Positions 1 through 53,938 of a stretch of 53,938 bases of DNA are shown piece by piece. The notes beneath the pieces are model-generated. The model had not been told where the DNA came from and ran no database searches. It saw only the letters and a list, made by a program, of their open reading frames with translations. The stretch is from a virus (lineage: Duplodnaviria; Caudoviricetes), in the IMG/VR virus record IMGVR_UViG_3300048583_000290, positions 1-53,938 of that record; one strand, 5' to 3'. Both the position numbers and the translations under genes were made by a program. The number at the start of each line of letters is the position of its first letter. Positions within the stretch are counted from its first letter, which is position 1.

Positions 1-127
1 GCTGTCGCAGTTTTGAGGCCGTTGGCCATCGCTTGAATCGTCCCCACGCTCGTTATCCGGTTGAGTATCTTGATTCGGAAAGCAGAGTCAAGCGGAAAAC
101 ACGACTTTGCCCAAATTATTTCGGGCA
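1..127. repeat. Terminal 127-bp direct repeat (copy 1); circular-assembly overlap
   Basis: Identical to 53812-53938; length equals a common assembler k-mer; overlaps the protease gene start. Confidence 0.9.
63..92 (-). promoter_or_regulatory. Putative sigma70-type promoter for the head operon
   Basis: - strand TTGACT-N16-GATACT shortly upstream of the prohead protease start (also present in the end copy). Confidence 0.45.
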
Positions 128-278
128 GCGCCAAAACGAAACTCACCCGCGATGGCAGGGGGATACCAACGCGGGTGAGAAGCGGCGCAATGCAGGGTGG
201 AGCTAAAACCAACCAGATGCAGACCCCTTATAGGGGATAGGCGATGGCAAAGAAAGACCTTTTTTTAATCTGCGCTGT

Positions 279-1928
279 TTAGGCAATCCAAGCCATTTCG
301 TCCAGTTCTTGGGACTGGTTTGCGCCGAACGCAGCCATCACCGCTGCCACGATAGGGTCGATGCGCTGGCTGGACTTTTCCTTTGCAATCTTGCGGTTGC
401 CTGCCGGGTCACGCTGTGCTACTGCTGCGCCGACAGCCATGTTCAGCAAAGGATTGCCGCCATGCCGCACACGCCGACCCATTACGATTGCTTCAAAGTG
501 CTCCATCCGAGGACTCATGTCTTTGAAGCCCTGACCGACAGAGTGCCAATCGGCTGTCTGGAAGGCGCCAATGCGTGCGCAATCCTTCTTGAATTGCTCG
601 ATGCGCCAGCGGTCAAAGCAAACATCGGTCACGTCAATGCCGTGGTCATCGCACCACTTCTTCAGATACTCTGCGACCCAGTCATAAGTGATGATGCTGC
701 CGGGGACAAGTTGGAGAAGCCCTTGCGTTGACCAAAGCTGGTATGGCGCCTTGTCGCGCATTTCGCGTTGCTCGACCCCGATTTCTGGAGCGAACGAGAA
801 TGACATCAGGTGTGTTATCCCTTCATCATCCTCGGCAGCGAGGCACGCTGATGTAAGGTCGGTGCGCGTTGAAAGGTCAATGCCGAGCGTCACTCTGCGA
901 TTGCGGAACACTCCGATGTCAACATCATCCCGGCCATCTTTCCACGGCCCCGGTGGAAGCCATAGGCCGTGCCGCGCCACACGCTGATTCAAATTCAGGT
1001 TGCGGAACCTGGCTTCACTTTCTGGGATTTGCTTTGCTGTGTAGGCCTGTTGTGCCATATCCTTGATTGACCGGAACACTCCGAGGCCGGGGTTGCTGTA
1101 ATACCAGCCAACTTCGTCATCAAGCTCCATGTGCTTTGGAGTTTCAAAAACGAGCACTGCTGTGTTCGGCGATTGGTCGCGGGTTGCTGCGTCGATGGTG
1201 ACGCTCAGATAATCGCTGTCGCTCGCGGCTTGAGTTGAGATTATGGCGAACACAGGGTCTTCAACCGAGCCTTGGCTGGAGCGGAGCATCGAGACATAGT
1301 CATTGTCTGGGCCGACGATTTGGCCTGCTTCATCAAGAACAACGAGCTTGTAGCTGCGACCAAAGCCGGTGCGGGCTTCCGCTGCCAATGCCATGTATTC
1401 AACGCGGCGGATGATTCCAGTCAGGCGCTTGCCGCTCGGAACAGCCTTGATGAATGGCTGTAGTTGCGGGCTGATGGCAAGCATGTTCTCAATCTCTTTG
1501 TAGATGAGTGCTGCTTGGTCACGGCTCATTGCCGCGCTGGCGATGATGCTGTTGTGGATTGCGATGTGCGAGACAAGATGGATGATTACGATGCAAGCGA
1601 GAATGAACGTCTTGCCGTTGCGTCGCGCCATTGATAGGGCAAAGATTGCCGGTTTGACATCGAGCAGGATGTAGAAGATGATTTCTTGAAAGAACATAAA
1701 CCGCAGCGGTCTGCCGACAAGATTGCCGCTCGGCACCTTGGCTACAGTTTCGAGCAGACGCATGGATGCTTCTGCCGTTGTGAGTTCATTGTCCGGCAAA
1801 AGGCGCCAGTTGCGCGGTTTCAGTTTTTCCATTTCGAGGCACCGGATAGCCGCGAGGATTTCTGGCGTTATGGAAAGTGGTGCGCCAGGTTCAAATTCAT
1901 TTGGGTCGATGAATTCAATACGTTTCAT
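279..1928 (-). CDS. terL: Terminase large subunit
   Basis: Walker A-like MARRNGKT, Walker B VVLDEAG, nuclease GIDLS and C-terminal RIDPIVAAVMA; HK97/phi105-like family. Confidence 0.95.
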   Translation of the reverse strand: MKRIEFIDPNEFEPGAPLSITPEILAAIRCLEMEKLKPRNWRLLPDNELTTAEASMRLLETVAKVPSGNLVGRPLRFMFFQEIIFYILLDVKPAIFALSMARRNGKTFILACIVIIHLVSHIAIHNSIIASAAMSRDQAALIYKEIENMLAISPQLQPFIKAVPSGKRLTGIIRRVEYMALAAEARTGFGRSYKLVVLDEAGQIVGPDNDYVSMLRSSQGSVEDPVFAIISTQAASDSDYLSVTIDAATRDQSPNTAVLVFETPKHMELDDEVGWYYSNPGLGVFRSIKDMAQQAYTAKQIPESEARFRNLNLNQRVARHGLWLPPGPWKDGRDDVDIGVFRNRRVTLGIDLSTRTDLTSACLAAEDDEGITHLMSFSFAPEIGVEQREMRDKAPYQLWSTQGLLQLVPGSIITYDWVAEYLKKWCDDHGIDVTDVCFDRWRIEQFKKDCARIGAFQTADWHSVGQGFKDMSPRMEHFEAIVMGRRVRHGGNPLLNMAVGAAVAQRDPAGNRKIAKEKSSQRIDPIVAAVMAAFGANQSQELDEMAWIA

Positions 1929-2395
1929 CGGTTGGCCAAGAATGAGGGCATGTTATTGAGGGTGTCGTTCATTTCGCGTTCCGCCATCGCGCGCTTTGTG
2001 CCTGTGGCATCGTTTGGCAACATCCCACGAGTGAAGCCGAGCGCGCGCAGCATGAACACTTGGTTTTTCTGCGCGACCATCAACTGCTTGTTGTAGCTGA
2101 AGGCAATGCTGTCCTCATCGAATGGGTCTGCGCCCTGCATCATAAAGTTATCGAGTGTTGCGGAACCCTTGCGAATCAGCATCTCAAGCCGCACGACCCT
2201 GTAGGCAACAATCAAATCTGCTGGCGTCCACGACTTGAACGCGCGCGTCTGCATAAGCATTTCCCACACAGCCCGCTCATCGTCGGAATGCAGCAGGAAG
2301 CCCGGTGGTGGGTCATGCATTTTGCCCGCATCTTCGAGCAACTGGGCCTGACCGGCGGATGCGTTTAAGTCTGTGAGTCGGCCTGAGTTGGACAT
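1925..2395 (-). CDS. terS: Terminase small subunit (start could extend to 2485)
   Basis: Directly upstream of terL with ATGA overlap; helical, P27-like LRALGFT motif. Confidence 0.7.
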   Translation of the reverse strand: MSNSGRLTDLNASAGQAQLLEDAGKMHDPPPGFLLHSDDERAVWEMLMQTRAFKSWTPADLIVAYRVVRLEMLIRKGSATLDNFMMQGADPFDEDSIAFSYNKQLMVAQKNQVFMLRALGFTRGMLPNDATGTKRAMAEREMNDTLNNMPSFLANR

Positions 2396-2567
2396 ATTGG
2401 TATCTTGCCCTAGCGATAGCGCAGAGGAAAGCCCTTTAACACTCTGCCAAGGCTTGACGCCTCGGTATGCATTAATTGCAGACAATCCGGGGCGCTTGGT
2501 TTCTCTTGCGGCGCGGCGTCATATCCCCCCTCACCCACCGGCGCAACGCGTCATCAGCCCCAAGGCA

Positions 2568-2580
2568 TAAGTTGTTGATT
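2568..2580 (-). promoter_or_regulatory. IHF-binding consensus upstream of terS (probable cos region)
   Basis: AATCAACAACTTA matches WATCAANNNNTTR exactly. Confidence 0.55.
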
Positions 2581-2632
2581 GAATTGACGTTTGATGGCCC
2601 GTCATCGCGCCTCATCCCATCACTAAGAATAG

Positions 2633-2766
2633 TTAATGAAAGATTTATGAGTGGGGGTGGAAGGCAACGTGACCGGGCAGGCGCGACTCATTCGCGACAA
2701 AGTTAATGAAGTGTTAACAACGCCGACGGGTCGGCATCACTTAACAAAAGGTTAATGAAAGATTAA
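2633..2766. promoter_or_regulatory. Cluster of TTAA-N7-TTAA (CtrA-box-like) sites
   Basis: 2703-2717 perfect; 2741-2766 TTAA-N7-TTAA-N7-TTAA; 2633-2647 has one mismatch. Confidence 0.55.
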
Positions 2767-2783
2767 TGATGTTTTGAGGGCAC

Positions 2784-2815
2784 AAAAAAGCGCCGCGCTG
2801 GTGAGGCGCGGCGCT
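2784..2815 (-). terminator. Rho-independent terminator
   Basis: AGCGCCGCGC-loop-GCGCGGCGCT followed by a T run, just downstream of the 2836-3252 gene. Confidence 0.8.
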
Positions 2816-2835
2816 GAGGTGAGAGGGGCTGGCCG

Positions 2836-3252
2836 TTACTTGCGAGTGCGGCGCTGCTTGGGCTCTTCTGCCTGCTCTTCTGCGGGCTGCTCGATGTGTT
2901 CGCCGGTGAGGGCGATGATGCCCGCGACGATGGCTGCGGCCTGCTCTTCTGTTGCGTCCTGAGCCTCTGCGGGCTGCTCGATGACCGGCGCGATGACCGG
3001 CTGGCCGTTGCGCGTTGTCTTTGCGACCCACAAGCGGCCCTCGCTGTCGATGCGGCTGCCGTCCTGAACGAGAGCTTTGCGGAATTTCTGGTGAGCCGCG
3101 ATGCTGGCGTTGGGAAAGAGTGCGGCGAATGCTGCGGCGGTGGAGCGATACTCGGTGCCCGCGACGATGACGCTGGAGCGGGTGCTGCGAGCGATGCGCG
3201 TTTCTGCGTTGTTCCAGGAAAGCGAAACACCGAGTGCGTTGTTCTTGGTCAT
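2836..3252 (-). CDS. Putative DNA-binding protein (NUMOD/HTH-like), paralog of 30361-30933
   Basis: GAAGGA RBS; shares the GVS.SW.N.E....R..RS.V.V.G..Y.S.A.AF..L...H.KFR..L domain with 30361-30933. Confidence 0.7.
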   Translation of the reverse strand: MTKNNALGVSLSWNNAETRIARSTRSSVIVAGTEYRSTAAAFAALFPNASIAAHQKFRKALVQDGSRIDSEGRLWVAKTTRNGQPVIAPVIEQPAEAQDATEEQAAAIVAGIIALTGEHIEQPAEEQAEEPKQRRTRK

Positions 3253-3286
3253 GATAGTCTGTCCTTCAAAGTGGGCTGAAGTGCCC

Positions 3287-3316
3287 GGTTGCCGCTGGAA
3301 CCGCCCAGCGACAACC
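3287..3316 (-). promoter_or_regulatory. 5'-leader hairpin with GCGGU apex
   Basis: GGTTGTCGCTGG-GCGGT-TCCAGCGGCAACC upstream of the RBS. Confidence 0.6.
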
Positions 3317-3450
3317 CCTATGTAGGAGCTTGGGCCGGACAAGTAAACCCCTCTCAACAACTTTTTTTGTGTATCGGACAACTTTTTTTATTATACAGCG
3401 TTTTCAGTGGGTTAGCAGACACAAATTTTTCGCTATATAAGGCCACGCGG

Positions 3451-3590
3451 CGACAGGCGGCCCTAGGCGGCCCTAGGCGGCCCTAGGCGGCCCTCGTGGA
3501 GACTAGGCGGCCCTAGGCGGCCCTAGGCGGCCCTCGTGTCCCTAGGCGGCCCTAGGCGGCCCTCGTGGCCCTAGACGCGGCCCTAGGCTG
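3451..3590. repeat. 10-bp tandem repeat (CCCTAGGCGG)n, about 14 units with CCCTCGTG variants
   Basis: Directly visible; higher-order pattern of 2-3 core units plus one variant unit. Confidence 0.95.
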
Positions 3591-3656
3591 TCCTCAACCC
3601 CTCAACCCCTCAGAACATCAAAATTATTCATCAATTTCAATGGGTTATGCGGTTTT

Positions 3657-3872
3657 TGACGGAATGATGTGGGATTTCAACAACTTATGGTGTAATGATG
3701 TCGAGAGTGACGGAATGACGCCCAAAATGACGCGATGACGCGGCACCCGTCCAAAAAATCAACAGAATGACGGAAATGACTACCGAGTTGGTTACAATCC
3801 ACCGAGTTGGTTGAAATCCAGCAGTTGAGCGACAATTTCATCGCACTTTTGCAGAATCACTACCGGGTTGAT
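3657..3872. repeat. Dispersed AATGAC and ACCGAGTTGGTT repeats
   Basis: Several (G/A)AATGAC copies at 3657-3780; ACCGAGTTGGTT at 3782 and 3801; variant at 3862. Confidence 0.75.
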
Positions 3873-3891
3873 AGCATTCAAAAATACTTGT

Positions 3892-3950
3892 TTGCTTAGC
3901 ACTGTCAAGCGTCTAGGATACAAGAATTGGTTGGAGCGGTTCCGGCCAAT
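3892..3950 (+). promoter_or_regulatory. Early promoter plus GCGGU leader hairpin
   Basis: TTGCTT-N16-TAGGAT, then ATTGGTTGGA-GCGGT-TCCGGCCAAT, then GAAGG RBS. Confidence 0.65.
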
Positions 3951-3968
3951 AAATCAGAAGGCAAGATA

Positions 3969-4205
3969 ATGAAGCGTTTCACTGAAGATGAGCTCAAGCT
4001 CCAAGAGCAGATGGACAAAGACGTTTATGAATCGACGCGCAGCATGTTCGAGCATTTCGTGCTCCGGGTCATCCGCGAAGCAAAGCACGGCGGCGATGTC
4101 GCAAAGGACGTGGATGCCATTATCAATCTCTACAATGGCACGTCTGAATCGGCGCAGCGTTTGATGGGCAAAGTTCGCCGCCTCGACAATGAGGTGTCCA
4201 AATGA
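3969..4205 (+). CDS. Hypothetical early protein
   Basis: RBS, promoter, ATGA coupling to the next ORF. Confidence 0.7.
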   Translation: MKRFTEDELKLQEQMDKDVYESTRSMFEHFVLRVIREAKHGGDVAKDVDAIINLYNGTSESAQRLMGKVRRLDNEVSK

Positions 4206-4516
4206 CCCATATCTGCCCAATCTTCAACGAATTTGAGCGCAGCGATTTCATCGCCGTCACCGAATTTGGCGAAGTCAAAGTTGCAAGGTTTTTTGTCGCA
4301 GATTGTGAATGGGAGTTTGAGTGCCCAGTCGTCATTATCGGCCCCAATAGCCGCGCCAAGCGGTATGAAGGCGGCACAATCGAACTCATCCAGAAATTCA
4401 CCGAGCAAGGCATCGACGTGAAGCTCAACTCGCACGCAGCTGATTTTGTAAAGTATGTCCAAGATGAGCACCGCGATTATTTGGATTATCAAGCTTCAAA
4501 ATTCGATTGGAAGTAA
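4202..4516 (+). CDS. Hypothetical protein
   Basis: Coupled ORF in the + strand cassette. Confidence 0.7.
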   Translation: MTHICPIFNEFERSDFIAVTEFGEVKVARFFVADCEWEFECPVVIIGPNSRAKRYEGGTIELIQKFTEQGIDVKLNSHAADFVKYVQDEHRDYLDYQASKFDWK

Positions 4517-4517
4517 A

Positions 4518-4763
4518 ATGGCCCTCGTCAAAATCAACGGTCGCCAGCATTTCATTAACTGCGACACAATCACCATCAAGCCAGTTTCTGCGGGCCGGTG
4601 GGAAGTCAAGTATGACGACCATCACACCTTCATTGTTGTTGGCGGGCGGGACTCTGGCGGCGCGTCGAATGAGTGGTTCTGCTACCACCCAACTTATTAT
4701 GGCGAGAAGTGGTTGCCTTGCGCATCCATGGTTGAGGCGGTGAAGCTCGGCGTTCAATACTGA
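4518..4763 (+). CDS. Hypothetical protein
   Basis: Follows the previous stop by 1 nt; plausible composition. Confidence 0.7.
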   Translation: MALVKINGRQHFINCDTITIKPVSAGRWEVKYDDHHTFIVVGGRDSGGASNEWFCYHPTYYGEKWLPCASMVEAVKLGVQY

Positions 4764-4869
4764 GTGAGCCGCGCGGAATGACCGCCAATGCCGGAATGAC
4801 GACCGATTTGGTTGTCATCGTCGCATAACCCCCGATTTGGTTGGCAGCGTCATCATCACCGCACTGTTG

Positions 4870-5172
4870 TCATCCAAAATCATCGACAGGCCAGCCGTCA
4901 GCACCGAGTTGTTGGCGGCCAATTGCACGTCCACCACCCTTCTCTGAATGTCTGGCATTGTCGCACGGGACGCACAGGGCGCGTAGGTTGGACTCAACAT
5001 AAGCAAGGTCTGGCCGCGACTCAACACTCTTGATGTGGTCAATTCGAGCTTTGCCCTTGCCGGTTATGCTCGCTCCGCAGTGACTACACCGATGACCTGC
5101 GAGCCGCAGCACTTTCTGGCGCAGAGGCCACCATCTTTTGTCGTTATACACTTCTTGACGTGTTTTCGGCAT
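4870..5172 (-). CDS. HNH endonuclease (packaging-associated, HK97 gp74-like)
   Basis: CSHC...IDHI...NLRALCVPCDN, C-terminal GADGWP. Confidence 0.9.
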   Translation of the reverse strand: MPKTRQEVYNDKRWWPLRQKVLRLAGHRCSHCGASITGKGKARIDHIKSVESRPDLAYVESNLRALCVPCDNARHSEKGGGRAIGRQQLGADGWPVDDFG

Positions 5173-5197
5173 TAAATTACTCCTTTTTGGCGGTTCC

Positions 5198-5540
5198 GGC
5201 CCAGCTCTAGCCCAGCAGCGGCCCAGCTAAAGCCCAGCACGAAAATACGACGTAAGCCCCTGAAAAATAAGGATAAAAAGCTGATTTTTTCCCAGGAACC
5301 CAGCTGGGCCGCAGGTTCCCTTTTAGCGAGCCTCGCGGGCGCGCGCCTATGCCCGCCTATGCGTATATGCGCGAGCCGCGCCAATCTCAGACAGAATTGC
5401 CTTTCTAATTTTCTCTATCCTTTTTACCTTTCTAGCTGGGCTGCTGGGACTAAAAGAGAATAAAAGATAAGAAAAACAAGGGGTTAGCAAGTTTTTTTGT
5501 GCTGGGCTAGAGCTGGGCCGCGACCCAGGTGCAGCTGGGC
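5198..5540. other. Candidate replication origin
   Basis: Non-coding gap after the helicase gene; CCCAGC repeats at 11-bp spacing (5200, 5211, 5222, 5233) facing GCTGGG repeats (5435-5539); AT-rich tracts and IHF-like sites. Confidence 0.55.
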
Positions 5541-5563
5541 TGCGGCTCGCATCACGCCCTTCA

Positions 5564-7051
5564 TCAGAATGGCTCGTCATTCTCAGTTTTGGTATTGGCG
5601 GTCAGCACTGGCGCGGCTCGCTTCTTCCATTTCGACAAATCCGCAGGCACGGTCATATTTCCGCAACGATTGCGCGACAGCCAGCTTTTGGCAAAATCAG
5701 CTTGGTTTTTGATAATCACCTTATCCGTAACATAGACGCCATTGAACCGCTCATTGTCAACTCGAACACGACCGATGCCATAGTAACCATGCTCGCGCAT
5801 CTTGTGCGGAAAACTTTTGCCGAACACCAACTTGTCAATCATCTTTGAGTCATCATTTATCGACGCTGAATCCTCGATATATGCCCGAAATTCATTTGTG
5901 ATGAACACATCCGGGTTGCCTTGAGCTTCAAAGTAATTCTCCAAATAGTCATCCAAAGGCGTTCGCCGGACATTGCTCACCAACTCGCGCAGAGCCTCTT
6001 TTGATTCAGTCGTCGGTGCTTTGGCGCTCGGATTGAACGCGTGCAAATCCCGGCGGCTCAGCCAATGGATGGCATGCTTCCAGCCGCCGCCATTCATCCA
6101 CGCATAAAAGCGTTCAAAATACCCGTCTGGCCATTCCTCAGCCTTGCGCGCGGCATGAAGCAACGTCAATCTCCGGTCATCGTCCTCAATATGAAGCGAG
6201 AATGGATGATTGGTCGTTGTGAACAACGCAACTCGATTGGCGACCTCATACTCATCTATGCCCTTCCGTTCAACCGGAATGAACAGCGGCGGCGCGACCG
6301 TGACATCTTTGAGCGCCTCATATAGCTCGACACTACTCTGCTCGCGGCTGCTCGTTTCGTTAATGACGACCAGCAATGACCGAACCCAAGCATTGAACCT
6401 GCCGCCCGCTTTGCTTCCTTTCACCGTTTTCATTAAGCTGTTGCCGAGCCAATGCTGGAAGGGCACAAACAGAGTATCTTTGCCGCTGCCCTGCGGCCCG
6501 TGAATGACGCACAAGCCGTTCAACTTCCGGTCAGGGAATTGAACTTTGAACGCAAGCCGGTCAAGCAGCATCTGACGTTCAACCTCATTTGGGAAAAGTT
6601 GTTCGATATGATTGATATACGGCCCTGCGTCACCTTCCCAATCCGCATCAACTGCAATGGGCGGCAGGTATTCATTGAAGACCTTCATATTGGGGGCCTC
6701 GCGCAACTCCCCATCGCTGCACATATACCGCGCAATAATCTGCGGCATGCCAGGCCACCATGTTCGGCCATACACCAATCGCCCAAATTCCGGGTTCATG
6801 ATGTCAATCGTCGGCTTGACGAAAACAATTTCGCCTTCATCGTCCTCGAATGAGCGCCAAAACTCTCGTGGAATGACGCCATTTACAGTCGCGGCTGCCA
6901 CCATCGCGCCGCTCTTTACATCGATGAACTTCTCACTTGGAAGGTCAAAGACAAAATCTTCTGGGCGCGGCGTCCTGTCAATATAGTCATCGATGTGCGC
7001 TTCAGCTTTGGCCGCAAGCTCGTCATCATACGGGTCATTGTCGTCGCTCAT
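5564..7051 (-). CDS. SF3 (D5/DUF5906-like) replicative helicase
   Basis: Walker A GPQGSGKDT, Walker B LVVINE, motif C FTTTN. Confidence 0.85.
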   Translation of the reverse strand: MSDDNDPYDDELAAKAEAHIDDYIDRTPRPEDFVFDLPSEKFIDVKSGAMVAAATVNGVIPREFWRSFEDDEGEIVFVKPTIDIMNPEFGRLVYGRTWWPGMPQIIARYMCSDGELREAPNMKVFNEYLPPIAVDADWEGDAGPYINHIEQLFPNEVERQMLLDRLAFKVQFPDRKLNGLCVIHGPQGSGKDTLFVPFQHWLGNSLMKTVKGSKAGGRFNAWVRSLLVVINETSSREQSSVELYEALKDVTVAPPLFIPVERKGIDEYEVANRVALFTTTNHPFSLHIEDDDRRLTLLHAARKAEEWPDGYFERFYAWMNGGGWKHAIHWLSRRDLHAFNPSAKAPTTESKEALRELVSNVRRTPLDDYLENYFEAQGNPDVFITNEFRAYIEDSASINDDSKMIDKLVFGKSFPHKMREHGYYGIGRVRVDNERFNGVYVTDKVIIKNQADFAKSWLSRNRCGNMTVPADLSKWKKRAAPVLTANTKTENDEPF

Positions 7052-8076
7052 TGCCACTTCTCCCATTCCCCAGCATTTTCGTTCGCCGCTTCAAGAATTG
7101 CTTCATCTTGCTCTGCGACCCATTCAGTAAGGTGTCGCCAGCCCTTATCAGCGCAGTGACCGTGGTGGCATCGGAAAGCACCCGTCCACCCATTCTCTTC
7201 ATTTGGCTCGCGTATCGCGGCACCGCTGTTGGCAGCCCCTGAATGCTCATCAGTCCAAGGGCAAACAATCTGCGACCACCCTGCCATATCGGCCATCAGT
7301 GTCTTGAGCATCTTCGCCTGCCGCAGTGCCTTGCGCACATTCCTGAATGCGAGGATGCTGTCTTGCTTATCGACAGTCGCGCCGCGCGGCATCCCTCGAT
7401 TGACGACCGGCGCTGTCAGGTCAACGCCAAATGCCGCAGCCAGTGCTTCGGGCGCATATCGTCGGTCAGCGTCCAGCGATGCCAGCCTCACCTTCCACTG
7501 TTTGCCGTTCGCAGTCCGGTGCTTCGGCTTCCCGTTCACTCCAACTGGCGGCCTGAAAACGCGGTTGACGCCCGCCATTCCGGGGTCATTGCCCATAAAC
7601 TGCTTATCAATGAAGCCTTTGATGAGGCGCTCAAATAGGCCGATGTCAGTCACGGCGCAGTCGAACATATAGACTGCCTGATAATTGTCTTTCGATGTTT
7701 CGATGAGTGCGGTGCACGGCAACACCGATATGATGTCCATTGAAAATTTGGCGCCAGCCCCGGTGCCAATATCATCAATCATCAGGCAGAGGCCGCCAGC
7801 AAAATTCTCTTTGCGGCGGCGATATTCACCGCGCTCATTCTGCTTCATCGCCGAGACGCAAACATAGACGTTGGCGCCCTCGTCAATCTTGCCGGGTCCA
7901 TAAGTCTTGGCCGCCCAATTCTGCTTCTCGATGTCATTCGGGTCACCCCGGAATTGACATATCATCAATCTTGCGTCGCGCGGCACGTATTTGCCCATCG
8001 CACCGAAGAATGATTCCCATTCTGCCGCTTCATCCATATATGTTTGCCGCCACCACGATTGTTTAGCTCCCGCCAA
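7048..8076 (-). CDS. RepB-like AEP primase with C-terminal Zn-binding domain
   Basis: MIDD, IETSKDNYQAVY, RVFRPPVGVNGK, CPW..EH...FRCHHGHC. Confidence 0.8.
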   Translation of the reverse strand: MAGAKQSWWRQTYMDEAAEWESFFGAMGKYVPRDARLMICQFRGDPNDIEKQNWAAKTYGPGKIDEGANVYVCVSAMKQNERGEYRRRKENFAGGLCLMIDDIGTGAGAKFSMDIISVLPCTALIETSKDNYQAVYMFDCAVTDIGLFERLIKGFIDKQFMGNDPGMAGVNRVFRPPVGVNGKPKHRTANGKQWKVRLASLDADRRYAPEALAAAFGVDLTAPVVNRGMPRGATVDKQDSILAFRNVRKALRQAKMLKTLMADMAGWSQIVCPWTDEHSGAANSGAAIREPNEENGWTGAFRCHHGHCADKGWRHLTEWVAEQDEAILEAANENAGEWEKWQ

Positions 8077-8208
8077 TCCTTGTCTCAGCGCCCCGCTTCG
8101 CGCCTCGCGCCCGCCCCTCGCTACCGCCGCCGCGCCGGTTAGAACATGTTTTAAGCGCGTCTAGGGCCTTCCCCGCTACCTACCCCCAGCCGCCCGCTTC
8201 CGGCGCTC

Positions 8209-8508
8209 CTAGCCCCGTTCCGCCCGTTCCTTAAACATATCCCTTTTTGCGCTTTCCAGCAGCAGCATTTCGGCGCTATGCTGCCACGGCTTGCGGCGGC
8301 GCGTCATCGTATATTCAAATTCGGCCACCGACAGCTTTCGTTGAACGAGGTCAATCAATCCCTTGTCCTCTGCCATCAACAGCAGATTGCGGGAGCTTCG
8401 CATGTCCGCAGACAGCAGTGCGTCAACCGCAAAGAACCCTCGGTGATATGTTTTCGTCTGGCGCGGCTCAGCCGCAGCAATCCAGTTTGCTATCTCACGC
8501 AATGTCAT
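8209..8508 (-). CDS. Hypothetical protein
   Basis: YHRGF..D / G.I.LVQRK...FEY pattern recalled from alphaproteobacterial phage proteins. Confidence 0.65.
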   Translation of the reverse strand: MTLREIANWIAAAEPRQTKTYHRGFFAVDALLSADMRSSRNLLLMAEDKGLIDLVQRKLSVAEFEYTMTRRRKPWQHSAEMLLLESAKRDMFKERAERG

Positions 8509-8551
8509 ACATCTTCCCAAAAGCAGCTTAGGCGTCACCTCAACGCACAAT

Positions 8552-8636
8552 CAAGTAACGCCGAAGTAACGCCTAAGTATTCGCGTCAGATTACGGTGAG
8601 CGCCTAAGTAATCAGCCGCTCACCGTAAGTAACGGC
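8552..8636. repeat. AAGTAA(CG) repeats around a 12-bp inverted repeat
   Basis: Five AAGTA(A) copies; TTACGGTGAGCG/CGCTCACCGTAA stem. Confidence 0.7.
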
Positions 8637-8637
8637 A

Positions 8638-9465
8638 TCAGAACCTGCTGTCATCGCCGCCTTCGGCAGTCTGTTCGTAGTTGGCGCGAACGGTGCCGGC
8701 GGCCAGCGCCGCGTTGAACGCCTTTGCCCGGTCATAGATTGCCTTGTTCGTGACAAAGCCGTTCTGCGCGAAGCGGATGCCGTGCCACGAACCCTGGTCG
8801 TTTGATTCAGGCACCGTGGTGGCATGGACGACGTTCGCAAAGGTCGGCGGGTTGAGGCCATTGACGACCACTTGCCGCAGCATCGACATCAGCTGCCGTG
8901 ACTTCTTGATTTGGGTTGATGCCAGAGCGATGAGCACTTCGCTGACCGCCCCATCGACCATCATCAGGCAGTAGTGTGACCGGGTATCGCTGAGCCGGTC
9001 ACTGCGCTTGGGGTCAGGCGTTTCATCCTTGTTGGCAACGACATACAGACGGCCATCCAGTTCCTTGACGATGCCATCAGCCTGCATCTTGTCAACCTGT
9101 TCAGGCAGATAGATGCCCTTCAGACCGCCGCCTTCACCACCGCGCGGCCCCCAGCGCAGAATACGGCGTTCAAAGGAACACGGCACCAGGTCGATGCCCT
9201 TTTCCTTGCCGTCATACAGCCGCCCACTGACGGTGTCGAGGAACATGCCCGGCTTTGCGCCTTCGATGTATGCGCCATCATCCTCATCGCACTGCGGCGA
9301 CCCCTTCTGGAGAATGCGGATGAACGGGATGGCAAAGGTTTCGCTGTCCGCGCCTTCCATCCCCTTGCCGGCATCGGATTGCCAGTCCACTCCGCCAGCT
9401 TCGACCAATGCGGTCGTCTTCACTTCTTCTTCAACCGGCTTCCCGGCCACGTCTTTGCCTGCCAT
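8638..9465 (-). CDS. Putative single-stranded DNA-binding protein
   Basis: IPFIRILQKGSPQ and N..GSWHG motifs, acidic tail ending in Phe, replication-module context. Confidence 0.65.
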   Translation of the reverse strand: MAGKDVAGKPVEEEVKTTALVEAGGVDWQSDAGKGMEGADSETFAIPFIRILQKGSPQCDEDDGAYIEGAKPGMFLDTVSGRLYDGKEKGIDLVPCSFERRILRWGPRGGEGGGLKGIYLPEQVDKMQADGIVKELDGRLYVVANKDETPDPKRSDRLSDTRSHYCLMMVDGAVSEVLIALASTQIKKSRQLMSMLRQVVVNGLNPPTFANVVHATTVPESNDQGSWHGIRFAQNGFVTNKAIYDRAKAFNAALAAGTVRANYEQTAEGGDDSRF

Positions 9466-9473
9466 TGCTTAGC

Positions 9474-9977
9474 TCACTTTCCTGCTTTGATTACCGCCTC
9501 AACGAATGGGAATATGGAGAAGCAGTCGGGCGGCAACTGCTCTCCATTTTCAATCCGCTCCCTCGCCCATGATTTGAGGGTCATCGGATGAACTGTTGTC
9601 TTGCCTTCGCACTCATAGCCCAAACCGGCCAGCTTCTCTGCGGCCTCGGTTGCGCGTTCGCGGTCTGTTCCGGCAAAGATGAGTTTCAGCTCTGTGCGGA
9701 CGATGCCGCCAAAGCCGTTAGCATCGAGGAACGCAACGGCCCCTTCATTGTCAACGATTGATGCTGTGCACTGATTGCGCAGGTCGATGGTCGTGCCGTC
9801 ATCGAGCTTGATTTTGGTGACGCCGACCTCATCCATAATCTCCGGGATGCGCTCGCGGGTCAGCGTTTTCAGGGCGTTAGCCGCCGCCTCTGCTTCTTCT
9901 TGAAGCATTGTCAGCTTGGATTTCAGCGCAGACGCCTCATCGACCGCCGTGCGCAGACGGTCTTTCAAGTCACTCAT
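9474..9977 (-). CDS. Conserved replication-module protein
   Basis: N-terminal coiled coil, IPEIMDE.G and VHPMTLKSW motifs; lies upstream of the SSB. Confidence 0.7.
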   Translation of the reverse strand: MSDLKDRLRTAVDEASALKSKLTMLQEEAEAAANALKTLTRERIPEIMDEVGVTKIKLDDGTTIDLRNQCTASIVDNEGAVAFLDANGFGGIVRTELKLIFAGTDRERATEAAEKLAGLGYECEGKTTVHPMTLKSWARERIENGEQLPPDCFSIFPFVEAVIKAGK

Positions 9978-10094
9978 AAATTCCCCTATAGCTCCACCGG
10001 CATGAACCGGGCGACTATAATCCGCCTATTCCGGCGCACCGGGAAGCGATATTAGTGAGTGCGCAAAGTTAATCCTGCGGCCATTGAACGACTT

Positions 10095-10382
10095 TCATTC
10101 CACGTCACCTCGATTGACCAACAGGATGGCACCGACCGCTTTGCCTAATCCCGTTGGCTTGTAAAGGTTGCTGTAGGCATCCTCTCGAAAGCCGGGGTTC
10201 ATCGACCATTCAACTAGCCAGCCATTCGTGATGCCTTCGCTGACTTTGCCGCACAACCCGCTCAAAAGCGTGTCAACCAGCCCAGAATCATTCGTGCGTG
10301 TCGAGCCGCGCTCGCAGCACCTGATGAGCGCATCGGCTTCGAGTGGCGTCAGCTCTGATGCGATTGCGTTGGCGTCCATCAT
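10095..10382 (-). CDS. Hypothetical protein (possible wHTH)
   Basis: Coupled ORF; PT.LGKAV tail. Confidence 0.6.
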   Translation of the reverse strand: MMDANAIASELTPLEADALIRCCERGSTRTNDSGLVDTLLSGLCGKVSEGITNGWLVEWSMNPGFREDAYSNLYKPTGLGKAVGAILLVNRGDVE

Positions 10383-10639
10383 TTCACCTTCGGCTTGATA
10401 GCAAAAACATTGTCGCCGACCACTTCATACCGGCTCTTCAAAGTCGGCTGCGGCTCGTCAACGTCATCGTCGCATTCAATCTGCGCTCGCTGTTCAGCGT
10501 CTGCGATAAGCCACGCCGCGTCCTTGGCGACAGCCGCGCTGGCCTCCACCGCTTTGCCGGCGCTCATCAATGCTCGACCAATAATCTGCGCGACGGCGAC
10601 AGCCGCGACGGCCCCAATCAGCGTTTCAACGATACTCAT
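10379..10639 (-). CDS. Hypothetical membrane-anchored protein
   Basis: Hydrophobic N-terminus, RBS. Confidence 0.6.
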   Translation of the reverse strand: MSIVETLIGAVAAVAVAQIIGRALMSAGKAVEASAAVAKDAAWLIADAEQRAQIECDDDVDEPQPTLKSRYEVVGDNVFAIKPKVK

Positions 10640-10649
10640 TGCAATCCCC

Positions 10650-10937
10650 TCAATCTGCGGTGCGCGCTGTCACATAGAATTTCTCGGATGATGGCTCGCG
10701 CCAGTTGGCTTCGAGTTCACCGGGGCGAAGCGTCTGGCGCATCATCTTGTCGCAGACGTGCTGGCAGTAATCGCGGTCAAGATACTCCCAGCAGAAGTGC
10801 ACCAGGCCAAATGGATGCGTCCACTGGATGCGCCAAAGCTGGTCGCCGACCTTGGTTTTCGGGGTGCCACGCTTCGCACGCGTGTCGCGGGTCTGCGTCC
10901 AGGGGATGACGGCAAAGGTGTTTGGTTGCTGTGTCAT
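10650..10937 (-). CDS. Hypothetical protein
   Basis: TAATG coupling. Confidence 0.6.
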   Translation of the reverse strand: MTQQPNTFAVIPWTQTRDTRAKRGTPKTKVGDQLWRIQWTHPFGLVHFCWEYLDRDYCQHVCDKMMRQTLRPGELEANWREPSSEKFYVTARTAD

Positions 10938-11257
10938 TATCGTTGCCACTCCGCTGCGGCCACAAGCAGGCCAGCTTTGAATTGTTCCGCTGCGCGCTTT
11001 TCGGCCTCTGCGGCCAGCGCCAAGTCGAGGTGTTGGTGGACATACGCCTTCAGTGCCTCTTCATCGCCAACCTTGAGAGCCGCGATGCAGTCGGTCACGC
11101 ATTCGGGGATTTGCCATCCGCCGCTCATCCGCTGCGTGCGCTTCGGCAGTGCTTTCCATGCTTGGTAAGCTGCCGCGCAGAGCTTGATGTTGATGGCGTA
11201 GCACCGGCTGTAAACAGTCGATGCGCCGGGCCACGTTGGGAGATTATCGTTTGCCAT
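10937..11257 (-). CDS. Hypothetical protein
   Basis: Coupled ORF. Confidence 0.6.
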   Translation of the reverse strand: MANDNLPTWPGASTVYSRCYAINIKLCAAAYQAWKALPKRTQRMSGGWQIPECVTDCIAALKVGDEEALKAYVHQHLDLALAAEAEKRAAEQFKAGLLVAAAEWQR

Positions 11258-11258
11258 T

Positions 11259-11435
11259 TCAGTCAACCCACCGACCGTTGTAGAGGATGCCGACGATGTC
11301 CGGGTTCGCGCGGCAATACGCTTTGGCCGCCGAATAGATGGACGGGCCGCTGATGGTCGTCTTGATGTTGTTCGAGTGCTTGTCGTCCAAAGCAATCTCG
11401 ACTTTGAAATCGTGAACTTTCTGGGGGATAGGCAT
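11259..11435 (-). CDS. Hypothetical 58-aa early protein (MPIPQKVHDF...; not in ORF track)
   Basis: GAAGGA RBS after promoter and hairpin; open frame to TGA at 11259-11261. Confidence 0.65.
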   Translation of the reverse strand: MPIPQKVHDFKVEIALDDKHSNNIKTTISGPSIYSAAKAYCRANPDIVGILYNGRWVD

Positions 11436-11449
11436 TACAGGTTCCTTCT

Positions 11450-11500
11450 GCCGGCACCGCGCCGACGCCTTCCTTATCCGATATTTTCACTGCTAAGCAA
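11450..11500 (-). promoter_or_regulatory. Early promoter plus GCGGU leader hairpin
   Basis: TTGCTT...GATAAGG, then GTCGGC-GCGGT-GCCGGC, then GAAGGA. Confidence 0.65.
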
Positions 11501-11502
11501 AG

Positions 11503-11754
11503 TTATTTTTTTGACGGCAGCCAATGTGTCGGTGGCGGAAAGCTGTAGCGCCGGTCTTCATTCAGCCACCTTGGCGTGTCGGCATATGCGATGTCTGCCG
11601 GGCCGTTTTCATCGTCATGCCGCATCGGTGAATCATCGCTGTTAATGTTCCAGACCGCCCAACCTTCGGCAATCTTCTGCCTTCGATGAACGCGCTTCAC
11701 CCACTGGCGGCTGCCATCCTTCGGTGCCTCGGCAATCGGTCGCCAATCAGCCAT
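11503..11754 (-). CDS. DUF551-like hypothetical protein
   Basis: WRPIAEAPKDG...PTHWLP signature. Confidence 0.7.
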   Translation of the reverse strand: MADWRPIAEAPKDGSRQWVKRVHRRQKIAEGWAVWNINSDDSPMRHDDENGPADIAYADTPRWLNEDRRYSFPPPTHWLPSKK

Positions 11755-11941
11755 CGTTCTTCTCCAACCTGTTTTGAATTCGCACCAAAGCACCGCGTGC
11801 GATGACGGCGCAAATGTGCGCATCAGGCGGGTCGTGCGGCTCTGGGTGGCCGATTGCGTTTAGTGAAATCTTGGCCTCTGCCAAAGCCCCTTCCAGCCGC
11901 GCAATTCGGGCATTGAGAAGTTCAAGGTGTCGCATAGTCAC
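11747..11941 (-). CDS. Hypothetical protein
   Basis: Coupled ORF, coiled coil. Confidence 0.55.
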   Translation of the reverse strand: MTMRHLELLNARIARLEGALAEAKISLNAIGHPEPHDPPDAHICAVIARGALVRIQNRLEKNDG

Positions 11942-12153
11942 TGGTCTGCAATCCTCGTTGGCGGAACCTTGCAGGTATGCGCTTTGAACTGCGGCAATCG
12001 AACAGCCACTTCAAAATGGCGGCCAGCGACCATCATCCCTGGGGCCGTCAAGTCGCGGCGCGGTCGCCAGACGAAAAAGAAGTGATACCAGTCAGGGCCG
12101 CGCAACACGTCGCGCCCGATGAAGGCCATGAACAGAGAGGTCTGAATACCCAT
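11938..12153 (-). CDS. Hypothetical protein
   Basis: TGATG coupling to the ligase; N-terminal QTSLF. Confidence 0.55.
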   Translation of the reverse strand: MGIQTSLFMAFIGRDVLRGPDWYHFFFVWRPRRDLTAPGMMVAGRHFEVAVRLPQFKAHTCKVPPTRIADQ

Positions 12154-13088
12154 CACATATCCTCGCGTTGCCGGAATGACTGCCACGTTGGGAAGCGCGG
12201 CTTGTCCTTGATGCCTTTGGGGAAGAATTTGGCTTTGTGGAGCTTCGCTTTGAACTCCTCTTGGTTGGCAAAGAAATAGCGGCGTTGGTCGTGCGACAGG
12301 CAACCGGCGCCAACCCGCACTTGCTGGCCTGCCTCGAACAGCACCTTGTCACCGTCTTTGACGACACCGACTGTGCGGCCAATCATCGCGCCAATCATCC
12401 CGTTGGCAACTTTGTTTTCCTGGTGGCTCGAACGGAATGTGCGGCCCAGCTCATTGATTTGGGCTTCATTCTGGTTCTCCTCACCTTCGATGATTTCATC
12501 CACGAGGAATTCAAAATCAACAAACCGCTTGATGCGCCATTTGATGAGCTGTTTGCCAGCCCGCCCTTCCTTGTGCGCCGCTGCCGGGCCGCAGATGACG
12601 GTGCCTTCAAAGCCGGCAAGCAAATTCTCGGTGTCGAACGCCTCAAGCTCTTCCAAGCTGTAAATGACCCGACACGGCATAATCCGCAGGTGAACTTCAA
12701 AGTTTGGATATTCCTCGCTGACTTGGCGCACCCTGTCTGCCAGCTGCAGCAAACGATGCTCATAGCCCGCATTTCGGTTGTCATCGGTGACATAGTCGAA
12801 CAGCCACCAGACGATGTGCGGCTCACCGTCGATTGTCCCGGTCGCTGAACTGGTCATCCGGCACAAATCGGGGTGGTTGTTCGGCCCCGCCGCAAATTCG
12901 CCATCGAAGCCGATGAGCGCCGGGTGACTGAACCGGGCCGTCAAATAGCGGTTCTTGAACGGCTTGAGCGAACGCGCTGTCAGGTTGCCGTTGAGGTTCA
13001 GCGCCCGCACACCATCGACTTTTGGCTGGGCGATAAGTGGGAAGCGCAACCTGTTCGGCTGCCAGTCGTCAAGTAGGTGCGGCTTCAT
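12153..13088 (-). CDS. lig: ATP-dependent DNA ligase
   Basis: Motif I PKVDGVR, FDGE, LFD, FEG, WRIKRF, C-terminal PRFP. Confidence 0.92.
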   Translation of the reverse strand: MKPHLLDDWQPNRLRFPLIAQPKVDGVRALNLNGNLTARSLKPFKNRYLTARFSHPALIGFDGEFAAGPNNHPDLCRMTSSATGTIDGEPHIVWWLFDYVTDDNRNAGYEHRLLQLADRVRQVSEEYPNFEVHLRIMPCRVIYSLEELEAFDTENLLAGFEGTVICGPAAAHKEGRAGKQLIKWRIKRFVDFEFLVDEIIEGEENQNEAQINELGRTFRSSHQENKVANGMIGAMIGRTVGVVKDGDKVLFEAGQQVRVGAGCLSHDQRRYFFANQEEFKAKLHKAKFFPKGIKDKPRFPTWQSFRQREDM

Positions 13089-13288
13089 TATCCCAAGTCT
13101 CCATTCTGGGCGGACAATTCTTCTTCCAGCGCCGGCAGGATGAGGTTGACACAGTGGTCATAACCCTTCATATAATCCTCTGCCAGCAGGCAACTTCCCT
13201 CGGCGGCATACACGCCGGCATCGCCGTAATGCTTCTGAAGCTCGGAATGGACATCCTGCTTTGCGCGTTCTTCTGGTGATTCAGTCAT
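13088..13288 (-). CDS. Hypothetical protein
   Basis: AGGAG RBS, TAATG coupling. Confidence 0.6.
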   Translation of the reverse strand: MTESPEERAKQDVHSELQKHYGDAGVYAAEGSCLLAEDYMKGYDHCVNLILPALEEELSAQNGDLG

Positions 13289-13421
13289 GAACGTCACTCC
13301 TGTCAAAGCCAACTTGAACGACGGTGCCAAACTGCCAGTATTGCGGGAAGTTGATGCGCACCCAGAAGCGCCAGGCATAGGCTTCCCATGCCGTTGCGCC
13401 GCGAAATGCTCCCCACTTCAC
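13281..13421 (-). CDS. Small Trp-rich hypothetical protein (46 aa; not in ORF track)
   Basis: GTGA coupling; fills the gap in the operon. Confidence 0.45.
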   Translation of the reverse strand: MKWGAFRGATAWEAYAWRFWVRINFPQYWQFGTVVQVGFDRSDVHD

Positions 13422-13861
13422 AGCAGATGCTCCAGTAAGGTGATGGCATTATGCTGATTTTCGGCATCGAGCCGCGCTCGCTTCTTCCGCCAGCTTCTGG
13501 CGCGCAAAGATAAGATTTGGCCAACAACTATTTGCGCTTCATCAACATTGAGTTCAACGCTGCGGTATTTTGGCAAGCCTGGCATCCCGATGCTCAACTT
13601 GAGATGCTTCAGCTTGTGGACGCTGAAGCTGATTTCAAGGCTTGCATCAGAGCGCTCATTGAAAAGCGAAACTTCAATCACGCGCGACTTGTCAGCTATC
13701 TTCAGCTCAAATGAGCAGCGCGACGATGCTTCAATATATTTGTCTGCTGCCGGCAAGCTGGCAATCTGAATCGCAAGCAAATTTGCGAAAATAGATGTTG
13801 GAGTTGGCAGATTTGCTTCTGCCATCGCGTCTGATACTGGACGCCTTTTCCAGAATTTCAC
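13418..13861 (-). CDS. Hypothetical protein
   Basis: GTGA coupling with the upstream gene. Confidence 0.55.
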   Translation of the reverse strand: MKFWKRRPVSDAMAEANLPTPTSIFANLLAIQIASLPAADKYIEASSRCSFELKIADKSRVIEVSLFNERSDASLEISFSVHKLKHLKLSIGMPGLPKYRSVELNVDEAQIVVGQILSLRARSWRKKRARLDAENQHNAITLLEHLL

Positions 13862-14328
13862 GCCGCCAACCTTTCCACGTTGCGGGCGCACTCTGGCCCG
13901 ATGCCAGACTCAATGCTGCTCGGCACCGTCAACTTGCGATTGCAACGGCAGCACCGGCCTTCGTGCCAAAACTGAACGCCAACCGGCATCCGCTGCCGGG
14001 CAACGTGGTCATAGACATACTGGAACGCGCGCTGCGGCACCGTCAATTCCTGCAACTTGGTGCGCTTCGCGTTGAACTTGTATTCGGCGTTGGCCCGGTT
14101 GTATGACAGGAAGCCGATGTAGGTATATGACGACTCGTTGTCGCTGCCGGTGAGCAGGGATATGAACAAGACTGGCGTATTTGGATTGCGCTGTTCCTGC
14201 GGCTCGCGGGTCTTAAAGGTGTAGCGAACGCCTGTGCGCTCGCTCACCACCGTATATGTTGCGTTGGAGCCGCAGATGAAGGCGTGCGCGGCGGCGGCAT
14301 CGGAAAGTTGGCGGCGGGTTTCAGTCAC
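13858..14328 (-). CDS. DUF6011-like Zn-finger protein
   Basis: GRCCRCNRKLTVPSSIESGIGPECA. Confidence 0.8.
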   Translation of the reverse strand: MTETRRQLSDAAAAHAFICGSNATYTVVSERTGVRYTFKTREPQEQRNPNTPVLFISLLTGSDNESSYTYIGFLSYNRANAEYKFNAKRTKLQELTVPQRAFQYVYDHVARQRMPVGVQFWHEGRCCRCNRKLTVPSSIESGIGPECARNVERLAA

Positions 14329-14534
14329 GACCAACGCTCCACACCGAGTGCGTCGCTGAGGACATTGATGCGATGATACTTGTCGGCGTTGCGCACCTTC
14401 CAAGCGTCCCACTGCGGCCCCGGCCCATTAGCCATAAACAGCCGGTTGATTTCGCTTTTGGCTTCCTGAAGCTGCTGCATGAGGATGGGCTTGATGAGAG
14501 TGATTTGTTCTTCAGTAAGATTGTCGAGAGCCAT
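14325..14534 (-). CDS. Hypothetical early protein
   Basis: GAAGGA RBS. Confidence 0.65.
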   Translation of the reverse strand: MALDNLTEEQITLIKPILMQQLQEAKSEINRLFMANGPGPQWDAWKVRNADKYHRINVLSDALGVERWS

Positions 14535-14555
14535 TTCAAGTCCTTCTGTCGTCGT

Positions 14556-14612
14556 GGCAACACCGCGCCGCCTTGACAACCCCTTTTAGGCGCTCCGCTT
14601 TGAGCGGCAAAG
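14556..14612 (-). promoter_or_regulatory. Early promoter plus GCGGU leader hairpin
   Basis: TTGCCG-N16-TAAAAG, then GGCGGC-GCGGT-GTTGCC. Confidence 0.65.
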
Positions 14613-14793
14613 CGTTTTTAGTGAATAACTCAAAAATAGTTTGGTCAAACGTCCGCCTTCGCTATCGGTCGGGCCTAGCCGCGCCCCTTGATATATCGAG
14701 CGGGAACAAGCCCCTAGCGCCTCGCGCGCCTTCCGGCCCCTAACCCCTAGCCTATCGGTCGCGGCGCTCTAGCCCGCCTTCTAGGCCGCTTTA

Positions 14794-15282
14794 TCACCAT
14801 TGCCCGAATTGCGGCACAGCGCGTCCACCCCAGGTCGGCAATCGCTTATCTGTTGACCAGCGGCGCGCCAAATATGCGCGATAGGCTTCATGGACTGGCA
14901 GATGCGTGAAGTCCAGCTTATGCTCGCCGTTGCGCGCTGAGTTCTGGAAAGACGTTGGGCGGTCGCCGCAAATCGAGTTGAGAACTTCATCATTGATGGT
15001 CGAAAGCATATCTTCAATCGGTCCAGCGCAGGCGTGGACGCGGCCATATCTGACGAAATAGATGTCGCACAAAGCCATACCGTGCCGCCACAGCCAAGCA
15101 GCATTGGCCCGCGTTGCACAAGCCCAAATCGCACACGGATGGTTCTGGTGCGTCGGCTTGTATGGCCCGTTGACCGCCATACTGAGCAGCTGCGCCGTCT
15201 CCAGAATCATCTTGATGACGCGCTTGTCATCGAGCGCCTGTGCCGATGCCACTGGGCAATCTGATGTCGCAAAGATGTTCAT
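14794..15282 (-). CDS. Pyrimidine-dimer DNA glycosylase / endonuclease V family protein
   Basis: MNIF...A..LDDKRV.KMILE.AQLLS...THQNHPC..W signature. Confidence 0.8.
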   Translation of the reverse strand: MNIFATSDCPVASAQALDDKRVIKMILETAQLLSMAVNGPYKPTHQNHPCAIWACATRANAAWLWRHGMALCDIYFVRYGRVHACAGPIEDMLSTINDEVLNSICGDRPTSFQNSARNGEHKLDFTHLPVHEAYRAYLARRWSTDKRLPTWGGRAVPQFGQW

Positions 15283-15482
15283 CGGCAGAGCACTGCTATC
15301 ATCGCAGCGTTGGCGTCAGCCGGTATGCGACCGAAAGCAACGCCAGCGAAGTCCAGTGCGTGGGCGATGGCCGCAGCAATCTGCTCGTCTTTGCAGGTCG
15401 CAATCTGCTCGCCATCGAGCAGCACTTTTGTGCCATCGGTCATCAATCGTTCAGATGAGGTCGCAGGGTCAGTTCGCATCAT
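15279..15482 (-). CDS. Hypothetical protein
   Basis: GGAG RBS, coupled ORF. Confidence 0.6.
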   Translation of the reverse strand: MMRTDPATSSERLMTDGTKVLLDGEQIATCKDEQIAAAIAHALDFAGVAFGRIPADANAAMIAVLCR

Positions 15483-15829
15483 TCGTCTCCATAGTGTGGG
15501 TGGCCGGGGATGGTGAACCCTTCGCATTCATCCCAAATGCGCAGCTTCCGCCAATCGGCCTCGGTGATTTCATCGAAGCCGTCATTGAGCATGTTCCAGC
15601 CATAAATTGATAGGTCGATGCCGCGCGGCGAGATTGGCGAGCGGTCTTTTGTCCTGCTCAAATCCATCATATGGATGCCGCCTTCATCATCCTTCCAGGC
15701 GACGACATAGTAGCAGGTGACGTCATCGCCTTTGATGCGGTCGATGCGGTCGATGGCGTATTGAGCGATGCCATACGCTTTCAGATAGCCGAACAGTTCG
15801 GGCCAATCTTTCTGCTTGCACTTTGCCAT
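15479..15829 (-). CDS. Hypothetical protein
   Basis: Coupled ORF. Confidence 0.6.
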   Translation of the reverse strand: MAKCKQKDWPELFGYLKAYGIAQYAIDRIDRIKGDDVTCYYVVAWKDDEGGIHMMDLSRTKDRSPISPRGIDLSIYGWNMLNDGFDEITEADWRKLRIWDECEGFTIPGHPHYGDE

Positions 15830-15830
15830 G

Positions 15831-16052
15831 TCACCCTGCCACGCACATGCGGTGATGAAGCCCATAGTCCAGCGCCTTGAGGCCGATGGCGACCGGAAAG
15901 AAACGGCCATCAGTCGTTGCGGCGATGAGAAAATGGACGGGCCATTCGGCCTTGATTTCTGCCTTGGCCTTTTTGACTGCGTTGGCATAGGTCGCATATG
16001 ATTGCGGCGGCTGACCGAAGGTGCCGTTGCCGTCCCAAAGATGCTTGCTCAT
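15831..16052 (-). CDS. Hypothetical early protein
   Basis: GAAGGA RBS; DGRFFPV motif. Confidence 0.65.
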   Translation of the reverse strand: MSKHLWDGNGTFGQPPQSYATYANAVKKAKAEIKAEWPVHFLIAATTDGRFFPVAIGLKALDYGLHHRMCVAG

Positions 16053-16069
16053 TTTCAAATCCTTCTGCT

Positions 16070-16125
16070 AGGTGGCACCGCGCCGCCTGACCAGACCCTT
16101 GTAAGGCCAAAGCAAAGAAAAGCAA
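16070..16125 (-). promoter_or_regulatory. Early promoter plus GCGGU leader hairpin
   Basis: TTGCTT-N16-TACAAG, then AGGCGGC-GCGGT-GCCACCT. Confidence 0.65.
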
Positions 16126-16152
16126 ACAACTTTTTTTGCTCCAGCCAAAGAT

Positions 16153-16404
16153 TTATTCTGCGGCTCGCCATTGCCGACCGTCGAGCCAGAGCTGACTGTC
16201 GCCATCAATCCAGACAACAATGATTTCATCGCCGGCAAGCCATCGCCAACCGATGCCGAAAAATCCAGCGATGGTTTTCGTCACGCTGTCGAGAGCCTCA
16301 TCTGCCATCTTTTCATCTGGCTTGAGCCGCGCATAGAGATTGTCGCAGGCGATGACGAACGCCTTTTCTGCCTGCGACTGGGCCTGGGTTGGAACGGCGC
16401 TCAT
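16153..16404 (-). CDS. Hypothetical protein
   Basis: ATGA coupling. Confidence 0.6.
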   Translation of the reverse strand: MSAVPTQAQSQAEKAFVIACDNLYARLKPDEKMADEALDSVTKTIAGFFGIGWRWLAGDEIIVVWIDGDSQLWLDGRQWRAAE

Positions 16405-16718
16405 CCTTGGGTGTTCTTCGCGCATTCGATTGCGATTGCAACCATGTCTTGATAATAATCACCGCGTATGAAATCAGCAGCACTTTCATAGCAGCAGCCA
16501 CCGAGATAATCTTCACCGAGCGTAATGCCGTCTTTTTTGGCTGCCACGCGAGCGGTGAACCACATCAAAGTCCCGTTCGCAATTCTATTGAAAATTTCTT
16601 GGTCTGCTTCTGGATTTCCGCTGCAAAAATGCTCAGCAGGGTCAGTATTTTCCGGCCCAAATTCAAGAACAATTTCAAAGCCTTCGCGGCTTTCCGTGTG
16701 AGCAACGTCCCAAGACAT
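16401..16718 (-). CDS. Hypothetical early protein
   Basis: GAAGGA RBS; LGEDYLGGCCY. Confidence 0.7.
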   Translation of the reverse strand: MSWDVAHTESREGFEIVLEFGPENTDPAEHFCSGNPEADQEIFNRIANGTLMWFTARVAAKKDGITLGEDYLGGCCYESAADFIRGDYYQDMVAIAIECAKNTQG

Positions 16719-16737
16719 TTCAAATCCTTCCGCGTCT

Positions 16738-16793
16738 GACGGCACCGCGCCGCCCGAACACCTTTCTTCTAGGCGATAGGAAATGCTAAGCAA
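16738..16793 (-). promoter_or_regulatory. Early promoter plus GCGGU leader hairpin
   Basis: TTGCTT-N16-TAGAAG, then GGCGGC-GCGGT-GCCGTC. Confidence 0.65.
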
Positions 16794-16812
16794 ACAGTTT
16801 TTATTGATGCGT

Positions 16813-17040
16813 TCAAACTCTATCGCGCAGCCCATTATTGATGGCCGTTCGCAGCTTGTCCATCTGGTCAGCCGACTGCGGCGCATTGATAATCGCTCGG
16901 CATTCACGGAGTGCTGTAATCAACTGCGCTATTCGCTGGTCTTTGACCGCCATTTTGCCTTGCAGCATCGACAATGATGCGTTCGCGGCAATAAGCTCTG
17001 AACGCGCCCGCATTTCATTTTCGTTGGGCTCACTCCGCAT
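16813..17040 (-). CDS. Hypothetical coiled-coil protein
   Basis: GAGG RBS. Confidence 0.55.
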   Translation of the reverse strand: MRSEPNENEMRARSELIAANASLSMLQGKMAVKDQRIAQLITALRECRAIINAPQSADQMDKLRTAINNGLRDRV

Positions 17041-17254
17041 CGGCCTCGACCTTTGTTTTGAGGTATGGAACTCCCCAGTCATCCTCGCCAGCGTTGCCAA
17101 AGACCGGGCTGATGCTGATGCTTTTGACCGGCGCCAACGTCACTGGTTTTGAGCAACATTCTGTTGTGACGCGCACCGACCGGTCATACGTCATCGCATT
17201 GTGCCATGCCCGCGCCGGATACAGCAACGTTCCTTTGCAGTGCGGGCAAATCAT
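17030..17254 (-). CDS. Zn-ribbon hypothetical protein
   Basis: CPHC...ECC. Confidence 0.6.
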   Translation of the reverse strand: MICPHCKGTLLYPARAWHNAMTYDRSVRVTTECCSKPVTLAPVKSISISPVFGNAGEDDWGVPYLKTKVEADAE

Positions 17255-17460
17255 CACCACTCCCGGTCTTTGACGCGCTTGCCAATCGTCCACGCGCCGT
17301 TTTCAAACTCGCCTTCAAAGAAGGCTTTGTATTCATTCTTCATCGCCTTCCGCAGTTCTTTGCTCGGTGTGAATTGCGTAGCGTTTACGCGACCGTTGGC
17401 GTAAGCCAGCCAATAATGGCCGATGATTGGTCGCTGGACTTTGATGATTGTCTTTTCCAT
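17254..17460 (-). CDS. Hypothetical protein
   Basis: GGAG RBS. Confidence 0.65.
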   Translation of the reverse strand: MEKTIIKVQRPIIGHYWLAYANGRVNATQFTPSKELRKAMKNEYKAFFEGEFENGAWTIGKRVKDREW

Positions 17461-17463
17461 TGG

Positions 17464-17577
17464 CTACTCCATCACCAATTTGAACAGCCATCGAGCAAGA
17501 ATGAACCATCCATAGCCGGCAAATGCAACGCAGGCCGCCAGAGCGATTGCGGTGAGGATGCGTTCGCCGTTATGCAC
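17464..17577 (-). CDS. Small membrane peptide
   Basis: One hydrophobic segment; fills the operon gap. Confidence 0.45.
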   Translation of the reverse strand: MHNGERILTAIALAACVAFAGYGWFILARWLFKLVME

Positions 17578-17824
17578 GCCCAAAATCCCACATCGAGGCA
17601 GCCGCGCCGTTGCGCCGGAACCGATACAGCCAGAAGTGGCCATCCTCATTGACGGCCACCATAAAGATGGCAGCGACCGCTTTGCCGCTGTTGCGCAGAG
17701 CGTCCTGCGCTGTTGCCTGCGCGGCACGGCGTGTCGGAATTGAAGCGATGTTTTCAGGACGAAAAATGTCCCGAATGTGCTCTTCATCGAAGTATTGAAG
17801 AGCCGCGTGGCCGTCAACCGGCAT
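17570..17824 (-). CDS. Hypothetical protein
   Basis: Overlapping operon ORF. Confidence 0.55.
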   Translation of the reverse strand: MPVDGHAALQYFDEEHIRDIFRPENIASIPTRRAAQATAQDALRNSGKAVAAIFMVAVNEDGHFWLYRFRRNGAAASMWDFGRA

Positions 17825-18008
17825 TTTCGGAAACATTGGACTTCCCTTTCTTCAAATCTGCTGCGTATTTGATGAGCGCCTCGAACACTGCCGGTTCAAG
17901 AGCGATGACGCGATTGGCGTGATGATTTGCGGCCAGCCAAATCTGATAGCCATCAAAACTGGCATAGACGCCGTCACCAAGATATTGTTGCCGTTCGTCG
18001 GGCATCAC
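17814..18008 (-). CDS. Hypothetical protein
   Basis: YLGDGVYA.FDGYQIWL...IALEP motif recalled from small phage proteins. Confidence 0.75.
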   Translation of the reverse strand: MMPDERQQYLGDGVYASFDGYQIWLAANHHANRVIALEPAVFEALIKYAADLKKGKSNVSENAG

Positions 18009-18187
18009 TGCTGGCCTGGCAGCGGGGTGAGCTGGTCTGCGCAGAGCTTCAGCCCCGGCAACGGCAACTTGTAAATGCTGCCGCGAGCGACTTCAATGAA
18101 ATCGCCCCAACCGGTGTCGCGCGCTTCAACGCAGAGAAGTCTCTCATCCTCTTGCGTAACGATGAAATCGCCTGCTTTGATGTTCAT
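18005..18187 (-). CDS. Hypothetical early protein
   Basis: GAAGGA RBS. Confidence 0.6.
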   Translation of the reverse strand: MNIKAGDFIVTQEDERLLCVEARDTGWGDFIEVARGSIYKLPLPGLKLCADQLTPLPGQQ

Positions 18188-18207
18188 TTCTGTTCCTTCT
18201 GGTCATT

Positions 18208-18260
18208 CAGCACCGCGCTGTTCGATAGCCTCTTATCCGCTATTTTTAATGATAGGCAAA
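18208..18260 (-). promoter_or_regulatory. Early promoter plus GCGGU leader hairpin
   Basis: TTGCCT...GATAAG, then CAGC-GCGGT-GCTG. Confidence 0.6.
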
Positions 18261-18341
18261 GCGTTTTTATTGCCCCGTCTCGCCCCTTCGCTATCCCTCG
18301 CGCCTAGCGTAACCCTCTGATTTCCCTCGTTTAGACAAGCC

Positions 18342-18701
18342 CTAAGCCCCTCGCGGCCCCTTCCGGGGCGATACCCGCGTCCCGGCGCTCGCGGCGCTTA
18401 GGGGGTGTTCTAGGCGGCCATCAGCGAGCTTGTCGAGCAATTCTTCAACCAGCACGTCCAAATCGGTGAGCCGCAGCAGCGAGCCTTTGGCCCTCAACTT
18501 TGCGGCTTCCATCAGCGCGGCGGCGAAAAGGTGGGCGCTCTTGTCTGCGTCCTCGATTTCATCTTCAAGCGCAGACACAGGGTCTTCAAAAAATTCTATG
18601 AACTCTCCCATAACGGTGCCGCCGCGCGCGTTGTTGACGACAATGGCCATCAACTGGCCGTTCCAGTAAATTTCATCGCCGATGAGTTGGGGCGCGGCCA
18701 T
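18342..18701 (-). CDS. Hypothetical protein
   Basis: TGATG coupling. Confidence 0.6.
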   Translation of the reverse strand: MAAPQLIGDEIYWNGQLMAIVVNNARGGTVMGEFIEFFEDPVSALEDEIEDADKSAHLFAAALMEAAKLRAKGSLLRLTDLDVLVEELLDKLADGRLEHPLSAASAGTRVSPRKGPRGA

Positions 18702-19702
18702 CAGTAAACAACCGCCGTGCGTCCGCGCAAATCGCCCATTTCTTCACTGCCCCTTTCATGAGCGTTAATCCAACGACGCCACATGACGTTTCCTTCAAAC
18801 TCGACACGCTCCCAATTGAGGGCGTTCGGTTGGCGCCGCAGGTAGCGGTAATGACCGCGCACATCATGGAGCCGTTTGCGCGCAGCATCCCTACAAGCAT
18901 TAAAAACAAATCGCTCATAGCTTGCGACTTTTTTGGGCACGCGCATCGTGATGTATTCAGGCACAGCTGCGCGGCGCGTGACGCCGTGAACAATCTTGCG
19001 ACCTGTCACATCGGACTGGATGCGCTCTGCCGGGCCGTTGAGCAGCGCCAAAAAGCTGATGACGTGGCGGGCGATGCCAGACGTTTCCTTGATGGTCTGC
19101 TGGAGCAACTTCACTTCGCGGTCATCGTGCGAGTTGACTGTTGAAATGCACATAATCTTGTTGCGCATCGGCTTCATGAACTTGGCAGTCTCTCGCTGCG
19201 TTGGCGCGTGTGTATAGCCCCAGCAACTGGCGTCATATTCCGGGCTGCCAATCGGGTGGCGACCGTCTTTGACGCGATACATCGCCTCGTCAACAACAAC
19301 GTCATTGTCGCCCGTTGATATCAGATATTTGAGAGGCCAAAGCAGGACTTTGCCGCTGCCGCGCACCGGGCCGATGCTGTCGATGACCTGAAATTGAAAC
19401 AGGTCGTCTGCCACCTTGGTGATGAGGGCACCGGATGTATCGACTTCATCGCCTTGGTGGCGCGACCCGCCGAATGACTCGCGGTATGAACCCATATTGT
19501 ATTCAATGAATATTTCGTCATACGGAAGGTGCGCCATTTTGCGCAACTCGTTCATCCGCTCCGGCAAGTTGGTGCGCAGAGCCGCCAGAGCCGCAAGCCC
19601 GCTGTCCCGGATGACAAATTTCTTGGCGCGGCTGACTGCCGGCGCTACATTCATCTTGAATGCGTATGACGCTGGGTGCGATGCAAGGTCAGCCAAAAGC
19701 AT
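18701..19702 (-). CDS. Phage protein of unknown function
   Basis: AGGAG RBS; C-terminal RLHDVRGHYR...WINAHERG motif. Confidence 0.75.
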   Translation of the reverse strand: MLLADLASHPASYAFKMNVAPAVSRAKKFVIRDSGLAALAALRTNLPERMNELRKMAHLPYDEIFIEYNMGSYRESFGGSRHQGDEVDTSGALITKVADDLFQFQVIDSIGPVRGSGKVLLWPLKYLISTGDNDVVVDEAMYRVKDGRHPIGSPEYDASCWGYTHAPTQRETAKFMKPMRNKIMCISTVNSHDDREVKLLQQTIKETSGIARHVISFLALLNGPAERIQSDVTGRKIVHGVTRRAAVPEYITMRVPKKVASYERFVFNACRDAARKRLHDVRGHYRYLRRQPNALNWERVEFEGNVMWRRWINAHERGSEEMGDLRGRTAVVY

Positions 19703-19831
19703 TGTGCGCTCCTGCAAAAAGGTGCCCGGCTTTATGAGCCGCCAGCCGGGCATGGCGTCGGTTGTGCAGCAACAACTTCAACGGCAGCAGGGAAGGATTC
19801 ACCACTCTCTGCCTCAGTCGCTGCTGCGCGC

Positions 19832-19927
19832 TCAACTCTGGCCGGTCAAGGCAAAACCAAAGACCAGCAATACCCAAAAAACGATGAAAATGGCAAAACA
19901 ACCGAGCACTTCGCCAAAGCTCTTCAT
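19832..19927 (-). CDS. 31-aa membrane peptide (not in ORF track)
   Basis: TAATG coupling; a single TM segment. Confidence 0.5.
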   Translation of the reverse strand: MKSFGEVLGCFAIFIVFWVLLVFGFALTGQS

Positions 19928-20184
19928 TATTTGATTCTCCAAACCAGCAAAAGGTTGCCTTCGCGCAGCGTGCGAAATTTGTATCCGCGCGGATGCTCTT
20001 TGTTGCACTCGTAAATGCGCGAGCGAATGATGCGCGCTTCACGGTCGCTGACTTCATACTCGCCTTGCGCGGCACGCGGCAACCCCATGATGCTGTTCAT
20101 TGTTCCGGGGATGGCGCTCGCGGCTTTGGCGGGCCGCGATACACGATTGGCGAAGTCTGCCGGGCTGAAATACTGTGTAGCCAT
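19927..20184 (-). CDS. Hypothetical protein
   Basis: TAATG coupling; C-terminal LLVWRI. Confidence 0.65.
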   Translation of the reverse strand: MATQYFSPADFANRVSRPAKAASAIPGTMNSIMGLPRAAQGEYEVSDREARIIRSRIYECNKEHPRGYKFRTLREGNLLLVWRIK

Positions 20185-20654
20185 TATGCCGCCTTCTCGA
20201 CAATCCAGATGGTCTTGATGCGCAGCGCCCGGTTGACCGACCAATCGTGAAGCTGGTTGTCCTTGAACGCTGCGACGTGCGTTTCGCTGAACCAGAGCGA
20301 AGTCTTGAACCCGGCGAAACAGTGCGCGAAGCGGCGCGGATGATGCGTCGTGATGCTCTTGAGGTTGCAGTGGACGCCGGGATAGGTGGCAATCATCCTC
20401 TGGATGTCAGAGTGCCCAAAGCGGGTGATGCGGAAGCCCAAAGCGAGCAGTGCCGCCTCGGTGTGTTCCCGATAGGTGCCGCGCCCATCGATGCGGCCAG
20501 CCTTCTTCAGCGCCGCGTGGCAAACATCGTATTCAAGGCCGGTGACGACCGCGAGTGCGACGACCGCGCAATCGTTTGTTTCAGAGAGCTTGCTGCTGCG
20601 CTCCCGTGCCTGGGTGTAATGGTCAGTGAAGCCAATCGGCTGAATGCGAGCCAT
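20184..20654 (-). CDS. Possible Cys/His papain-like protein
   Basis: NDCAVVALA...HVAAF; GAAGGA RBS. Confidence 0.55.
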   Translation of the reverse strand: MARIQPIGFTDHYTQARERSSKLSETNDCAVVALAVVTGLEYDVCHAALKKAGRIDGRGTYREHTEAALLALGFRITRFGHSDIQRMIATYPGVHCNLKSITTHHPRRFAHCFAGFKTSLWFSETHVAAFKDNQLHDWSVNRALRIKTIWIVEKAA

Positions 20655-20672
20655 ATTCCGTTCCTTCCGAAG

Positions 20673-20734
20673 CTGGAAACGACACCGCGTCGCCTCCAGT
20701 CCCTCGCTTATCGGCCCTTTTTCTTGCGAAGCAA
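20673..20734 (-). promoter_or_regulatory. Early promoter plus GCGGU leader hairpin
   Basis: TTGCTT...GATAAG, then CTGGAGGCGAC-GCGGT-GTCGTTTCCAG. Confidence 0.7.
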
Positions 20735-20853
20735 ACAGGTTTTATTGATAGACTCAAAAATTTCTTTGATAGGCGGTCGTTTTTCTTGTCTAAACGCTTG
20801 CTCTGCGTCGTGGCCGCCGCCCCGCCCTATAGAGACGGCCACGCGCCGAACAA

Positions 20854-22299
20854 CTAAAACACGCCGTCTATCACTTGCAGCGCTGTGCCTTCCTTGGCTT
20901 GCAGTGCGGCGGCGATACGTTCATCAATCGTGTCAACAGCCACCAAGTCAATGTAAATGACGTTCGATTTGGTTCCAATTCGATGGCACCTGTCCTCGCT
21001 CTGAAGCCGCTGTTCCAGATTGAAGGTGTTGCTGAAATAGATGGCTGTCTGCGCGGCTGTGAGCGTCAACCCGACACCTGCGGTCGATGGATTGCCGATG
21101 AAGAAGCGAGCCTTGCCAGACTGAAAATCGTCAATCGCCGTTTCACGGTCGCCTTTGCTGGTGCCGCCGTGGTATTGAACGAATGGCTCTTTCATTTCGG
21201 TCAGCAGTTCAGCAATCGCGGCCAGCTCTGCGCGGAACCCGGCCCAGATGATGACTTGCCCTTCAACGTCTTCAAGCACTTCCTTGAGCGCTGCCATTCG
21301 AGCACCACCATCTTCCAAAGCGACCGGCTCACCGTCTTTCAAAATATAGCCGGATGCCGCCTGCCGCAGCTTTGTGATGACGGTCAGTGCCGTGAAGACA
21401 TCAATGTCGGTATCGGAATGCTGGAAGCGCAGCGTGCTGGCCAATGCGTCATACGCGGCTCGGTGCGACGGCCCCAGTTCAAAATACTGCGTCTTGTAAA
21501 TTTTTGCCGGCAGGTCGAGACAATCCTCTTTGCGAACGCGATACATGTATGGCCGCAGCCTCTCGTGAAGGCGGTCGAGATTGCGATACATCGGATTGCC
21601 GTTCCGGTCACGCTGGATGACGAGCGGCTCACCGCGTTTGCCGCGCGCAATGGCTTGATACAACTGGCTGCTCTTGTCGAGCAGAACGGCATATTCTGAG
21701 ACAAACGCCCGGAACGAGTTGGTTCCAAGCAGGCCGTGCCGCAGGAATTGAAACTGCGAGAACAAATCCTGCGGCCCCTGCGTCAACAACGTCCCGCTCG
21801 CAATTCGCCGTGAAACAGAAAGCGGTGCCAAATCGCTGATTTTCTGCGTGCGGACAGCATCCTTGTTCTTGATGCGCTGGCTTTCATCGATGACCAGCAT
21901 GCACTTGTGCGTGCGCAGAAACCGCTCGGCAATCTCGCGGCCCTTCACCGTCGAAATGGCATCGACGTTCATCGTGAGGATTGCCAACCGCTCCCCCGGC
22001 TTCATAAGGGCTTCAATCCGGCCCAGCAAAATTTTTCCGGCACCGGATGAATAAGCCGCGCCCGCCCAAGGGATGCTCAAGTGCGTCGGTGCCTCGCGGC
22101 GTATCCAGTTGGTGTGGACGCCTTTTGGAGCAATGACCAGCAATCCGCGAACGCCACGGTGCAGAAATTGACGCTCCGCATCGTTGAGAAGCATCCACGT
22201 TTTGCCAGTGCCTTGCTCGCAGGCCAGCGCATAAAAGTCTGGCATTGAGTCCAGCAATTCTTGTGCCGTGAGCTGGTGCTCCATCGGGGCCGTTTTCAT
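20854..22299 (-). CDS. SNF2-family helicase
   Basis: EQGTGKT, VIDES, SGT, GVGLTL, QSEDRCHRIG. Confidence 0.92.
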   Translation of the reverse strand: MKTAPMEHQLTAQELLDSMPDFYALACEQGTGKTWMLLNDAERQFLHRGVRGLLVIAPKGVHTNWIRREAPTHLSIPWAGAAYSSGAGKILLGRIEALMKPGERLAILTMNVDAISTVKGREIAERFLRTHKCMLVIDESQRIKNKDAVRTQKISDLAPLSVSRRIASGTLLTQGPQDLFSQFQFLRHGLLGTNSFRAFVSEYAVLLDKSSQLYQAIARGKRGEPLVIQRDRNGNPMYRNLDRLHERLRPYMYRVRKEDCLDLPAKIYKTQYFELGPSHRAAYDALASTLRFQHSDTDIDVFTALTVITKLRQAASGYILKDGEPVALEDGGARMAALKEVLEDVEGQVIIWAGFRAELAAIAELLTEMKEPFVQYHGGTSKGDRETAIDDFQSGKARFFIGNPSTAGVGLTLTAAQTAIYFSNTFNLEQRLQSEDRCHRIGTKSNVIYIDLVAVDTIDERIAAALQAKEGTALQVIDGVF

Positions 22300-22514
22300 G
22301 ATATTGAGTCCAATTCCGTGTTGAGACCACCGTTTGTTGGCAACTCAGCCATGCCAACGAGGACAGCCGCGCGATTGCCTAGCGGAGTGCGCAGTGACTT
22401 GTTTTCAGCTTCCGTTCTGCCATAATGGGTGAACGTCTGCGACCGCACAACATCGCAGATGAATGCTTCAAGCGCCGATATGCGAGCTTGCAATTGCGCG
22501 ACTGTTTCGCTCAT
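22296..22514 (-). CDS. Hypothetical protein
   Basis: ATGA-coupled on both sides. Confidence 0.6.
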   Translation of the reverse strand: MSETVAQLQARISALEAFICDVVRSQTFTHYGRTEAENKSLRTPLGNRAAVLVGMAELPTNGGLNTELDSIS

Positions 22515-22915
22515 TGGATGCCTTCGCTCTTCAAAAATGCCTCAACGGTGTCGAATTGCTCGATTTGGTCAAGGTGGTGAAAGACAGTCTCGCGCGGCCC
22601 GATGATTGTCAAACGCTTTCCCAAACCTAGCGCGATGCCAAATTCGATGTGCCGCCCGCCGCGACCGTTGCTTCTGGGCTCTTCCATCAGCGAAATCATC
22701 CAGTCGCAAGCCAGAACGTCATCAACGTCCTCCATTGCAAATCGGCGACGTTCGGAATCAGCCGCTTGGTCTGAAGTGCCAGTGGGAATGACGTGGTCAT
22801 CACCCGGCTTCACCCATCGGCTCGTGATGCTATGGCCGCGCATTTGAAGCAGTTTGGCGAGCGCGTGGCATTCATGCCGACGACTGAAGCGTGCTGCAAT
22901 ATAAATTGCGCTCAT
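22511..22915 (-). CDS. Nucleoside 2-deoxyribosyltransferase-like (NDT/DNPH1) N-glycosidase
   Basis: IYIAARF...DVDDVLACD...GGRHIEFGIALGLGK. Confidence 0.75.
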   Translation of the reverse strand: MSAIYIAARFSRRHECHALAKLLQMRGHSITSRWVKPGDDHVIPTGTSDQAADSERRRFAMEDVDDVLACDWMISLMEEPRSNGRGGRHIEFGIALGLGKRLTIIGPRETVFHHLDQIEQFDTVEAFLKSEGIQ

Positions 22916-23259
22916 TGCTTGTCGGCCCGTTCCTGCGCGGCGGCATCACTGTAGCCCAGCGAGGCATAACGCTTGCTGAGCTTGGCGATGTTGTGCGCGA
23001 TGGTCTGCTCGCGGGTGATGCCGAGCCGCTGGCGCAACTGCTCCATATAGAATTCCATATCGCCCAATTCTTCGATGACGTTCTCGATGTCGAGCGGCTT
23101 GTTGTAGATGACATGCTTTTTGATGCCATCGAGCAATTCGCCAGCCTCACCGCTGATGCCCATAATCGCGTGGATGAGGTCAACCGACCCAACAGACAGC
23201 GTTGCCCGGATGTCTTCCGGCGGCTTGACAAGTGCTTCAACCAAGTCAGCGTGCTTCAT
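22912..23259 (-). CDS. MazG-like NTP pyrophosphohydrolase
   Basis: GEAGELLD..KK...EELGD..FY...NIAKLSKRY. Confidence 0.88.
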   Translation of the reverse strand: MKHADLVEALVKPPEDIRATLSVGSVDLIHAIMGISGEAGELLDGIKKHVIYNKPLDIENVIEELGDMEFYMEQLRQRLGITREQTIAHNIAKLSKRYASLGYSDAAAQERADKQ

Positions 23260-23650
23260 TGATAATTCCCCATATCTTTTGCCAATTGGCGTGGTAAGGT
23301 GTAAACTGAGTGTTCGTCCAGTGAACTGCCTCTGCGACAAATTTGCCCGGAACGAATGAAATGATACCAGCACTGTCGCGTATCAACAGCCAGCTTTTGG
23401 TGCCCATTGATGCCGCTTTGATGTGCCAGTTTATTTGGTCGATACGCAAATCCTTTCCCAAAACAGGTGTCGTGTCCCTCACTGGTCGCTGCGGCGCTTT
23501 CAACTCAACCCAGCAATCGCAACCAGAAAGGCTCTTTGCCAGAACGTCCGGCATCCCCGGCCCCAGACCATTTTCAACGCGCTGCAGCCACATGTCAGTC
23601 GGCGCTTGCCGCTTCATCGTGTCCCAGAGCTTTTGTTCTTGCTGGCGCAT
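23246..23650 (-). CDS. VRR-NUC / PD-(D/E)xK nuclease (resolvase-like)
   Basis: RVEN...GMPDV...WVELK...QINW. Confidence 0.8.
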   Translation of the reverse strand: MRQQEQKLWDTMKRQAPTDMWLQRVENGLGPGMPDVLAKSLSGCDCWVELKAPQRPVRDTTPVLGKDLRIDQINWHIKAASMGTKSWLLIRDSAGIISFVPGKFVAEAVHWTNTQFTPYHANWQKIWGIINEAR

Positions 23651-26427
23651 TATTTGAACATCTCATCGTTGGTCAAGCACTTGACTTTTTCAACGCTGAA
23701 CATACCGAATTGGGCGAGCCATTTGCCGCGAACCAATAGCCAGTCCTCACCCGGCTTGGCGCGGTCAGCAATCTTGACCCCGGTGCTGAGCCAATCGCGG
23801 CGATTGATGCGCAGAAGGGCTGGCTTGCTGACAGAGTCATCAACGCAGTGAACGTCGGCAAAGAGCGTCTGGCCTTTCATCACGTTGCCGCGCCGATTGA
23901 TGCGGACAGCTTCATTCTCATCCCGCCTATCGACACGTTCGACCCGGCAAATGACGACCGCACTTTCCATATCTGCCAGTTCGCCAAATTCTTTGATGCG
24001 GCCCCTTATATTGTATTCGGCAGGGTTGTCATACATATGCTGCCAACGGGTGTGCGCGGGCCGCAGGTCGGCAAACTTGATTGTTGCGTTGGCAATCTGC
24101 TCCAGTTGTTTGGCGGTCAGCGTTCCGGTGTCGCGTGCCTCGCGCAGTTTCGCGGCTTTGACGTCACCGACGCCGACCATGTTCTTGAAGCCGCCAATAA
24201 TCTTGGTGTCGGTCGCAACCCAATCATCGCTGCTCAACTCCAAGCTGAACGGGATAACTTCAATGCCTTCCGCTGCCAGCTCACGCAACGTCTCGATGGT
24301 CTGCTCATCGTCTTTTGCGGCCCGCAGCAGAGCCGCAGCAAACTTGAGTGGGTGGTGAGCTTTGAGCCACATCGTCCAGTATGCGATGATTGCATAGCTG
24401 ACCGTGTGCGATTTGTTCATCCCCCACGCACCGAAGGTCACCAAAGACTTCCACAGGGCGGCGGCTGATTGCTCTTCAATTCCATTCTCTGCGGCACCGG
24501 CCATGAATGCCTTGCCCTTGGTGTTGAAGTATTCCGGGCCTTTGCTGCCGCTCATTGCCTTGCGAATTTCAGAAACTTCCGCCCAGCCCATCTTTCCGAT
24601 TTCAAAGCAGATGCGCATCACCTGCTCTTGATAGATGACGACGCCCTGCGTTTCGCCCAAATACTCTTTCATCGATGGATGAACATACACCACAGGCTCT
24701 TTGCCGTTGAGGCGCTGCATGTAAGTATTGGTCGCACCGCCAGCCATCGGCCCCGGTCGCGCCAAAGCGGTCACGTGGTCGATTTGACTAAACCTGTCAT
24801 AGTGCATCTGGGCGCTGACGCGGCGCTGCGATTTGCCTTCAAACTGGAAGATGCCGGCAAATCGCTGGACATTGAGGATGTCAAAGGCCGCAACTTCATC
24901 GAGCGGCAACCGATACAGCTCTTCAGCGGTCACGACCCCGGCATCTTCGATGACGCCAAGAGTGCGCAATCCGAGAACGTCAATCTTGAGCAAGTCCAGA
25001 TGCCCGGACATTTCCTTGTCAACGTGAGCAACGCCATCACGCACGGTGCAATATTGGGTTATCAAAGTTTCAGACACCAGCAAGCCAGCTGCGTGAACCG
25101 ATGTGTGGCTTGGATGCCCTTCAAGGTCGGCCATCACCCTCGCCTCTGGGAACAGCTTTGCGAATTTGCGGCCATTTTCTGTTTCATTCAGAGTGTCCTC
25201 AAGCCCCTTGCCATAGCGTGAGTCGCCCGATGAATGCTCAATCAGAACGTCTGCGACAGCATAGGTATCTTTGGCCGGGATGCCCATCTTTTTGCCAACG
25301 TGGTTGAGCACCGACCGACTTTGAAGGCGGCTGATGTTGCCGAGGCGCGCAACATTGTCTTTGCCATACTTTTCTGCCATATAGTCAAAAACCATATAGC
25401 GATGTTGGTCGCTGAAGTCGATGTCAATATCAGGCAAATCGCTGCGCGTCACGTCGATGAAGCGTTCAAACAGGAGATTGTGAACGAGCGGGTCAACTTC
25501 CGTTATGCGAGCCAGATAGCAGACAAGGCTGCCGGCAGACGAGCCGCGCGCTGGGCCAACAATCATCCGCTCTTTGGCCCAGCGCACCATATCGCCGACG
25601 ACCAAAAAGTAGCTTTCATAAGCCTTCTGGGCAATCACATCCATTTCGCGTTGAAGGCGAGCTTCATACGCTGGCGTCCATTCCTTGATATGCCCTGCTT
25701 CTAGCCGATATGCCTGACCGACACGGACTTCATCCCAAAGGTTGCCCGGCACCGATATGATTGGGGCTTTGGCGAGGCGCTGGCCGCGCAATCGTTCGCC
25801 AATTTCCTGCGTATGGCCTACAGCAAAGTCCCACTGCTTGTCAGTCAAAAACCAATAGGCGGAACGCAATTCATCCATGTTGAGAACGTGCTGCGGCGTC
25901 ATCCGTTTGTTGTCATCCCACGCCAGATATTTGAACTTATCCGCTGCCGTTGGATAGTCATTCGTTGGGGCCAGAACGAGCGGCTTGCCTGTTGATTCAG
26001 AAAGGCCGATTGCGTGGCGTGCCATCAACCGCGAGTGAATGTCAATATCAACGTAATCAAAGTGGGCCGGGTCGGTTAGGGCCGCGCCCGCGAAAACGAT
26101 AGTCCCGGCGCGCGACGTTAGCCGCTCCGGGCCGAAAGGAACCGCCGACGATAGGAGATAGCCCGCCCGCGTATCGGTCGCTATAGCCCACGCTAGGGGC
26201 TTCCGTTCGTCATTTTCGTTAGGGAAGCTAAAAGTGAAACCAAAACCCGGTTCGATGCCGACCTTGAGGCAAGCGATTTCATGAGGAACGTGCCCCCAAG
26301 TGCCATCATCGTCAACTAGGGCAACGGCGGTGTATCCGGCATCCTTAGCTGCGCTCGCAAGCGCGTGTGGTGTGCCAAATGCTTTGCGGAAACTATATCC
26401 AGAACGGCCACGCAATAACGGTATCAA
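23650..26427 (-). CDS. dnaE: DNA polymerase III alpha-like (family C), degenerate PHP domain
   Basis: GPARGSSAGSLVCY, LLFERF, catalytic PDIDID, HAAG, LLKIDVLGL, MNKSH..SY. Confidence 0.95.
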   Translation of the reverse strand: MIPLLRGRSGYSFRKAFGTPHALASAAKDAGYTAVALVDDDGTWGHVPHEIACLKVGIEPGFGFTFSFPNENDERKPLAWAIATDTRAGYLLSSAVPFGPERLTSRAGTIVFAGAALTDPAHFDYVDIDIHSRLMARHAIGLSESTGKPLVLAPTNDYPTAADKFKYLAWDDNKRMTPQHVLNMDELRSAYWFLTDKQWDFAVGHTQEIGERLRGQRLAKAPIISVPGNLWDEVRVGQAYRLEAGHIKEWTPAYEARLQREMDVIAQKAYESYFLVVGDMVRWAKERMIVGPARGSSAGSLVCYLARITEVDPLVHNLLFERFIDVTRSDLPDIDIDFSDQHRYMVFDYMAEKYGKDNVARLGNISRLQSRSVLNHVGKKMGIPAKDTYAVADVLIEHSSGDSRYGKGLEDTLNETENGRKFAKLFPEARVMADLEGHPSHTSVHAAGLLVSETLITQYCTVRDGVAHVDKEMSGHLDLLKIDVLGLRTLGVIEDAGVVTAEELYRLPLDEVAAFDILNVQRFAGIFQFEGKSQRRVSAQMHYDRFSQIDHVTALARPGPMAGGATNTYMQRLNGKEPVVYVHPSMKEYLGETQGVVIYQEQVMRICFEIGKMGWAEVSEIRKAMSGSKGPEYFNTKGKAFMAGAAENGIEEQSAAALWKSLVTFGAWGMNKSHTVSYAIIAYWTMWLKAHHPLKFAAALLRAAKDDEQTIETLRELAAEGIEVIPFSLELSSDDWVATDTKIIGGFKNMVGVGDVKAAKLREARDTGTLTAKQLEQIANATIKFADLRPAHTRWQHMYDNPAEYNIRGRIKEFGELADMESAVVICRVERVDRRDENEAVRINRRGNVMKGQTLFADVHCVDDSVSKPALLRINRRDWLSTGVKIADRAKPGEDWLLVRGKWLAQFGMFSVEKVKCLTNDEMFK

Positions 26428-26948
26428 ATTAACACCCCTGCCATCTTGCAAACTTCGACCAGCGCCTCAACGTCATCCAATGCGCGGTGAGTCTGGTTGA
26501 GCGGCTTCCCAGTATAATGCTCATACAGAGTCACCAGCTTTGGTCGAAAGCCCCAGAGCGGCAAATGCTCTTGAACAGTGCAGAGCCGCCGCTCTGGCCA
26601 AGGCACCGTAACGCCGATGCGCGCAGCATCAAGCTCGACCATCATCGTGTCGAACGGCAGATTGTGGGCAATCGCTTGGCCGCAGCCTAACATATATGCC
26701 TCAATCTGCGGCCAGACTTCTTCAAAGCTAGGTTTGCCTTCGAGCATTTCGTTGGTGATGCCGGTGATTTTGGTAATTTCCTCGGTCACCATCATGCCCG
26801 GATTAACGAGCAGAGTCAAGCTATCTTTCACAATGCCTTCTGCATCGCACCGGACGGCGGCAAACTCGATGATGCGCGGCTGGACAGCATCCTTGGCATT
26901 CGGATGCTTTGTCAGCCCGGTTGTTTCGGTATCAAAAACCAAGTTCAT
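26424..26948 (-). CDS. dnaQ: DEDDh 3'-5' exonuclease (DnaQ/epsilon-like)
   Basis: FDTETTG, AHNLPFD, HRALDD. Confidence 0.92.
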   Translation of the reverse strand: MNLVFDTETTGLTKHPNAKDAVQPRIIEFAAVRCDAEGIVKDSLTLLVNPGMMVTEEITKITGITNEMLEGKPSFEEVWPQIEAYMLGCGQAIAHNLPFDTMMVELDAARIGVTVPWPERRLCTVQEHLPLWGFRPKLVTLYEHYTGKPLNQTHRALDDVEALVEVCKMAGVLI

Positions 26949-27700
26949 CAGGAGTTTTCCAGAATAAGGCTTTCCAGCATTGCGGCATAGACGCCGATGT
27001 CGTGAGCGCTGTCGGCATGATTCAGGCCGCCAGTAGCGAGCCGAGACATCTTGACGGCAATCATCAGGAACACACCGAATTGATTGCTGTGAAGCTGCGC
27101 TGGCTCGATGCCGTGCGGAAACAACGCTGCCATGAGCGGCCCGAACGCCTTGTAGTTGCCACCATAAGTCTTGTTGCGCTCGCGGAACACCGCTGCCATA
27201 TCGTCCAGCAGGGTGTCAGGCGTTCGCACTCGTTTTGGCTTCGATGGCGTGACAAAATGCTCTGGGCCGTGAATTGCGAGCACTTCAGCTTTGTAACCAG
27301 CCGCGCGATACGCTTCAACAACTTCTGCCCGGTCATCGTAGCACATAATGATGTCAGAGTGCGGAACGCCGTTCATCGAAAGGTGCTTGCCGAGCACGGC
27401 CACTTTGAACTCGGAGGTTTTGCGGAAATCGTCATTTTTCCGCATCAACAGCTCATCGCTGATGCCCCAAAGCCCTTTCTGCTGCAGCCACGTTTCTGTG
27501 CTGGAGCGATATTTGACTGTGCGGCCAGTCAACCAGATGATGGCCGCGCCAGACACCCGCGCAGCGCTCAGAACGTCGGAGTGATGATAATCGTCATCGA
27601 TGTGCTTGGAGTGGTATGCGTCATACCCTTCAGCCAGAAGCGGACGCCGATGCATGTCGTCAGCCACGCAATTGTCGATGTCAAAGACATAATATCGCAA
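26948..27700 (-). CDS. HAD phosphatase fused to an all-alpha pyrophosphatase-like (DUF6378-like) domain
   Basis: FDIDNC, LTGR, LMR..DD.R...FK, YDDR; C-terminal RNKTYG...KMSR...DSAHDIGVYAAM. Confidence 0.75.
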   Translation of the reverse strand: MRYYVFDIDNCVADDMHRRPLLAEGYDAYHSKHIDDDYHHSDVLSAARVSGAAIIWLTGRTVKYRSSTETWLQQKGLWGISDELLMRKNDDFRKTSEFKVAVLGKHLSMNGVPHSDIIMCYDDRAEVVEAYRAAGYKAEVLAIHGPEHFVTPSKPKRVRTPDTLLDDMAAVFRERNKTYGGNYKAFGPLMAALFPHGIEPAQLHSNQFGVFLMIAVKMSRLATGGLNHADSAHDIGVYAAMLESLILENS

Positions 27701-27705
27701 TGGAC

Positions 27706-28512
27706 TTACTCCGCACGCAGAAGGTCGATGGCCTTGGCAATGTCCCAGCCATCGCCGCTGCCGGTGGTGATGCCGATGCGATTGGCGACCGCTTCCAGCA
27801 TCTTGATGGCCTTTTCATTCTTCGGTTCAAAGAAGATTTCGGCCCACGGCCAGACATCGATGACAGCCTGCCGCATTTGCGCGATGATGTCGGCATATTC
27901 GCCCTGCGTCCGCAATGACGACCGCGCAACGACGAGGTCAGCAAAGGCGCGCAGATTGTATTTGGCGACCAAATTGCAGTGGATGTTCATCGGCAGGATG
28001 CCGCGCGCATCTTCGCGGCTCGCCCCATCAGCGACCAATTCTGCATATTCGGCGATGGCGCCGGTGGCCTGGTCTGCAAACAGCTCGAAATGCGATTGCT
28101 CTTTCATCGGGTTATAGACGCTCGATGAAGAAACGTCAACGACGCGCTGCGACTGCATCGCATAGCTGCCGGTGCGTGTTCGCGTTATTTGCTGGGCGCA
28201 GGCGCGGCTCACCTTGCGGATGAGAAATGTCACGTCAACAAATTCCCAGCTGCTGCGGATGGTCGCAGCCATCAGCGCCAGTTCATCGAGCTTCTTCTGC
28301 TCCGGCCAGTGCGTGATTGAAAGCAAACCGCCCATATCCATTTCGAGCCGCGTCTGCTTGGTGAAGATGAGAAGGTCTGCGGCGTGCCATTTCTGGTCGA
28401 TGCGCCCGGCACCTGTGAAGTCCATCAGATAGACTTCAACATCGGTTTTGCGCTCAAGAGCCGCCAGCGCCGGGTCGTTGTTGCCGTCAATCAGGCTGAG
28501 TTGCGTATTCAC
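27706..28512 (-). CDS. thyX: Divergent flavin-dependent thymidylate synthase-like protein
   Basis: SWEF..TF.I..VSR..QQITRTR..SYAMQSQR, EDARGILP, NLRAF; canonical RHR and SxRY motifs are altered. Confidence 0.8.
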   Translation of the reverse strand: MNTQLSLIDGNNDPALAALERKTDVEVYLMDFTGAGRIDQKWHAADLLIFTKQTRLEMDMGGLLSITHWPEQKKLDELALMAATIRSSWEFVDVTFLIRKVSRACAQQITRTRTGSYAMQSQRVVDVSSSSVYNPMKEQSHFELFADQATGAIAEYAELVADGASREDARGILPMNIHCNLVAKYNLRAFADLVVARSSLRTQGEYADIIAQMRQAVIDVWPWAEIFFEPKNEKAIKMLEAVANRIGITTGSGDGWDIAKAIDLLRAE

Positions 28513-29429
28513 GATGACTTAATCCTTCCATCATAGCTGTCGGCGGCCATCAACCGTTTGATAACCGTTATGTCTTGGACAACGTCATCCAGCAGAAGAT
28601 TGCGCCAAGTCGCAAACCTGCCGAGGCTATAAATGCCACGCTCTTCTGACAGCCGCCGCACGACGCTGCGACGGACTTGTTCATCAATAGGCGATATTTT
28701 GCCATATCTCTGAGTTGTCGATTCAAGTTCGTGGATTTCACCGACCTCAAGCGCAAAGGCCATCAGCATTTCGGACAGCCAATGGCCGTTCTCATCCTTG
28801 GTCGGCGCATCACCGATGAACTCGGCAATCAGCAAGTTGCCGGTGATTGATGCCCGATACATGTTGTGCGTTGGCGTCGGAAAATAGACTGTCTGATAGA
28901 CATCAGCATCGCGCATTTCGATACGCCAACGCAGCACGCAAATTTTCGAGCGGCTGAATGTTTCGTTGATTGGCTCGCCCAAAGCCCGCGCGGCGACTGG
29001 CATCGGGGCAGTGCTGACATGCGGCACCGGATGATAGATGCCGATTTTCGCAAAGTCGAAATCTTCACCCCAGCAAATGCGTTGTCCGACCTGCTCCAGC
29101 AACCGCTCATAGAAGTTTTCTGGAGCGATAAAGCGGTGCGCCGTTTCGATGTTCCAGATGCTGCGGTCGAGCAGCGTGCCAGTCACCTTGCGGCTGTAAA
29201 GGTTGGCGAGCCGCACGCTTGGCTGCTCAAACTTGCCATTATGCAAAATCCCCTTCCGCACTGTTACGCGACGGAAAGGGATGGCGGTGGCGTGGCTGAC
29301 TGAATCACTTCTGAAGCGAAGCAGCGCCTTATGATTTTGGATTGGAGATTTGGAAGTCTCCGTGATTGTAGCTCGCGGCCAAGCGTGCGCCGCAATAAGG
29401 CCCGCAAGCCCTGCTCCGATGATAATCAT
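28509..29429 (-). CDS. FAD-dependent oxidoreductase, UDP-galactopyranose-mutase-like
   Basis: IIGAGLAGL Rossmann motif; C-terminal LGRFATWR.LLLDDVV resembling the UGM GRxxxYxY..D motif. Confidence 0.7.
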   Translation of the reverse strand: MIIIGAGLAGLIAAHAWPRATITETSKSPIQNHKALLRFRSDSVSHATAIPFRRVTVRKGILHNGKFEQPSVRLANLYSRKVTGTLLDRSIWNIETAHRFIAPENFYERLLEQVGQRICWGEDFDFAKIGIYHPVPHVSTAPMPVAARALGEPINETFSRSKICVLRWRIEMRDADVYQTVYFPTPTHNMYRASITGNLLIAEFIGDAPTKDENGHWLSEMLMAFALEVGEIHELESTTQRYGKISPIDEQVRRSVVRRLSEERGIYSLGRFATWRNLLLDDVVQDITVIKRLMAADSYDGRIKSS

Positions 29430-29477
29430 TCGTCCCCCTATGGAATGAGGGCGCGACCGGAGCCGCGCCCATTTGGC

Positions 29478-30239
29478 TCAAGCAAACTGCTCGGCCAATT
29501 CCCACAGGCCACGGTTGAAATCGACAGTGCGATTGATTTGCGTGATGGGCTTGCTGGTGATGGAACGCTGCGTCCCAGTCGTGCCGTTCAGCCCGCCGAC
29601 AAAGCAGTTTTCCTGGACGACGTTGAACGTCCGCCAAAGGTCGCTGCCTTCATCGGCCATTCGTCGCGGCTTGAGCAATTCTGCCGTGTCATAGGATGAA
29701 ATGTCGCCCCACCGCAGGATGCTGGCTGCGCGGGCAAATTCCGTCTGCTTGGCAGGCGACAATTCCTTGGCGCTCCAATCTTCGATGGTTTTCTGAACCT
29801 GCGGCATCCGCTCTGACAGAAGGCCGGCAAAGTTGAGGGCTTCATCGATGACGTTGCCGGAATGGCGACCGGCGTAGCGCATGATGTTGTCGCCGATGAA
29901 CAGGCCATTGGCGCACACAAAGCGATAGATGCCGCCCATCATCGTCAGCTTGCGCCGACCGTTGTGCGAGTTGATGATGATAATCTGCGGCACTTCGTTG
30001 CCGACCTTGGCGACCTGCTCGATGTGGTCTTGGTGCCGCAGCACGACCATGTGCGTCACAAAACGCGGGTCACGCCGGGTGGGGTTGTCCTGCTTGGCTT
30101 GGACGGGGTGATACCCGACATCAGCCATACGCCGAACGACATCGATGGTGCGAACCTGCTTGTAAAGCTCGCTCATCTTGTGCGTGTCGGAAAACATCGA
30201 CGGGGCGCAAAGCTCCATCGAACGCTCGGTCATCATCAT
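29478..30239 (-). CDS. DUF932/DUF945-family protein
   Basis: HMVVLR, IIINSHNG, RFVCANGL, LWRTFNVVQEN, NRGLW. Confidence 0.88.
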   Translation of the reverse strand: MMMTERSMELCAPSMFSDTHKMSELYKQVRTIDVVRRMADVGYHPVQAKQDNPTRRDPRFVTHMVVLRHQDHIEQVAKVGNEVPQIIIINSHNGRRKLTMMGGIYRFVCANGLFIGDNIMRYAGRHSGNVIDEALNFAGLLSERMPQVQKTIEDWSAKELSPAKQTEFARAASILRWGDISSYDTAELLKPRRMADEGSDLWRTFNVVQENCFVGGLNGTTGTQRSITSKPITQINRTVDFNRGLWELAEQFA

Positions 30240-30258
30240 TTGTTTAGCTCCCGAAATT

Positions 30259-30320
30259 GAGGGCGAAGCGCCGCGCTCCGCCCTCTATACCTGCCCGATT
30301 TAATCTGCGCTGGGAAGGGT
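30259..30320 (-). promoter_or_regulatory. Promoter plus GCGGC leader hairpin
   Basis: TATAGA -10, then GAGGGCGGAGC-GCGGC-GCTTCGCCCTC, then GGGAG RBS. Confidence 0.55.
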
Positions 30321-30360
30321 TTTTATTGACTGCGCAAAGAAAATCCTTCCCAGCAACAAA

Positions 30361-30933
30361 TTAGGCTTCGACCAAATCGGTCTGGTCGGCGCCAGCGTCA
30401 TCGCCGGTGCCGGTTTCATCGCCGGTGCCGGTGTCATCGGCGGGCGCGGCCGGTTCTGCCGGGGTTGCCGGCACGCCGAGCTTCGGTGCGGTCACGATGG
30501 CATCGCCGGGCAAAATCTTCCAGACATAGCCCCATTCTTCATCGGTGCCATTGGCCTTCAGTTCCTGGCGGAACTTGATGTGGTGCTTCATGTCGATGCC
30601 GAGGTGACGGAAGGCATCGGCGACCGACTTGTAAACAACGCCATTGACTTCAACGCGGCTGCGTTCCTTGCGCTTGGCGGCCACTTCCGGGTTCTTCCAG
30701 CTTTCGCTGACGCCAGCCGAACGCGGATTGGTGATGCCGGCCTCGATGCGCGCGGCGACAGCAACGGCTTCGGCAGCGAGCGTTTCGAGCAGTGTGGTGA
30801 CCTTGGCGACAGCAGTCGGCAGGTCGGCAAACTTCTTGAGCTTGCGCTTGGAATTGACGTTGTAGAACGCGAGCAGTTCCTCGATGGACTTTTCGCCGAT
30901 GTTCTCGGCAGTGACTGTGGCAACTTCCGACAT
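30361..30933 (-). CDS. Putative DNA-binding protein, paralog of 2836-3252
   Basis: GGAG RBS; shared central domain; acidic tail. Confidence 0.75.
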   Translation of the reverse strand: MSEVATVTAENIGEKSIEELLAFYNVNSKRKLKKFADLPTAVAKVTTLLETLAAEAVAVAARIEAGITNPRSAGVSESWKNPEVAAKRKERSRVEVNGVVYKSVADAFRHLGIDMKHHIKFRQELKANGTDEEWGYVWKILPGDAIVTAPKLGVPATPAEPAAPADDTGTGDETGTGDDAGADQTDLVEA

Positions 30934-31117
30934 TTTGTTCTCCGTGCTTGGGCCGCCCATCGGCCTCTTCAGCCCGGTTACTATCGCCTGTTTCGCTGCA
31001 GAAGAAAAGCCCTTTTTTTGGGGTAATCAAAAATAGTTTGTTCTGCCATGAGCCGCACCCTTATATAATGGTCAGCCTCGCGCGCCCGCGATAGCCTAGA
31101 GCGACGGCCCTAGCGCA

Positions 31118-31130
31118 TATCAAGCGTTTA
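31118..31130 (+). promoter_or_regulatory. IHF consensus between divergent units
   Basis: TATCAAGCGTTTA matches WATCAANNNNTTR. Confidence 0.45.
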
Positions 31131-31313
31131 GACAAGCGATACCCGGCGGCATGTAATAAACGGCTTATCGGATGAAATCGGGCGGCTTATCATTCGTTTT
31201 TAATGGTCTAAGCACTAAAACCGCTTCCCGTCGCATTCCTTTTCGGCTAGAGAGGGAAGGCGCTAGGGGAGCATGCAAATCCTTTACCGCGTTCACATGT
31301 GAAAGGAAACACA

Positions 31314-31940
31314 ATGATTCGTTCTCTGTTCAGTATCGGTGCGCTCGTCGCACTGGCGATGGCCGCGCCCGCGTCCGCCGGTGTCTTCACCGTCACCGCC
31401 GGCACCATTGCCCCCATCGCCGGTTCCGGCAATGACTTCACCAGCGACCTGGCCGGTCTGGGCCTCGGTGTGAAGGAACTCCAGAACTCGACCGTCAGCT
31501 ACACCGGCGGTGCCTACAAGGTCGAACTGCTCGGCTATGAAAACGGCTTCACCGACAGCTTCTCGGTCGATGGCGGCGTGACGCAGCTCGGCACTTCTTG
31601 GTCGGGCTTTGCCAATCTGTTCGCATCGCCGCTGCTGCTCGGTGTGTCGAACGCATCGCCGTCGAAGTGGCTGTTCAAGTCGGCACAGGCTGGTCTCGGT
31701 GTCGTCGGCACCAATGCCTTCTCGCTGTTCGGCCCTGCCGGCACGATGACCGGCGATGTCTTCCAGTCGCGCACGCTGTATGTCGGCTTCAATGACGGCG
31801 GCGGCGATGGCGACCACGACGATGGCATCCTGCGCATTTCGGCGGTGCCGGAACCGGCATCGTGGATGACGATGATTGCGGGCTTCGGTCTGGTCGGCTT
31901 CGGGATGCGCCGTCGCACCGCCAAGACCGTCGCAGCCTAA
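31314..31940 (+). CDS. PEP-CTERM (PEPxxW type) sorting-domain surface protein
   Basis: Signal peptide ending APASA; C-terminal VPEPASWMTMIAGFGLVGFGMRRR; AAGGA RBS. Confidence 0.92.
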   Translation: MIRSLFSIGALVALAMAAPASAGVFTVTAGTIAPIAGSGNDFTSDLAGLGLGVKELQNSTVSYTGGAYKVELLGYENGFTDSFSVDGGVTQLGTSWSGFANLFASPLLLGVSNASPSKWLFKSAQAGLGVVGTNAFSLFGPAGTMTGDVFQSRTLYVGFNDGGGDGDHDDGILRISAVPEPASWMTMIAGFGLVGFGMRRRTAKTVAA

Positions 31941-31960
31941 CCTACAACGTCGCCGGAATT

Positions 31961-31994
31961 GGGCCGCCAGAGCAATCTGGCGGCCCTTTTCTTT
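31961..31994 (+). terminator. Intrinsic terminator between convergent PEP-CTERM and holin genes
   Basis: GGGCCGCCAGA-GCAA-TCTGGCGGCCC followed by TTTTCTTT. Confidence 0.85.
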
Positions 31995-31996
31995 GC

Positions 31997-32206
31997 CTAT
32001 TCTGCATCGTCCCGCTTCAGGCCGCGCGTAAGCAGAGCAAACACAGTCCCAAGCCCTTCCCGCAACCACATACCGATGACGAGGCCCAGAGCTTCGCCGT
32101 CAATCTGCTTGTAGAAAACGAGCCATGATGTTAGCACAAAAGCCATCACCAGCACCGTGTAGGTGAGAATTGTGTTTGACCAGAAACGGTGCTTGGGCGT
32201 GCTCAT
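31997..32206 (-). CDS. Putative holin
   Basis: 69 aa, two hydrophobic segments, charged tail, coupled to the endolysin. Confidence 0.6.
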   Translation of the reverse strand: MSTPKHRFWSNTILTYTVLVMAFVLTSWLVFYKQIDGEALGLVIGMWLREGLGTVFALLTRGLKRDDAE

Positions 32207-32871
32207 AGCTGCAAAATGCCTCGCCTGTATCCGCTCACGCCGCTCTGGTGAGTCAGCAAGTCCCTGCGGAGCCTGTTGGTTCGATATGACACGTGAACAA
32301 ATCCCGCATTTCTGTTGCCGGGGACTTGGCCAGTCAGAATAAGCTGGTCAAACGGCAAGTGTAGCCGAATCAATTCAGCGACCGCGAACGGCGTCATCCC
32401 TGGAACTTGAATATCTGCCGCTTCGCCAATTCGATGCTGGCTGGACGCGGCGCCACCAACGGCCCGATTGACAGCATCGGAGCGATACCCAGAAGTGACG
32501 CGGACAGCAGAGCCGATACGATTGCGCAGCGGCTGGAGCACTTTGTCAACGAGCACCTGCAGATTTGCGATTGAAGTTGCCGAGGGTTTGTTTGGGATGC
32601 CGCGCGAAACAGCAGTGTTGCTATGCGTCATTTCCGCGAGAGTGAAATTGGCAGACATCTGCCCCGGTGAGCCTTGCGGCGGCAACGGAAATGAATCTGG
32701 CGGACTGCCAGGTTCTTCACCGCACTCTGTCGCGGCGGCAAGCTCGCAAAGAGCTGCATCGACGGCTTCCAGAGTAATGGGGCCAAAAACGCCTGTGGCA
32801 TTGGTTCCGAGCCGCATCTGCAAATCGCGCATTTGCTGGGCGGTCACTCCGATAATGGTTGCCTGGCTCAT
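32203..32871 (-). CDS. Endolysin, peptidase M15A family, N-terminal PG-binding-like segment
   Basis: NFTLAEM, TSGYRS..VN.AVGG...SQH..GEAAD, FVHVSY; LQ..LG...TGVFGP.T. Confidence 0.88.
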   Translation of the reverse strand: MSQATIIGVTAQQMRDLQMRLGTNATGVFGPITLEAVDAALCELAAATECGEEPGSPPDSFPLPPQGSPGQMSANFTLAEMTHSNTAVSRGIPNKPSATSIANLQVLVDKVLQPLRNRIGSAVRVTSGYRSDAVNRAVGGAASSQHRIGEAADIQVPGMTPFAVAELIRLHLPFDQLILTGQVPGNRNAGFVHVSYRTNRLRRDLLTHQSGVSGYRRGILQL

Positions 32872-32872
32872 A

Positions 32873-33187
32873 TTAATTGCTTTCTTCTGGAGTTGGAGTC
32901 GGCGTCGGGAAAGGGAATGGAAATTCAGGCATCGGCTGCGGGTCGGGGTTTTCGACAACGACTGCTCCAAGCCACGCTTTCTTGGTGTGCGGCATCGTTT
33001 CAAAAAGCTCATCAACGCTGGCGGTGACGGAAGCCTGGTCGGAAATGTTGAAATTCCACGACCCAAAAGTGCCATTTGTGAACAGCACGGCACCGAACAC
33101 ATAGTCGGGCCGGTTCACTTCCGGCGTTTCAGGGAACAAATCTCCTTTGGTAGGGTATGGCTTGGCCACGCTTGCTTCATCGTCCAT
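32873..33187 (-). CDS. Hypothetical protein (possible fibre-associated), Pro-rich tail
   Basis: TGATG coupling to the fibre gene. Confidence 0.6.
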   Translation of the reverse strand: MDDEASVAKPYPTKGDLFPETPEVNRPDYVFGAVLFTNGTFGSWNFNISDQASVTASVDELFETMPHTKKAWLGAVVVENPDPQPMPEFPFPFPTPTPTPEESN

Positions 33188-36100
33188 CAGAAGTCCTCCA
33201 GTAGTGGCGCAACAAAAGGCGCGGTTTGTGAATTTTTGGTGAGCGTCGCAAGGATGTTTACCGTCCTCACGATGGACTCTTCATTCGAGTTCATCTGGAA
33301 ATAATAAGAGTGCTGCGCCCCCGCAGAAACCCCGATGTCAAAGAAAACCATCGACTTGACACCGTATGCGTTGTTCGGGGTGTCGTCAATATAGACGCCG
33401 GTGTATTGAGTCGTTAGGATGAAACCGTCGCTCCGATAGATGCGGAAGCTGGCAAGGTCGCTGTTTGAGCCGAAGTTGCGGATGAGCACGCTCACGTCAA
33501 ATCGAATGAGAGCCGCGCCAGTCGGGTCATTTACAATGGTGACGCCCGCTTGCGCGCCGTTGAGGACAATTGTGCTCCAGACATTGCGAGTGAACTGCGT
33601 TCCAGCCGTCGTTTGGCTGTATGAGTAAATCGTCTGAATTGCATTTTGAGCGATGAGAGGCGTTGTGATGCCGTTGCGGCGAATTGTTAGTGCGCCGGTC
33701 GCATCGCTGTCAAGAACATTTCCGTCAATCCTCAGTTGGTCAACGGTCAAATCATCGATGACGGCTTGGCGAATCAAAACACGCCCGCCGCGAACTTCAA
33801 ACACAGGTTCGTCGATGCCAGTCGCGGCATTGAACACCCGAAAAACGTCAATCAAGAATGACAGCAGCGACGGCCCGGTGGTGCCGTTGATGAGGTCGAT
33901 GCCAGCGATGCGGCCATTGGCGTCGGCGCGCACAGACCATTTCAGCCCCTGCGCGGACGTTGCCTGTTCGGTCACGGTCAGGCGGTTGGTGTTGCTTTGG
34001 GATGTGGTTTCTGTGACCGTGACGCGCTGCGCCAGAGCATTGTCAGCGTTGACGCGGGCTGTTGTTTCGTCGGTGACGCGGGCATTGGTCGCCGTGATGG
34101 CAGCTCCCTGCGAGACGACAGTTGATTCGGTGATGGCGATGCGCTGCGACAGGGCATTGTCGCCGTTTACGCGTGCAGTGCTCTCTGTGATGATTTTGGC
34201 TTCAAGCGCCGCGAGGTCAGCGGAGTCAGCGGTGTTAATCTGGTCCCAAGCGATGCCACTCCACCTGAAGATATTGTCTGGCATACCGGGGCCAGTATCT
34301 TGGAACCATACCCATCCCGGCTCCGGGTTTGGCGGGGCAGCAGCTTGGAAGAATGTTTTAGTGCCCTGCGCGCCTTCGGCAATGATGGTTTGGATTTGCT
34401 GCGCCAAGGCTTCATCAGCGCTGGCGCGTGTGGTGCTCTCGGTCTTTATGAGTGCGCGCGTGTCTGCGGTTCGTGAAACAGCACCGTAGCGCCCATTCAA
34501 GACGGCGATGAGTGTGTTAGCCGGGACGCCGATAAGTTGAAGTGTCGGTCGCAGCGACGTGGTGCCGTTGGCGAAGGGTGCGGCGTCGAGAATGTCAGGT
34601 GACGGACGCCCGACATTGTTTCCAGCGCCAGCCGCCGCGCGACCGCTGCCGTATCCTTGAACGACAACACCTCCCGGCAGAAGAGGCGCAGCCGCTGCTA
34701 CTTGGTTGTGGAATGAGCCAAAGTCTGAAGGAATCAAAGCGACGTTGGCAGCGTCATAAGGCAGCCAGCCGGCATACACTTGAATTGCGGCGGCAGGGTC
34801 TGCGCCGCCTGCATTACGGAAAAGCTGCCAGCGCCCGCCATAGGTTTCTGAAAGTGTAGGGTTGAAGCTGGTGCGTGGCCCATACAAAATCATGTTTGTG
34901 AAGTCAGTTGAGTAATAGCCCAGCCCTCGCCCGCCTTCGGCATTGCCATCAACCGTCAGGAACCACGCACCACTATCGAGTGCCGGGCTGGCTTCAAAAC
35001 CCGCAGCAATCAGAGCAGCAATGCTTTCATAGGCCCCGAAGTCAAATGCAGCCTCTGCTGTGCTGGAAGCGCGAGCGCGCGCTTCAAGTGCAGTTGAGCG
35101 GCTCGCCAATGCTGTATCGCCAGCAACGCGGGCTTGGCTTTCATCCGTGATTGCCGCGTTGCTGGCGGCGGCGCGCGTCACGATGCCGTATCTGCCGCCC
35201 GTAATAGTAATTGGAAGTCCTACAGGGGTTCCGATAATTTGAATGGCTGGCATCAGCCGTGAAGTTCCATTAGGGAAGGGGCGCGGCGCAGATAAGTTGG
35301 GTGCGGCTAACCCGACGCCATTCCCCGCGCCGACGGCAGCTCTGCCTCTACCATATCCCTGAAGTGTTGGTGCAGAAAGCGGCTGGAGCGGGAACGCCAA
35401 TGCAACTTGGCTTGCTTGCGATGACCCGTCGCTAACAAGAAAAGTCCCATCGGCGTCAAAGCAGGCCCAGCCCGCAAACACGCTTATTGCAGCAGCATTG
35501 TTTGTTGCCCCACCATCCGGGCGAAACAGCCGCCACATGCCAGAATAAGTTTCATCAAAGGGGTTGAGCCCAAAAGCCGGGGCGCGCAGCAAAATCTGGT
35601 CTGCGGCACTTAGCGTGCAGGTCAAACTCCGCCCGCCAATCCCGGAGCCGTTCGGCTCCATCTTCCAAGCCCCTGTCGACACCGGAGGATTAAAAAACCA
35701 GCCTGCACGCTCCATCATTTCAGGACTACCGAAAGCAGCAAAGTCAAAAGTTGTCTCGGCAGTCTCGGTTGACAAACTGCGGGCCTCAAGCGTCGATGCG
35801 CGTGTCGCCAGCGCGGTGTCGCCAGCAACGCGGGCTTGGCTCTCGTCAGCAACGCTGGCGCGCAGGTCAACTGTGGTGCGCGACAACCCAACGACCGTCG
35901 AAGTGACCGGGCCGTATGTCCACTCATAGATGTCGAGAATATGCCCCGGCTGCGTTCCGCGAAAAGTAACCATCGGCAAAAGGCTGCGCGTTCCGGTGGG
36001 GAACGGCGTTGGTTCGGAAATATCAGGTGCGGCAAAACCGACTCTGTTTCCCTCTCCTACATTTGCCGTTCCGCGAGCATACCCTGCTGCGCTCCAAGAC

Positions 36101-38403
36101 CCATCCTGACGGAAGGCGGGTAAGCCGCCGTGAAGCTGGTCAAAGCCTGCATCACTTGGAGTTATAGTTGCATTAGCAGCATCACGAGCGCGCCAACCGA
36201 CCGTAACCCAAGGCTCCGGCGCAATACTGTCAATTCGCTGGCCGCGCGCTGTAGTTGCGAAAGTTGGCGAATCATCCAAGTTTGTAGCTGGATAGCTCAC
36301 GCTCGGCGCAAATAAAATCCCGTCAACTTGCGAGTTCTGCGGAGTCGGCCCTGTAAAGCGTAATGCTCGTCCGCCTTGCGCTTCTTCAGCAGCAACAATC
36401 TCCCAGCGACCGGATGAAATCACAGGCCAGAAATTAAAACCAGCCTCGACCATCGCCTGCAAGGTCGGATAGGCCCCGATGATGATGCTGGTCAGTGCCT
36501 GCCGGTCTTGGAACTGGTGCGACTCCAAGCGGCTGGAGCGAGTTGCTAAAGCTGTGTCACCAGCAATGCGGGCTTGGCTCTCGTCGGTGATGCGCGCCGA
36601 CAGTTCGGATAAGTCAGTCGAAAAATCAGAGCCGCGGAAGCCTAGGAATGGTGCGCCAATTTCGATGCTGCCTGCCGTCACAGCCGATGCGAGTGCGAGC
36701 CGCCAAGTGCCAGCTTCGTCAGGCAGTTCAAAAGTATTCAAAAAGCGCGTCGGGGTATTCACGGTTGATGCTGGCAGCGGAACGCGAAGGGACGGCAAAA
36801 GAGCGCCAGTTACGGTGCGAAGGTCGAGCACGACATCAACGTTACCTGCTGTGTTGGCTGCGCGAGCAAATACAAGCTCTGCATCAAGAGTGCGCGACGG
36901 AACAGGCCGAAATGCAGCGTCATTAGCGGTAAGCGTTCCAGACCTGCGAGCAACAAAAACGTTGCGTGCTGGACCTGCGCTGCGTTGCTCGACGTTCCAC
37001 GCCAAGTCGCTAAACGACCAATCTGCACCACCACCCGTAAATTGGGGGTTCATCAATAAGTTGCCGCCTGCCTCTTGAATCTCGCGCGATGTTGCTTCTA
37101 TAACATCACTACGTTGAGCTAAAGCTGCATCAGCAGCAGCACGCACCTGGCTCTCGCTGGTGATTCGAGCATTAACTTGAGTGAGGTCAGTCCCGAAATT
37201 AGCTTCCAGACTATCGATGCGTGTTGCAAGAGCGGTGTCGCCGGCAACGCGAGCTTGGCTCTCACTGCTGACGCGGGCGCTCAAGTCTTGGGTAGTGCCC
37301 GCCAAGCCGACCAAAGTTGACGTAAGAGGGCCATACCCCCACTCGGAAAGGAATAGCTGGTGACCTGCTGCCGTTCCATCGAATGTAACGACTGGGCGGA
37401 CAGTGCGTGCGTCGGTCGGGAATGGGGTTGGGGCATTTACATCAGGTGCAGCAAAACCAACGCGGTTGCCCGCTCCAACGGGAGAGCGACCGCGCGCATA
37501 CCCTGATGTGCGAACGCCGCGCGACGGGAGCGATTCAATTGCGCCGCCGTGTTGAGAGTCATCGCCACTGTCATTCGGTATAGCAAACCCAGCCGAGTTA
37601 AAAGTTCGCCACCCGACCACAATTGTCGGGTTTGAAGCAACTGAATCAGACCTGTGAACTCGCACGGTGACCACAAAAGTAGGGTCGTCCACCGGGGCAA
37701 GCTGTGGGTAAGTCATGGGAAGCCCAAGCACCGTGCCTTGCGTCTGCGAGTTTTGGGCTGTCGGGCCTGCGAAATGCAGACCAATTCCACCGACAGCCCC
37801 AGAAGCATTCCGAAGGCTCCAGCGCCCTGAATCTATGGCGGGAAAGAATTGAAACCCATCATCGACCATCGCTTGCAGGCTGGCGTAGGCACCGAAAACC
37901 ACGCTGGTAAGCGACTGCAGGTTCTGAAACTTGTGCGCCTCAAGTGAAGTCGAGCGCACTGCAAGAGCAGTGTCTCCGGCAATGCGCGCTTGGCTTTCTT
38001 GCGTAACGCTGGCCGTCAGCCGCAAATCTGCTGAATCCAAATCAGCTTGGATGGTATCAATTCGCTGGCCGATGATAATGTCTGCGCCTGCGAGCACTTC
38101 AACTTCAGTCGTGATGCGCGCATTGAGTGTTGTGTAGCCTTGCTGCAGCTGGCCTTCCAAATCGGTGCGGAGCAATTCATCTGCAGCCGCAAACTCGCCA
38201 CGCAGCGTGAACATAATCGGAGTGGGGTCTGGCCAGAACTCCAAATCGCTGTAACGTTGGAAGCCGTTGCCGACTTTCGCCAAAATTCCAGTCACGCCGC
38301 TTTCAAAAACAAGCTCGCCGTGACCAATGACAAGGTCGTTGTTGAGCCATTCAGAAGCCGTCCCAATGAGAAGGCGGGTTCTTGCGGGAAGGGTGTCTGA
38401 CAT
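33187..38403 (-). CDS. Large modular tail fibre / receptor-binding protein
   Basis: Mtd-N-like start (GTASEW..N.VI..GEL..E...KVGNG); repeated ESQAR.AGDTALA.R linkers; repeated globular domains; DUF1983-like region near the C-terminus. Confidence 0.85.
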   Translation of the reverse strand: MSDTLPARTRLLIGTASEWLNNDLVIGHGELVFESGVTGILAKVGNGFQRYSDLEFWPDPTPIMFTLRGEFAAADELLRTDLEGQLQQGYTTLNARITTEVEVLAGADIIIGQRIDTIQADLDSADLRLTASVTQESQARIAGDTALAVRSTSLEAHKFQNLQSLTSVVFGAYASLQAMVDDGFQFFPAIDSGRWSLRNASGAVGGIGLHFAGPTAQNSQTQGTVLGLPMTYPQLAPVDDPTFVVTVRVHRSDSVASNPTIVVGWRTFNSAGFAIPNDSGDDSQHGGAIESLPSRGVRTSGYARGRSPVGAGNRVGFAAPDVNAPTPFPTDARTVRPVVTFDGTAAGHQLFLSEWGYGPLTSTLVGLAGTTQDLSARVSSESQARVAGDTALATRIDSLEANFGTDLTQVNARITSESQVRAAADAALAQRSDVIEATSREIQEAGGNLLMNPQFTGGGADWSFSDLAWNVEQRSAGPARNVFVARRSGTLTANDAAFRPVPSRTLDAELVFARAANTAGNVDVVLDLRTVTGALLPSLRVPLPASTVNTPTRFLNTFELPDEAGTWRLALASAVTAGSIEIGAPFLGFRGSDFSTDLSELSARITDESQARIAGDTALATRSSRLESHQFQDRQALTSIIIGAYPTLQAMVEAGFNFWPVISSGRWEIVAAEEAQGGRALRFTGPTPQNSQVDGILFAPSVSYPATNLDDSPTFATTARGQRIDSIAPEPWVTVGWRARDAANATITPSDAGFDQLHGGLPAFRQDGSWSAAGYARGTANVGEGNRVGFAAPDISEPTPFPTGTRSLLPMVTFRGTQPGHILDIYEWTYGPVTSTVVGLSRTTVDLRASVADESQARVAGDTALATRASTLEARSLSTETAETTFDFAAFGSPEMMERAGWFFNPPVSTGAWKMEPNGSGIGGRSLTCTLSAADQILLRAPAFGLNPFDETYSGMWRLFRPDGGATNNAAAISVFAGWACFDADGTFLVSDGSSQASQVALAFPLQPLSAPTLQGYGRGRAAVGAGNGVGLAAPNLSAPRPFPNGTSRLMPAIQIIGTPVGLPITITGGRYGIVTRAAASNAAITDESQARVAGDTALASRSTALEARARASSTAEAAFDFGAYESIAALIAAGFEASPALDSGAWFLTVDGNAEGGRGLGYYSTDFTNMILYGPRTSFNPTLSETYGGRWQLFRNAGGADPAAAIQVYAGWLPYDAANVALIPSDFGSFHNQVAAAAPLLPGGVVVQGYGSGRAAAGAGNNVGRPSPDILDAAPFANGTTSLRPTLQLIGVPANTLIAVLNGRYGAVSRTADTRALIKTESTTRASADEALAQQIQTIIAEGAQGTKTFFQAAAPPNPEPGWVWFQDTGPGMPDNIFRWSGIAWDQINTADSADLAALEAKIITESTARVNGDNALSQRIAITESTVVSQGAAITATNARVTDETTARVNADNALAQRVTVTETTSQSNTNRLTVTEQATSAQGLKWSVRADANGRIAGIDLINGTTGPSLLSFLIDVFRVFNAATGIDEPVFEVRGGRVLIRQAVIDDLTVDQLRIDGNVLDSDATGALTIRRNGITTPLIAQNAIQTIYSYSQTTAGTQFTRNVWSTIVLNGAQAGVTIVNDPTGAALIRFDVSVLIRNFGSNSDLASFRIYRSDGFILTTQYTGVYIDDTPNNAYGVKSMVFFDIGVSAGAQHSYYFQMNSNEESIVRTVNILATLTKNSQTAPFVAPLLEDF

Positions 38404-38404
38404 G

Positions 38405-38905
38405 TTAGACCTCAACCGATGGGTTTGAAACTGTGCCTGGGTCGGTAACTGTTACTGCCGGATTGCTCGGCGTTCCGGCAACTATCCAATACGGCCCAGA
38501 TGAAGGCGGCGTTGGCGGGTCTGCTGGAATGAATGCGTTGGCAAGCATAGCTGGACTCATTTCGGCGCCAACAGTAACGGTGACTAAATTCCATCCAGCA
38601 GAGCTTATGTCAAGCGACGTAATGAAGCGAACTTCATGCGGGGAGAGAATTTCACCTTTGCTGAGGGCACTTTGCAAATCAATCTGGAACCAAGTCCACG
38701 CATTGTCGTTACACCACGATTGCCACTCTGTCAATTCTTCAGCGCGCAAGGTGAACTGGAGAGCCATAATTGTTGGCAGTCGAGTATATTGCCTGCGTTG
38801 ACGCGAATTGCCGGTCGAGAACTGCGAGCGAAGCAAACCTGCGTCAACCGCCAGGCTGTATGGCTGGCGGTCTGGAAGGGGGAATTTGGCAGGATAGACA
38901 GTCAT
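38405..38905 (-). CDS. Minor tail protein (distal tail / gpM-like)
   Basis: YP..FPLP....YS, G.SRQRR.Y, WF.I.L. Confidence 0.65.
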   Translation of the reverse strand: MTVYPAKFPLPDRQPYSLAVDAGLLRSQFSTGNSRQRRQYTRLPTIMALQFTLRAEELTEWQSWCNDNAWTWFQIDLQSALSKGEILSPHEVRFITSLDISSAGWNLVTVTVGAEMSPAMLANAFIPADPPTPPSSGPYWIVAGTPSNPAVTVTDPGTVSNPSVEV

Positions 38906-41418
38906 CAGAATGCTTCCTCAAGCCAAGGCATCGCACCAGCAAAAATGGCTTCGTCATATACGTTCATTGAAAGGCGAACTTGATTGTTGCCTTGCGGCTC
39001 GATGCCGACCAAAGAGAAGTCCCTGACAATGACATTGTCTTGACCAAACGCATATATTGCGCCTTCTTGCGCGCCTTCAGGCCGAATGGGGAACGGCGGC
39101 AGCGTGGCGAGAACAAAGTTGTTATCTGACACGCCGCGCGTGACAACAACTGGGCCGTGCGGAACGCCAGTCTCGCTGCGGATAATTACAGCGTGCGTTG
39201 GGCCGCTCCAGTCCAAATCTTCATCAACGAATATGCTGGTGCCGTTGACTTGAACGACATTCCCGCTGACAGACCATTTCGGCATGTGAAGGCTTGCTGC
39301 GACCCTGTCGCCAACGCGCGGCAAAAGCCCTTCAAGCTCTGTGGCAAAGCCAAGCGACTTGCGCTGAATGACAAGCCGCTGCCAGCGCAACCGAGCAAAT
39401 TGAAGAGCGACAGCCTTGTTGGTGCACCCCGGCAACTGGATTTGCTCAGGGTCAATGGCGTCAAGCGGCCATTCGACAAATGCAGGGTTGAAGGTTTGCG
39501 GGTCGCGGTATTCAATCCGAACGCCATCAAAATCTGACGGTGTGCCAAATTCATATGTCAGCGTCGCAGAGCCTGCGAGAATGTTGGAGTCGGCGAACAG
39601 CTGCGAGCGCACAGCCTTCTTTCCATCAATCGCAATCGAAACAAGACCGCCATAAGGGATGGGGGACGCGCCCGCGCCTTGCAGGATAATCTGCGCGGCT
39701 TCCCAAAGTGTGCTGCGTTGCGTAAATGCGCCGTTGAACTCGGCACGGTCAGCAAAGTGAGCCGCGACCCGGCGAATTTCAAGCATGTCAAGTTGCGTCT
39801 GCGGGAGCCGCCCGCCATACGCCTGGTTCGTGAAGGCGTCGATGAAAGCATCAATAACACTGACGGTCGAACGCATCGCTCCATCGCCAAGGAAGTTGGG
39901 AAGGCGGCGCACGACCGTGGCGCGAACCCGGCTTGTTGCTTCGCTGCTGATGCCATTTGTTGCACGCATCTTGATGACCAGCAAAGTCGTGTCGCCATAG
40001 ATTGGTGTTGTTACGCGCTCCAACTTCGCTTTGAGGGCAGTCCAAACGGCATTGCTCACTCGGTCACTTGTCTGCGGAACAGCAGTGAGGCGAACCATCG
40101 ACACTTGATAGCGCCCAACAGGAACGTCAAGAACCAACGTGTATCGCCGGGGCGTGTTGGTCGCTGCCGTGAATGCGGTCGTGATGGAAAGCTGCGGCGA
40201 GCCGATGACATTGCCATCATCGTCAATTTCCTGCGCAATCATTTCAATCTGCGCCGTCTCGGAAATGAACAGGCCAGTCTTTCTGTCGACACCGAAGATG
40301 CCTTGCGGAAAGACAATGTCTGAAGATATTTGCGTGACGCGTTTGCCGGGTGCGCAGGCCGCAAAAGGCCCACTGCTGACGTTGGTCGAAGCGCCATCGT
40401 TGAACAGGATTATCTGCCCAGCGGTCGCTGCTTGCGCGACCATCGGCACAGAATATTCATTGACGCTAATTGTCCGCGAAGCTATATTAGTTTCATAGGC
40501 TTCCCAGAAGCCGTCATTCGCCGTTCCGCCAGCAATCTGGAAGAAAGTGCCAACGCCGGGAGTGATTGGCGGCCAGCTTCCGAGAGTGAATTTGCCGGTG
40601 TTTGGGTCTGCTGCAATGGTGGTGTTGTGCGTCACCGAAGTCGCATACTGCACGCCGCCGCGTGGGATTGGTTCATTCGGGTCAAGTGGAGGGTAATCAG
40701 GGTTGAACACAGGCTGCAGCAATTCCTGATTGCCGACTTCAGGCGATGTAACAACATCCTCGAAAACGCCGGTCAACGCCTCGATGTTGCCCATTGAATT
40801 CAAATGGACGCTCTGCGGGATTTGCCAATAGACGACTGAATCGCCAAACAGCGATGATGCTTCCGTTTCGCCAATCAGGACATTAAGCAAGTCATATTCA
40901 CCTTGCCCGATGCAAAGAATTTCGCAGAGATACTGCTCGTTGTTTTCAAAGAATGCATACGGCTGGCTTGCAAAGCTCGGCGTTGTGATGACGCGGCCAT
41001 AAATCACAGGAATTGGGTCGCCAGTTGCCGGTGCGTTCTGAGCGCCGCTCAAGCTGTAAACAGGGTCAGCTGCGGGCTGGCCTTGGAGAGCTTTTGGCTT
41101 GGTGCCGAAAATGGCTGTGACAAGCAGAGTAATGGCAGCGGATGCAAGGGCAATCAGCAGCGACTGGAGAAGAATTGCCCCAATAGCGGGTGTTCCAGGA
41201 ACGATGGCGATTATGAGGTGACTGTCGCTCTCAAGCTGGCGGTCGGCATCTTCGATTGCCAAAAATTCACCGTCAAGCGACATTGCGATTGGCGCGCCAA
41301 AGCCGTTTGGATAATTCTGTTGCAGCCAGTCAATAACGGCAGTGCCATCTTCGGCCTTGAATATCTGGCGGCTAGTCGCCTTGAGCGGTTCTGGATAAAG
41401 GGTGATTGTCGCGGTCAC
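38905..41418 (-). CDS. Tail tip / central tail hub protein (gpI-gpJ-like)
   Basis: N.P..GDPIPVIYG, LCIGQGEY, GDRV motifs; GTGA coupling. Confidence 0.85.
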   Translation of the reverse strand: MTATITLYPEPLKATSRQIFKAEDGTAVIDWLQQNYPNGFGAPIAMSLDGEFLAIEDADRQLESDSHLIIAIVPGTPAIGAILLQSLLIALASAAITLLVTAIFGTKPKALQGQPAADPVYSLSGAQNAPATGDPIPVIYGRVITTPSFASQPYAFFENNEQYLCEILCIGQGEYDLLNVLIGETEASSLFGDSVVYWQIPQSVHLNSMGNIEALTGVFEDVVTSPEVGNQELLQPVFNPDYPPLDPNEPIPRGGVQYATSVTHNTTIAADPNTGKFTLGSWPPITPGVGTFFQIAGGTANDGFWEAYETNIASRTISVNEYSVPMVAQAATAGQIILFNDGASTNVSSGPFAACAPGKRVTQISSDIVFPQGIFGVDRKTGLFISETAQIEMIAQEIDDDGNVIGSPQLSITTAFTAATNTPRRYTLVLDVPVGRYQVSMVRLTAVPQTSDRVSNAVWTALKAKLERVTTPIYGDTTLLVIKMRATNGISSEATSRVRATVVRRLPNFLGDGAMRSTVSVIDAFIDAFTNQAYGGRLPQTQLDMLEIRRVAAHFADRAEFNGAFTQRSTLWEAAQIILQGAGASPIPYGGLVSIAIDGKKAVRSQLFADSNILAGSATLTYEFGTPSDFDGVRIEYRDPQTFNPAFVEWPLDAIDPEQIQLPGCTNKAVALQFARLRWQRLVIQRKSLGFATELEGLLPRVGDRVAASLHMPKWSVSGNVVQVNGTSIFVDEDLDWSGPTHAVIIRSETGVPHGPVVVTRGVSDNNFVLATLPPFPIRPEGAQEGAIYAFGQDNVIVRDFSLVGIEPQGNNQVRLSMNVYDEAIFAGAMPWLEEAF

Positions 41419-41807
41419 AGCGCAAATCTCCCGAAGCTCTGAATGCCATAGCCCTTTGCAAAATCCGCCTTCCGTTCTGCGACCACGCCGCGCCCTGCCG
41501 ACGCATGCAAATAGCGCCCGGCAAAAAGGATGCCGACATGCTTGGTGCGCTGGCCGCGCACGCTGGCAATTACGATATGCGCGTCTTGCTCTTCGCACTC
41601 AAAAAAGGCCGTGCCCGCTTGTTCGCGTAAGAGGATTAGAGAAGCCCTAAGCCCGCCCGCGCGACCCGCTAGGGCCGGGATAGACAAGCCGAGAACGTCT
41701 CTAGCCCACGCTACGGCTAAACCCCAGCAATCGACCCCGCCGCGCTCCGAGCCGCCTAGGCGGTAGGGCGTTCCAATCCATTCATTTGCAAACTCTGCGC
41801 CGGTCAT
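41415..41807 (-). CDS. NlpC/P60 tail-associated protein (gpK-like)
   Basis: IGTPY..GG....GVDCWGL...HVGI....YLHA. Confidence 0.88.
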   Translation of the reverse strand: MTGAEFANEWIGTPYRLGGSERGGVDCWGLAVAWARDVLGLSIPALAGRAGGLRASLILLREQAGTAFFECEEQDAHIVIASVRGQRTKHVGILFAGRYLHASAGRGVVAERKADFAKGYGIQSFGRFAL

Positions 41808-42301
41808 CTGTCCAGCCCCGGAAAGCGACGAATGTCATACGCAGCACTTGGAAAGCGCCGGTTGAGCGTATCTGTCGATGTTGCCTGGGCATTGACTTGC
41901 GCTGCGTCGGCTTCAATCTGCCTAATGTTCAAGCGGATTGGGTCGCTGGCTGGTGAATTCAAATCACGGCTCGTGTATGCGCGCCAGACAAATTCAATCA
42001 ACTCGCTTGGTTGCGTCGCGGCCTTCTCCACCTCAAGCAGAATTTGCTGGTCCACATTGCCAATAATAAGTTGGAGCGGCCCTTGCCCAGCGGCCAGCGA
42101 CTGCGGCAGCTTAATTTCAAAAGGCGCTTGGACGAACACCACTTGCGTTCCATCTTCAAGACGAGCCGCGAACCCCAATTCTGCATTCGTCAGAAAGTGA
42201 CGCTGTGTGAATGCGGGGTGATACAACTCGACAGTTTCATACCAAATTTCATCAAGCGGTGCGCTTGCATAAATTCGAGCGAGGGCTGGGGAGATTGCCA
42301 T
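41804..42301 (-). CDS. Minor tail protein (DUF1833 / gpL-like)
   Basis: ETVELYHP, PF.I.LP, I.NV, LNRRFP...Y....FPGL. Confidence 0.8.
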   Translation of the reverse strand: MAISPALARIYASAPLDEIWYETVELYHPAFTQRHFLTNAELGFAARLEDGTQVVFVQAPFEIKLPQSLAAGQGPLQLIIGNVDQQILLEVEKAATQPSELIEFVWRAYTSRDLNSPASDPIRLNIRQIEADAAQVNAQATSTDTLNRRFPSAAYDIRRFPGLDR

Positions 42302-44229
42302 TAACCGGCACCCCCACGGCTCAACCCATAAGTGCGTTCGACTGACGATGAAACGAGATTGCCGCCGCTCCGAATATCTGCTGCGACAGCGCGGCGGGCG
42401 TGTTCAACGAAAATCTTCAAATTGCCAGAGTCATCAGCCTGGGCGCTGACTTGCGCGCCTGCATTGTTGATAATCTGGACGTTCACTGCAGGCGCGCTGA
42501 CACCGAGCTTCCCTGCTTTGTCGCGCTTCAAGGGCATAATCGCTTCTGGGCCAGCCTCGCCCATCAAGCCCATCGACGGCACGCCGCCGCGACTGAAGGC
42601 AAAGTTAGTCGGACGATTGACGACGCCGCCGCGCGCAAACGCATACTGGTGACCATCAAAAGCAGCGCCTTTGGCTGCGGGCGTTTTTGCACCGCCGCTG
42701 AATGCCGCTCCGTCTGCTGCACCAAAGAGGCTGGTGACGAATTTGGCGATGGCAACTTTTGCTAGCTCTTTGAGCACGTATGCAACCATAGAACCGACCG
42801 CCTCTTTGATGGTTGCGGTCCCCGTCAAAAAGGCTTCAGTCGTTCGACCCATTTCATCGGCAAATTCCTGGATAGGAAATTTGGCTTCGGCAGCGCCATC
42901 TTTGATTTTCTTGAAGCCCTCTTCTGCGGCAATCTGCGTCCGCCCAAAATATCCGATAGCATCGGACAAAGCGAGATTGGCGGCATCAAGCGTCGGCTTG
43001 AGGTCGTTGAATGACTTCCCAGAAAAGTTGTCAAGTGAAAGCGCAACATTATCAATCTTGTAACGCATCCTTTCTGCAGCTTCGGAAGCCGTTTCAAAAG
43101 CGTCAAATATTGCATTCGCAGCTTCCGCTGCCGTCAAAAAGCCTTTGCCTTGCGCCTCGCGGATTTTGGTAACTTCTTCATTGAACTTGATGAATGGGTC
43201 TTGAGCTTCGCGGATTGAATCTGCAAACTCGCGGGTTTGGTCAATTTCCTTCTGTGCAGCTTTGGTGCGACGTTCTGCTTCATCTTGCGCTTTCTTTGCG
43301 TCTGCAGCGCGCGCTTTTGCAGCTTCAGCGTCCAAATCTGCAAGGACTTTATTTGCGTTGGCGACGACTGAAGTTTTTACTGCAAGGTCATTTGTTACCT
43401 CAGCCAACTTCTCGCGCGTTTTGGTTAGCTCGCGGTCTGATACTGCAATTTCGAGCGATGCGCCGACATATGATTCAGGCACACCATAGATTGCGGGGTT
43501 TTCGCGCTGCGACTTGATTTGCTCCAGCCGCACAACCTGCTGATTGAGGATTGCTTGGGTGGTTTTCTGCGTATCAATCGCCAATTTTTCTTGAGCTTTG
43601 GCTTGGCCGATGGTATATACAATTTGCTCGCGATTGGTGAGCGCGCTGTAGCCCGTGATTTCAGCAAGCTCTTTCGTCGCATCTTTGAGCGAGAGCGTTT
43701 TGATTCGTGCAATTTCTTGAGCGCGCGTCAGAATTGCAGTTTCTTTCCCGGCTTTGTTTGTGGCGTCATCAACGCCTTTCATAGCATCGAGAAACGGCAC
43801 CAGAACCGCGAGGCCAATGACTAGCGCAGTGCCCCACGGCCCCGCAATGAATGAGCCGACTTTGCCGAGCGTGCCGCCCATTTGGGATGCAATGAAGCCA
43901 GCCTGGGCCATCTGCTGCGTGAAGGCTACAAGCGGACGCTGCCCGCCTTGAACCTGAACGCCAAAATCTTGAACCTGCTGGCCGAGCTGAACAACGCCCT
44001 GCTGGCGGATGCGCGTCTGCTTTTCCAGTTCTTTTTCGGAAAGGACAATGCCATCAACGCTTTTGCGATAATTGTTGTTTGCCGACCCGGCATTGTTCAT
44101 TGCGCGGGTTTGCTGGGCTGTCGCCTGCGCTAATTTTGCGCGGCTGCGCTCGATGCTCGCAATACGTGCAAGCGCGACTTCACTGCCTTCGACCTTGATG
44201 CGGACAATGACGTCTTTGATATCAGCCAT
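42301..44229 (-). CDS. Tape measure protein
   Basis: QVQDFGVQVQGGQ motif, helical, C-terminal FARGGVV...MGEAGPEAIMPL. Confidence 0.9.
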   Translation of the reverse strand: MADIKDVIVRIKVEGSEVALARIASIERSRAKLAQATAQQTRAMNNAGSANNNYRKSVDGIVLSEKELEKQTRIRQQGVVQLGQQVQDFGVQVQGGQRPLVAFTQQMAQAGFIASQMGGTLGKVGSFIAGPWGTALVIGLAVLVPFLDAMKGVDDATNKAGKETAILTRAQEIARIKTLSLKDATKELAEITGYSALTNREQIVYTIGQAKAQEKLAIDTQKTTQAILNQQVVRLEQIKSQRENPAIYGVPESYVGASLEIAVSDRELTKTREKLAEVTNDLAVKTSVVANANKVLADLDAEAAKARAADAKKAQDEAERRTKAAQKEIDQTREFADSIREAQDPFIKFNEEVTKIREAQGKGFLTAAEAANAIFDAFETASEAAERMRYKIDNVALSLDNFSGKSFNDLKPTLDAANLALSDAIGYFGRTQIAAEEGFKKIKDGAAEAKFPIQEFADEMGRTTEAFLTGTATIKEAVGSMVAYVLKELAKVAIAKFVTSLFGAADGAAFSGGAKTPAAKGAAFDGHQYAFARGGVVNRPTNFAFSRGGVPSMGLMGEAGPEAIMPLKRDKAGKLGVSAPAVNVQIINNAGAQVSAQADDSGNLKIFVEHARRAVAADIRSGGNLVSSSVERTYGLSRGGAG

Positions 44230-44521
44230 TATGCTTCATCCAGTGCTGGTCAATCGTCATAATTGCGCCATCAAACCAACCCGGAGCACAAAATCTGTCC
44301 GCCCAACTCCAAATTCTATCGACGGGTATCATCGTAGCTCCGCCCATCGTGAAACTGCGAGTTGTGCTTAGTTCATAAAATGCTTCGAGCAACCACAAGC
44401 AACTATTGACTGAAGGGGCAAGGTCTTTCTCTGCTACGCGGCCACTCGCCAATAGCTTTTTGTAGAAATCAATCTTGCCCTGCCATTTCCTTTCCCAATC
44501 GAGGTATGCAATTACTTTCCC
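44222..44521 (-). CDS. Tail assembly chaperone C-terminal part (gpT-like, reached by -1 frameshift)
   Basis: Open -1 frame GKVIAYLDW... beginning at the slippery site; AFYELSTTR...IP. Confidence 0.75.
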   Translation of the reverse strand, partial: GKVIAYLDWERKWQGKIDFYKKLLASGRVAEKDLAPSVNSCLWLLEAFYELSTTRSFTMGGATMIPVDRIWSWADRFCAPGWFDGAIMTIDQHWMKHNG

Positions 44522-44880
44522 GTTTGCGCTTTTGCGCGTTCCTCCAACTTGCCGGCAAGCTCTGTCGCAATGCGGAACAAAGTTTCTGCGGCAGGGTAAT
44601 AGTCCCCGGCGAGCAATTCGACGGTCATCCCTTCCGGCATATCTTTGATGCAAGTATTGATGAACGCGCTAATTTGCGTTTCCTGGAACGCAATCGCGGA
44701 AAGCCCCTTGACGACAAAAGTGCCGTTCTCCATCGCGCCATTCTCGCTGATGGCTTCCTGCCACGCCCGATTGTATGGGCGGTTCCATTGCGTCGGAAGC
44801 TCAACACCGAATGAAACTTTGGTGTTCGGAAGGGTGATTTTTTCCCTTTCCGGCATCTTGTATGCGTCAAGTCCTTGCAC
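44512..44880 (-). CDS. Tail assembly chaperone (gpG-like)
   Basis: Between tube and TMP; ends in GK on G GGA AAG. Confidence 0.8.
   Translation of the reverse strand: MQGLDAYKMPEREKITLPNTKVSFGVELPTQWNRPYNRAWQEAISENGAMENGTFVVKGLSAIAFQETQISAFINTCIKDMPEGMTVELLAGDYYPAAETLFRIATELAGKLEERAKAQTGK
44515..44521 (-). other. -1 ribosomal frameshift heptamer GGGAAAG
   Basis: Same heptamer as lambda G/GT, in X XXY YYZ register just before the stop. Confidence 0.85.
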
Positions 44881-46092
44881 TTACCACCTCCAAATGCGCA
44901 GCGACGACGCGCCGCCCGCTCCAACTTTTGCCGTTCCGCTCGCATCGATGAGCACCGGCTGTTCACCGCCTGATGCCGCAGGGTCAGGGAATGACAGCTG
45001 AACGGCGCGCAAATCGAACGCATAGCCGCCCGAATCATTGACTGCGGCGAACAACATCGAAATTGGCGTGGCCTTCAGCTTGGCCGGCATGAAGCGGTCA
45101 TAGCTGGCGTCGCCAAGATAGATGGATGCCGAAATGTCGATGGTCGCTGTGCCGAGATTGTAGCGTTGCGGTGCGAGCTTGCCGATGCAATTCTGCGGCG
45201 TCGCATTGTTCGACAGCGAAAGCGTCATCGACTGAATGCAAAAATCGGTCGGCTGGCCGTCAACAGTGACCATCGGCATGTCGATGGAGCCATTGAGCGG
45301 GGTTGAAGTTGATGCCGGGTTGGCGGTGCCGCCCGCGCTGATGATGCGCTGGCGCATCGATGGGTGCTCCTGCTCATAACCGTTGGACAGAAAGCCAAAG
45401 ACGCCGGTGACAATTTCGCCATAGGCGATGTTCAAATTCATCGTGTTGACGAGGCTGCCGCTGTAACGCTGCGAATGCTCATTTGTCGACAGCATATGCA
45501 GCACGTCAGTGTATGCCTTGCTGAGCGTCCATGAGCGAATGTCAGACCCGATATCAATGTAATCGGGGAACAAAACGCTGGCAGCGGCGGCCACTTCCGT
45601 TTCTGCTGCGCGCGGCACCGCAACAGTAATCCCGCCATTTGTCGAAACGACCTGAACCGGGCCGTTGTTGGCTGGGGCATCGAAACCGCTCAGAAACAAC
45701 ACGTCGCCGACGGAAATGTCGGGGCCAAGGGTCGGACCAGCCAGAAGCGCGAGTTGTTCATCGGTCGGATTTTTGGTCAAAGTGAATGCGCCGACCCATT
45801 CGACGCCAGAAACCCAGTCACTCATCATCGCACCGGCGATGAATTCTTCATAGAGCGCATCTTTGCTCAGCTCAATATTGAGGTCGCCGCCAGACTCAAG
45901 GCCTGTGACGACCATACCGGCGCTCATTCGGTCGCGGCGCAATTCCGCGCTTTGCGTCGTTGTCGGGGTGCCAGAAAGGCTCTCGCTGACATAGCGTGCC
46001 GTGTCCGCAACAGTGGATGCAGAAAAATCCGGCGTCTTGCCATACACGGCTTCCGCAAGTGCAATGATTTCAACTGCTGAGGCGCTCGACAT
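44881..46092 (-). CDS. Major tail tube protein
   Basis: E..YG.TP, S.ELR.DR, GGD.N.ELS; position in the module. Confidence 0.85.
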   Translation of the reverse strand: MSSASAVEIIALAEAVYGKTPDFSASTVADTARYVSESLSGTPTTTQSAELRRDRMSAGMVVTGLESGGDLNIELSKDALYEEFIAGAMMSDWVSGVEWVGAFTLTKNPTDEQLALLAGPTLGPDISVGDVLFLSGFDAPANNGPVQVVSTNGGITVAVPRAAETEVAAAASVLFPDYIDIGSDIRSWTLSKAYTDVLHMLSTNEHSQRYSGSLVNTMNLNIAYGEIVTGVFGFLSNGYEQEHPSMRQRIISAGGTANPASTSTPLNGSIDMPMVTVDGQPTDFCIQSMTLSLSNNATPQNCIGKLAPQRYNLGTATIDISASIYLGDASYDRFMPAKLKATPISMLFAAVNDSGGYAFDLRAVQLSFPDPAASGGEQPVLIDASGTAKVGAGGASSLRIWRW

Positions 46093-46106
46093 CTGTTATC
46101 TCCCAA

Positions 46107-46517
46107 TCAACATTCATCACGATAAAAGTTCAAACGCGCAACAAAGAGTTGCCACTTGCCGTCCGTCAAACCTTCAGCAGAGAAAGTTGAGACAGTCTCG
46201 ATGACCGTCAGGCCTATCCTACGACCTCGGAGAAGCAGACGCAAGCGGTTCCCGTATTCACGTGCTAAATTTCCGCCCTGCCCTACAGGGTTGGCGAGGA
46301 TTAACTGGACGATGCCAAAGTCTCTGTATCCATTGGACGTGTTGACGGCAATCGTCGTAATCTGCTGAGAAGCCGCCGGAAAATCAACGAGCAGCACGCA
46401 GTTGCCCTCGACAGCAGGCAAATCTTCCAGCGACATAACGTCATCCAGAGCGAAGATTTGCGTGTCTGTCCATTCGGCGGTCAACGCTGACATGATTTCA
46501 TCGCGATGATTGCCCAT
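46107..46517 (-). CDS. Tail terminator-like protein
   Basis: Size and position; R.FG.VQ.....P.GQG. Confidence 0.65.
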   Translation of the reverse strand: MGNHRDEIMSALTAEWTDTQIFALDDVMSLEDLPAVEGNCVLLVDFPAASQQITTIAVNTSNGYRDFGIVQLILANPVGQGGNLAREYGNRLRLLLRGRRIGLTVIETVSTFSAEGLTDGKWQLFVARLNFYRDEC

Positions 46518-47458
46518 CAGCGTGTCCTCGTCGTCAAATAGCGGCGTGGATTGGTCTTGCGGCTTTCAGGCAGAAGGCGACGGCCATAGATAAGGTTCTG
46601 GCTGCCTTTGGGGCTTTCCCTGCGATATGAAAGATTGCGGCTGACCGGGCGAATGTCTGCGCGAACATTGCTCAGGATGGTTCCGATTTCAATAACCGGA
46701 ACGGCCAAAGGATTGTATGGCTTCCCCGCCTTCGAGAATGCGCGAATTTGTCCGAATTTGGTCGGGTCACGATAGCTGAAGTTCACCGAAACATTTGGCA
46801 ATTTGCTGGCCGCGACCGCTGCTGCTGCAAACAGCCCGCCGTCTTTCATTGATTCGAGCGGGCTGGCATAGCGAGCGCGACTGAAAATTTGGATGTTCGT
46901 CGCGCCGCCAACTTTCGTCCAGTCAATCGGCGATGCAGGCTTCCCTGCGACAAGCACGGTGAAGAAGCGAGAAGTGAACCCTGACGTTTCATAGAAGCCA
47001 GTGGAATAGCGCGGATTGAACGAGGATGGCACTTTGGAGCGCAGGTGAGCCATAATGATATTGAAGGCGCGTTGCAAATCTGGGATGAGAGCTTTGCCGA
47101 GCGCAATTGGCAGAGCTTCAATCAGCTGCGGGAATTCATCGCCGCTGCGACCAAAGAGCGGGGCATTTTGAACGCCGTCAACTTTGACGATGTATTGGGT
47201 CGGGTCATCACCAAGATATTGAAAGATTGATTCGCGTGCGAGCCGCGTGGCTGTTGTGCGGATGAAGGTGCCCATCGACTGCCCGGCATCTTCATATGCA
47301 TATTCAATGTCAACGGTGACGTCAACAAAAGAGCCATCAGGCGCTGTGTATCTTTCGGCGCCATCTGCTGGCAGCGGAATTGGTGGCGGGCTTTCTGGTT
47401 CCGCCAGCTGGCGGCGCGTCGGCCACCTAAATGGTCTGGCAAGACGAGAGGCCATCAC
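46517..47458 (-). CDS. Neck / tail-completion protein (putative)
   Basis: Position between head closure and tail terminator. Confidence 0.55.
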   Translation of the reverse strand: MMASRLARPFRWPTRRQLAEPESPPPIPLPADGAERYTAPDGSFVDVTVDIEYAYEDAGQSMGTFIRTTATRLARESIFQYLGDDPTQYIVKVDGVQNAPLFGRSGDEFPQLIEALPIALGKALIPDLQRAFNIIMAHLRSKVPSSFNPRYSTGFYETSGFTSRFFTVLVAGKPASPIDWTKVGGATNIQIFSRARYASPLESMKDGGLFAAAAVAASKLPNVSVNFSYRDPTKFGQIRAFSKAGKPYNPLAVPVIEIGTILSNVRADIRPVSRNLSYRRESPKGSQNLIYGRRLLPESRKTNPRRYLTTRTR

Positions 47459-47817
47459 CCCCTCACGTGCAGAACACGAGCATAAACGGTTCCGCCTATG
47501 CTGTATTGGTTGGCATCATCGTTAATAACGGCATAATCGCGCCCGCGAAAATGAACGCGGTCTTTCTGCTCCAAGCGGCGCGCAACAGGGAAAGCATCTG
47601 CGCGAACGATGAGGAACAAATCACCTTGCTTTGCTGGGCTTCCATCCTTCAAATCTTCCATCGTCATCGGCTTTGGTTTGGCCTTCACAGCTGGATGATT
47701 GGTGAAGGTATTTGGCGCCGTGTTTTCGCGGATAACAACATCTTCCCCAGCAGCATCAATCAATTCAAAGATTGGCGCAAAAGTGGCTTTGAGGAATGAT
47801 GTTGTCGGCAAGACCAT
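47455..47817 (-). CDS. Head closure / head-tail joining protein
   Basis: Size, position, beta-rich, C-terminal LHVRG. Confidence 0.65.
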   Translation of the reverse strand: MVLPTTSFLKATFAPIFELIDAAGEDVVIRENTAPNTFTNHPAVKAKPKPMTMEDLKDGSPAKQGDLFLIVRADAFPVARRLEQKDRVHFRGRDYAVINDDANQYSIGGTVYARVLHVRG

Positions 47818-48431
47818 CAGCCGACCCCCAACACTGACTCGCGGCTGTAGCGGTCGAGAATTGTCGTGACTGAACCTGGCAGGATGCCCCAAGGGTCACT
47901 CCCGCCGCCTTCACCGGCGGCCAATGCCTTGGCTCCAACATCAAGGTCAACGGAACCGATGCCGACAAGGCTGACCTTTTTAACGGCGCCAGCACCAACG
48001 ATGAGATTGCCGCCCGTTTCTGCACCCCACCCTGGTGTCGCCGCCCAAGCGGCATCGAATGCAGCGATGATTGCCCATAGCAAATCTGGCGGATAAGTTT
48101 CAAAACCGCCTTTCCATTTGACGACGACAGGGAAGGATGAGTGGTGAAAAATCATCCCGCGCGCATAATCGACGCGGGTGCGCGTCAACGTCAGATAGCT
48201 GCCATTTTCCGTTTCGATAATGACAGAACCGACAACAACCGGCCAACGGCGAAGCAGAATTGTTCCGCGGCCTTCAAACGCCTGCTCGTCATCAAGGAAT
48301 TCAATCTTGCGGTCGAGATATGATTCAATGAGGGCGATGGCGAACGCAAGAGCAGCGGCCAATTCAAGGTCGCGCGAGGCGTCATCTTCAGCCAAGCCGA
48401 TGCGAACGCGCAGCTGTTCAATAGTCGGCAT
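47817..48431 (-). CDS. Head-tail adaptor (gp6-like)
   Basis: IESYLDR, L.RWPV, GGF...PPDL..A, ILDRY. Confidence 0.8.
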   Translation of the reverse strand: MPTIEQLRVRIGLAEDDASRDLELAAALAFAIALIESYLDRKIEFLDDEQAFEGRGTILLRRWPVVVGSVIIETENGSYLTLTRTRVDYARGMIFHHSSFPVVVKWKGGFETYPPDLLWAIIAAFDAAWAATPGWGAETGGNLIVGAGAVKKVSLVGIGSVDLDVGAKALAAGEGGGSDPWGILPGSVTTILDRYSRESVLGVG

Positions 48432-49852
48432 CAGCGGACAAGCCCCAGTTTCTTGAGAGCGTCAACAACGGCCAATTCAGTTTGCATCTTGATGAAAGGC
48501 GCCAAAGCATCGAGGGGGACGCCGAACATTTCGCCATCTTCGCGCAAAAAGGTCATCCTGTTCTCGGCGATTGTCACATCGACAACTGCTGGCGCTGGAA
48601 GGCCAATGTCGCCTTTATCGCCTTTGTCGCCCTTGTTGCCCTTTTCGCCGCGCTTGGCGAACATGCGGGCCTTGCCGCCGATGACGAGAAATGCCGTTCC
48701 ATCATCAATGAAGAAGTCACCATCTTCATAGGCTTCACCTTCGCGCTTGACGCCCTTCCAACCAAAGCCAGAAGTGCCGAGCCGCGCCCAATCATCGCCG
48801 CCGCCGCCCGGTGCATCCACCGTGTCGCGCAACGCTTTGGCATAGCGACCAAGGTCATATTGGACAATCGAGCCTTCGCGGTAAATGCCAGGTTCCCACT
48901 GCTTGACGATGATGCCGACGCCGGGTTCGCCGTCATCGCCCTTGTCGCCTTTTTCTGGGTAGCGCGATGCCAATTCTGCAAACGTGACCGCATCCGCTTC
49001 AAGGCCAGCGCGGATTAGCTGAATGTCGCTCTTGATGCTTGAAGCACTGGCCTCGATTGCGCTTTTGGTTTCCTCGATGGCTGCGAAGGCGTTGGCCAGC
49101 TGCGGTGCAAGCGCAGCGTGCTGCTCTTCAAGCGCCGTCAATGCAGCTCCGCTCTCCAAAGCTGCAATGTCCTGCTTCGACACCGCATCAAGCAACTTGG
49201 CAACTTCATCGCTGAATGCCGAAAGCCGCGCCGAATGTTCTGCTGCAGCTGCCGAGCGTTCGCCTTCGACAGAAAGCAACTTGGCTTCAAAAGCGGATTG
49301 AAGCGTGGTCAGCTTTTCTGCAAAGTGCGTCTGGACAAACTTGGCTGCCGACGCAGCGGCTTCTTCAAAAGCATTGAGCTTGAGCGCAAAGCCTGCCAAA
49401 TCGCCGTCGATTGCACTTTTGAGTTCGCCAATCTCCGATACGATGCGCGAGCCGAGCAGCGTGTCTGCGGTTTCGGTCGCAGACTTCAAATCTTCAATCC
49501 AGCCGAGCAGTTCAGTGCGCGTCGTTTCAAAAGTCCCGATGTGCGTGGACAAAGCCTCGGTGGTAGCCAAATCTGCAAGCCGCGCCTGCAAATCCGACAA
49601 GCGCGACTTGATGCCGGCTGTTTCCGCCAGAGCTTCCGCAACACCAGAAGCGACACCGCGCAAATCCGCCTTCAGCGATGCCGTTGCAGCATCGACCGTG
49701 GCTGTAAGCTCATCGTTTTTGCTCGAAAACGCGCTTTCAGCATTCTTTATTTGTTCGGCGAGCAAGGCTAGTCCGCCGCTAGTCCGCCCGCGCTCGCTCA
49801 GCAGCGTTTCACCGACAGAGTCAGCAATCGCTTTGATGAGGTTTTCGTTCAC
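48431..49852 (-). CDS. Coiled-coil plus collagen-like virion protein
   Basis: About 300-aa heptad region, GXY runs (GDKGDDGEPG; GEKGNKGDKGDKGDIG), W.PG.Y..G..V motif. Confidence 0.7.
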   Translation of the reverse strand: MNENLIKAIADSVGETLLSERGRTSGGLALLAEQIKNAESAFSSKNDELTATVDAATASLKADLRGVASGVAEALAETAGIKSRLSDLQARLADLATTEALSTHIGTFETTRTELLGWIEDLKSATETADTLLGSRIVSEIGELKSAIDGDLAGFALKLNAFEEAAASAAKFVQTHFAEKLTTLQSAFEAKLLSVEGERSAAAAEHSARLSAFSDEVAKLLDAVSKQDIAALESGAALTALEEQHAALAPQLANAFAAIEETKSAIEASASSIKSDIQLIRAGLEADAVTFAELASRYPEKGDKGDDGEPGVGIIVKQWEPGIYREGSIVQYDLGRYAKALRDTVDAPGGGGDDWARLGTSGFGWKGVKREGEAYEDGDFFIDDGTAFLVIGGKARMFAKRGEKGNKGDKGDKGDIGLPAPAVVDVTIAENRMTFLREDGEMFGVPLDALAPFIKMQTELAVVDALKKLGLVR

Positions 49853-51234
49853 GCCTTGACCTTCATCGCAAGGAATTTGTTCATCAGCGCCTTGACGTCA
49901 TCCGGCGATGGCTCAGGCTCATCTGTAACTGGCGGCGCAGCTGGCGGCGCAGCGTTGGCAGCGACTTTGGCCAACTCATTGTCGAGAATTTCGTTGATGC
50001 GGTTGACCGGCACCATCTGGCGCTGAAGAAATGCGCTGTTGCCACCGGGCGTTGGGCCATAGCCCTCTTTGCCGCGAGCTTCATCGGGCGTGAACAAGCC
50101 GCCCTGAACAGCTTTGGTGAGGGCTTCGATGCGCTTTTCAAAGCTGGTGCGGAGCAACGCTGTCGTGTCAAGCTCGATGTAATCGGTGCCGGAAAGGCCA
50201 AACAGCGCGTCAAATGTGCGCTCTGTGTGCTCCAAATAGCTTCCAAGACTGATGCTCAGCCAATGGCTGATGAGAGCTTCAGTGTTGGAGTTGGCTGTCT
50301 TGCCGGTGCTGCCGACCAATTCTGGCGGCACGCCATACACGCGGCAAATTTCCTCGATGGACATGCGTTGCGCTTCGACAAGCTGCGCGTCCTGACTGTT
50401 GACTGACAGTTGCTGAAACTTCAACCCGTTGCTGAGGATTGGCATTCCGCCTTGCGCCCACGACTTACTCTGGGCATCGAACGCTTCGCGCAACCGCATC
50501 ATCTGCTCTTTGGTGAGCGACTGTTCAGTTGACAAAATCCCGCTGGCGCGGTTCATCCGATTGAAAAAGGCGTTCTGCGAGGTGCTCAATGCTACGTTGA
50601 TGCCGACCGCCAGAGCCGCAGCTTTGATTGGCGATTCACCGATAAGCGGATGGCGAGGCGTGTGGAATTTCAAGTGAATGACATCACGCGCCGGGACGAT
50701 GAATGACGGGTCTGTTCCTGCCAGCTGGTTGCTGCCGAAGGCATAGTAAATGGAGCCATCTTCAGCAATGCGAACGCTTGTCGATGTGTTTGCCATCGGA
50801 TGAATGGCGTTCACTTCATTGCGGTCGTTGCGCGTGGCAAAGGCGAACGCCTCACCTTCAAACAATGCGGTGGCAATCATGTTCAGCAGGAAGCCGGGTG
50901 TCGTTTGATAGCTGTTTGGCCGGTTCATCACACGGAACGCAGCGGAGTTCGTCACTTGCTCGTATGAATTTCCAGTCTTGCGAACGTGAAGTGGGTAGCA
51001 CTGCGATGTTGCGCGAGCGATGCTCATCACGCAAGCATAAGCGGTCGGCACATGCCGCGCGGTCATCCCGTTGACAAAGAGATTGCGCTGCCAGCCATCT
51101 TCCAGTTCGCCCATCTGGAACATGTTGCCATTCTCGCCCATTCCATTGAACGGGCCGCGCCACGAGCCTTCGCTTGACACCAAACCTTTGATGGTCTGCT
51201 GAACCCTAGCAATGAATGAAGGTGCGCTCGCCAT
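49849..51234 (-). CDS. Portal protein (HK97 family)
   Basis: RPN.YQT, DVIH.K, G.SPI, DAQLVE, EEICRVYGVPP, TPDEAR. Confidence 0.95.
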   Translation of the reverse strand: MASAPSFIARVQQTIKGLVSSEGSWRGPFNGMGENGNMFQMGELEDGWQRNLFVNGMTARHVPTAYACVMSIARATSQCYPLHVRKTGNSYEQVTNSAAFRVMNRPNSYQTTPGFLLNMIATALFEGEAFAFATRNDRNEVNAIHPMANTSTSVRIAEDGSIYYAFGSNQLAGTDPSFIVPARDVIHLKFHTPRHPLIGESPIKAAALAVGINVALSTSQNAFFNRMNRASGILSTEQSLTKEQMMRLREAFDAQSKSWAQGGMPILSNGLKFQQLSVNSQDAQLVEAQRMSIEEICRVYGVPPELVGSTGKTANSNTEALISHWLSISLGSYLEHTERTFDALFGLSGTDYIELDTTALLRTSFEKRIEALTKAVQGGLFTPDEARGKEGYGPTPGGNSAFLQRQMVPVNRINEILDNELAKVAANAAPPAAPPVTDEPEPSPDDVKALMNKFLAMKVKA

Positions 51235-51244
51235 CAGGCGTCCT

Positions 51245-51763
51245 TTACTTGGCGGGCTTTGTCACTTTGGCTGGGGGCGGCGTAGGGGCGGCGCTAGGGG
51301 CCGCGACCGGGGCGGCTGGGGTAGGGGCCGCGACCGGGGCCGCGACCGCGTTAGGGGGTGTCGTCGGGGCGGCGGCGCGCGGGGCCGGGGCCGGGGCGAT
51401 AACCGGCACTGATTGCGCAAGCGGATTGTAGTTGTAGTTTTCAACAACCCAATCCTTCTTTGCCTGAAGCGGCACCGTTGCCCATGCATCTGGGCGGCAA
51501 GGCAGATTGGCCTCGTGCGCTTGAACCCAAGCGTCAAGGTCATACACATTCAGGCCGGCAATTTCAGCCTTGAGCACTTCTTCAGGGTCTGGTTCGGGGT
51601 CGGGTTCAGGGTCTGGGTCTGGCGGAGTTGGAGCGGGAGAAATGCGCCGGAACACATTGGCCATGAGCCGCGCGATGCTGCCATCTGCAAGGCCAGCCTG
51701 AATATCGGCAAAGGAAATGCGACGCAATCTGCGACCCAAAAATCCTTGTTCAACGATAAACAT
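51245..51763 (-). CDS. Hypothetical Pro/Ala-rich head-module protein
   Basis: AGGAG RBS; PDPEP and PVAAP low-complexity tracts. Confidence 0.65.
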   Translation of the reverse strand: MFIVEQGFLGRRLRRISFADIQAGLADGSIARLMANVFRRISPAPTPPDPDPEPDPEPDPEEVLKAEIAGLNVYDLDAWVQAHEANLPCRPDAWATVPLQAKKDWVVENYNYNPLAQSVPVIAPAPAPRAAAPTTPPNAVAAPVAAPTPAAPVAAPSAAPTPPPAKVTKPAK

Positions 51764-51787
51764 CAAATCCGCTCCTTGTAAATCCAG

Positions 51788-51830
51788 AGGCGGGAAGGGG
51801 AGCAGCTTTGCGCCACTGCCCTTCCCGCCT
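51788..51830 (-). other. Stem-loop after the capsid gene (attenuator or stabiliser)
   Basis: AGGCGGGAAGGG/CCCTTCCCGCCT 12-bp stem without a U-tract. Confidence 0.5.
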
Positions 51831-51855
51831 GAGGCCCAAAACAGGCCTGGGTGTG

Positions 51856-53274
51856 TTAGCCCCAGTTGATGCCCGTCATGAACTGCGCCGCGTTCGGGTT
51901 GGTCTTGCCCCAGCTGAGGTGCGCGACCATCCGAATGCCGAGGCTGTAGGTCTGCCACAGCGACCGCGACTGAACGCCGGCAGCGCCGACCGCCAGACCA
52001 CCATTGGGGCCGACACGACCGGCTTCACCGGGCAGTGCCTGAGACGGCGGCGTGCCATCGGCGTTGGCTTCGGTGATGGTTGCGACATCGCTGACATCGA
52101 ATTCAATGCCGCCGAGCGCCATTGCGATGAAGGCGCCATCCAGGGCTGCGAGCATGTCGAGCGGGACATGGCCGGAGCTCACCTTCGGCAGACCGAGCAG
52201 GCGATTGGCGTTGAGTTCGGTCTTGTAGAGGAAGTCGCCCATCACGTTGACCATCATGCCTGCGGACAGGACATTGAGGTTGTTGGCGATGAGCACCGGG
52301 CGCTGGCCGAGCTTGTTGACGGTCATCGCCTTCAGCAGCGTCAGGATGTCGGCGCGGACATTTTCTTCCGGCAGACCGGCCGCAGGAACCAACGGCGTGA
52401 CGCCATAGAACGGCGATGCGGGCCGCACACCGGCGACAGCGTTGATGGTCGGCGTCAGGATTGCATGGTCAACGACCTTGGCATAGGCGTTGCGCATCAG
52501 CTCGCGCACGATGCCTTCGATTGCCGGCGTGGAGCGCGTGGTGATTTCCTTGCTCATCGTCGTGATGGCGGCGAGCTTGTAGGGGTTCAGCGTCATGCTG
52601 CCAAAGCCGAAGCTGGTGACCGGGATGACGCCGCCTTCACCGACCCATGCCGGCTCGGTCAGTTCATTGCCAATCGGGTCGGCATTGGGAATCTTGATGG
52701 AGCCATAGCCGCCGAAGTCGAAGTTCTGGACGAACGTGATGAGCTGCGCCGCAACGCTGACATCGGTGAGCTGGCCCATGAAGCCACGGACATCTTCCTG
52801 CACCAGTTCACCGGCCCAGGAAGGCACGCTGGTGACGGCAATCTGTTCCGCCGACTTGGAAATGAAATCGAGGGTTGCCTTGACGCGGTTGTCGTCGGGG
52901 TAGCGTTCCTCGATGACCTGGTCCACCGACTTCTTCTCAACATGCGCGAGCAGCTTGGCGGTTGCGTGCTTCCACATCAGCTCGCCGCCACCCTTGGGCG
53001 TGCGCAGGTGGTTCATGTTCGGGATGATGGCGGGCGCACCGGGGCCACCCTCGGTGCCGGCAGGGGCTGCGCGCGAAGCCAAAGCCTTTTCGGCCTTGCG
53101 CAGCGCGCCGATGGTGGTCGTCTGCTTTTCGACGCTGCCGGTCAATTCCTCGACCTGCATCAAAAGGCTTTCTTCATTCGGCGCTGCTTCGAGCGCCTTG
53201 ACAGCAGCGTTGAGGCTGTCCTTGCTGGTGACCAGTGCGGTTTCGGCCGCAACGATGCGTTCTGCGAGATTCAT
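51856..53274 (-). CDS. Major capsid protein (HK97 fold, with delta domain)
   Basis: N-terminal coiled coil, AWVGEG..IP, KLA.IT..SKE, SLWQ....GIR; GAGGA RBS. Confidence 0.93.
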   Translation of the reverse strand: MNLAERIVAAETALVTSKDSLNAAVKALEAAPNEESLLMQVEELTGSVEKQTTTIGALRKAEKALASRAAPAGTEGGPGAPAIIPNMNHLRTPKGGGELMWKHATAKLLAHVEKKSVDQVIEERYPDDNRVKATLDFISKSAEQIAVTSVPSWAGELVQEDVRGFMGQLTDVSVAAQLITFVQNFDFGGYGSIKIPNADPIGNELTEPAWVGEGGVIPVTSFGFGSMTLNPYKLAAITTMSKEITTRSTPAIEGIVRELMRNAYAKVVDHAILTPTINAVAGVRPASPFYGVTPLVPAAGLPEENVRADILTLLKAMTVNKLGQRPVLIANNLNVLSAGMMVNVMGDFLYKTELNANRLLGLPKVSSGHVPLDMLAALDGAFIAMALGGIEFDVSDVATITEANADGTPPSQALPGEAGRVGPNGGLAVGAAGVQSRSLWQTYSLGIRMVAHLSWGKTNPNAAQFMTGINWG

Positions 53275-53840
53275 GTCCGTGTCCTCAGAAAAAGGTTTGT
53301 GCGAGCGACAGCCCGCTTTGCAGCGTGGATTGCCTCTTGCGAGGCGGCTGGGCACGACACGGCCCCATTCGGCATTGCCATTGACGACAGGTCAAGGCCG
53401 AAATTCTTTGCGATGCGGACTGCCTGCGGGTTGGCAGGGACGCTAACGACAGAGCATTCAAGAAGCTCGATGGCGTTATATGTGATGCCGCCGAAATCAT
53501 TTGGGCGACCGGAACCCATGAACCCGATGGACGACGCCAACGGAACATCGTCTGTCAGAAGCGATGTGACCATCTGGCCGAGATTGGTTGACGCAAGCCG
53601 CAAATCGCCGAGCAGTTTTGTGCCCTCGACACGCAGCTTTTCCCAATAGCCGATTGGTTGGTGGCGGTCGTGCTGCCAGAGGCAAAGCAAATTGCCAGCT
53701 TTAGCTGCTGCGCTCCGCAGCGCGTCGATGGTGATGGTGTCTTGGTCACGGTCAAGCGCGGTGCTGCTCAGCACAAAAGTCCCGGCTGAACCCGGAGCCT
53801 TTGTTATCAGTGCTGTCGCAGTTTTGAGGCCGTTGGCCAT
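53271..53840 (-). CDS. HK97-family prohead protease
   Basis: DRDQD.I, LWQHD...PIG.W, SIGF, LLECSVVSVPANP.A. Confidence 0.93.
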   Translation of the reverse strand: MANGLKTATALITKAPGSAGTFVLSSTALDRDQDTITIDALRSAAAKAGNLLCLWQHDRHQPIGYWEKLRVEGTKLLGDLRLASTNLGQMVTSLLTDDVPLASSIGFMGSGRPNDFGGITYNAIELLECSVVSVPANPQAVRIAKNFGLDLSSMAMPNGAVSCPAASQEAIHAAKRAVARTNLFLRTRT

Positions 53841-53938
53841 CGCTTGAATCGTCCCCACGCTCGTTATCCGGTTGAGTATCTTGATTCGGAAAGCAGAGTC
53901 AAGCGGAAAACACGACTTTGCCCAAATTATTTCGGGCA
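53812..53938. repeat. Terminal 127-bp direct repeat (copy 2)
   Basis: Identical to 1-127. Confidence 0.9.

Follow-up and report, generated by a model that had tools for sequence, protein, structure and literature searches.

Nine intergenic leaders carry a short hairpin that combines a freely varying stem with an almost constant GCGGU tip, and the reading that we prefer, at a probability of somewhat under one half (about 0.45), is that of a cis-acting 5′-leader RNA stem-loop whose tip is read by a trans-acting factor, with protection of the 5′ end built in. The stems have diverged completely and yet the tip has stayed the same, from which we infer that such a factor exists. The leader hairpins look like more than chance, and nothing resembling them was found in Rfam, in the literature searched or in scans of sequence collections, in keeping with the earlier suggestion that the element is undescribed; in Rfam, the whole window gave no match at or above the gathering threshold.

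The window, i.e. the whole stretch of DNA analysed, is 54 kb long and comes from an uncultured tailed phage. All nine hairpins claimed by a previous sequence-only reading were recovered with positions and strands unchanged (Table 1), each of them in the intergenic leader of a replication or ORFan unit; none of the nine lies in the structural and lysis region. The GCGGT apex that the same reading had ascribed to them is present at sites 2–8 and takes the form GCGGC at site 9; at site 1 the loop has 6 nt and reads GCGGTT. GCGG itself occurs in 9/9 tips, followed by U in eight and by C in one, and the closing pair is C-G in seven of the nine; site 7 has the shortest stem, of 4 bp, and site 1 the longest, of 12 bp. 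Sites 4, 5 and 6 (5′ arm in common; GAAGGAYTTGAAATG) look like recent duplicates, and the number of independent stems should therefore be put at about seven rather than nine.

Table 1. Hairpin sites with their promoter-like elements, Shine-Dalgarno (SD) sequences and genes; the strand is that of the hairpin, the element and the SD.
Site	Strand	Hairpin	Stem	Loop	Promoter-like element	GAAGGA SD	Gene or unit headed	R1 score (bits)	Hairpin in MFE fold
1 (variant member)	-	3287..3316	12 bp, 1 G.U	GCGGUU (6 nt)		3262-3267	2836-3252, 138 aa		yes
2 (sole + strand member)	+	3926..3950	10 bp, 2 U.G	GCGGU	3892..3919, TTGCTT-N16-TAGGAT, by eye		3969-4205, 78 aa	27.3	yes
3	-	11450..11466	6 bp, 1 U.G	GCGGU	11473..11500, TTGCTT-N16-GATAAG, A-tract just upstream	11443-11448	58-aa ORF 11259-11435 and unit with primase genes	29	yes
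4	-	14556..14572	6 bp, 2 G.U	GCGGU	14583..14610, TTGCCG-N16-TAAAAG	14541-14546	14325-14534 and unit with ligase gene	23	yes
5	-	16070..16088	7 positions, one C.A mismatch	GCGGU	16098..16125, TTGCTT-N16-TACAAG, A-tract upstream	16060-16065	15831-16052		yes
6	-	16738..16754	6 bp, 1 G.U	GCGGU	16766..16793, TTGCTT-N16-TAGAAG, CAATAAAAAC upstream	16725-16730	16401-16718		
7	-	18208..18220	4 bp only	GCGGU	18232..18259, TTGCCT-N16-GATAAG, CAATAAAAAC upstream	18194-18199	18005-18187	24.8	
8	-	20673..20699	11 bp, 2 G.U	GCGGU	20707..20734, TTGCTT-N16-GATAAG, CAATAAAAC upstream	20662-20667	20184-20654 (phrog_3754), immediately downstream of helicase gene		yes
9	-	30259..30285	11 bp, 1 G.U	GCGGC			DUF932 gene 29478-30239 and replication unit (ThyX-like, PNK, exonuclease, PolA, MazG-like, helicase)	25.5	

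Several counts bear on how far such hairpins exceed expectation. Perfect stems of at least 6 bp (G.U allowed) around a GCGGY loop number six in the window, as against 1.5 ± 1.1 in first-order Markov simulations (n=300), none of which reached six. Of the 383 hairpins in the window whose stem is at least 6 bp long and whose loop has 5 nt, five carry GCGGT, more than carry any other loop, and all five are leader sites. A covariance model built from eight of the sites (R1), which by construction scores them highly (23–29 bits), places its best other location in the window at 13.3 bits (E 0.35), which answers in the negative the question of whether the motif is equally common away from promoters, for no copy turned up outside these leaders; site 1 receives only 11.3 bits from R1. 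When a hold-out model (R2) was trained on sites 2, 3, 7, 8 and 9, its top two matches outside the training set were site 6 (20.5 bits, E 0.004) and site 5 (15.9 bits, E 0.07). Since R2 misses site 4, which is not among its matches at E ≤ 2, and scores site 1 low (12.1 bits, E 0.85), these two are members by context, which in the case of site 1 consists of its leader position and a GAAGGA 19 nt downstream. By their R1 scores, eight hairpins form a tight family of which site 1 is a variant, and no tenth site was found in the window.

That the stems covary, as the earlier reading had proposed, is borne out by the pairing counts, from which site 1 was excluded because its 6-nt loop misaligns it. 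Over the inner six pairs, 93.8% of cells are paired as against 71.9 ± 4.2% after shuffling, a level that 0/500 shuffles attained, and slid registers pair in 25–67% of these cells; all six pairs have changed on both sides among the sites. Over all 11 stem pairs the figures are 79.5% and 57.4% (shuffled). The related claim that the G-T pairs work only on the transcribed strand holds as well, the stems containing 10 G.U versus 1 A.C, or 13 versus 3 when they are extended regardless of strand. As the single plus-strand site has its wobbles on the plus strand, the bias tracks the direction in which each unit is transcribed, and the presence of wobble pairs on the transcribed strand favours a structure made in RNA. 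MFE folds computed from the predicted start include the hairpin in seven of the nine leaders, and in the folds that it dominates the SD is mostly unpaired; the 4-bp hairpin of site 7 is absent from the MFE fold of its leader, and site 9, folded from a guessed start, turns its tip into a CGG triloop that a G-C pair closes. Judged by their fold z-scores, which run from -2.1 to +1.2, individual leaders do not stand out. No sequence is common to the segments between -10 and stem, nor to those between stem and SD, so that neutral positions have been randomised. Yet the GCGG of the tip is invariant, which points to selection on the tip.

At 9/9 sites the hairpin lies, as had been noted before, between a promoter-like element and the ribosome-binding site, and the cassette runs in the order A-tract, TTGCYT, 16 nt, KANAAG, hairpin, 1–19 nt, GAAGGA, 5–9 nt, ATG. 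The strict pattern TTGC[CT][TG]-N15-17-[TG]ANAAG has six matches on both strands of the whole window, and 6/6 are hairpin sites; as the pattern was derived from hairpin sites, the informative part is that no match lacks a hairpin. The promoters of sites 1 and 9 are poorer and were assigned by eye. GAAGGA, previously described as the usual ribosome-binding site, indeed serves 7/9 sites, the exceptions being site 2 (GAAGGC) and site 9 (GGGAGC). These leader SDs make up 7/16 of the minus-strand GAAGGA copies and, going by a rough gene list, GAAGGA is used as an SD in hairpin leaders only, GGAG or GAGG preceding most other genes. All six consensus sites have G as the last base of the -10-like hexamer. 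A final G is unusual for the sigma-70 -10 consensus, and it makes the promoter assignment uncertain; we infer both the ‘early’ timing of these units and their start sites from sequence only, and a look through sequencing runs gave no RNA run that contains the phage sequence. Stems start 2–11 nt past the -10-like hexamer; at the six consensus promoters and site 2 the distance is 6–11 nt, so that no stem begins ahead of the expected +1. The loop starts 12–18 nt past -10 at any stem length. At sites 1 and 9 the palindrome extends about 4 bp upstream of the guessed start, which means either that these two promoters, read by eye, were wrongly assigned or that the DNA itself has a role at these sites.

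Could the DNA, rather than the RNA, be what is read at all the sites? Either the conserved GCGCGGTG, located around +5 to +15, or a hairpin formed by the non-template strand would influence the polymerase as it initiates or pauses; alternatively, the true start would lie downstream and the hairpin within the promoter. The fairly constant distance of the tip from -10, the palindromes of sites 1 and 9 that pass upstream of the guessed +1 and the atypical hexamer all lean this way, yet we consider the two variants improbable even when they are taken jointly. Duplex recognition has no need of the compensatory changes next to the loop (G-C to A-U, sites 7, 8 and 9), and on the template strand the wobbles become A.C mismatches, which disfavours a cruciform or an N4-style template hairpin. 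The N4-type hairpin promoter couples a virion RNA polymerase with a template-strand hairpin; here the scans found no phage RNA polymerase family, the 1742-aa protein carries a Phage_Tail_Tip domain, and the wobble pairs sit on the non-template strand. The RfaH ops element, with the consensus GGCGGTAGNNTG in the leader, was likewise rejected, as none of the nine sites matches it within two mismatches, and its window count of 47 versus 43.8 ± 7.1 is what chance would give.

Under the preferred reading, that of an RNA tip read in trans, the hairpin is one part of a repeated promoter-leader cassette with a UP-like A-tract, and the units it leads, all non-structural, would probably be early and middle ones. 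By promoter geometry at the seven better-defined sites, the stem is predicted to begin 0–6 nt from the 5′ end of the transcript, where it alone should shield the mRNA from 5′-end-dependent decay and leave the ribosome-binding site free. The tip is C-GCGGU-G, possibly folded as a CGG triloop that sits on a pair of G.U or G-C type, and the factor, most likely a phage or host protein, would co-control all hairpin-led units after initiation, presumably by switching mRNA stability or translation, which we favour over antitermination. What if the shielding were the whole story? In that event the hairpin would be a passive 5′-terminal stabiliser or insulator that blocks 5′-end-dependent decay (RppH, RNase E) and frees the SD, with its loop unread, as in the ompA-type 5′ hairpin that is the model for this behaviour. 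The leaders of ompA and T7 gene 10 carry 5′-terminal stabilising stem-loops that are not known to need a particular loop sequence. They resemble the phage hairpins in lying at or a few nt from the 5′ end and upstream of the SD, and in having a stem that is free to vary; the predicted stem positions, the dominance of the hairpin in most folds together with the accessible SD, and the free variation of the stem are all what a simple stabiliser would give. The difference is that the phage copies all keep an invariant tip: the constant GCGG, the restriction of the fifth base to U or C and the prevalent C-G closing pair, amid randomised flanks, are left unexplained, and the 4-bp stem of site 7 would be a poor shield. 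We regard a purely passive role as unlikely, if far from negligible. Were it nonetheless correct, the finding would be an ordinary one, with the invariant tip still in need of explanation.

A more specific version of the preferred reading, which we put forward tentatively as possible but doubtful, treats the CGCGGUG tip as a regulon-wide label: a dedicated protein, from the phage or its host, would recognise the 5′ hairpin on every early and middle transcript and switch their stability or translation jointly, the cassette itself being mobile. Such a label would be the post-transcriptional counterpart of a promoter class, and the protein that binds it could mark transcripts as ‘self’ during host shut-off. 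What would be the significance of such an arrangement? If a factor does read the tip, some nine transcription units would be controlled via one small 5′ RNA label, which would extend in a compact way the known means of timing phage expression, among them promoter classes, N/Q antitermination and RegA-type repression. The cassette of promoter, 5′ hairpin and strong SD would, moreover, form a ready-made expression unit travelling with ORFans, and this is relevant to how genes new to a phage might arrive pre-wired for expression. Searches for an RNA-binding, N-like, Q-like, NusG-like or sigma protein by Pfam (50 proteins) and PHROGs (40) returned none, and crude screens for segments rich in arginine and for pairs of CxxC motifs yielded no candidate binding protein, the arginine-rich windows falling only in ORFs that overlap better genes.

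These searches also bear on antitermination, in which the nascent hairpin would be bound by a factor that lets RNA polymerase pass terminators throughout the long, one-directional early region and perhaps in the late genes as well. The models are lambda boxB with N and the leader hairpin used by the NusG paralogue LoaP. A lambda-type nut site has a boxB whose pentaloop is GNRA-like (GAAAA or GAAGA type) and a boxA (CGCTCTTA-like) nearby. Both the lambda and the phage hairpins are short and promoter-proximal and have a loop of 5 nt whose first base is G, and in both the specificity would sit in the loop and not in the stem. A promoter-proximal hairpin in every unit, some 25 kb of early region transcribed one way, and the end of the site 1 unit at 2789-2815 (minus strand), which is the window's strongest intrinsic terminator and lies immediately upstream of the terminase genes, would all suit such a factor. 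By contrast, no boxA within one mismatch was found at any of the nine sites (-60 to +120 nt of the loop; the best have 2–3 mismatches), and neither the Pfam nor the PHROGs scan returned an antiterminator family. Positions 1-40000 contain only two convincing intrinsic terminators, 2789-2815 (minus) and 31961-31986 (plus), and just one of the nine units (site 1) has a strong one downstream. Unlike lambda, with its two copies, this phage has nine, each directly beside an SD, and such tight, short SD spacing is atypical of nut sites. The earlier label ‘boxB-like’ is thus not sustained as a statement of family membership, given a loop that is not GNRA-like, the missing boxA, screens that turned up no N-like protein, and a strong intrinsic terminator downstream of only 1/9 units, and we judge antitermination itself to be quite unlikely.

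The hairpins might, finally, have no role on their own mRNA, and be left over from a mobile promoter cassette by which ORFans spread, where they would serve as recombination linkers or read-through attenuators. This finds some support in a cassette layout repeated six to nine times, mostly before ORFans, in the apparent recent duplication of sites 4–6, and in a relative of about 90–95% identity from a metagenome run (X1) that lacks exactly one whole cassette plus gene. The X1 contig joins 16404 to 16823 and so skips the cassette 16405-16822 (promoter, site 6 hairpin and the gene at 16401-16718); this is a single case, and no hybrid cassette was left at the joint, which speaks against this account. 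The common tip of 7–8 nt is too short for homologous recombination, and the covariation of the stems indicates selection for pairing rather than for sequence. An intrinsic terminator or attenuator was rejected, for a U-tract follows 0/9 hairpins and 0/9 appear in the terminator lists. Overall, a mere by-product seems very unlikely to us.

The layout nevertheless recalls the PeSLs of T4-type phages, which are described as having a stem-loop between -35 and -10 or over -10, with a terminator role (PMC2839356, PMC4122927). Both phage types repeat intergenic cassettes, placed before ORFans, in which an AT-rich tract precedes a promoter of sigma-70-like type and a stem-loop and an SD are also present, and in both, close relatives gain or lose whole cassette-plus-gene units, as in the X1 case. 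They differ in that the present hairpin lies past the -10-like hexamer, in the leader of its own unit and without a U-tract, and combines variable stems with an invariant tip; on the stem-loop feature, a PeSL assignment was therefore rejected, the terminator lists again containing none of the nine. MyoSmar, a distant relative, does have PeSL-like inverted repeats within its promoter spacers, which would fit the by-product account. A second parallel is offered by the SAS/ESAS elements of Cluster K mycobacteriophages, in which the 17-bp arms of ESAS are conserved and the spacer is variable (PMC3203893). There too, leader motifs are repeated at the translation starts of many non-structural genes, and a special motif that contains the SD is preceded closely by an inverted repeat; in the present phage, whose host and sequences are unrelated, it is the arms that vary and the loop that is fixed.

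All nine hairpins that the sequence-only reading had placed between a promoter-like element and the Shine-Dalgarno (SD) sequence of a non-structural unit are present (9/9), each in an intergenic leader. The shortest stem has 4 bp (site 7) and the longest 12 bp (site 1), that of site 5 contains a single C.A mismatch, and the loops read GCGGT at seven sites, GCGGC at site 9 and, with six bases, GCGGTT at site 1. GCGGY loops on perfect stems of at least 6 pairs number six, against 1.5 +/- 1.1 in 300 Markov simulations, none of which reaches six (0/300); among the 5-nt loops on stems of at least 6 pairs, GCGGT is the most frequent (5/383), and all five cases are leader sites. A covariance model built from eight sites (all but site 1) scores 23-29 bits on those eight by construction and only 13.3 bits (E 0.35) at its best other place in the 53.9 kb; the motif is therefore absent away from these leaders, which bears out the earlier expectation that it would be tied to leaders and not equally common elsewhere. 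A hold-out model trained on sites 2, 3, 7, 8 and 9 recovers site 6 at 20.5 bits (E 0.004) and site 5 at 15.9 bits (E 0.07) as its top two non-training matches, misses site 4 and scores site 1 at just 12.1 bits (E 0.85), so that sites 4 and 1 belong to the set by context, not by score. Rfam, a scan of which had been proposed, holds no match for the hairpin.

The pattern TTGC[CT][TG]-N16-[TG]ANAAG precedes the hairpin at six sites and is found at no other place in the window (6/6 matches at hairpins); as it was written from these same sites, its informative part is that zero matches stand without a hairpin. The -35-like element is preceded, at a distance of two to four bases, by a CAATAAAAAC-like A-tract, the promoter-like element of site 2 reads TTGCTT-N16-TAGGAT, and the poor promoters of sites 1 and 9 were read by eye. 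At all six consensus sites (6/6) the -10-like hexamer ends in G, which is unusual for the sigma-70 consensus. Among the promoters at 11473-20734 this hexamer extends upstream to GCC/GCG (site 8 reads GCCGATAAG), and the -35 region reads TTTGCTT, which resembles the T4 MotA box; Pfam scans found no MotA or AsiA family. Comparison with consensus sequences led to rejection of a sigma-54 promoter (TTGC lacks an upstream GG element), a sigma-28 promoter (only the -10 of site 8 resembles GCCGATAA, with the wrong distance to any TAAA), an RNase III site (stems at most 12 bp) and a CsrA site (loop without GGA). GAAGGA is the SD in 7/9 leaders, and seven of the 16 minus-strand copies of GAAGGA are these SDs, most other genes of a rough gene list having GGAG or GAGG in front.

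No RNA sequencing runs were listed with the window sequence; +1 was predicted at about seven bases after the -10-like hexamer. At the seven better-defined promoters the stems begin 0-6 nt from the predicted 5' end, never upstream of it, and in 8/9 leaders the hairpin base lies 14-21 nt ahead of the AUG. Folding from the predicted starts places the hairpin in the minimum free energy (MFE) structure of 7/9 leaders, the site 7 hairpin being absent from its leader's MFE fold, and single-leader z-scores are unremarkable (-2.1 to +1.2). At site 9 the tip folds as a CGG triloop on a closing G-C pair, a hint that loop G1 and U5 may pair at other sites too.

Does the element act as RNA or as DNA? In the eight-site alignment, which omits site 1 since MAFFT puts the extra base of its loop in the wrong place, 93.8% of cells at the six inner pairs are paired; shuffles give 71.9% (0/500 reach 93.8%) and slid registers 25-67%. 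Over eleven pairs, 79.5% are formed against 57.4%. As all six inner pairs also show change on both sides, the stems covary, as had been claimed. Sites 4, 5 and 6 have a common 5' arm, GGCGGC, and a common string, GAAGGAYTTGAAATG, and are therefore recent duplicates; independent stems number about seven. The further claim that G-T pairs in these stems work on the transcribed strand also held, with 10 G.U pairs against 1 A.C (13 against 3 when stems are extended without regard to strand) and with the wobble pairs of the sole plus-strand site on the plus strand. Since the bias follows the strand of transcription, selection for pairing acts on the transcribed strand. This is consistent with RNA and speaks against a duplex operator, a cruciform or a template-strand hairpin. 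An element working at the DNA level is quite improbable; at sites 1 and 9 the palindrome extends about four pairs upstream of the guessed start. The segments flanking the stem have no sequence in common between sites, so that neutral positions have been randomised, and GCGG is unchanged in 9/9 tips, the fifth base being U or C. Mainly from this invariance amid randomised flanks, we infer that the tip is read sequence-specifically.

The account that we favour, with a probability of roughly 0.45, combines shared control of the non-structural units after initiation with a built-in protection of the 5' end: a stem-loop near the 5' end of the transcript, in the leader of these units, would have its tip read by a putative trans-acting factor, through which the units would be controlled together after initiation, and the stem would itself shield the transcript. 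Within this account control of stability or translation is preferred over antitermination, because terminators are nearly absent, because the hairpin stays a short distance from the special SD and because a 5'-end stem is expected to slow decay. The stem could instead be a passive stabiliser, an unlikely reading to be set beside both that expected effect on decay and the unchanged GCGG. A tag for antitermination is less likely than a passive stabiliser and ranks above a DNA-level element; a strong intrinsic terminator lies downstream in 1/9 units (2789-2815, beyond the site 1 gene), and this near absence of terminators counts against it. The boxB-like tag once envisaged did not stand as a lambda nut site, as the loop is wrong, boxA is missing and a crude screen found no N-like protein. 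The ops consensus has no match at the hairpin sites.

Among known systems, the PeSL cassettes of T4-type phages have in common with the window a composite architecture and a link to ORFan indels. In the excerpted text of two reports, the PeSL stem-loop sits inside the promoter and terminates upstream transcription (PMC2839356; PMC4122927), whereas the hairpin of the window comes after the -10 and is without a U-tract. The ESAS of Cluster K mycobacteriophages, as an excerpt describes it, has conserved arms and a variable spacer (PMC3203893), the reverse of the variable arms and fixed loop seen here. Excerpts of a Pseudomonas phage transcriptome survey describe 5'UTR terminators and short RNAs, the present motif not being among the elements described there (PMC10914365).

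Megablast of 12 kb against phage records gave no match, and the best tblastn identities were 49% (PolA), 33% (J-like tail protein) and 31% (primase). A helicase scan of IMG/VR returned 3 loci (28-38%) and a PolA scan of metagenomes 3 loci (36-38%), a PolA scan of GTDB returning none. The hairpin plus SD pattern had a single match in each of the 80 IMG/VR stretches listed of 88, and 91 loci tried against 26 window proteins gave distant matches at most (<=41% amino-acid identity). The promoter pattern had 20 single matches in IMG/VR, none with the hairpin; the whole-cassette pattern had 0 stretches in IMG/VR and, against about 5 estimated by chance, 7 single matches in GTDB, all without the hairpin. 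One cassette searched by blastn against phage records gave chance matches in coding regions only. Across the distant relatives no GCGGY-loop leader motif was found by regular expression, and the eight-site model scored at best 14.8 bits (E 0.41) and 13.8 bits (E 0.76) in their 157,836 bases. One of them, Serratia phage MyoSmar, has the replication module in common (31-49% amino-acid identity) and carries inverted repeats within promoter spacers, with no GCGGY-loop leaders and no recurrent loop. The layout of its region 14867-30899 is PeSL-like, and MyoSmar does not belong to the T4-like phages.

Each repeat of the unit consists of a promoter, the hairpin, the SD and the gene that comes first. 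Most of these leading genes are ORFans: 7/9 match 0 Pfam families, that of site 9 is a DUF932 gene and that of site 2 has a sub-threshold match. Two metagenome DNA runs contain relatives at about 90-95% identity on short contigs, covering sites 3, 4, 5 and 9. In a contig from one of these runs, only six other letters stand between 16404 and 16823; the missing stretch, 16405-16822, contains the promoter, hairpin and 105-aa gene of site 6, so that the unit behaves like a module that is gained or lost. That the hairpin is a mere cassette relic is very improbable.

Between the divergent promoters of sites 1 and 2, a 10-bp unit, AGGCGGCCCT, which includes CCTAGG, is repeated 13.4 times in tandem (3455-3588). 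The array resembles an origin or a binding region for a regulator; more short repeats lie at 3592-3612, 3727-3742 and 3782-3820. Upstream of several promoters run long G-rich non-coding stretches enriched in CTAG (minus strand; 14620-14790, 18260-18340, 8080-8210 and 31020-31160), and GCTTGTCTAAACG occurs twice, at 18340 and 31137. The site 1 gene (2836-3252) and a gene just upstream of the site 9 promoter (30361-30960) encode paralogues matching phrog_4730, the longer with a sub-threshold match to the I-TevI DNA-binding domain; both are possible DNA-binding regulators.

Hairpin sites and main genes of the window
Feature	Position	Remark
Site 1	3287-3316(-)
Site 2	3926-3950(+)
Site 3	11450-11466(-)
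Site 4	14556-14572(-)
Site 5	16070-16088(-)
Site 6	16738-16754(-)
Site 7	18208-18220(-)
Site 8	20673-20699(-)
Site 9	30259-30285(-)
Large terminase	279-1928
Primase	5564-8076
Ligase	12153-13088
Helicase	20854-22299
PolA	23650-26451
Exonuclease, PNK, ThyX-like enzyme, MazG-like protein		rest of replication set
J-like tail protein	38905-41598
Tape measure	42301-44229
Portal	49849-51234
Major head protein	51856-53355
1742-aa protein		tail-tip domain

At 53,938 bases (GC 56%), the window makes up a complete virus record, with an exact direct repeat of 127 bases at both termini (1-127 and 53812-53938), the unique genome therefore being 53,811 bases; the predicted particle is of siphovirus type. Almost every gene lies on the minus strand. 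Pfam on 50 proteins and PHROGs on 40 detected no RNA polymerase, sigma factor, antiterminator or RNA-binding family. The 208-aa product of 31314-31940(+), one of the few plus-strand genes, has a PEP-CTERM motif at its C-terminus. The gene is followed by a terminator with an 11-bp stem (31961-31986) and looks like a moron; the motif hints at a host with an exosortase system. Between the window's strongest intrinsic terminator, the one after the site 1 gene on the minus strand, and a small-terminase-like gene (region 2630-2770), the minus strand carries two copies of CTTTCATTAAC and, by eye, a third that is similar; this motif may be a late promoter or packaging signal. After the major head protein gene, 51770-51850(-) holds two hairpins, one with an 11-bp stem (GGCGGGAAGGG / CCCTTCCCGCC), which may serve as a 3' stabiliser or attenuator.

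Follow-up and report, generated by a model that had tools for sequence, protein, structure and literature searches.

Results

The window analysed, the full 53,938 nucleotides of IMGVR_UViG_3300048583_000290, is a complete phage genome of 53.9 kb with a G+C content of 56%. CA/TG steps are slightly over-represented in it (observed/expected 1.2) and occur at 14.8 per 100 bp, with a mean of 17.8 per 120-bp window and a mean spacing of 6.7 bp. When 120-bp windows with at most four such steps were called and overlapping windows merged, seven regions emerged (3423–3594, 8082–8247, 14632–14809, 18251–18421, 26041–26255, 41601–41773 and 51264–51413). No such region was called in any of 200 dinucleotide-preserving shuffles, whose per-window minimum averaged 6.9 and whose longest CA/TG-free run was 81. 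The longest CA/TG-free runs of the phage measure 126 bp (26063–26189), 88 bp (14707–14795), 70 bp (18336–18406) and 65 bp (41620–41685). The depletion is thus confirmed as a real observation. Coordinates and counts of the six islands described in the first-pass annotation hold, including one listed there without a count, which has three CA/TG steps; a seventh, at 3455–3588, had been missed.

The islands are similar in length (124–152 bp; 134 bp for the seventh) and richer in G+C than the genome (66–85% versus 56%). About two thirds of the CA/TG steps lost in them reappear as CpG, and dinucleotide counts revealed no avoidance of TC. Exceptional folding of the islands by themselves was not seen (z −0.7 to +2.2). 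Their spacing on the circle is more even than random (CV 0.48, P 0.05 for seven islands; P 0.0025 if the weak region at 31.1 kb is added).

Located between an HNH gene and the terminase genes, the seventh island (3455–3588) consists of CCCTAGGCGG arrayed in tandem about 13 times (Tandem Repeats Finder: period 10, 13.4 copies). TpA steps recur in it at 10-bp intervals (resultant 0.95 at period 9.9). Some 45 nt downstream on the minus strand, direct reading revealed an extended −10-like element, TGTATAAT (3390–3397), which may be a promoter; a promoter consensus scan did not list it, there being no −35 element at 16–18 nt.

The island at 8088–8235 lies in the gap that separates the end of a 113-aa gene from a RepB-type primase gene starting at 8076. 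Its TpA observed/expected ratio is 2.84, and some of its three CA/TG steps lie in a 16-bp near-palindrome, TTAGAACATGTTTTAA (8139–8154). Two further islands with two CA/TG steps each are paralogues: the intergenic island at 14648–14794 begins at the stop codon of a pyrimidine-dimer glycosylase-like gene, and that at 18273–18405 takes in the final 21 codons of a 119-aa gene and some 70 nt of spacer. The E value of 1.9e-42 obtained for the 14.7-kb island with an nhmmer profile of both copies is a self-match by construction; the pairwise alignment was made separately. The paralogues differ at 56 of 156 aligned positions, and yet no CA/TG was gained: there are 6 such steps per alignment row, compared with 15.1 ± 3.0 when substitutions of the same spectrum are placed at random (P 0.0016). 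What CA/TG is left in the intergenic islands falls in motif-like sites, namely TGAT-N13-ACAAG and the 16-bp near-palindrome.

Promoter-like sites are present directly downstream of the array and of both paralogues. On the minus strand, TTTGCC-N17-TAAAAG (approximately 14583–14611, overlapped by a hairpin at 14596–14614) lies just downstream of the 14.7-kb island, and TTTGCC-N17-GATAAG (about 18232–18260) follows the 18.3-kb island. The aligned block is common to the DNA after these two islands and after a weaker intergenic region at 20697–20840, which is located upstream of TTTGCT-N17-GATAAG; the blocks are putative promoters. A second weaker intergenic region (31073–31272) contains CTAG words and an exact CGGCCCTAG (31105–31113). 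As annotated earlier, depletion near 20.8 and 31.1 kb is moderate, amounting to 7.5 CA/TG per 100 bp in the former and 7.8 in the gap at 30961–31292, versus 14.8 genome-wide.

The remaining three islands lie within genes on the minus strand. Their depletion was compared with 300 synonymous resamplings that used the phage's own codon usage and covered 12,574 windows in 49 chosen minus-strand ORFs. Only three windows were outliers: 26077–26196 in dnaE (1 CA/TG observed, 14.8 expected; z −4.9), 41619–41738 in the gene of an NlpC/P60 domain protein (5 versus 15.6; z −4.8), and 51287–51406 (2 versus 14.8; z −4.3). The next lowest z was −2.4, the background being +0.9 with an sd of 1.0. All three intragenic islands stand out when the codons are taken into account.

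The island in dnaE (26065–26188; codons 88–129 of the ORF) is devoid of CA/TG, every avoidable step being absent. The rare codons reported earlier are indeed there: CTA accounts for four of five Leu codons, as compared with 4% across the genome. The array word CGGCCCTAA recurs without mismatch at 26076–26084. If CA/TG is forbidden and codons are otherwise taken from phage usage, a G+C content of 0.68 is expected (0.69 observed), together with 23.1 CpG (23 observed) and 6.8 TpA (8 observed). Since exclusion alone reproduces these three properties, we consider CA/TG exclusion the primary feature. NTA codons in the islands go beyond what exclusion alone would yield (4 and 6, with 1.1 and 2.1 expected; P about 0.01). 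The encoded residues are typical of the family and contain no insertion, with Gly in place of a Phe that occurs in 63 of 72 relatives and Val in place of an Arg that occurs in 58 of 72.

Three of the four CA/TG steps in the NlpC/P60 island (41622–41773; codons 12–62) are forced by Trp or Cys codons. This island contains an exact CGGCCCTAG (41669–41677), matches the 18.3-kb island over 26 nt, and encodes the family's own residues without an insertion. The identity of this gene and of dnaE was confirmed. The last island (51274–51406; two CA/TG steps) encodes the Pro/Ala-rich C-terminal tail specified by a gene that lies upstream of the one for the portal. A 12-bp unit, GCTAGGGGCGGC, is repeated in tandem to form this island, and so no recoding needs to be invoked there. 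These two outliers and the divergence of the paralogues support the idea put forward in the first-pass annotation that a constraint at the DNA level overrides codon bias.

The record is a metagenome assembly, and the islands might be an artefact of assembly or sequencing. However, reading frames are respected, TG is retained in Trp and Cys codons, and alignments of the proteins with their families continue through the islands. Changes that respect the frame are unlike random error or chimerism, which makes an artefact scarcely credible.

The promoter-like sites directly downstream of the array and the 14.7-kb and 18.3-kb islands bring to mind insulators against spurious translation or transcription near regulatory regions: without TG and CA there is no ATG, GTG or TTG start, no TTG of a −35 element and no TG of an extended −10 element on either strand. 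The confinement of leftover CA/TG to motif-like sites would also fit such initiation-free DNA. Left unexplained are the island in dnaE, which is located 250–390 nt inside the gene and, as read from the sequence, is followed by no promoter-like site, and likewise the extra TpA of the NTA codons, the common words and the common length. We therefore regard insulation as decidedly improbable.

Words common to the islands were found as claimed earlier, both the cores CGCTAGGG/CCCTAGCG and TGAT-N13-ACAAGCCC. With up to one mismatch, the array word CGGCCCTAR occurs in six of seven islands (null mean 1.8, P 0.003), and all ten exact copies in the genome lie within the array or islands. The islands in dnaE and NlpC/P60 have more 6- to 8-mers in common with the intergenic islands than do CA/TG-minimal recodings of the same proteins (P 0.005–0.036 and P 0.013–0.020, respectively).

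A shared vocabulary might also arise as a non-adaptive by-product of repeats, if CA/TG-free arrays made by slippage spread their words by template switching or short-patch gene conversion and selection then merely kept the proteins functional. Two islands are tandem repeats (units of 10 and 12 bp), two are paralogues, array words are common to islands, and the islands are evolutionarily labile (see below); the Gly and Val at family Phe and Arg positions in dnaE look like collateral damage. Yet the islands in dnaE and NlpC/P60 have only short words in common with the repeats, with no contiguous donor tract, and conversion explains neither the 56 paralogue differences without a new CA/TG nor the loss of every avoidable CA/TG step in dnaE. 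A repeat by-product is thus unlikely in our view.

In phasing tests that were post hoc, devised once several other ideas had failed, TpA steps were phased at 9.5–11 bp (Fisher P 0.004 against a uniform null and 0.0008 when the nulls were codon-aware or Markov), as opposed to P values of 0.95, 0.20 and 0.33 for three control ranges of period. The 13 residual CA/TG steps are in antiphase to TpA (mean cosine −0.71 versus −0.12 ± 0.19, P 0.0004; P 0.002 without one paralogue). The best TpA period varies among islands from 9.7 to 10.65, and no phase was found for CpG and GpC steps in them. In relatives, phasing was not replicated across the 25 CA/TG-poor windows tested (Fisher P 0.70).

Conservation in relatives was not seen for the dnaE island, since the orthologous 126 nt carry 6–22 CA/TG steps in all 72 of 72 relatives. 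Aligning a relative that is about 90–97% identical requires eight single-base indels within 26100–26145 (contig depth 4.1, possibly error). This would be surprising in a site under strong selection, unless sites turn over. Among 80 dnaE-bearing viral loci, 13 have a CA/TG observed/expected ratio of 0.67–0.92 with raised CpG and TpA. When five of these 13 loci were pooled and compared with 12 normal ones, all CA/TG-containing trinucleotides were depleted and CTAG was enriched 3.55-fold. In one of the CA/TG-poor relatives, L040, the coding sequence at the orthologous position of dnaE is rich in CTAG.

Such relatives, whose CA/TG poverty is genome-wide, might have donated the islands by recombination. 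Apart from these 13 loci and the CTAG-rich coding in L040, the strong difference of the close relative within the dnaE island agrees weakly with an import. No donor was found, however: nucleotide identity of the islands to relatives is at most 0.60 and no better than that of the flanks, and the island peptides are without a match in viral contigs. Moreover, even in the most depleted relative the average is 9.7 CA/TG per 120 bp, which makes such a donor a very unlikely source of a CA/TG-free patch of 124 bp, and the intergenic islands are internal paralogues. An origin by import is improbable.

Partial genome-wide depletion in some relatives would also fit host-driven pressure, with the islands representing local escape from a defence that requires a short motif with TG/CA in it, for instance the site of a nuclease or a spacer-adjacent motif. 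That the phage faces defences is suggested by an AcrVA2-like gene, which is a lead only. We know of no defence system that reads CA/TG only, and complete escape in 130-bp windows with none elsewhere (genome ratio 1.2) is left unexplained. This renders defence escape most improbable.

Similar arrays occur in other viral contigs. In one (G006), a unit one letter off that of our phage, TAGGCCCGCC, is repeated about 1.4 kb from the terminase large-subunit gene, inside a 330-bp CA/TG-poor region with a CA/TG-free run of 218 bp. Another (G007) contains three dispersed arrays of 130–160 bp each, made of YTAG-G-rich 10-bp units with some TG within.

Discussion

The islands exclude CA/TG steps independently of protein sequence, draw on a common vocabulary, and display a purifying pattern between paralogues. 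Footprints of repeat-induced point mutation (RIP) and vertebrate CpG islands are known examples of dinucleotide-defined islands. The usual RIP indices would classify the islands as such footprints (TpA/ApT 1.6–8 versus 0.35 genome-wide; (CpA+TpG)/(ApC+GpT) 0–0.36 versus 1.58). Unlike RIP footprints, however, the islands are richer in G+C, have gained CpG, and affect unique coding DNA whose amino-acid sequence is preserved, all of which argues for selection and against a deaminating mutator.

Dispersed elements of other genomes offer partial parallels. The stoperators of cluster A mycobacteriophages are sites of one protein that are dispersed genome-wide, like the islands, in short spacers and sometimes inside genes. 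They are single asymmetric 13-bp sites with a strict consensus, whereas an island spans about 130 bp and owes its definition mainly to what is missing, and its cognate protein is putative. REP/BIME elements of enterobacteria resemble the islands as a G+C-rich dispersed family at operon ends, and some of them bind gyrase; BIMEs are palindromic units of 35–40 bp, in contrast to the islands, which fold unexceptionally and in part lie inside genes. Rickettsia palindromic elements are in-frame repeats that are likewise dispersed and present within coding regions, but the islands in dnaE and NlpC/P60 are not insertions.

One option considered in the first-pass annotation was that the islands are TG/CA-free windows in DNA bulkily modified at TG on both strands, whether by the phage or by its host, which would let a protein bind unmodified DNA. 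Among the readings considered, no other accounts directly for the exclusion, on both strands, of the self-complementary CA/TG and of nothing else. There is precedent in other phages for thymidine hypermodification at TG (PMC13458397, PMC6449724), of which a TG-free window would be the negative image; it is the only phage chemistry known to be keyed to TG on both strands, and its enzymes are a 5-hmdU DNA kinase and an amino-acid or diamine:DNA transferase (PMC13458397, PMC6449724, PMC8989533). Around dnaE, the phage has a nucleotide-metabolism cluster encoding ThyX, a MazG-like protein, a HAD phosphatase and, as a weak match that falls below the cut-off of Pfam, a nucleoside 2-deoxyribosyltransferase-like protein. 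The Atlas model of a virus-specific protein adjoining ThyX resembles FAD amine oxidases (TM 0.76–0.79), a lead only; a flavin enzyme participates in one known hypermodification route (PMC8989533, Table 1).

By contrast with hypermodifying phages, the three marker families PF18748, PF18724 and PF18723 (5-hmdU DNA kinase, amino-acid:DNA transferase, kinase helical domain) were not found in six frames of the complete genome, with a search that recovers PF18748 in phage M6. Pfam scans of 60 ORFs revealed no ThyA-type hydroxymethylase, DNA methyltransferase, DpdA or Mom; ThyX is encoded in place of the hydroxymethylase and argues for ordinary thymidine. Modification enzymes were also not found in five CA/TG-poor relatives, only one of whose records is complete. 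The TG-modifying phage M6 is without islands in the 50,000 of 59,446 bases scanned (minimum 4 per 120 bp and longest run 79; shuffles 4.1 and 66.8), and TC, the secondary context in TG-modifying phages, is not avoided in the islands. Freedom from a TG-context modification thus appears rather unlikely. It could be combined with the docking or wrapping function discussed next.

We tentatively propose, as a possibility that falls short of being probable, that the islands are docking or wrapping modules for a putative protein that reads DNA shape. They would form one family of modules of about 125–150 bp each, or some 13 helical turns, selected directly at the DNA level. Selection would exclude the CA:TG base-pair step, which would be harmful, and place the remaining A+T in TpA steps (mostly YTAG or YTAA) amid G+C-rich DNA, re-employing words of the 10-bp unit repeated at 3455–3588. 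Given spacer DNA, modules would reside at the borders of operons or immediately upstream of promoter-like sites; in its absence, they would be written into genes by means of rare synonymous codons together with a small number of amino-acid replacements. Candidates for reading DNA shape across some 130 bp are host gyrase, RNA polymerase together with its upstream DNA, the small terminase, or a phage protein.

Gyrase recognizes a 130-bp nucleosome-like wrapping motif whose arms have a 10.75-bp periodicity (PMC6379681, PMC13284261). Like the islands, this Topo-seq motif and the strong gyrase site of phage Mu extend over about 130 bp; they are anisotropic, helically periodic and read indirectly by wrapping, as the islands would be (Sutormin et al., PMC6379681). 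Mu uses its site as a genome-architecture signal. Gyrase is attracted to the ends of transcribed units (PMC6379681), and three islands lie at such ends. Unlike the islands, the Mu site is A+T-rich (44% G+C) and holds 16 CA/TG steps in 132 bp, hence exclusion is not demanded by wrapping alone. Furthermore, the gyrase motif is described as a G/C periodicity and not as dinucleotide exclusion (PMC6379681), and no cleavage core was identified in the islands. The second option of the first-pass annotation, gyrase or wrapping sites, is favoured by island length (124–152 bp versus the 130-bp motif), TpA phasing and fairly even spacing, and weakened by the CA/TG content of the Mu site and by phasing that was detected post hoc and is absent in relatives. 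Whichever protein would read them, the islands point to an unrecognised signal at the level of the DNA.

Results

CA and TG steps together occur on average every 6.7 bp in the genome, yet CA/TG-free runs of 126, 88, 70 and 65 bp were found. Seven merged regions hold at most four CA/TG per 120 bp (genome mean 17.8); 200 dinucleotide-preserving shuffles produced no such region and a longest run of 81 bp. Six of the seven are the dispersed CA/TG-poor islands that the first-pass annotation had picked out (8088-8235, 14648-14794, 18273-18405, 26065-26188 within dnaE, 41622-41773 within the NlpC/P60 gene, and 51274-51406), and which are thus real. The seventh, at 3455-3588, is an array in which a 10-bp unit repeats in tandem, and the island at 51.3 kb is a 12-bp repeat coding for a Pro/Ala-rich tail. 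The proposed depletion inside genes also withstood a codon-aware null in which synonymous codons were resampled from the phage's own usage (49 selected minus-strand ORFs, 12,574 windows): the islands in dnaE, the NlpC/P60 gene and gene 51245-51958 remained outliers with z values of -4.9, -4.8 and -4.3, the next lowest being -2.4.

CA/TG exclusion is the primary feature of the islands. A model that forbids CA/TG wherever the amino acid permits, and draws the remaining codon choice from genome usage, predicts a G+C of 0.68, 23.1 CpG and 6.8 TpA for the dnaE island, where 0.69, 23 and 8 are observed; richness in G+C, CpG and TpA is therefore a consequence of the exclusion. NTA codons alone exceed the prediction somewhat (4 vs 1.1, P 0.013; 6 vs 2.1, P 0.011). 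TpA reaches 2.4-6.7 times the local expectation in all islands (0.42 genome-wide). The total of pyrimidine-purine steps is preserved, and simple arithmetic on the counts assigns about one third of the missing CA/TG to TpA and two thirds to CpG. The observation is robust and unusual; a full-text literature search, though not exhaustive, found no description of CA/TG-free islands in phage DNA.

All islands seem to belong to one family of elements. They are 124-152 bp long, the array 134 bp, and both intragenic islands have more 6- to 8-mers in common with the intergenic islands than do CA/TG-minimal recodings of the same proteins. The word CGGCCCTAR occurs ten times in the genome in its exact form, seven times in the array and once each in the dnaE, NlpC/P60 and weak 31.1-kb (31073-31272) islands. 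Stoperator-like operators have one common short site per copy; here, CGGCCCTAR with at most one mismatch is present in six of the seven islands (P 0.003), as a word picked after the array had been seen. With mismatches allowed, TTAGACAAGC, CCCTAGGCGG and GGCGGGCTW were no commoner than in shuffles.

A helical geometry of the islands has moderate support from tests devised after other ideas had failed. The array contains one TpA per 10 bp, and in the six other islands the TpA positions keep a phase with a period of 9.5-11 bp (Fisher P 0.004 when the null is random placement, and 0.0008 with codon-aware or Markov nulls, in a post hoc test); three control period ranges gave null results. Relative to the TpA phase, the 13 residual CA/TG steps are displaced by about half a turn (P 0.0004), and CpG and GpC steps have no helical phase in the islands. 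TpA phasing was absent from 25 CA/TG-poor windows of relatives (P 0.70). On the circular map the islands are spaced more evenly than random (P 0.05 for the seven; P 0.0025 with the weak 31.1-kb region).

The islands in dnaE and the NlpC/P60 gene are not insertions; the residues they encode align with the respective protein families, including the region of the catalytic Cys in NlpC/P60. The 14.7- and 18.3-kb islands are paralogues that differ at 56 of 156 aligned positions. Each row of this alignment holds only six CA/TG, some of them in the included flanks, where random substitution with the same spectrum would leave 15.1 +/- 3.0 (P 0.0016). The evidence favours selection over mutation. A deaminase-type mutator is unlikely, given that island G+C exceeds that of the genome, transitions run in both directions and coding sense is preserved. 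Mutation of CpA to TpA as in RIP was likewise rejected (island G+C 0.66-0.85 vs 0.56 in the genome; the islands in dnaE and NlpC consist of unique sequence). At DnaE residues 85 and 107 the island encodes Gly and Val, whereas Phe (63 of 72) and Arg (58 of 72), respectively, prevail among relatives. Both residues are non-conservative, fall on conserved positions and are not needed for CA/TG avoidance. Protein conservation in dnaE seems to have been overridden by a DNA-level pressure or by the event that created the island.

The first-pass annotation had tied its proposal of a DNA-level code to conservation of the islands in relatives. For the dnaE island such conservation was not found: it is absent in 72 of 72 relatives, whose orthologous 126 nt hold 6-22 CA/TG. 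CA/TG minima followed by position along dnaE in 60 relatives fall only mildly, and amino-acid content accounts for this dip. In 13 of 80 dnaE-bearing loci the genome-wide CA/TG ratio of observed to expected is 0.67-0.92, with raised CpG and TpA and a patchier distribution. On the strand coding for dnaE, these loci are depleted of CA and of TG to about the same extent, and CTAG is enriched 3.55-fold in five of them pooled relative to 12 normal loci. The 13 (L084, L049, L040, L014, L078, L015/L016, L022-L024, L073, L013 and L077) carry the same DnaE family and reach 1.55 for CpG and 1.09 for TpA. Among the ORF families of the sampled loci, the only ones that set the 13 apart from the rest are private to one near-identical group. 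Known hypermodification enzymes were not found in five of them, four of these records being incomplete.

A close relative is present in one metagenome run (X1, labelled as microbial mat), whose low-depth contigs are 90-97% identical to the phage. One contig aligns only with eight single-base indels placed within 26100-26145, which hints weakly at the dnaE island as a hot spot of divergence. The run has no cover at 18005-18671, one contig ends at 14619 and there is a loose end at 8337, all beside islands; at this depth absence of cover proves nothing. Single contigs skip 526 bases at 13331-13858 and 418 at 16404-16823, as if small early genes were present in one phage and absent from the other. 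A search for close relatives or donors, in collections from which records very near the window may be missing, gave only three distant loci among viral contigs with DnaE, and the island peptide had no match in viral contigs. A metagenome scan for relatives returned three distant loci, and short protein fragments two distant matches.

The exact two-unit array was found in none of the viral contigs, and five CTAGs at exact 10-bp spacing occur in 47 of 2.9 million. In one of these 47 (G006) the unit, TAGGCCCGCC, is one letter off that of the window; its array is embedded in a 330-bp region that includes 218 consecutive bp free of CA/TG, and a gene that matches the large terminase weakly lies about 1.4 kb away. 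Another, a 161-kb contig (G007, also L138), has three dispersed arrays of 10-bp units, 130-160 bp each, within 4 kb (9660-9820, 11655-11800 and 13165-13290), made of the units CTAGCGGGGG, TTAGCGGGGG and CTAGCTAGGG and a run of TTAGGGTTG. Each is preceded by one common leader ending in GCATTTACCC, and these repeats look telomere-like. In the TG-modifying phage M6 (L089), the run GGTTAAGGTAAGTAAGTTAAGTAAGTTAAG is common to two intergenic stretches, at about 3490-3545 and 29650-29680, and simple repeats come after it.

The phage record is complete at 53,938 bp, with an overlap of about 112 bases between its ends, and the minus strand carries nearly all genes; its GC-skew profile was uninformative. 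Pfam and PHROG scans identified a siphovirus-like structural module (capsid, prohead protease, portal, tail tube, DUF1833, NlpC/P60 and J-like protein), an M15 endolysin, a replication and nucleotide module (DnaE, DnaQ-like exonuclease, ThyX, MazG-like protein, HAD phosphatase, SNF2 helicase, ligase, RepB-type primase and DUF5906 helicase), an HNH gene, a weak small-terminase candidate and the large terminase. A strong intrinsic-terminator-like hairpin (2789-2815, minus strand; ten pairs, nine of them G-C, then a T-run) lies between a 181-aa gene and the small-terminase candidate (1925-2485). The closest DnaE proteins among 5.8 billion sequences are 53-59% identical, and cultured phages, including Xanthomonas phage Carpasina and Pbunavirus, are distant matches only. 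Some DnaE relatives (P0025, P0087, P0098, P0100, P0105 and P0117) are about 250 residues longer and contain the intein-type domain PF14890, which the DnaE of the window lacks.

Downstream of the array on the minus strand, at a distance of about 45 nt, lies TGTATAAT. A conserved block, TTTGCC-N17-(T/G)A(A/T)AAG, follows both the 14.7- and the 18.3-kb island; no promoter-like site was found after the dnaE island. Directly upstream of the 18.3-kb island is the gene of a 350-aa protein (18701-19753, minus strand) that matches nothing in Pfam, PHROG or, by sequence, the PDB and is placed beside AcrVA2-like anti-CRISPR clusters in the ESM Atlas (feature score 0.97; PF26125 on 48% of members). Sequence searches with three unknown proteins against solved structures gave no match. 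The 8.1-kb island stops 12 nt short of the primase gene and includes a 16-bp near-palindrome, TTAGAACATGTTTTAA (8139-8154), directly upstream of the primase-helicase genes, which we take to resemble the iron-control-element half-sites of Bradyrhizobium Irr. In Rfam, 31918-31995 (plus strand), inside or antisense to ORF 31293-32069, matches the Bradyrhizobiaceae sRNA BjrC68 with 34.5 bits (below the gathering score of 39; E 3e-05). The Irr-like near-palindrome and the BjrC68 match are hints of a rhizobial-type host.

Several known classes of element were considered and rejected. REP/BIME-like palindromes and structured RNA are not apparent, as the six islands fold no better than shuffles (z +0.85, -0.68, +0.37, +0.47, -0.26 and +2.23). 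No island matched Rfam at E<=1, and the genome has no tRNA genes. A regular expression for G-quadruplexes matched only the array, the 41.7- and 51.3-kb islands and three unrelated places, so that this structure is not a common island feature.

Discussion

We tentatively propose that the islands are modules for docking or wrapping, each about 13 helical turns long, which are under selection at the DNA level. Strong gyrase or wrapping sites were one of two options in the first-pass annotation. The gyrase motif, as outlined in passages of two reports (PMC6379681, PMC13284261), covers 130 bp and has nucleosome-like periodic arms. Its footprint of about 130 bp (PMC6379681) is matched by the lengths of the islands and the array. 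The arms alternate A/T with G/C at about 10.75 bp; in the islands TpA was phased in a post hoc test whose result did not recur in 25 windows of relatives, and CpG and GpC steps had no phase. Unlike the islands, the strong gyrase site of phage Mu, our control, is not CA/TG-poor.

The second option, that the islands are windows kept free of a base modification in TG/CA context, is the boldest rival to survive, and we regard it as unlikely. Its precedent is real: thymidine hypermodification installed preferentially at TG is described in passages of two reports (PMC13458397, PMC6449724). The enzymes that mark such a pathway are missing, however. A six-frame search of the complete genome gave no match at E<=1 to the 5-hmdU DNA kinase (PF18748), which the same search finds in M6 at E 1.1e-19, nor to the amino-acid:DNA transferase (aGPT-Pplase2, PF18724) or the kinase helical domain (PF18723), both of which are present on M6 gp51 and gp55. 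Pfam scans of 60 ORFs detected no ThyA-type dUMP hydroxymethylase (PF00303), ThyX (PF02511, E 3.9e-28) being the only thymidylate-synthase family found. Moreover, M6 modifies TG and has no islands.

Adjoining ThyX is a virus-specific protein (phrog_4828; 28509-29429, minus strand) whose Atlas model resembles FAD amine-oxidase folds (TM 0.76-0.79 by query). Based on this model, which is a lead only, the protein may be a nucleotide- or DNA-modifying flavoenzyme.

In its most explicit form, which we consider improbable, the modification model holds that every TG on both strands is base-modified by enzymes unrelated to the 5-hmdU kinase/transferase pathway, and that the seven modules of about 130 bp are hard-wired unmodified landing pads for a wrapping machine. 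The pads would recur every 4-10 kb and serve, for example, gyrase, the packaging machinery or the transcription apparatus, and the ThyX nucleotide-metabolism cluster and the flavin amine-oxidase-like protein might be involved. If so, an epigenetic mark could be read in negative from the genome sequence, its strength would have sufficed to recode dnaE, and context-specific DNA modification would become testable from sequence alone.

The docking or wrapping reading has consequences of its own. A signal that lies in one missing base-pair step rather than in a consensus is invisible to motif finders; the scan for CA/TG-free runs with a codon-aware null can be applied to all viral contigs. Two other viral contigs carry related YTAG-G-rich 10-bp arrays, which suggests that the class of elements extends beyond this phage. 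Sites of genome architecture in uncultivated phages, be it for gyrase, packaging or transcription, would then be testable from sequence alone. If the islands do dock proteins, essential genes of a phage can be made to carry a DNA signal of 130 bp, and the price of that signal would be rare codons and non-conservative residues.

What the first reader, a model, noticed from the sequence alone, without database searches (positions are those of the whole stretch)
22511..29429. Candidate new DNA base-modification pathway co-transcribed with a phage DnaE
Seen: one tightly coupled operon encoding a UGM-like flavoprotein, a ThyX-like protein, a HAD plus all-alpha pyrophosphatase fusion, DnaQ, DnaE, a nuclease, MazG and an NDT-like protein. 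Known: canonical ThyX has a folate-stacking His (GHxxPFEH), RHR and SxRY; here these read TIRSSWEF, RTR and SQRV. MazG, HAD and NDT/DNPH1 enzymes purge or edit nucleotide pools in base-substituting phages, and UGM-type enzymes make NDP-furanoses. Inference: the ThyX fold may install a non-methyl (possibly sugar-derived) group at pyrimidine C5, with canonical dNTP depleted and a dedicated family-C polymerase incorporating the product. No nucleotide kinase or DNA-level transferase was recognised, so the pathway is unproven.
Basis: partly seen in the sequence, partly recalled or inferred. Interest (0 to 1): 0.8.

Follow-up and report, generated by a model that had tools for sequence, protein, structure and literature searches.

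The report
Odd ThyX plus flavoprotein phage module
This phage operon pairs an unusual thymidylate-synthase-like enzyme with a sugar-mutase-like flavoprotein, the same pair carried by Pseudomonas therapy phages whose DNA was recently found to hold sugar-decorated thymine made by unknown genes, so the pair is a testable candidate for those genes.

Summary
On the minus strand, 20854-30239, lies one run of overlapping genes. In order they are DUF932, a UGM-fold flavoprotein, a non-canonical ThyX, HAD-DUF6378, DnaQ, DnaE, a small PD-(D/E)xK-like protein, MazG, an NDT-like protein and an SNF2 helicase. The window is a complete 53.9-kb siphovirus-like genome.

The module is shared with Pbunavirus, Wifcevirus, Carpasinavirus and many uncultured phages. 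The flavoprotein was followed by the ThyX in 79 of 80 IMG/VR loci. The ThyX keeps the dUMP- and flavin-binding Arg/Asn/Gln/Glu set. It lacks the folate-stacking His, the RHR His and the catalytic Tyr in 120 of 120 close homologues.

A 2025 preprint shows that Pbunavirus F8 and 14-1 DNA carries sugar-derived thymidine adducts, about a quarter of T, in TG context. It names no biosynthetic genes for them. [quoted passage not shown] Both groups carry this gene pair and no other thymidylate-synthase homologue.

The parts about a dedicated polymerase, dNTP depletion and an all-alpha pyrophosphatase are not supported. I found no kinase or DNA transferase.

The parts
29478..30239 (-). DUF932 protein, the usual upstream neighbour of the flavoprotein
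   Evidence: PF06067 at E 5.2e-24. A homologue lies upstream of the flavoprotein in most of the 80 IMG/VR loci.
28509..29429 (-). FAD-type flavoprotein with a UGM/PPO-like fold, from a virus-only family (phrog_4828)
   Evidence: (3040 homologues, none with a Pfam domain). GxGxxG and E24 are invariant.
27706..28512 (-). Non-canonical ThyX (ThyX*)
26948..27700 (-). HAD phosphatase (PNKP type) fused to DUF6378
   Evidence: PF25109 at E 1.4e-12 and PF19905 at E 1.3e-6. An FDIDN motif sits at the N-terminus. Homologues occur in JG024, Bas100, Carpasina, PY059YO380 and RHph_TM30.
26424..26948 (-). DnaQ-like 3'-5' exonuclease
   Evidence: PF00929 at E 4.5e-26; phrog_192.
23650..26451 (-). DnaE-type (family C) DNA polymerase
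   Evidence: PF07733 and PF17657. 46-49% identical to the polymerases of PB1-like phages.
23246..23650 (-). Small PD-(D/E)xK-like protein, annotated 'DNA helicase' in relatives
   Evidence: phrog_2165 at E 3.1e-21 and no Pfam hit. The motif was read by eye only.
22912..23259 (-). MazG-like pyrophosphatase (the ORF is open up to 23373)
   Evidence: PF03819 at 25 bits against a cut-off of 22; phrog_229 at E 1.2e-36.
22511..22915 (-). Nucleoside 2-deoxyribosyltransferase/DNPH1-like protein
   Evidence: PF05014 at 22.5 bits, below the 28.8 cut-off. Weak PDB matches to NDT and MilB cover the Glu motif. Of 283 homologues, many carry PF05014.
22296..22514 (-). 72-aa ORF of unknown function, translationally coupled on both sides
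   Evidence: no PHROG match.
20854..22299 (-). SNF2-family helicase
   Evidence: PF00176 and PF00271; phrog_62.
8638..9977 (-). Two genes (Pam3 gp34-like, Pam3 gp33-like) shared with the Pbunavirus-type module; function unknown
   Evidence: PF23977 and PF23984. Homologues in JG024, Bas100, Carpasina and PY059YO380.

Best explanation
**What it is.** The locus is this siphovirus's copy of a replication and nucleotide-metabolism operon shared with Pbunavirus, Wifcevirus, Carpasinavirus and thousands of uncultured phages. Its first three enzymes travel as a unit:
- the UGM-fold flavoprotein;
- the non-canonical ThyX (ThyX*);
- the HAD-DUF6378 phosphatase.

**What I think it does.** This unit makes, or starts, a C5-substituted thymidine-type base, instead of or in addition to plain dTMP. 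It is the likely genetic basis of the sugar-derived thymidine adducts measured in Pbunavirus DNA.

**Proposed mechanism (inferred).**
1. ThyX* still binds dUMP and FAD.
2. It still uses reduced-flavin N5 to carry a carbon onto C5 of uracil.
3. The folate-side pocket is rebuilt: the T. maritima positions His53, His59, His79 and Tyr91 read Ile, Phe, Thr and Val.
4. The last steps therefore differ. Either the exocyclic methylene is trapped by water or by a sugar hydroxyl instead of being reduced, or an aldose replaces folate-CH2 as the carbon donor.
5. All of these routes give formulae of 362 and 390 Da.
6. The flavoprotein supplies or reshapes the sugar, or supplies reduced flavin.
7. The HAD domain removes a phosphate from an intermediate.
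8. DnaE/DnaQ, MazG and the NDT-like protein are ordinary replication and pool-sanitising neighbours.

**Shown:** gene content, synteny, motif changes, folds, co-occurrence, and modified DNA in relatives.

**Inferred:** that these genes cause the adducts, the chemistry, and that this phage's own DNA is modified.
For: 2. **Role of the lost residues (passages read).** His53 stacks on the folate pterin and hydrogen-bonds Tyr91. Tyr91 and Ser88 are called strictly conserved and critical (PMC11940539). Y91A slows carbinolamine consumption more than 100-fold, and ThyX can take formaldehyde directly onto flavin N5 (PMC8316439).
3. **Pairing.** ThyX* lies downstream of the flavoprotein on the same strand in 79 of 80 IMG/VR loci; the one miss has only about 580 bp of downstream sequence. 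tblastn finds 412 phage records for ThyX and 362 for the flavoprotein, with matching counts per host word: Pseudomonas 291/292, Escherichia 27/27, Serratia 9/9, Xanthomonas 6/6. Bacillus (17) and Clostridium (14), named among the ThyX hits, are not among the ten host words named for the flavoprotein; nine further host words in that call were not named. The pair also sits in a 40-kb Vibrio phage and a 40-kb Ralstonia phage, and in a 207-kb Rhizobium phage that has no DnaE. Flavoprotein and ThyX* are the only window proteins with matches in all six comparison records, of which two were held only in part.
4. **No other thymidylate-synthase homologue.** PF00303 matched 0 of 5 genomes, and each of the 5 phage records searched has exactly one Thy1 match; the window has one as well.
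5. **Modified DNA in relatives.** F8 and 14-1 have novel nucleosides of 362 and 390 Da replacing about a quarter of T, in a TG context. The main text names no biosynthetic genes for Pbunavirus (PMC12191111). Both phages carry the flavoprotein (43% identical), ThyX* and HAD. Wifcevirus Bas100 carries them too, and its genus resists restriction without a known mechanism.
6. **Precedent.** Thymidylate-synthase homologues start the known pyrimidine hypermodifications. Rhizobium phage RL38J1 combines one with a true UGM (PMC13326640; PMC8989533).
Against: - No experiment ties either gene to the adducts.
- About three quarters of T in F8 and 14-1 is canonical. These phages have no other thymidylate synthase, so ThyX* may simply make dTMP. 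In RHph_TM30 the pair sits beside dUTPase and ribonucleotide reductase, a classical dTMP-supply setting.
- The TG context implies a step on DNA. Yet no kinase, glycosyltransferase or other DNA transferase was recognised in the 41 window ORFs scanned, and PF02223 matched 0 of 5 genomes.
- One canonical-type viral ThyX (ARV1, which keeps RHR) also has Tyr and Phe at the His53 and Tyr91 positions, so these two are not absolute.
- A Tyr conserved in the 11 variant sequences aligned (QGEY, Y206) could compensate.
- The window proteins are only 31-44% identical to the Pbunavirus ones, and this phage's DNA has never been examined.
Confidence: 0.45

Rival explanations
1. **Ordinary nucleotide supply.** ThyX* is a divergent but genuine flavin-dependent dTMP synthase. 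The flavoprotein is an accessory, for example a flavin or NAD(P)H oxidoreductase that replaces the lost His-dependent half-reaction. HAD, MazG and NDT sanitise the pools. The Pbunavirus adducts come from other, unidentified genes, and this window's DNA may be plain.
For: - PF02511 at 99 bits and the ThyX fold.
- All dUMP- and flavin-binding Arg/Asn/Gln/Glu residues are kept.
- It is the only thymidylate-synthase homologue in genomes whose DNA is mostly canonical T.
- It neighbours dUTPase and ribonucleotide reductase in RHph_TM30.
- No transferase or kinase was found.
Against: - The residues lost are ones called strictly conserved and critical, and Y91A is more than 100-fold slower.
- TIGR02170 scores below its equivalog cut-off.
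- This reading does not explain why a UGM-fold flavoprotein, and not a common reductase, is tied to this ThyX in 79 of 80 loci.
- It leaves the Pbunavirus adducts and the Wifcevirus restriction resistance without any candidate gene.
Confidence: 0.35
2. **Action on DNA after replication.** The pair, or the flavoprotein alone, acts on DNA rather than on nucleotides and modifies T (or a precursor base) in TG context. ThyX* would be a polymer-level enzyme, or only the dTMP source.
For: - TG specificity, and about a quarter of T modified, in F8.
- In the window, 34% of T on both strands lies in a TG context.
- The known thymidine hypermodifications are finished on DNA (PMC8989533).
- The flavoprotein has many invariant Arg and Lys residues.
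Against: - The ThyX* nucleotide-binding residues match a mononucleotide site.
- The flavoprotein family is not notably basic, with a median pI of 8.1.
- No DNA-binding domain was recognised.
- Flavin chemistry on an unactivated thymine methyl group has no precedent that I know of (recalled).
Confidence: 0.12
3. **The reader's full scheme.** Canonical dTTP is purged by MazG, HAD and NDT. A fully substituted pyrimidine triphosphate is then incorporated by a dedicated family-C polymerase.
For: All the named enzyme classes are present in one operon.
Against: - Relatives keep about 75% canonical T.
- MazG and NDT are not conserved at this position: in 5 of 5 loci that reach that far, the nuclease is followed directly by SNF2.
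- The pair occurs without DnaE in RHph_TM30.
- No nucleotide kinase was found.
- F8 DNA is cut by EcoRI, HindIII, XbaI, DraI and BsaI.
Confidence: 0.05

Closest known systems
Canonical flavin-dependent thymidylate synthase ThyX (T. maritima TM0449, M. tuberculosis ThyX; PF02511, TIGR02170)
   Different: RHR reads RTR. The folate-stacking His reads Ile, the LEH His reads Phe and the SxRY Tyr reads Val. It scores below the TIGR02170 cut-off, has extra N- and C-terminal helices, and is always paired with a flavoprotein.
PolB, the UMP/dUMP C5-methylase of polyoxin biosynthesis (a ThyX homologue)
   Different: PolB still methylates. I made no motif comparison here, and its residues are recalled only.
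UDP-galactopyranose mutase (Glf/UGM)
   Different: The flavoprotein is 306 aa against 363-510 aa. It has no PF03275 or other Pfam hit. hhalign against E. coli Glf matches only the Rossmann motif. Protoporphyrinogen and amine oxidases score nearly as well.
Thymidylate-synthase (ThyA-family) homologues that start pyrimidine hypermodification, such as the dUMP/dCMP hydroxymethylases and the 5-hydroxy-dCMP synthases of RB69, DLP3 and RL38J1, the last with a true UGM and glycosyltransferases
   Same: The logic is the same: a thymidylate-synthase homologue plus sugar-nucleotide enzymes gives sugar-decorated pyrimidines in phage DNA (PMC13326640).
Replication module of Pbunavirus (JG024 gp49-gp68; F8; 14-1), Wifcevirus Bas100 and Carpasinavirus
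   Same: Same gene order: flavoprotein, ThyX*, HAD, DnaQ, DnaE, small nuclease-like protein, SNF2. Ligase, MazG and the Pam3 gp33/34-like genes are also shared.
   Different: Identity is only 31-49%. Here the virion genes are siphovirus-like, with a tape measure and a J-like tail protein. MazG and an NDT-like gene are inserted between the nuclease and SNF2. The Dda helicase and the SDR seen in some relatives were not found.
The 5-hmdU-based thymidine hypermodification pathway (5-HMUDK kinase plus aGPT-Pplase transferases; phages M6, ViI, SP10, PhiW-14)
   Same: The result is partial replacement of T by a C5-CH2-X adduct, finished on DNA (PMC8989533).
   Different: There is no ThyA-type hydroxymethylase here. 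No P-loop kinase or aGPT-Pplase was recognised. The adducts in relatives are sugar-derived, not amino-acid-derived.

Membership tests
ThyX / Thy1 (flavin-dependent thymidylate synthase) | Match to PF02511 above the gathering score | tested here: met
   99 bits against a cut-off of 24.8.
ThyX / Thy1 (flavin-dependent thymidylate synthase) | NCBIfam equivalog TIGR02170 above its cut-off | tested here: not met
   84.8 bits against a cut-off of 87.9.
ThyX / Thy1 (flavin-dependent thymidylate synthase) | ThyX fold | tested here: met
ThyX / Thy1 (flavin-dependent thymidylate synthase) | ThyX signature RHRx7S | tested here: not met
   It reads RTRx7S here. 0 of 120 homologues have RHR, while 4 of 4 canonical viral ThyX proteins do.
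ThyX / Thy1 (flavin-dependent thymidylate synthase) | Folate-stacking His (T. maritima His53) and catalytic Tyr (Tyr91) | tested here: not met
   Ile85 and Val124 sit at these positions. The roles come from PMC11940539 and PMC8316439.
ThyX / Thy1 (flavin-dependent thymidylate synthase) | dUMP-binding and dUMP-activating Arg residues and Ser (T. maritima R78, R80, S88, R90, R147, R174) | tested here: met
   R111, R113, R123, R170 and R197 are invariant in all 15 aligned sequences. The Ser88 position (S121) is invariant only within the window's own clade, 37 of 37, and reads Thr in the other five variants of the 15-sequence alignment. The mapping to T. maritima numbers is partly recalled.
ThyX / Thy1 (flavin-dependent thymidylate synthase) | dUMP to dTMP activity; thyA complementation | not testable with these tools
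   This needs a bench assay.
UDP-galactopyranose mutase (GLF) | Three-domain UGM fold with a bound FAD | tested here: inconclusive
UDP-galactopyranose mutase (GLF) | Sequence-family match (PF03275/PF13450) | tested here: not met
   0 Pfam families at E <= 0.01. hhalign against E. coli Glf aligns only 20 columns at 5% probability.
UDP-galactopyranose mutase (GLF) | Catalytic Arg and His residues that bind the UDP-sugar | not tested
   No residue-level structural alignment was available.
HAD phosphatase (PNKP type) | PF25109 above its cut-off, with the N-terminal DxD motif | tested here: met
   48.4 bits against a cut-off of 27.6. FDIDN sits at residues 6-10.
MazG / all-alpha NTP pyrophosphatase (claimed for the HAD C-terminus) | Sequence or profile similarity to MazG-type enzymes | tested here: inconclusive
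   The domain is DUF6378. A profile search of PDB gave no hit below E 0.39, and hhalign against the window's MazG gave 0.1% probability.
MazG (gene 22912-23259) | PF03819 above its cut-off | tested here: met
   25 bits against a cut-off of 22; phrog_229 at E 1.2e-36.
Nucleoside 2-deoxyribosyltransferase / DNPH1 / MilB | PF05014 above its cut-off, with the catalytic Glu | tested here: inconclusive
   22.5 bits, below the 28.8 cut-off. Many homologues carry PF05014. The Glu of HIEFG aligns with the HVEIG motif of MilB, but at E 0.6.
Family C DNA polymerase (DnaE) | PF07733 and the finger domain PF17657 | tested here: met
   214 and 118 bits. The PHP domain is weak, at 18.9 bits against a cut-off of 26.4.
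Known thymidine hypermodification cluster (5-HMUDK plus aGPT-Pplase) | ThyA-type dUMP hydroxymethylase, P-loop DNA kinase and aGPT-Pplase transferase | tested here: not met
   PF00303 matched 0 of 5 genomes. No kinase or transferase appeared in the 41 ORFs scanned. Several small ORFs were not scanned.

The most novel reading that the evidence does not exclude
The non-canonical ThyX, the UGM-fold flavoprotein and the HAD-DUF6378 phosphatase are the missing biosynthetic genes for the sugar-derived thymidine hypermodification of Pbunavirus-type phages. ThyX* would then be the first ThyX-fold enzyme shown to put something other than a methyl group on C5 of a pyrimidine. It would do so by flavin-N5 carbon transfer in one of two ways:
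- the exocyclic methylene is trapped by a sugar hydroxyl;
- an aldose takes the place of folate-CH2.

The system would then be widespread. The flavoprotein alone has more than 3000 viral homologues, including in phages used for therapy and in this uncultured siphovirus.
Probability: 0.35. Interest if true: 0.9.

Novelty: new variant of a known kind. Interest (0 to 1): 0.8.

Why it matters
[quoted passage not shown] Their DNA was thought to be plain until 2025. Its newly found thymidine adducts have no known genes, and they decide sensitivity to restriction enzymes and to END nucleases.

This locus gives two or three concrete candidate genes, conserved across at least 362 sequenced phages and thousands of metagenomic contigs. 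It could also explain the unexplained restriction resistance of Wifcevirus.

If ThyX* does the chemistry, the ThyX fold gains a new reaction class. Phage genomes could then be screened for this modification from sequence alone. That matters for choosing, cloning, sequencing and engineering such phages.

Tried and rejected
- **Complex prediction.** ThyX* (2 copies) with the flavoprotein gave no answer: score 0.00 against a mark of 0.32. This counts neither for nor against binding.
- **PDB sequence searches.**
  - Flavoprotein: only a chance hit at E 0.56.
  - DUF6378 domain, single sequence and profile: nothing below E 0.39.
  - The two Pam3-like proteins: no hits.
- **hhalign, flavoprotein family against E. 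coli Glf.** Only the GxGxxG stretch aligned.
- **hhalign, DUF6378 against the window's MazG.** No relation.
- **PMC5954106.** A search of its text for residue names found nothing.
- **A Pbunavirus 'polynucleotide kinase' as a 5-hmdU DNA kinase analogue.** Rejected. Pfam shows only the HAD phosphatase domain in JG024, Carpasina and Bas100. By eye, the C-terminus resembles DUF6378.
- **Prophage or host contamination.** Rejected. The record is a complete virus with terminal repeats.
- **Flavoprotein charge as a hint of DNA binding.** Median pI is 8.1, which is not informative.
- **Differences between F8 and 14-1 as a pointer to the gene that sets adduct type.** The HAD gene and small neighbours are the most diverged (78-82% against 92-99.5%). 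The changes are spread out, apart from a low-complexity linker, so this is a lead only.
- **Literature.** Ten searches found no paper that assigns genes to the Pbunavirus adducts or that discusses this ThyX-flavoprotein pair. Supplements were closed and may hold relevant tables, such as the Extended Data of PMC12191111.

Full report
**1. What is there**

The window is a complete virus record of 53,938 bp with direct terminal repeats, and CheckV rates it 100% complete. Its virion genes look siphovirus-like: terminase, portal, major head protein, tape measure and a J-like tail protein.

From about 30239 down to 20854, the minus strand carries an unbroken run of genes:

| Coordinates | Product |
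|---|---|
| 29478-30239 | DUF932 |
| 28509-29429 | 306-aa flavoprotein |
| 27706-28512 | 268-aa ThyX-like protein |
| 26948-27700 | HAD_PNKP plus DUF6378 |
| 26424-26948 | DnaQ |
| 23650-26451 | DnaE |
| 23246-23650 | 134-aa protein, phrog_2165 |
| 22912-23259 | MazG |
| 22511-22915 | NDT-like protein |
| 22296-22514 | 72-aa ORF |
| 20854-22299 | SNF2 helicase |

Most junctions overlap by 1-4 nt. Terminator-like sites are at chance level (16 found, 14.0 +/- 3.5 expected). The one exception is the 'all-alpha pyrophosphatase' label (see section 5).

**2. The ThyX is a conserved variant, not a one-off**

*Residue changes.* HMMER aligns it to M. tuberculosis ThyX. An alignment with four canonical viral ThyX proteins agrees (Staphylococcus, Clostridium and Bacillus phages, and Acidianus ARV1). 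The changes are:

| Canonical | Variant |
|---|---|
| [G/Q]H..xLEH | TI..SWEF |
| RHR | RTR |
| SQRY | SQRV |

- None of the 120 closest database homologues has RHR or a Tyr at the last position.
- Pbunavirus JG024 and F8, Carpasina, Bas100, and the Ralstonia, Rhizobium and Vibrio phage proteins show the same pattern.
- The arginines, Asn, Gln and Glu that hold dUMP and FAD in ThyX are kept. R111, R113, R123, R170, R197, Q203 and E205 are invariant in all 15 aligned sequences.

*Roles of the lost residues (passages read).* The His at T. maritima position 53 stacks on the folate pterin and on the reduced flavin, and it hydrogen-bonds Tyr91. Tyr91 and Ser88 are described as strictly conserved and critical (PMC11940539). 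Y91A slows consumption of the flavin carbinolamine more than 100-fold. ThyX can load formaldehyde directly on flavin N5 without folate (PMC8316439).

*Reading.* The variant has lost exactly the folate-side and finishing residues and has kept the nucleotide and flavin side.

*Caution.* ARV1 keeps RHR yet has Tyr and Phe at the His53 and Tyr91 positions, so those two positions are not absolutely fixed.

**3. The flavoprotein**

- It has no Pfam, NCBIfam or PDB sequence relative.
- It has 3040 database homologues, none with a Pfam domain.
- The Atlas puts it in clusters that are 96-100% viral.
- The AF2 model is confident, at pLDDT 89.1.
- Foldseek's top hits are UDP-galactopyranose mutases (E 4.6e-11).
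- It is 60-200 residues shorter than the UGMs matched.
- A profile comparison with E. coli Glf aligns only the dinucleotide-binding motif.

'UGM-like' is therefore fair at the fold level. Membership of the UGM family is not shown.

**4. The pair travels together**

- *Adjacency.* In 80 IMG/VR loci found with the flavoprotein, 79 have the ThyX variant downstream on the same strand. The order is usually DUF932, flavoprotein, ThyX, HAD, DnaQ, DnaE. The one exception has only about 580 bp of downstream sequence. These 80 are the closest relatives, so much of this is shared descent.
- *Co-occurrence in isolates.* The ThyX hits 412 records and the flavoprotein 362, with matching counts for Pseudomonas (291/292), Escherichia (27/27), Serratia (9/9) and Xanthomonas (6/6). 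Bacillus (17) and Clostridium (14), named among the ThyX hits, are not among the ten host words named for the flavoprotein; nine further host words in that call were not named.
- *Other backbones.* The pair is also in 40-kb Ralstonia and Vibrio phages. It is in the 207-kb Rhizobium phage RHph_TM30, where it lies near dUTPase, ribonucleotide reductase and a HAD gene. That genome has no DnaE.
- *Shared genes.* The window's ORFs were compared with JG024, Bas100, VA-RY-3 and PY059YO380 as whole genomes, and with partial Carpasina and RHph_TM30. Only the flavoprotein and the ThyX matched all six. DnaE and DnaQ matched five, and so did HAD, though not the same five.
- *No second thymidylate synthase.* None of the five genomes searched has a ThyA. 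Each of the five phage records searched has exactly one Thy1 gene, and the window has one as well.

**5. The other genes**

*HAD-DUF6378.*
- The HAD domain is of the PNKP-phosphatase type.
- Its C-terminus is DUF6378, which has 1550 relatives, both stand-alone and fused.
- I could not link DUF6378 to MazG or to any solved structure by sequence. Its fold was not tested.
- Pbunavirus 'polynucleotide kinase' genes show the same HAD domain and no kinase domain. By eye, their C-terminus resembles DUF6378.

*MazG and NDT.*
- They are not fixed parts of the module. In the 5 loci that extend far enough, the small nuclease-like gene is followed directly by SNF2. In Pbunavirus, MazG lies elsewhere.
- The NDT-like protein belongs to a tightly conserved family (66-96% identity). 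Many of its members pass PF05014, although this one scores below the cut-off. The nucleophile Glu motif aligns with MilB only weakly.

*What is missing.* I recognised no nucleotide kinase, glycosyltransferase, methyltransferase or aGPT-Pplase in the 41 ORFs scanned. PF02223 is absent. Several small ORFs were not scanned.

**6. What relatives' DNA looks like**

*Pbunavirus.* This changed my reading. Yee et al. (bioRxiv 10.1101/2025.03.31.646159, held as PMC12191111) report the following. I read the abstract, section 8 and passages.
- F8 DNA is cut by EcoRI, HindIII, XbaI, DraI and BsaI.
- It is not cut by BsgI, FspI, BmrI, ApaLI or NdeI, all of which have TG in their sites.
- LC-MS shows one new nucleoside in F8 (362 Da) and one in 14-1 (390 Da).
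- T:A is below one, and about a quarter of thymidines are replaced.
- The authors stress that Pbunavirus lacks the known hypermodification genes. The main text names no biosynthetic genes for it.

F8 and 14-1 both carry the flavoprotein (43% identical to the window's), the ThyX variant and the HAD gene.

[quoted passage not shown] Bas100 carries the same module.

*Literature.* I found no later paper that assigns genes. Supplements were closed.

**7. How it may work**

My own arithmetic, not a tool result:
- 362 = 5-hmdU (258) + tetritol (122) - water. It also equals dU with an aldopentose C1 reductively joined to C5.
- 390 = 5-hmdU + pentose (150) - water. It also equals dU C-linked to a hexose ring.

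Both readings place a carbon on C5 that carries a sugar-derived group. ThyX chemistry forms a flavin-N5 carbon adduct, passes the carbon to C5 and then reduces an exocyclic methylene. In related systems, nucleophiles trap such methylenes (PMC8989533, passages).

A ThyX that keeps the carbon-transfer half but lacks the folate-stacking His and the acid Tyr is a reasonable source of a C5-CH2-X nucleotide. It could also take an aldose as the carbon donor. A UGM-fold flavoprotein and a phosphatase are reasonable helpers. This is inference.

The TG context and the 25% substitution argue that at least one step happens on DNA, and I see no candidate for that step. The ordinary reading also remains live: ThyX* is simply the phage's dTMP synthase, and other genes make the adducts.

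**8. Verdict**

| Question | Answer |
|---|---|
| Observation | confirmed |
| Interpretation | partly supported |
| The trio underlies a thymidine hypermodification | about 0.45 |
| Ordinary dTMP supply | about 0.35 |
| Action on DNA | about 0.12 |

- *Novelty.* It would be a new variant of a known kind: hypermodification rooted in a thymidylate-synthase homologue, here on the ThyX fold with a new flavoprotein partner.
- *Interest.* High, because named knock-outs in F8, 14-1 or Bas100 would settle an open question about phages now used in patients.
- *Complex prediction.* The job for ThyX* with the flavoprotein gave no answer.

Noticed in passing
window 18701-19753 (-): A 350-aa protein with no Pfam or PHROG match. 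Its nearest Atlas clusters are AcrVA2-like (score 0.97; PF26125 on 48% of members of the top cluster). It is a possible anti-CRISPR, as a lead only.
   Followed up: partly
window 31299-31940 (+): A protein with a C-terminal PEP-CTERM sorting motif (PF07589, E 6e-7), encoded on the opposite strand within a minus-strand block. This is unusual cargo for a phage and may hint at the host's envelope biology.
   Followed up: no
window 14794-15282 (-): A pyrimidine-dimer DNA glycosylase (DenV-like) domain, PF03013 at E 2.2e-5.
   Followed up: no
window 8638-9465 and 9474-9977 (-): Pam3 gp34-like and gp33-like proteins (PF23977, PF23984). They are conserved with JG024, Bas100, Carpasina and PY059YO380, so they belong to the shared module. 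Their function is unknown and they have no PDB sequence relatives. They are possible candidates for the missing DNA-level step.
   Followed up: partly
L099 (F8) 25772-28433 against L100 (14-1): F8 and 14-1 carry different adducts. Most module proteins are 92-99.5% identical between them. HAD-DUF6378 is 80%, and three small ORFs beside ThyX are 78-82%. The N-half of gp066 does not align.
   Followed up: partly
L086 (Vibrio phage VA-RY-3) 7339-8094; L092 (Bas100) 10710-11393; L002 (Carpasina) 7188-7883: Lineage-specific extras sit inside the module. VA-RY-3 has a sulfotransferase-like gene after ThyX*. Bas100 has a short-chain dehydrogenase with weak epimerase/RmlD-like matches, and Carpasina has a gene its record annotates as FabG-like reductase, which I did not scan. 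These could tailor a sugar adduct.
   Followed up: no
window 22511-22915 (-): The NDT-like protein family is unusually conserved, at 66-96% identity over the 120 listed homologues. One member lies in a Sphingomonas genome record, a weak hint at the host range.
   Followed up: no
window 30361-30960 (-): A 199-aa protein with a weak I-TevI DNA-binding-domain match. It has homologues in PY059YO380, Bas100 and JG024.
   Followed up: no
window 12153-13088 (-) and 5564-8076 (-): An ATP-dependent DNA ligase (phrog_114) and a primase pair (DUF5906 and RepB_primase) complete a self-contained replication set.
   Followed up: no
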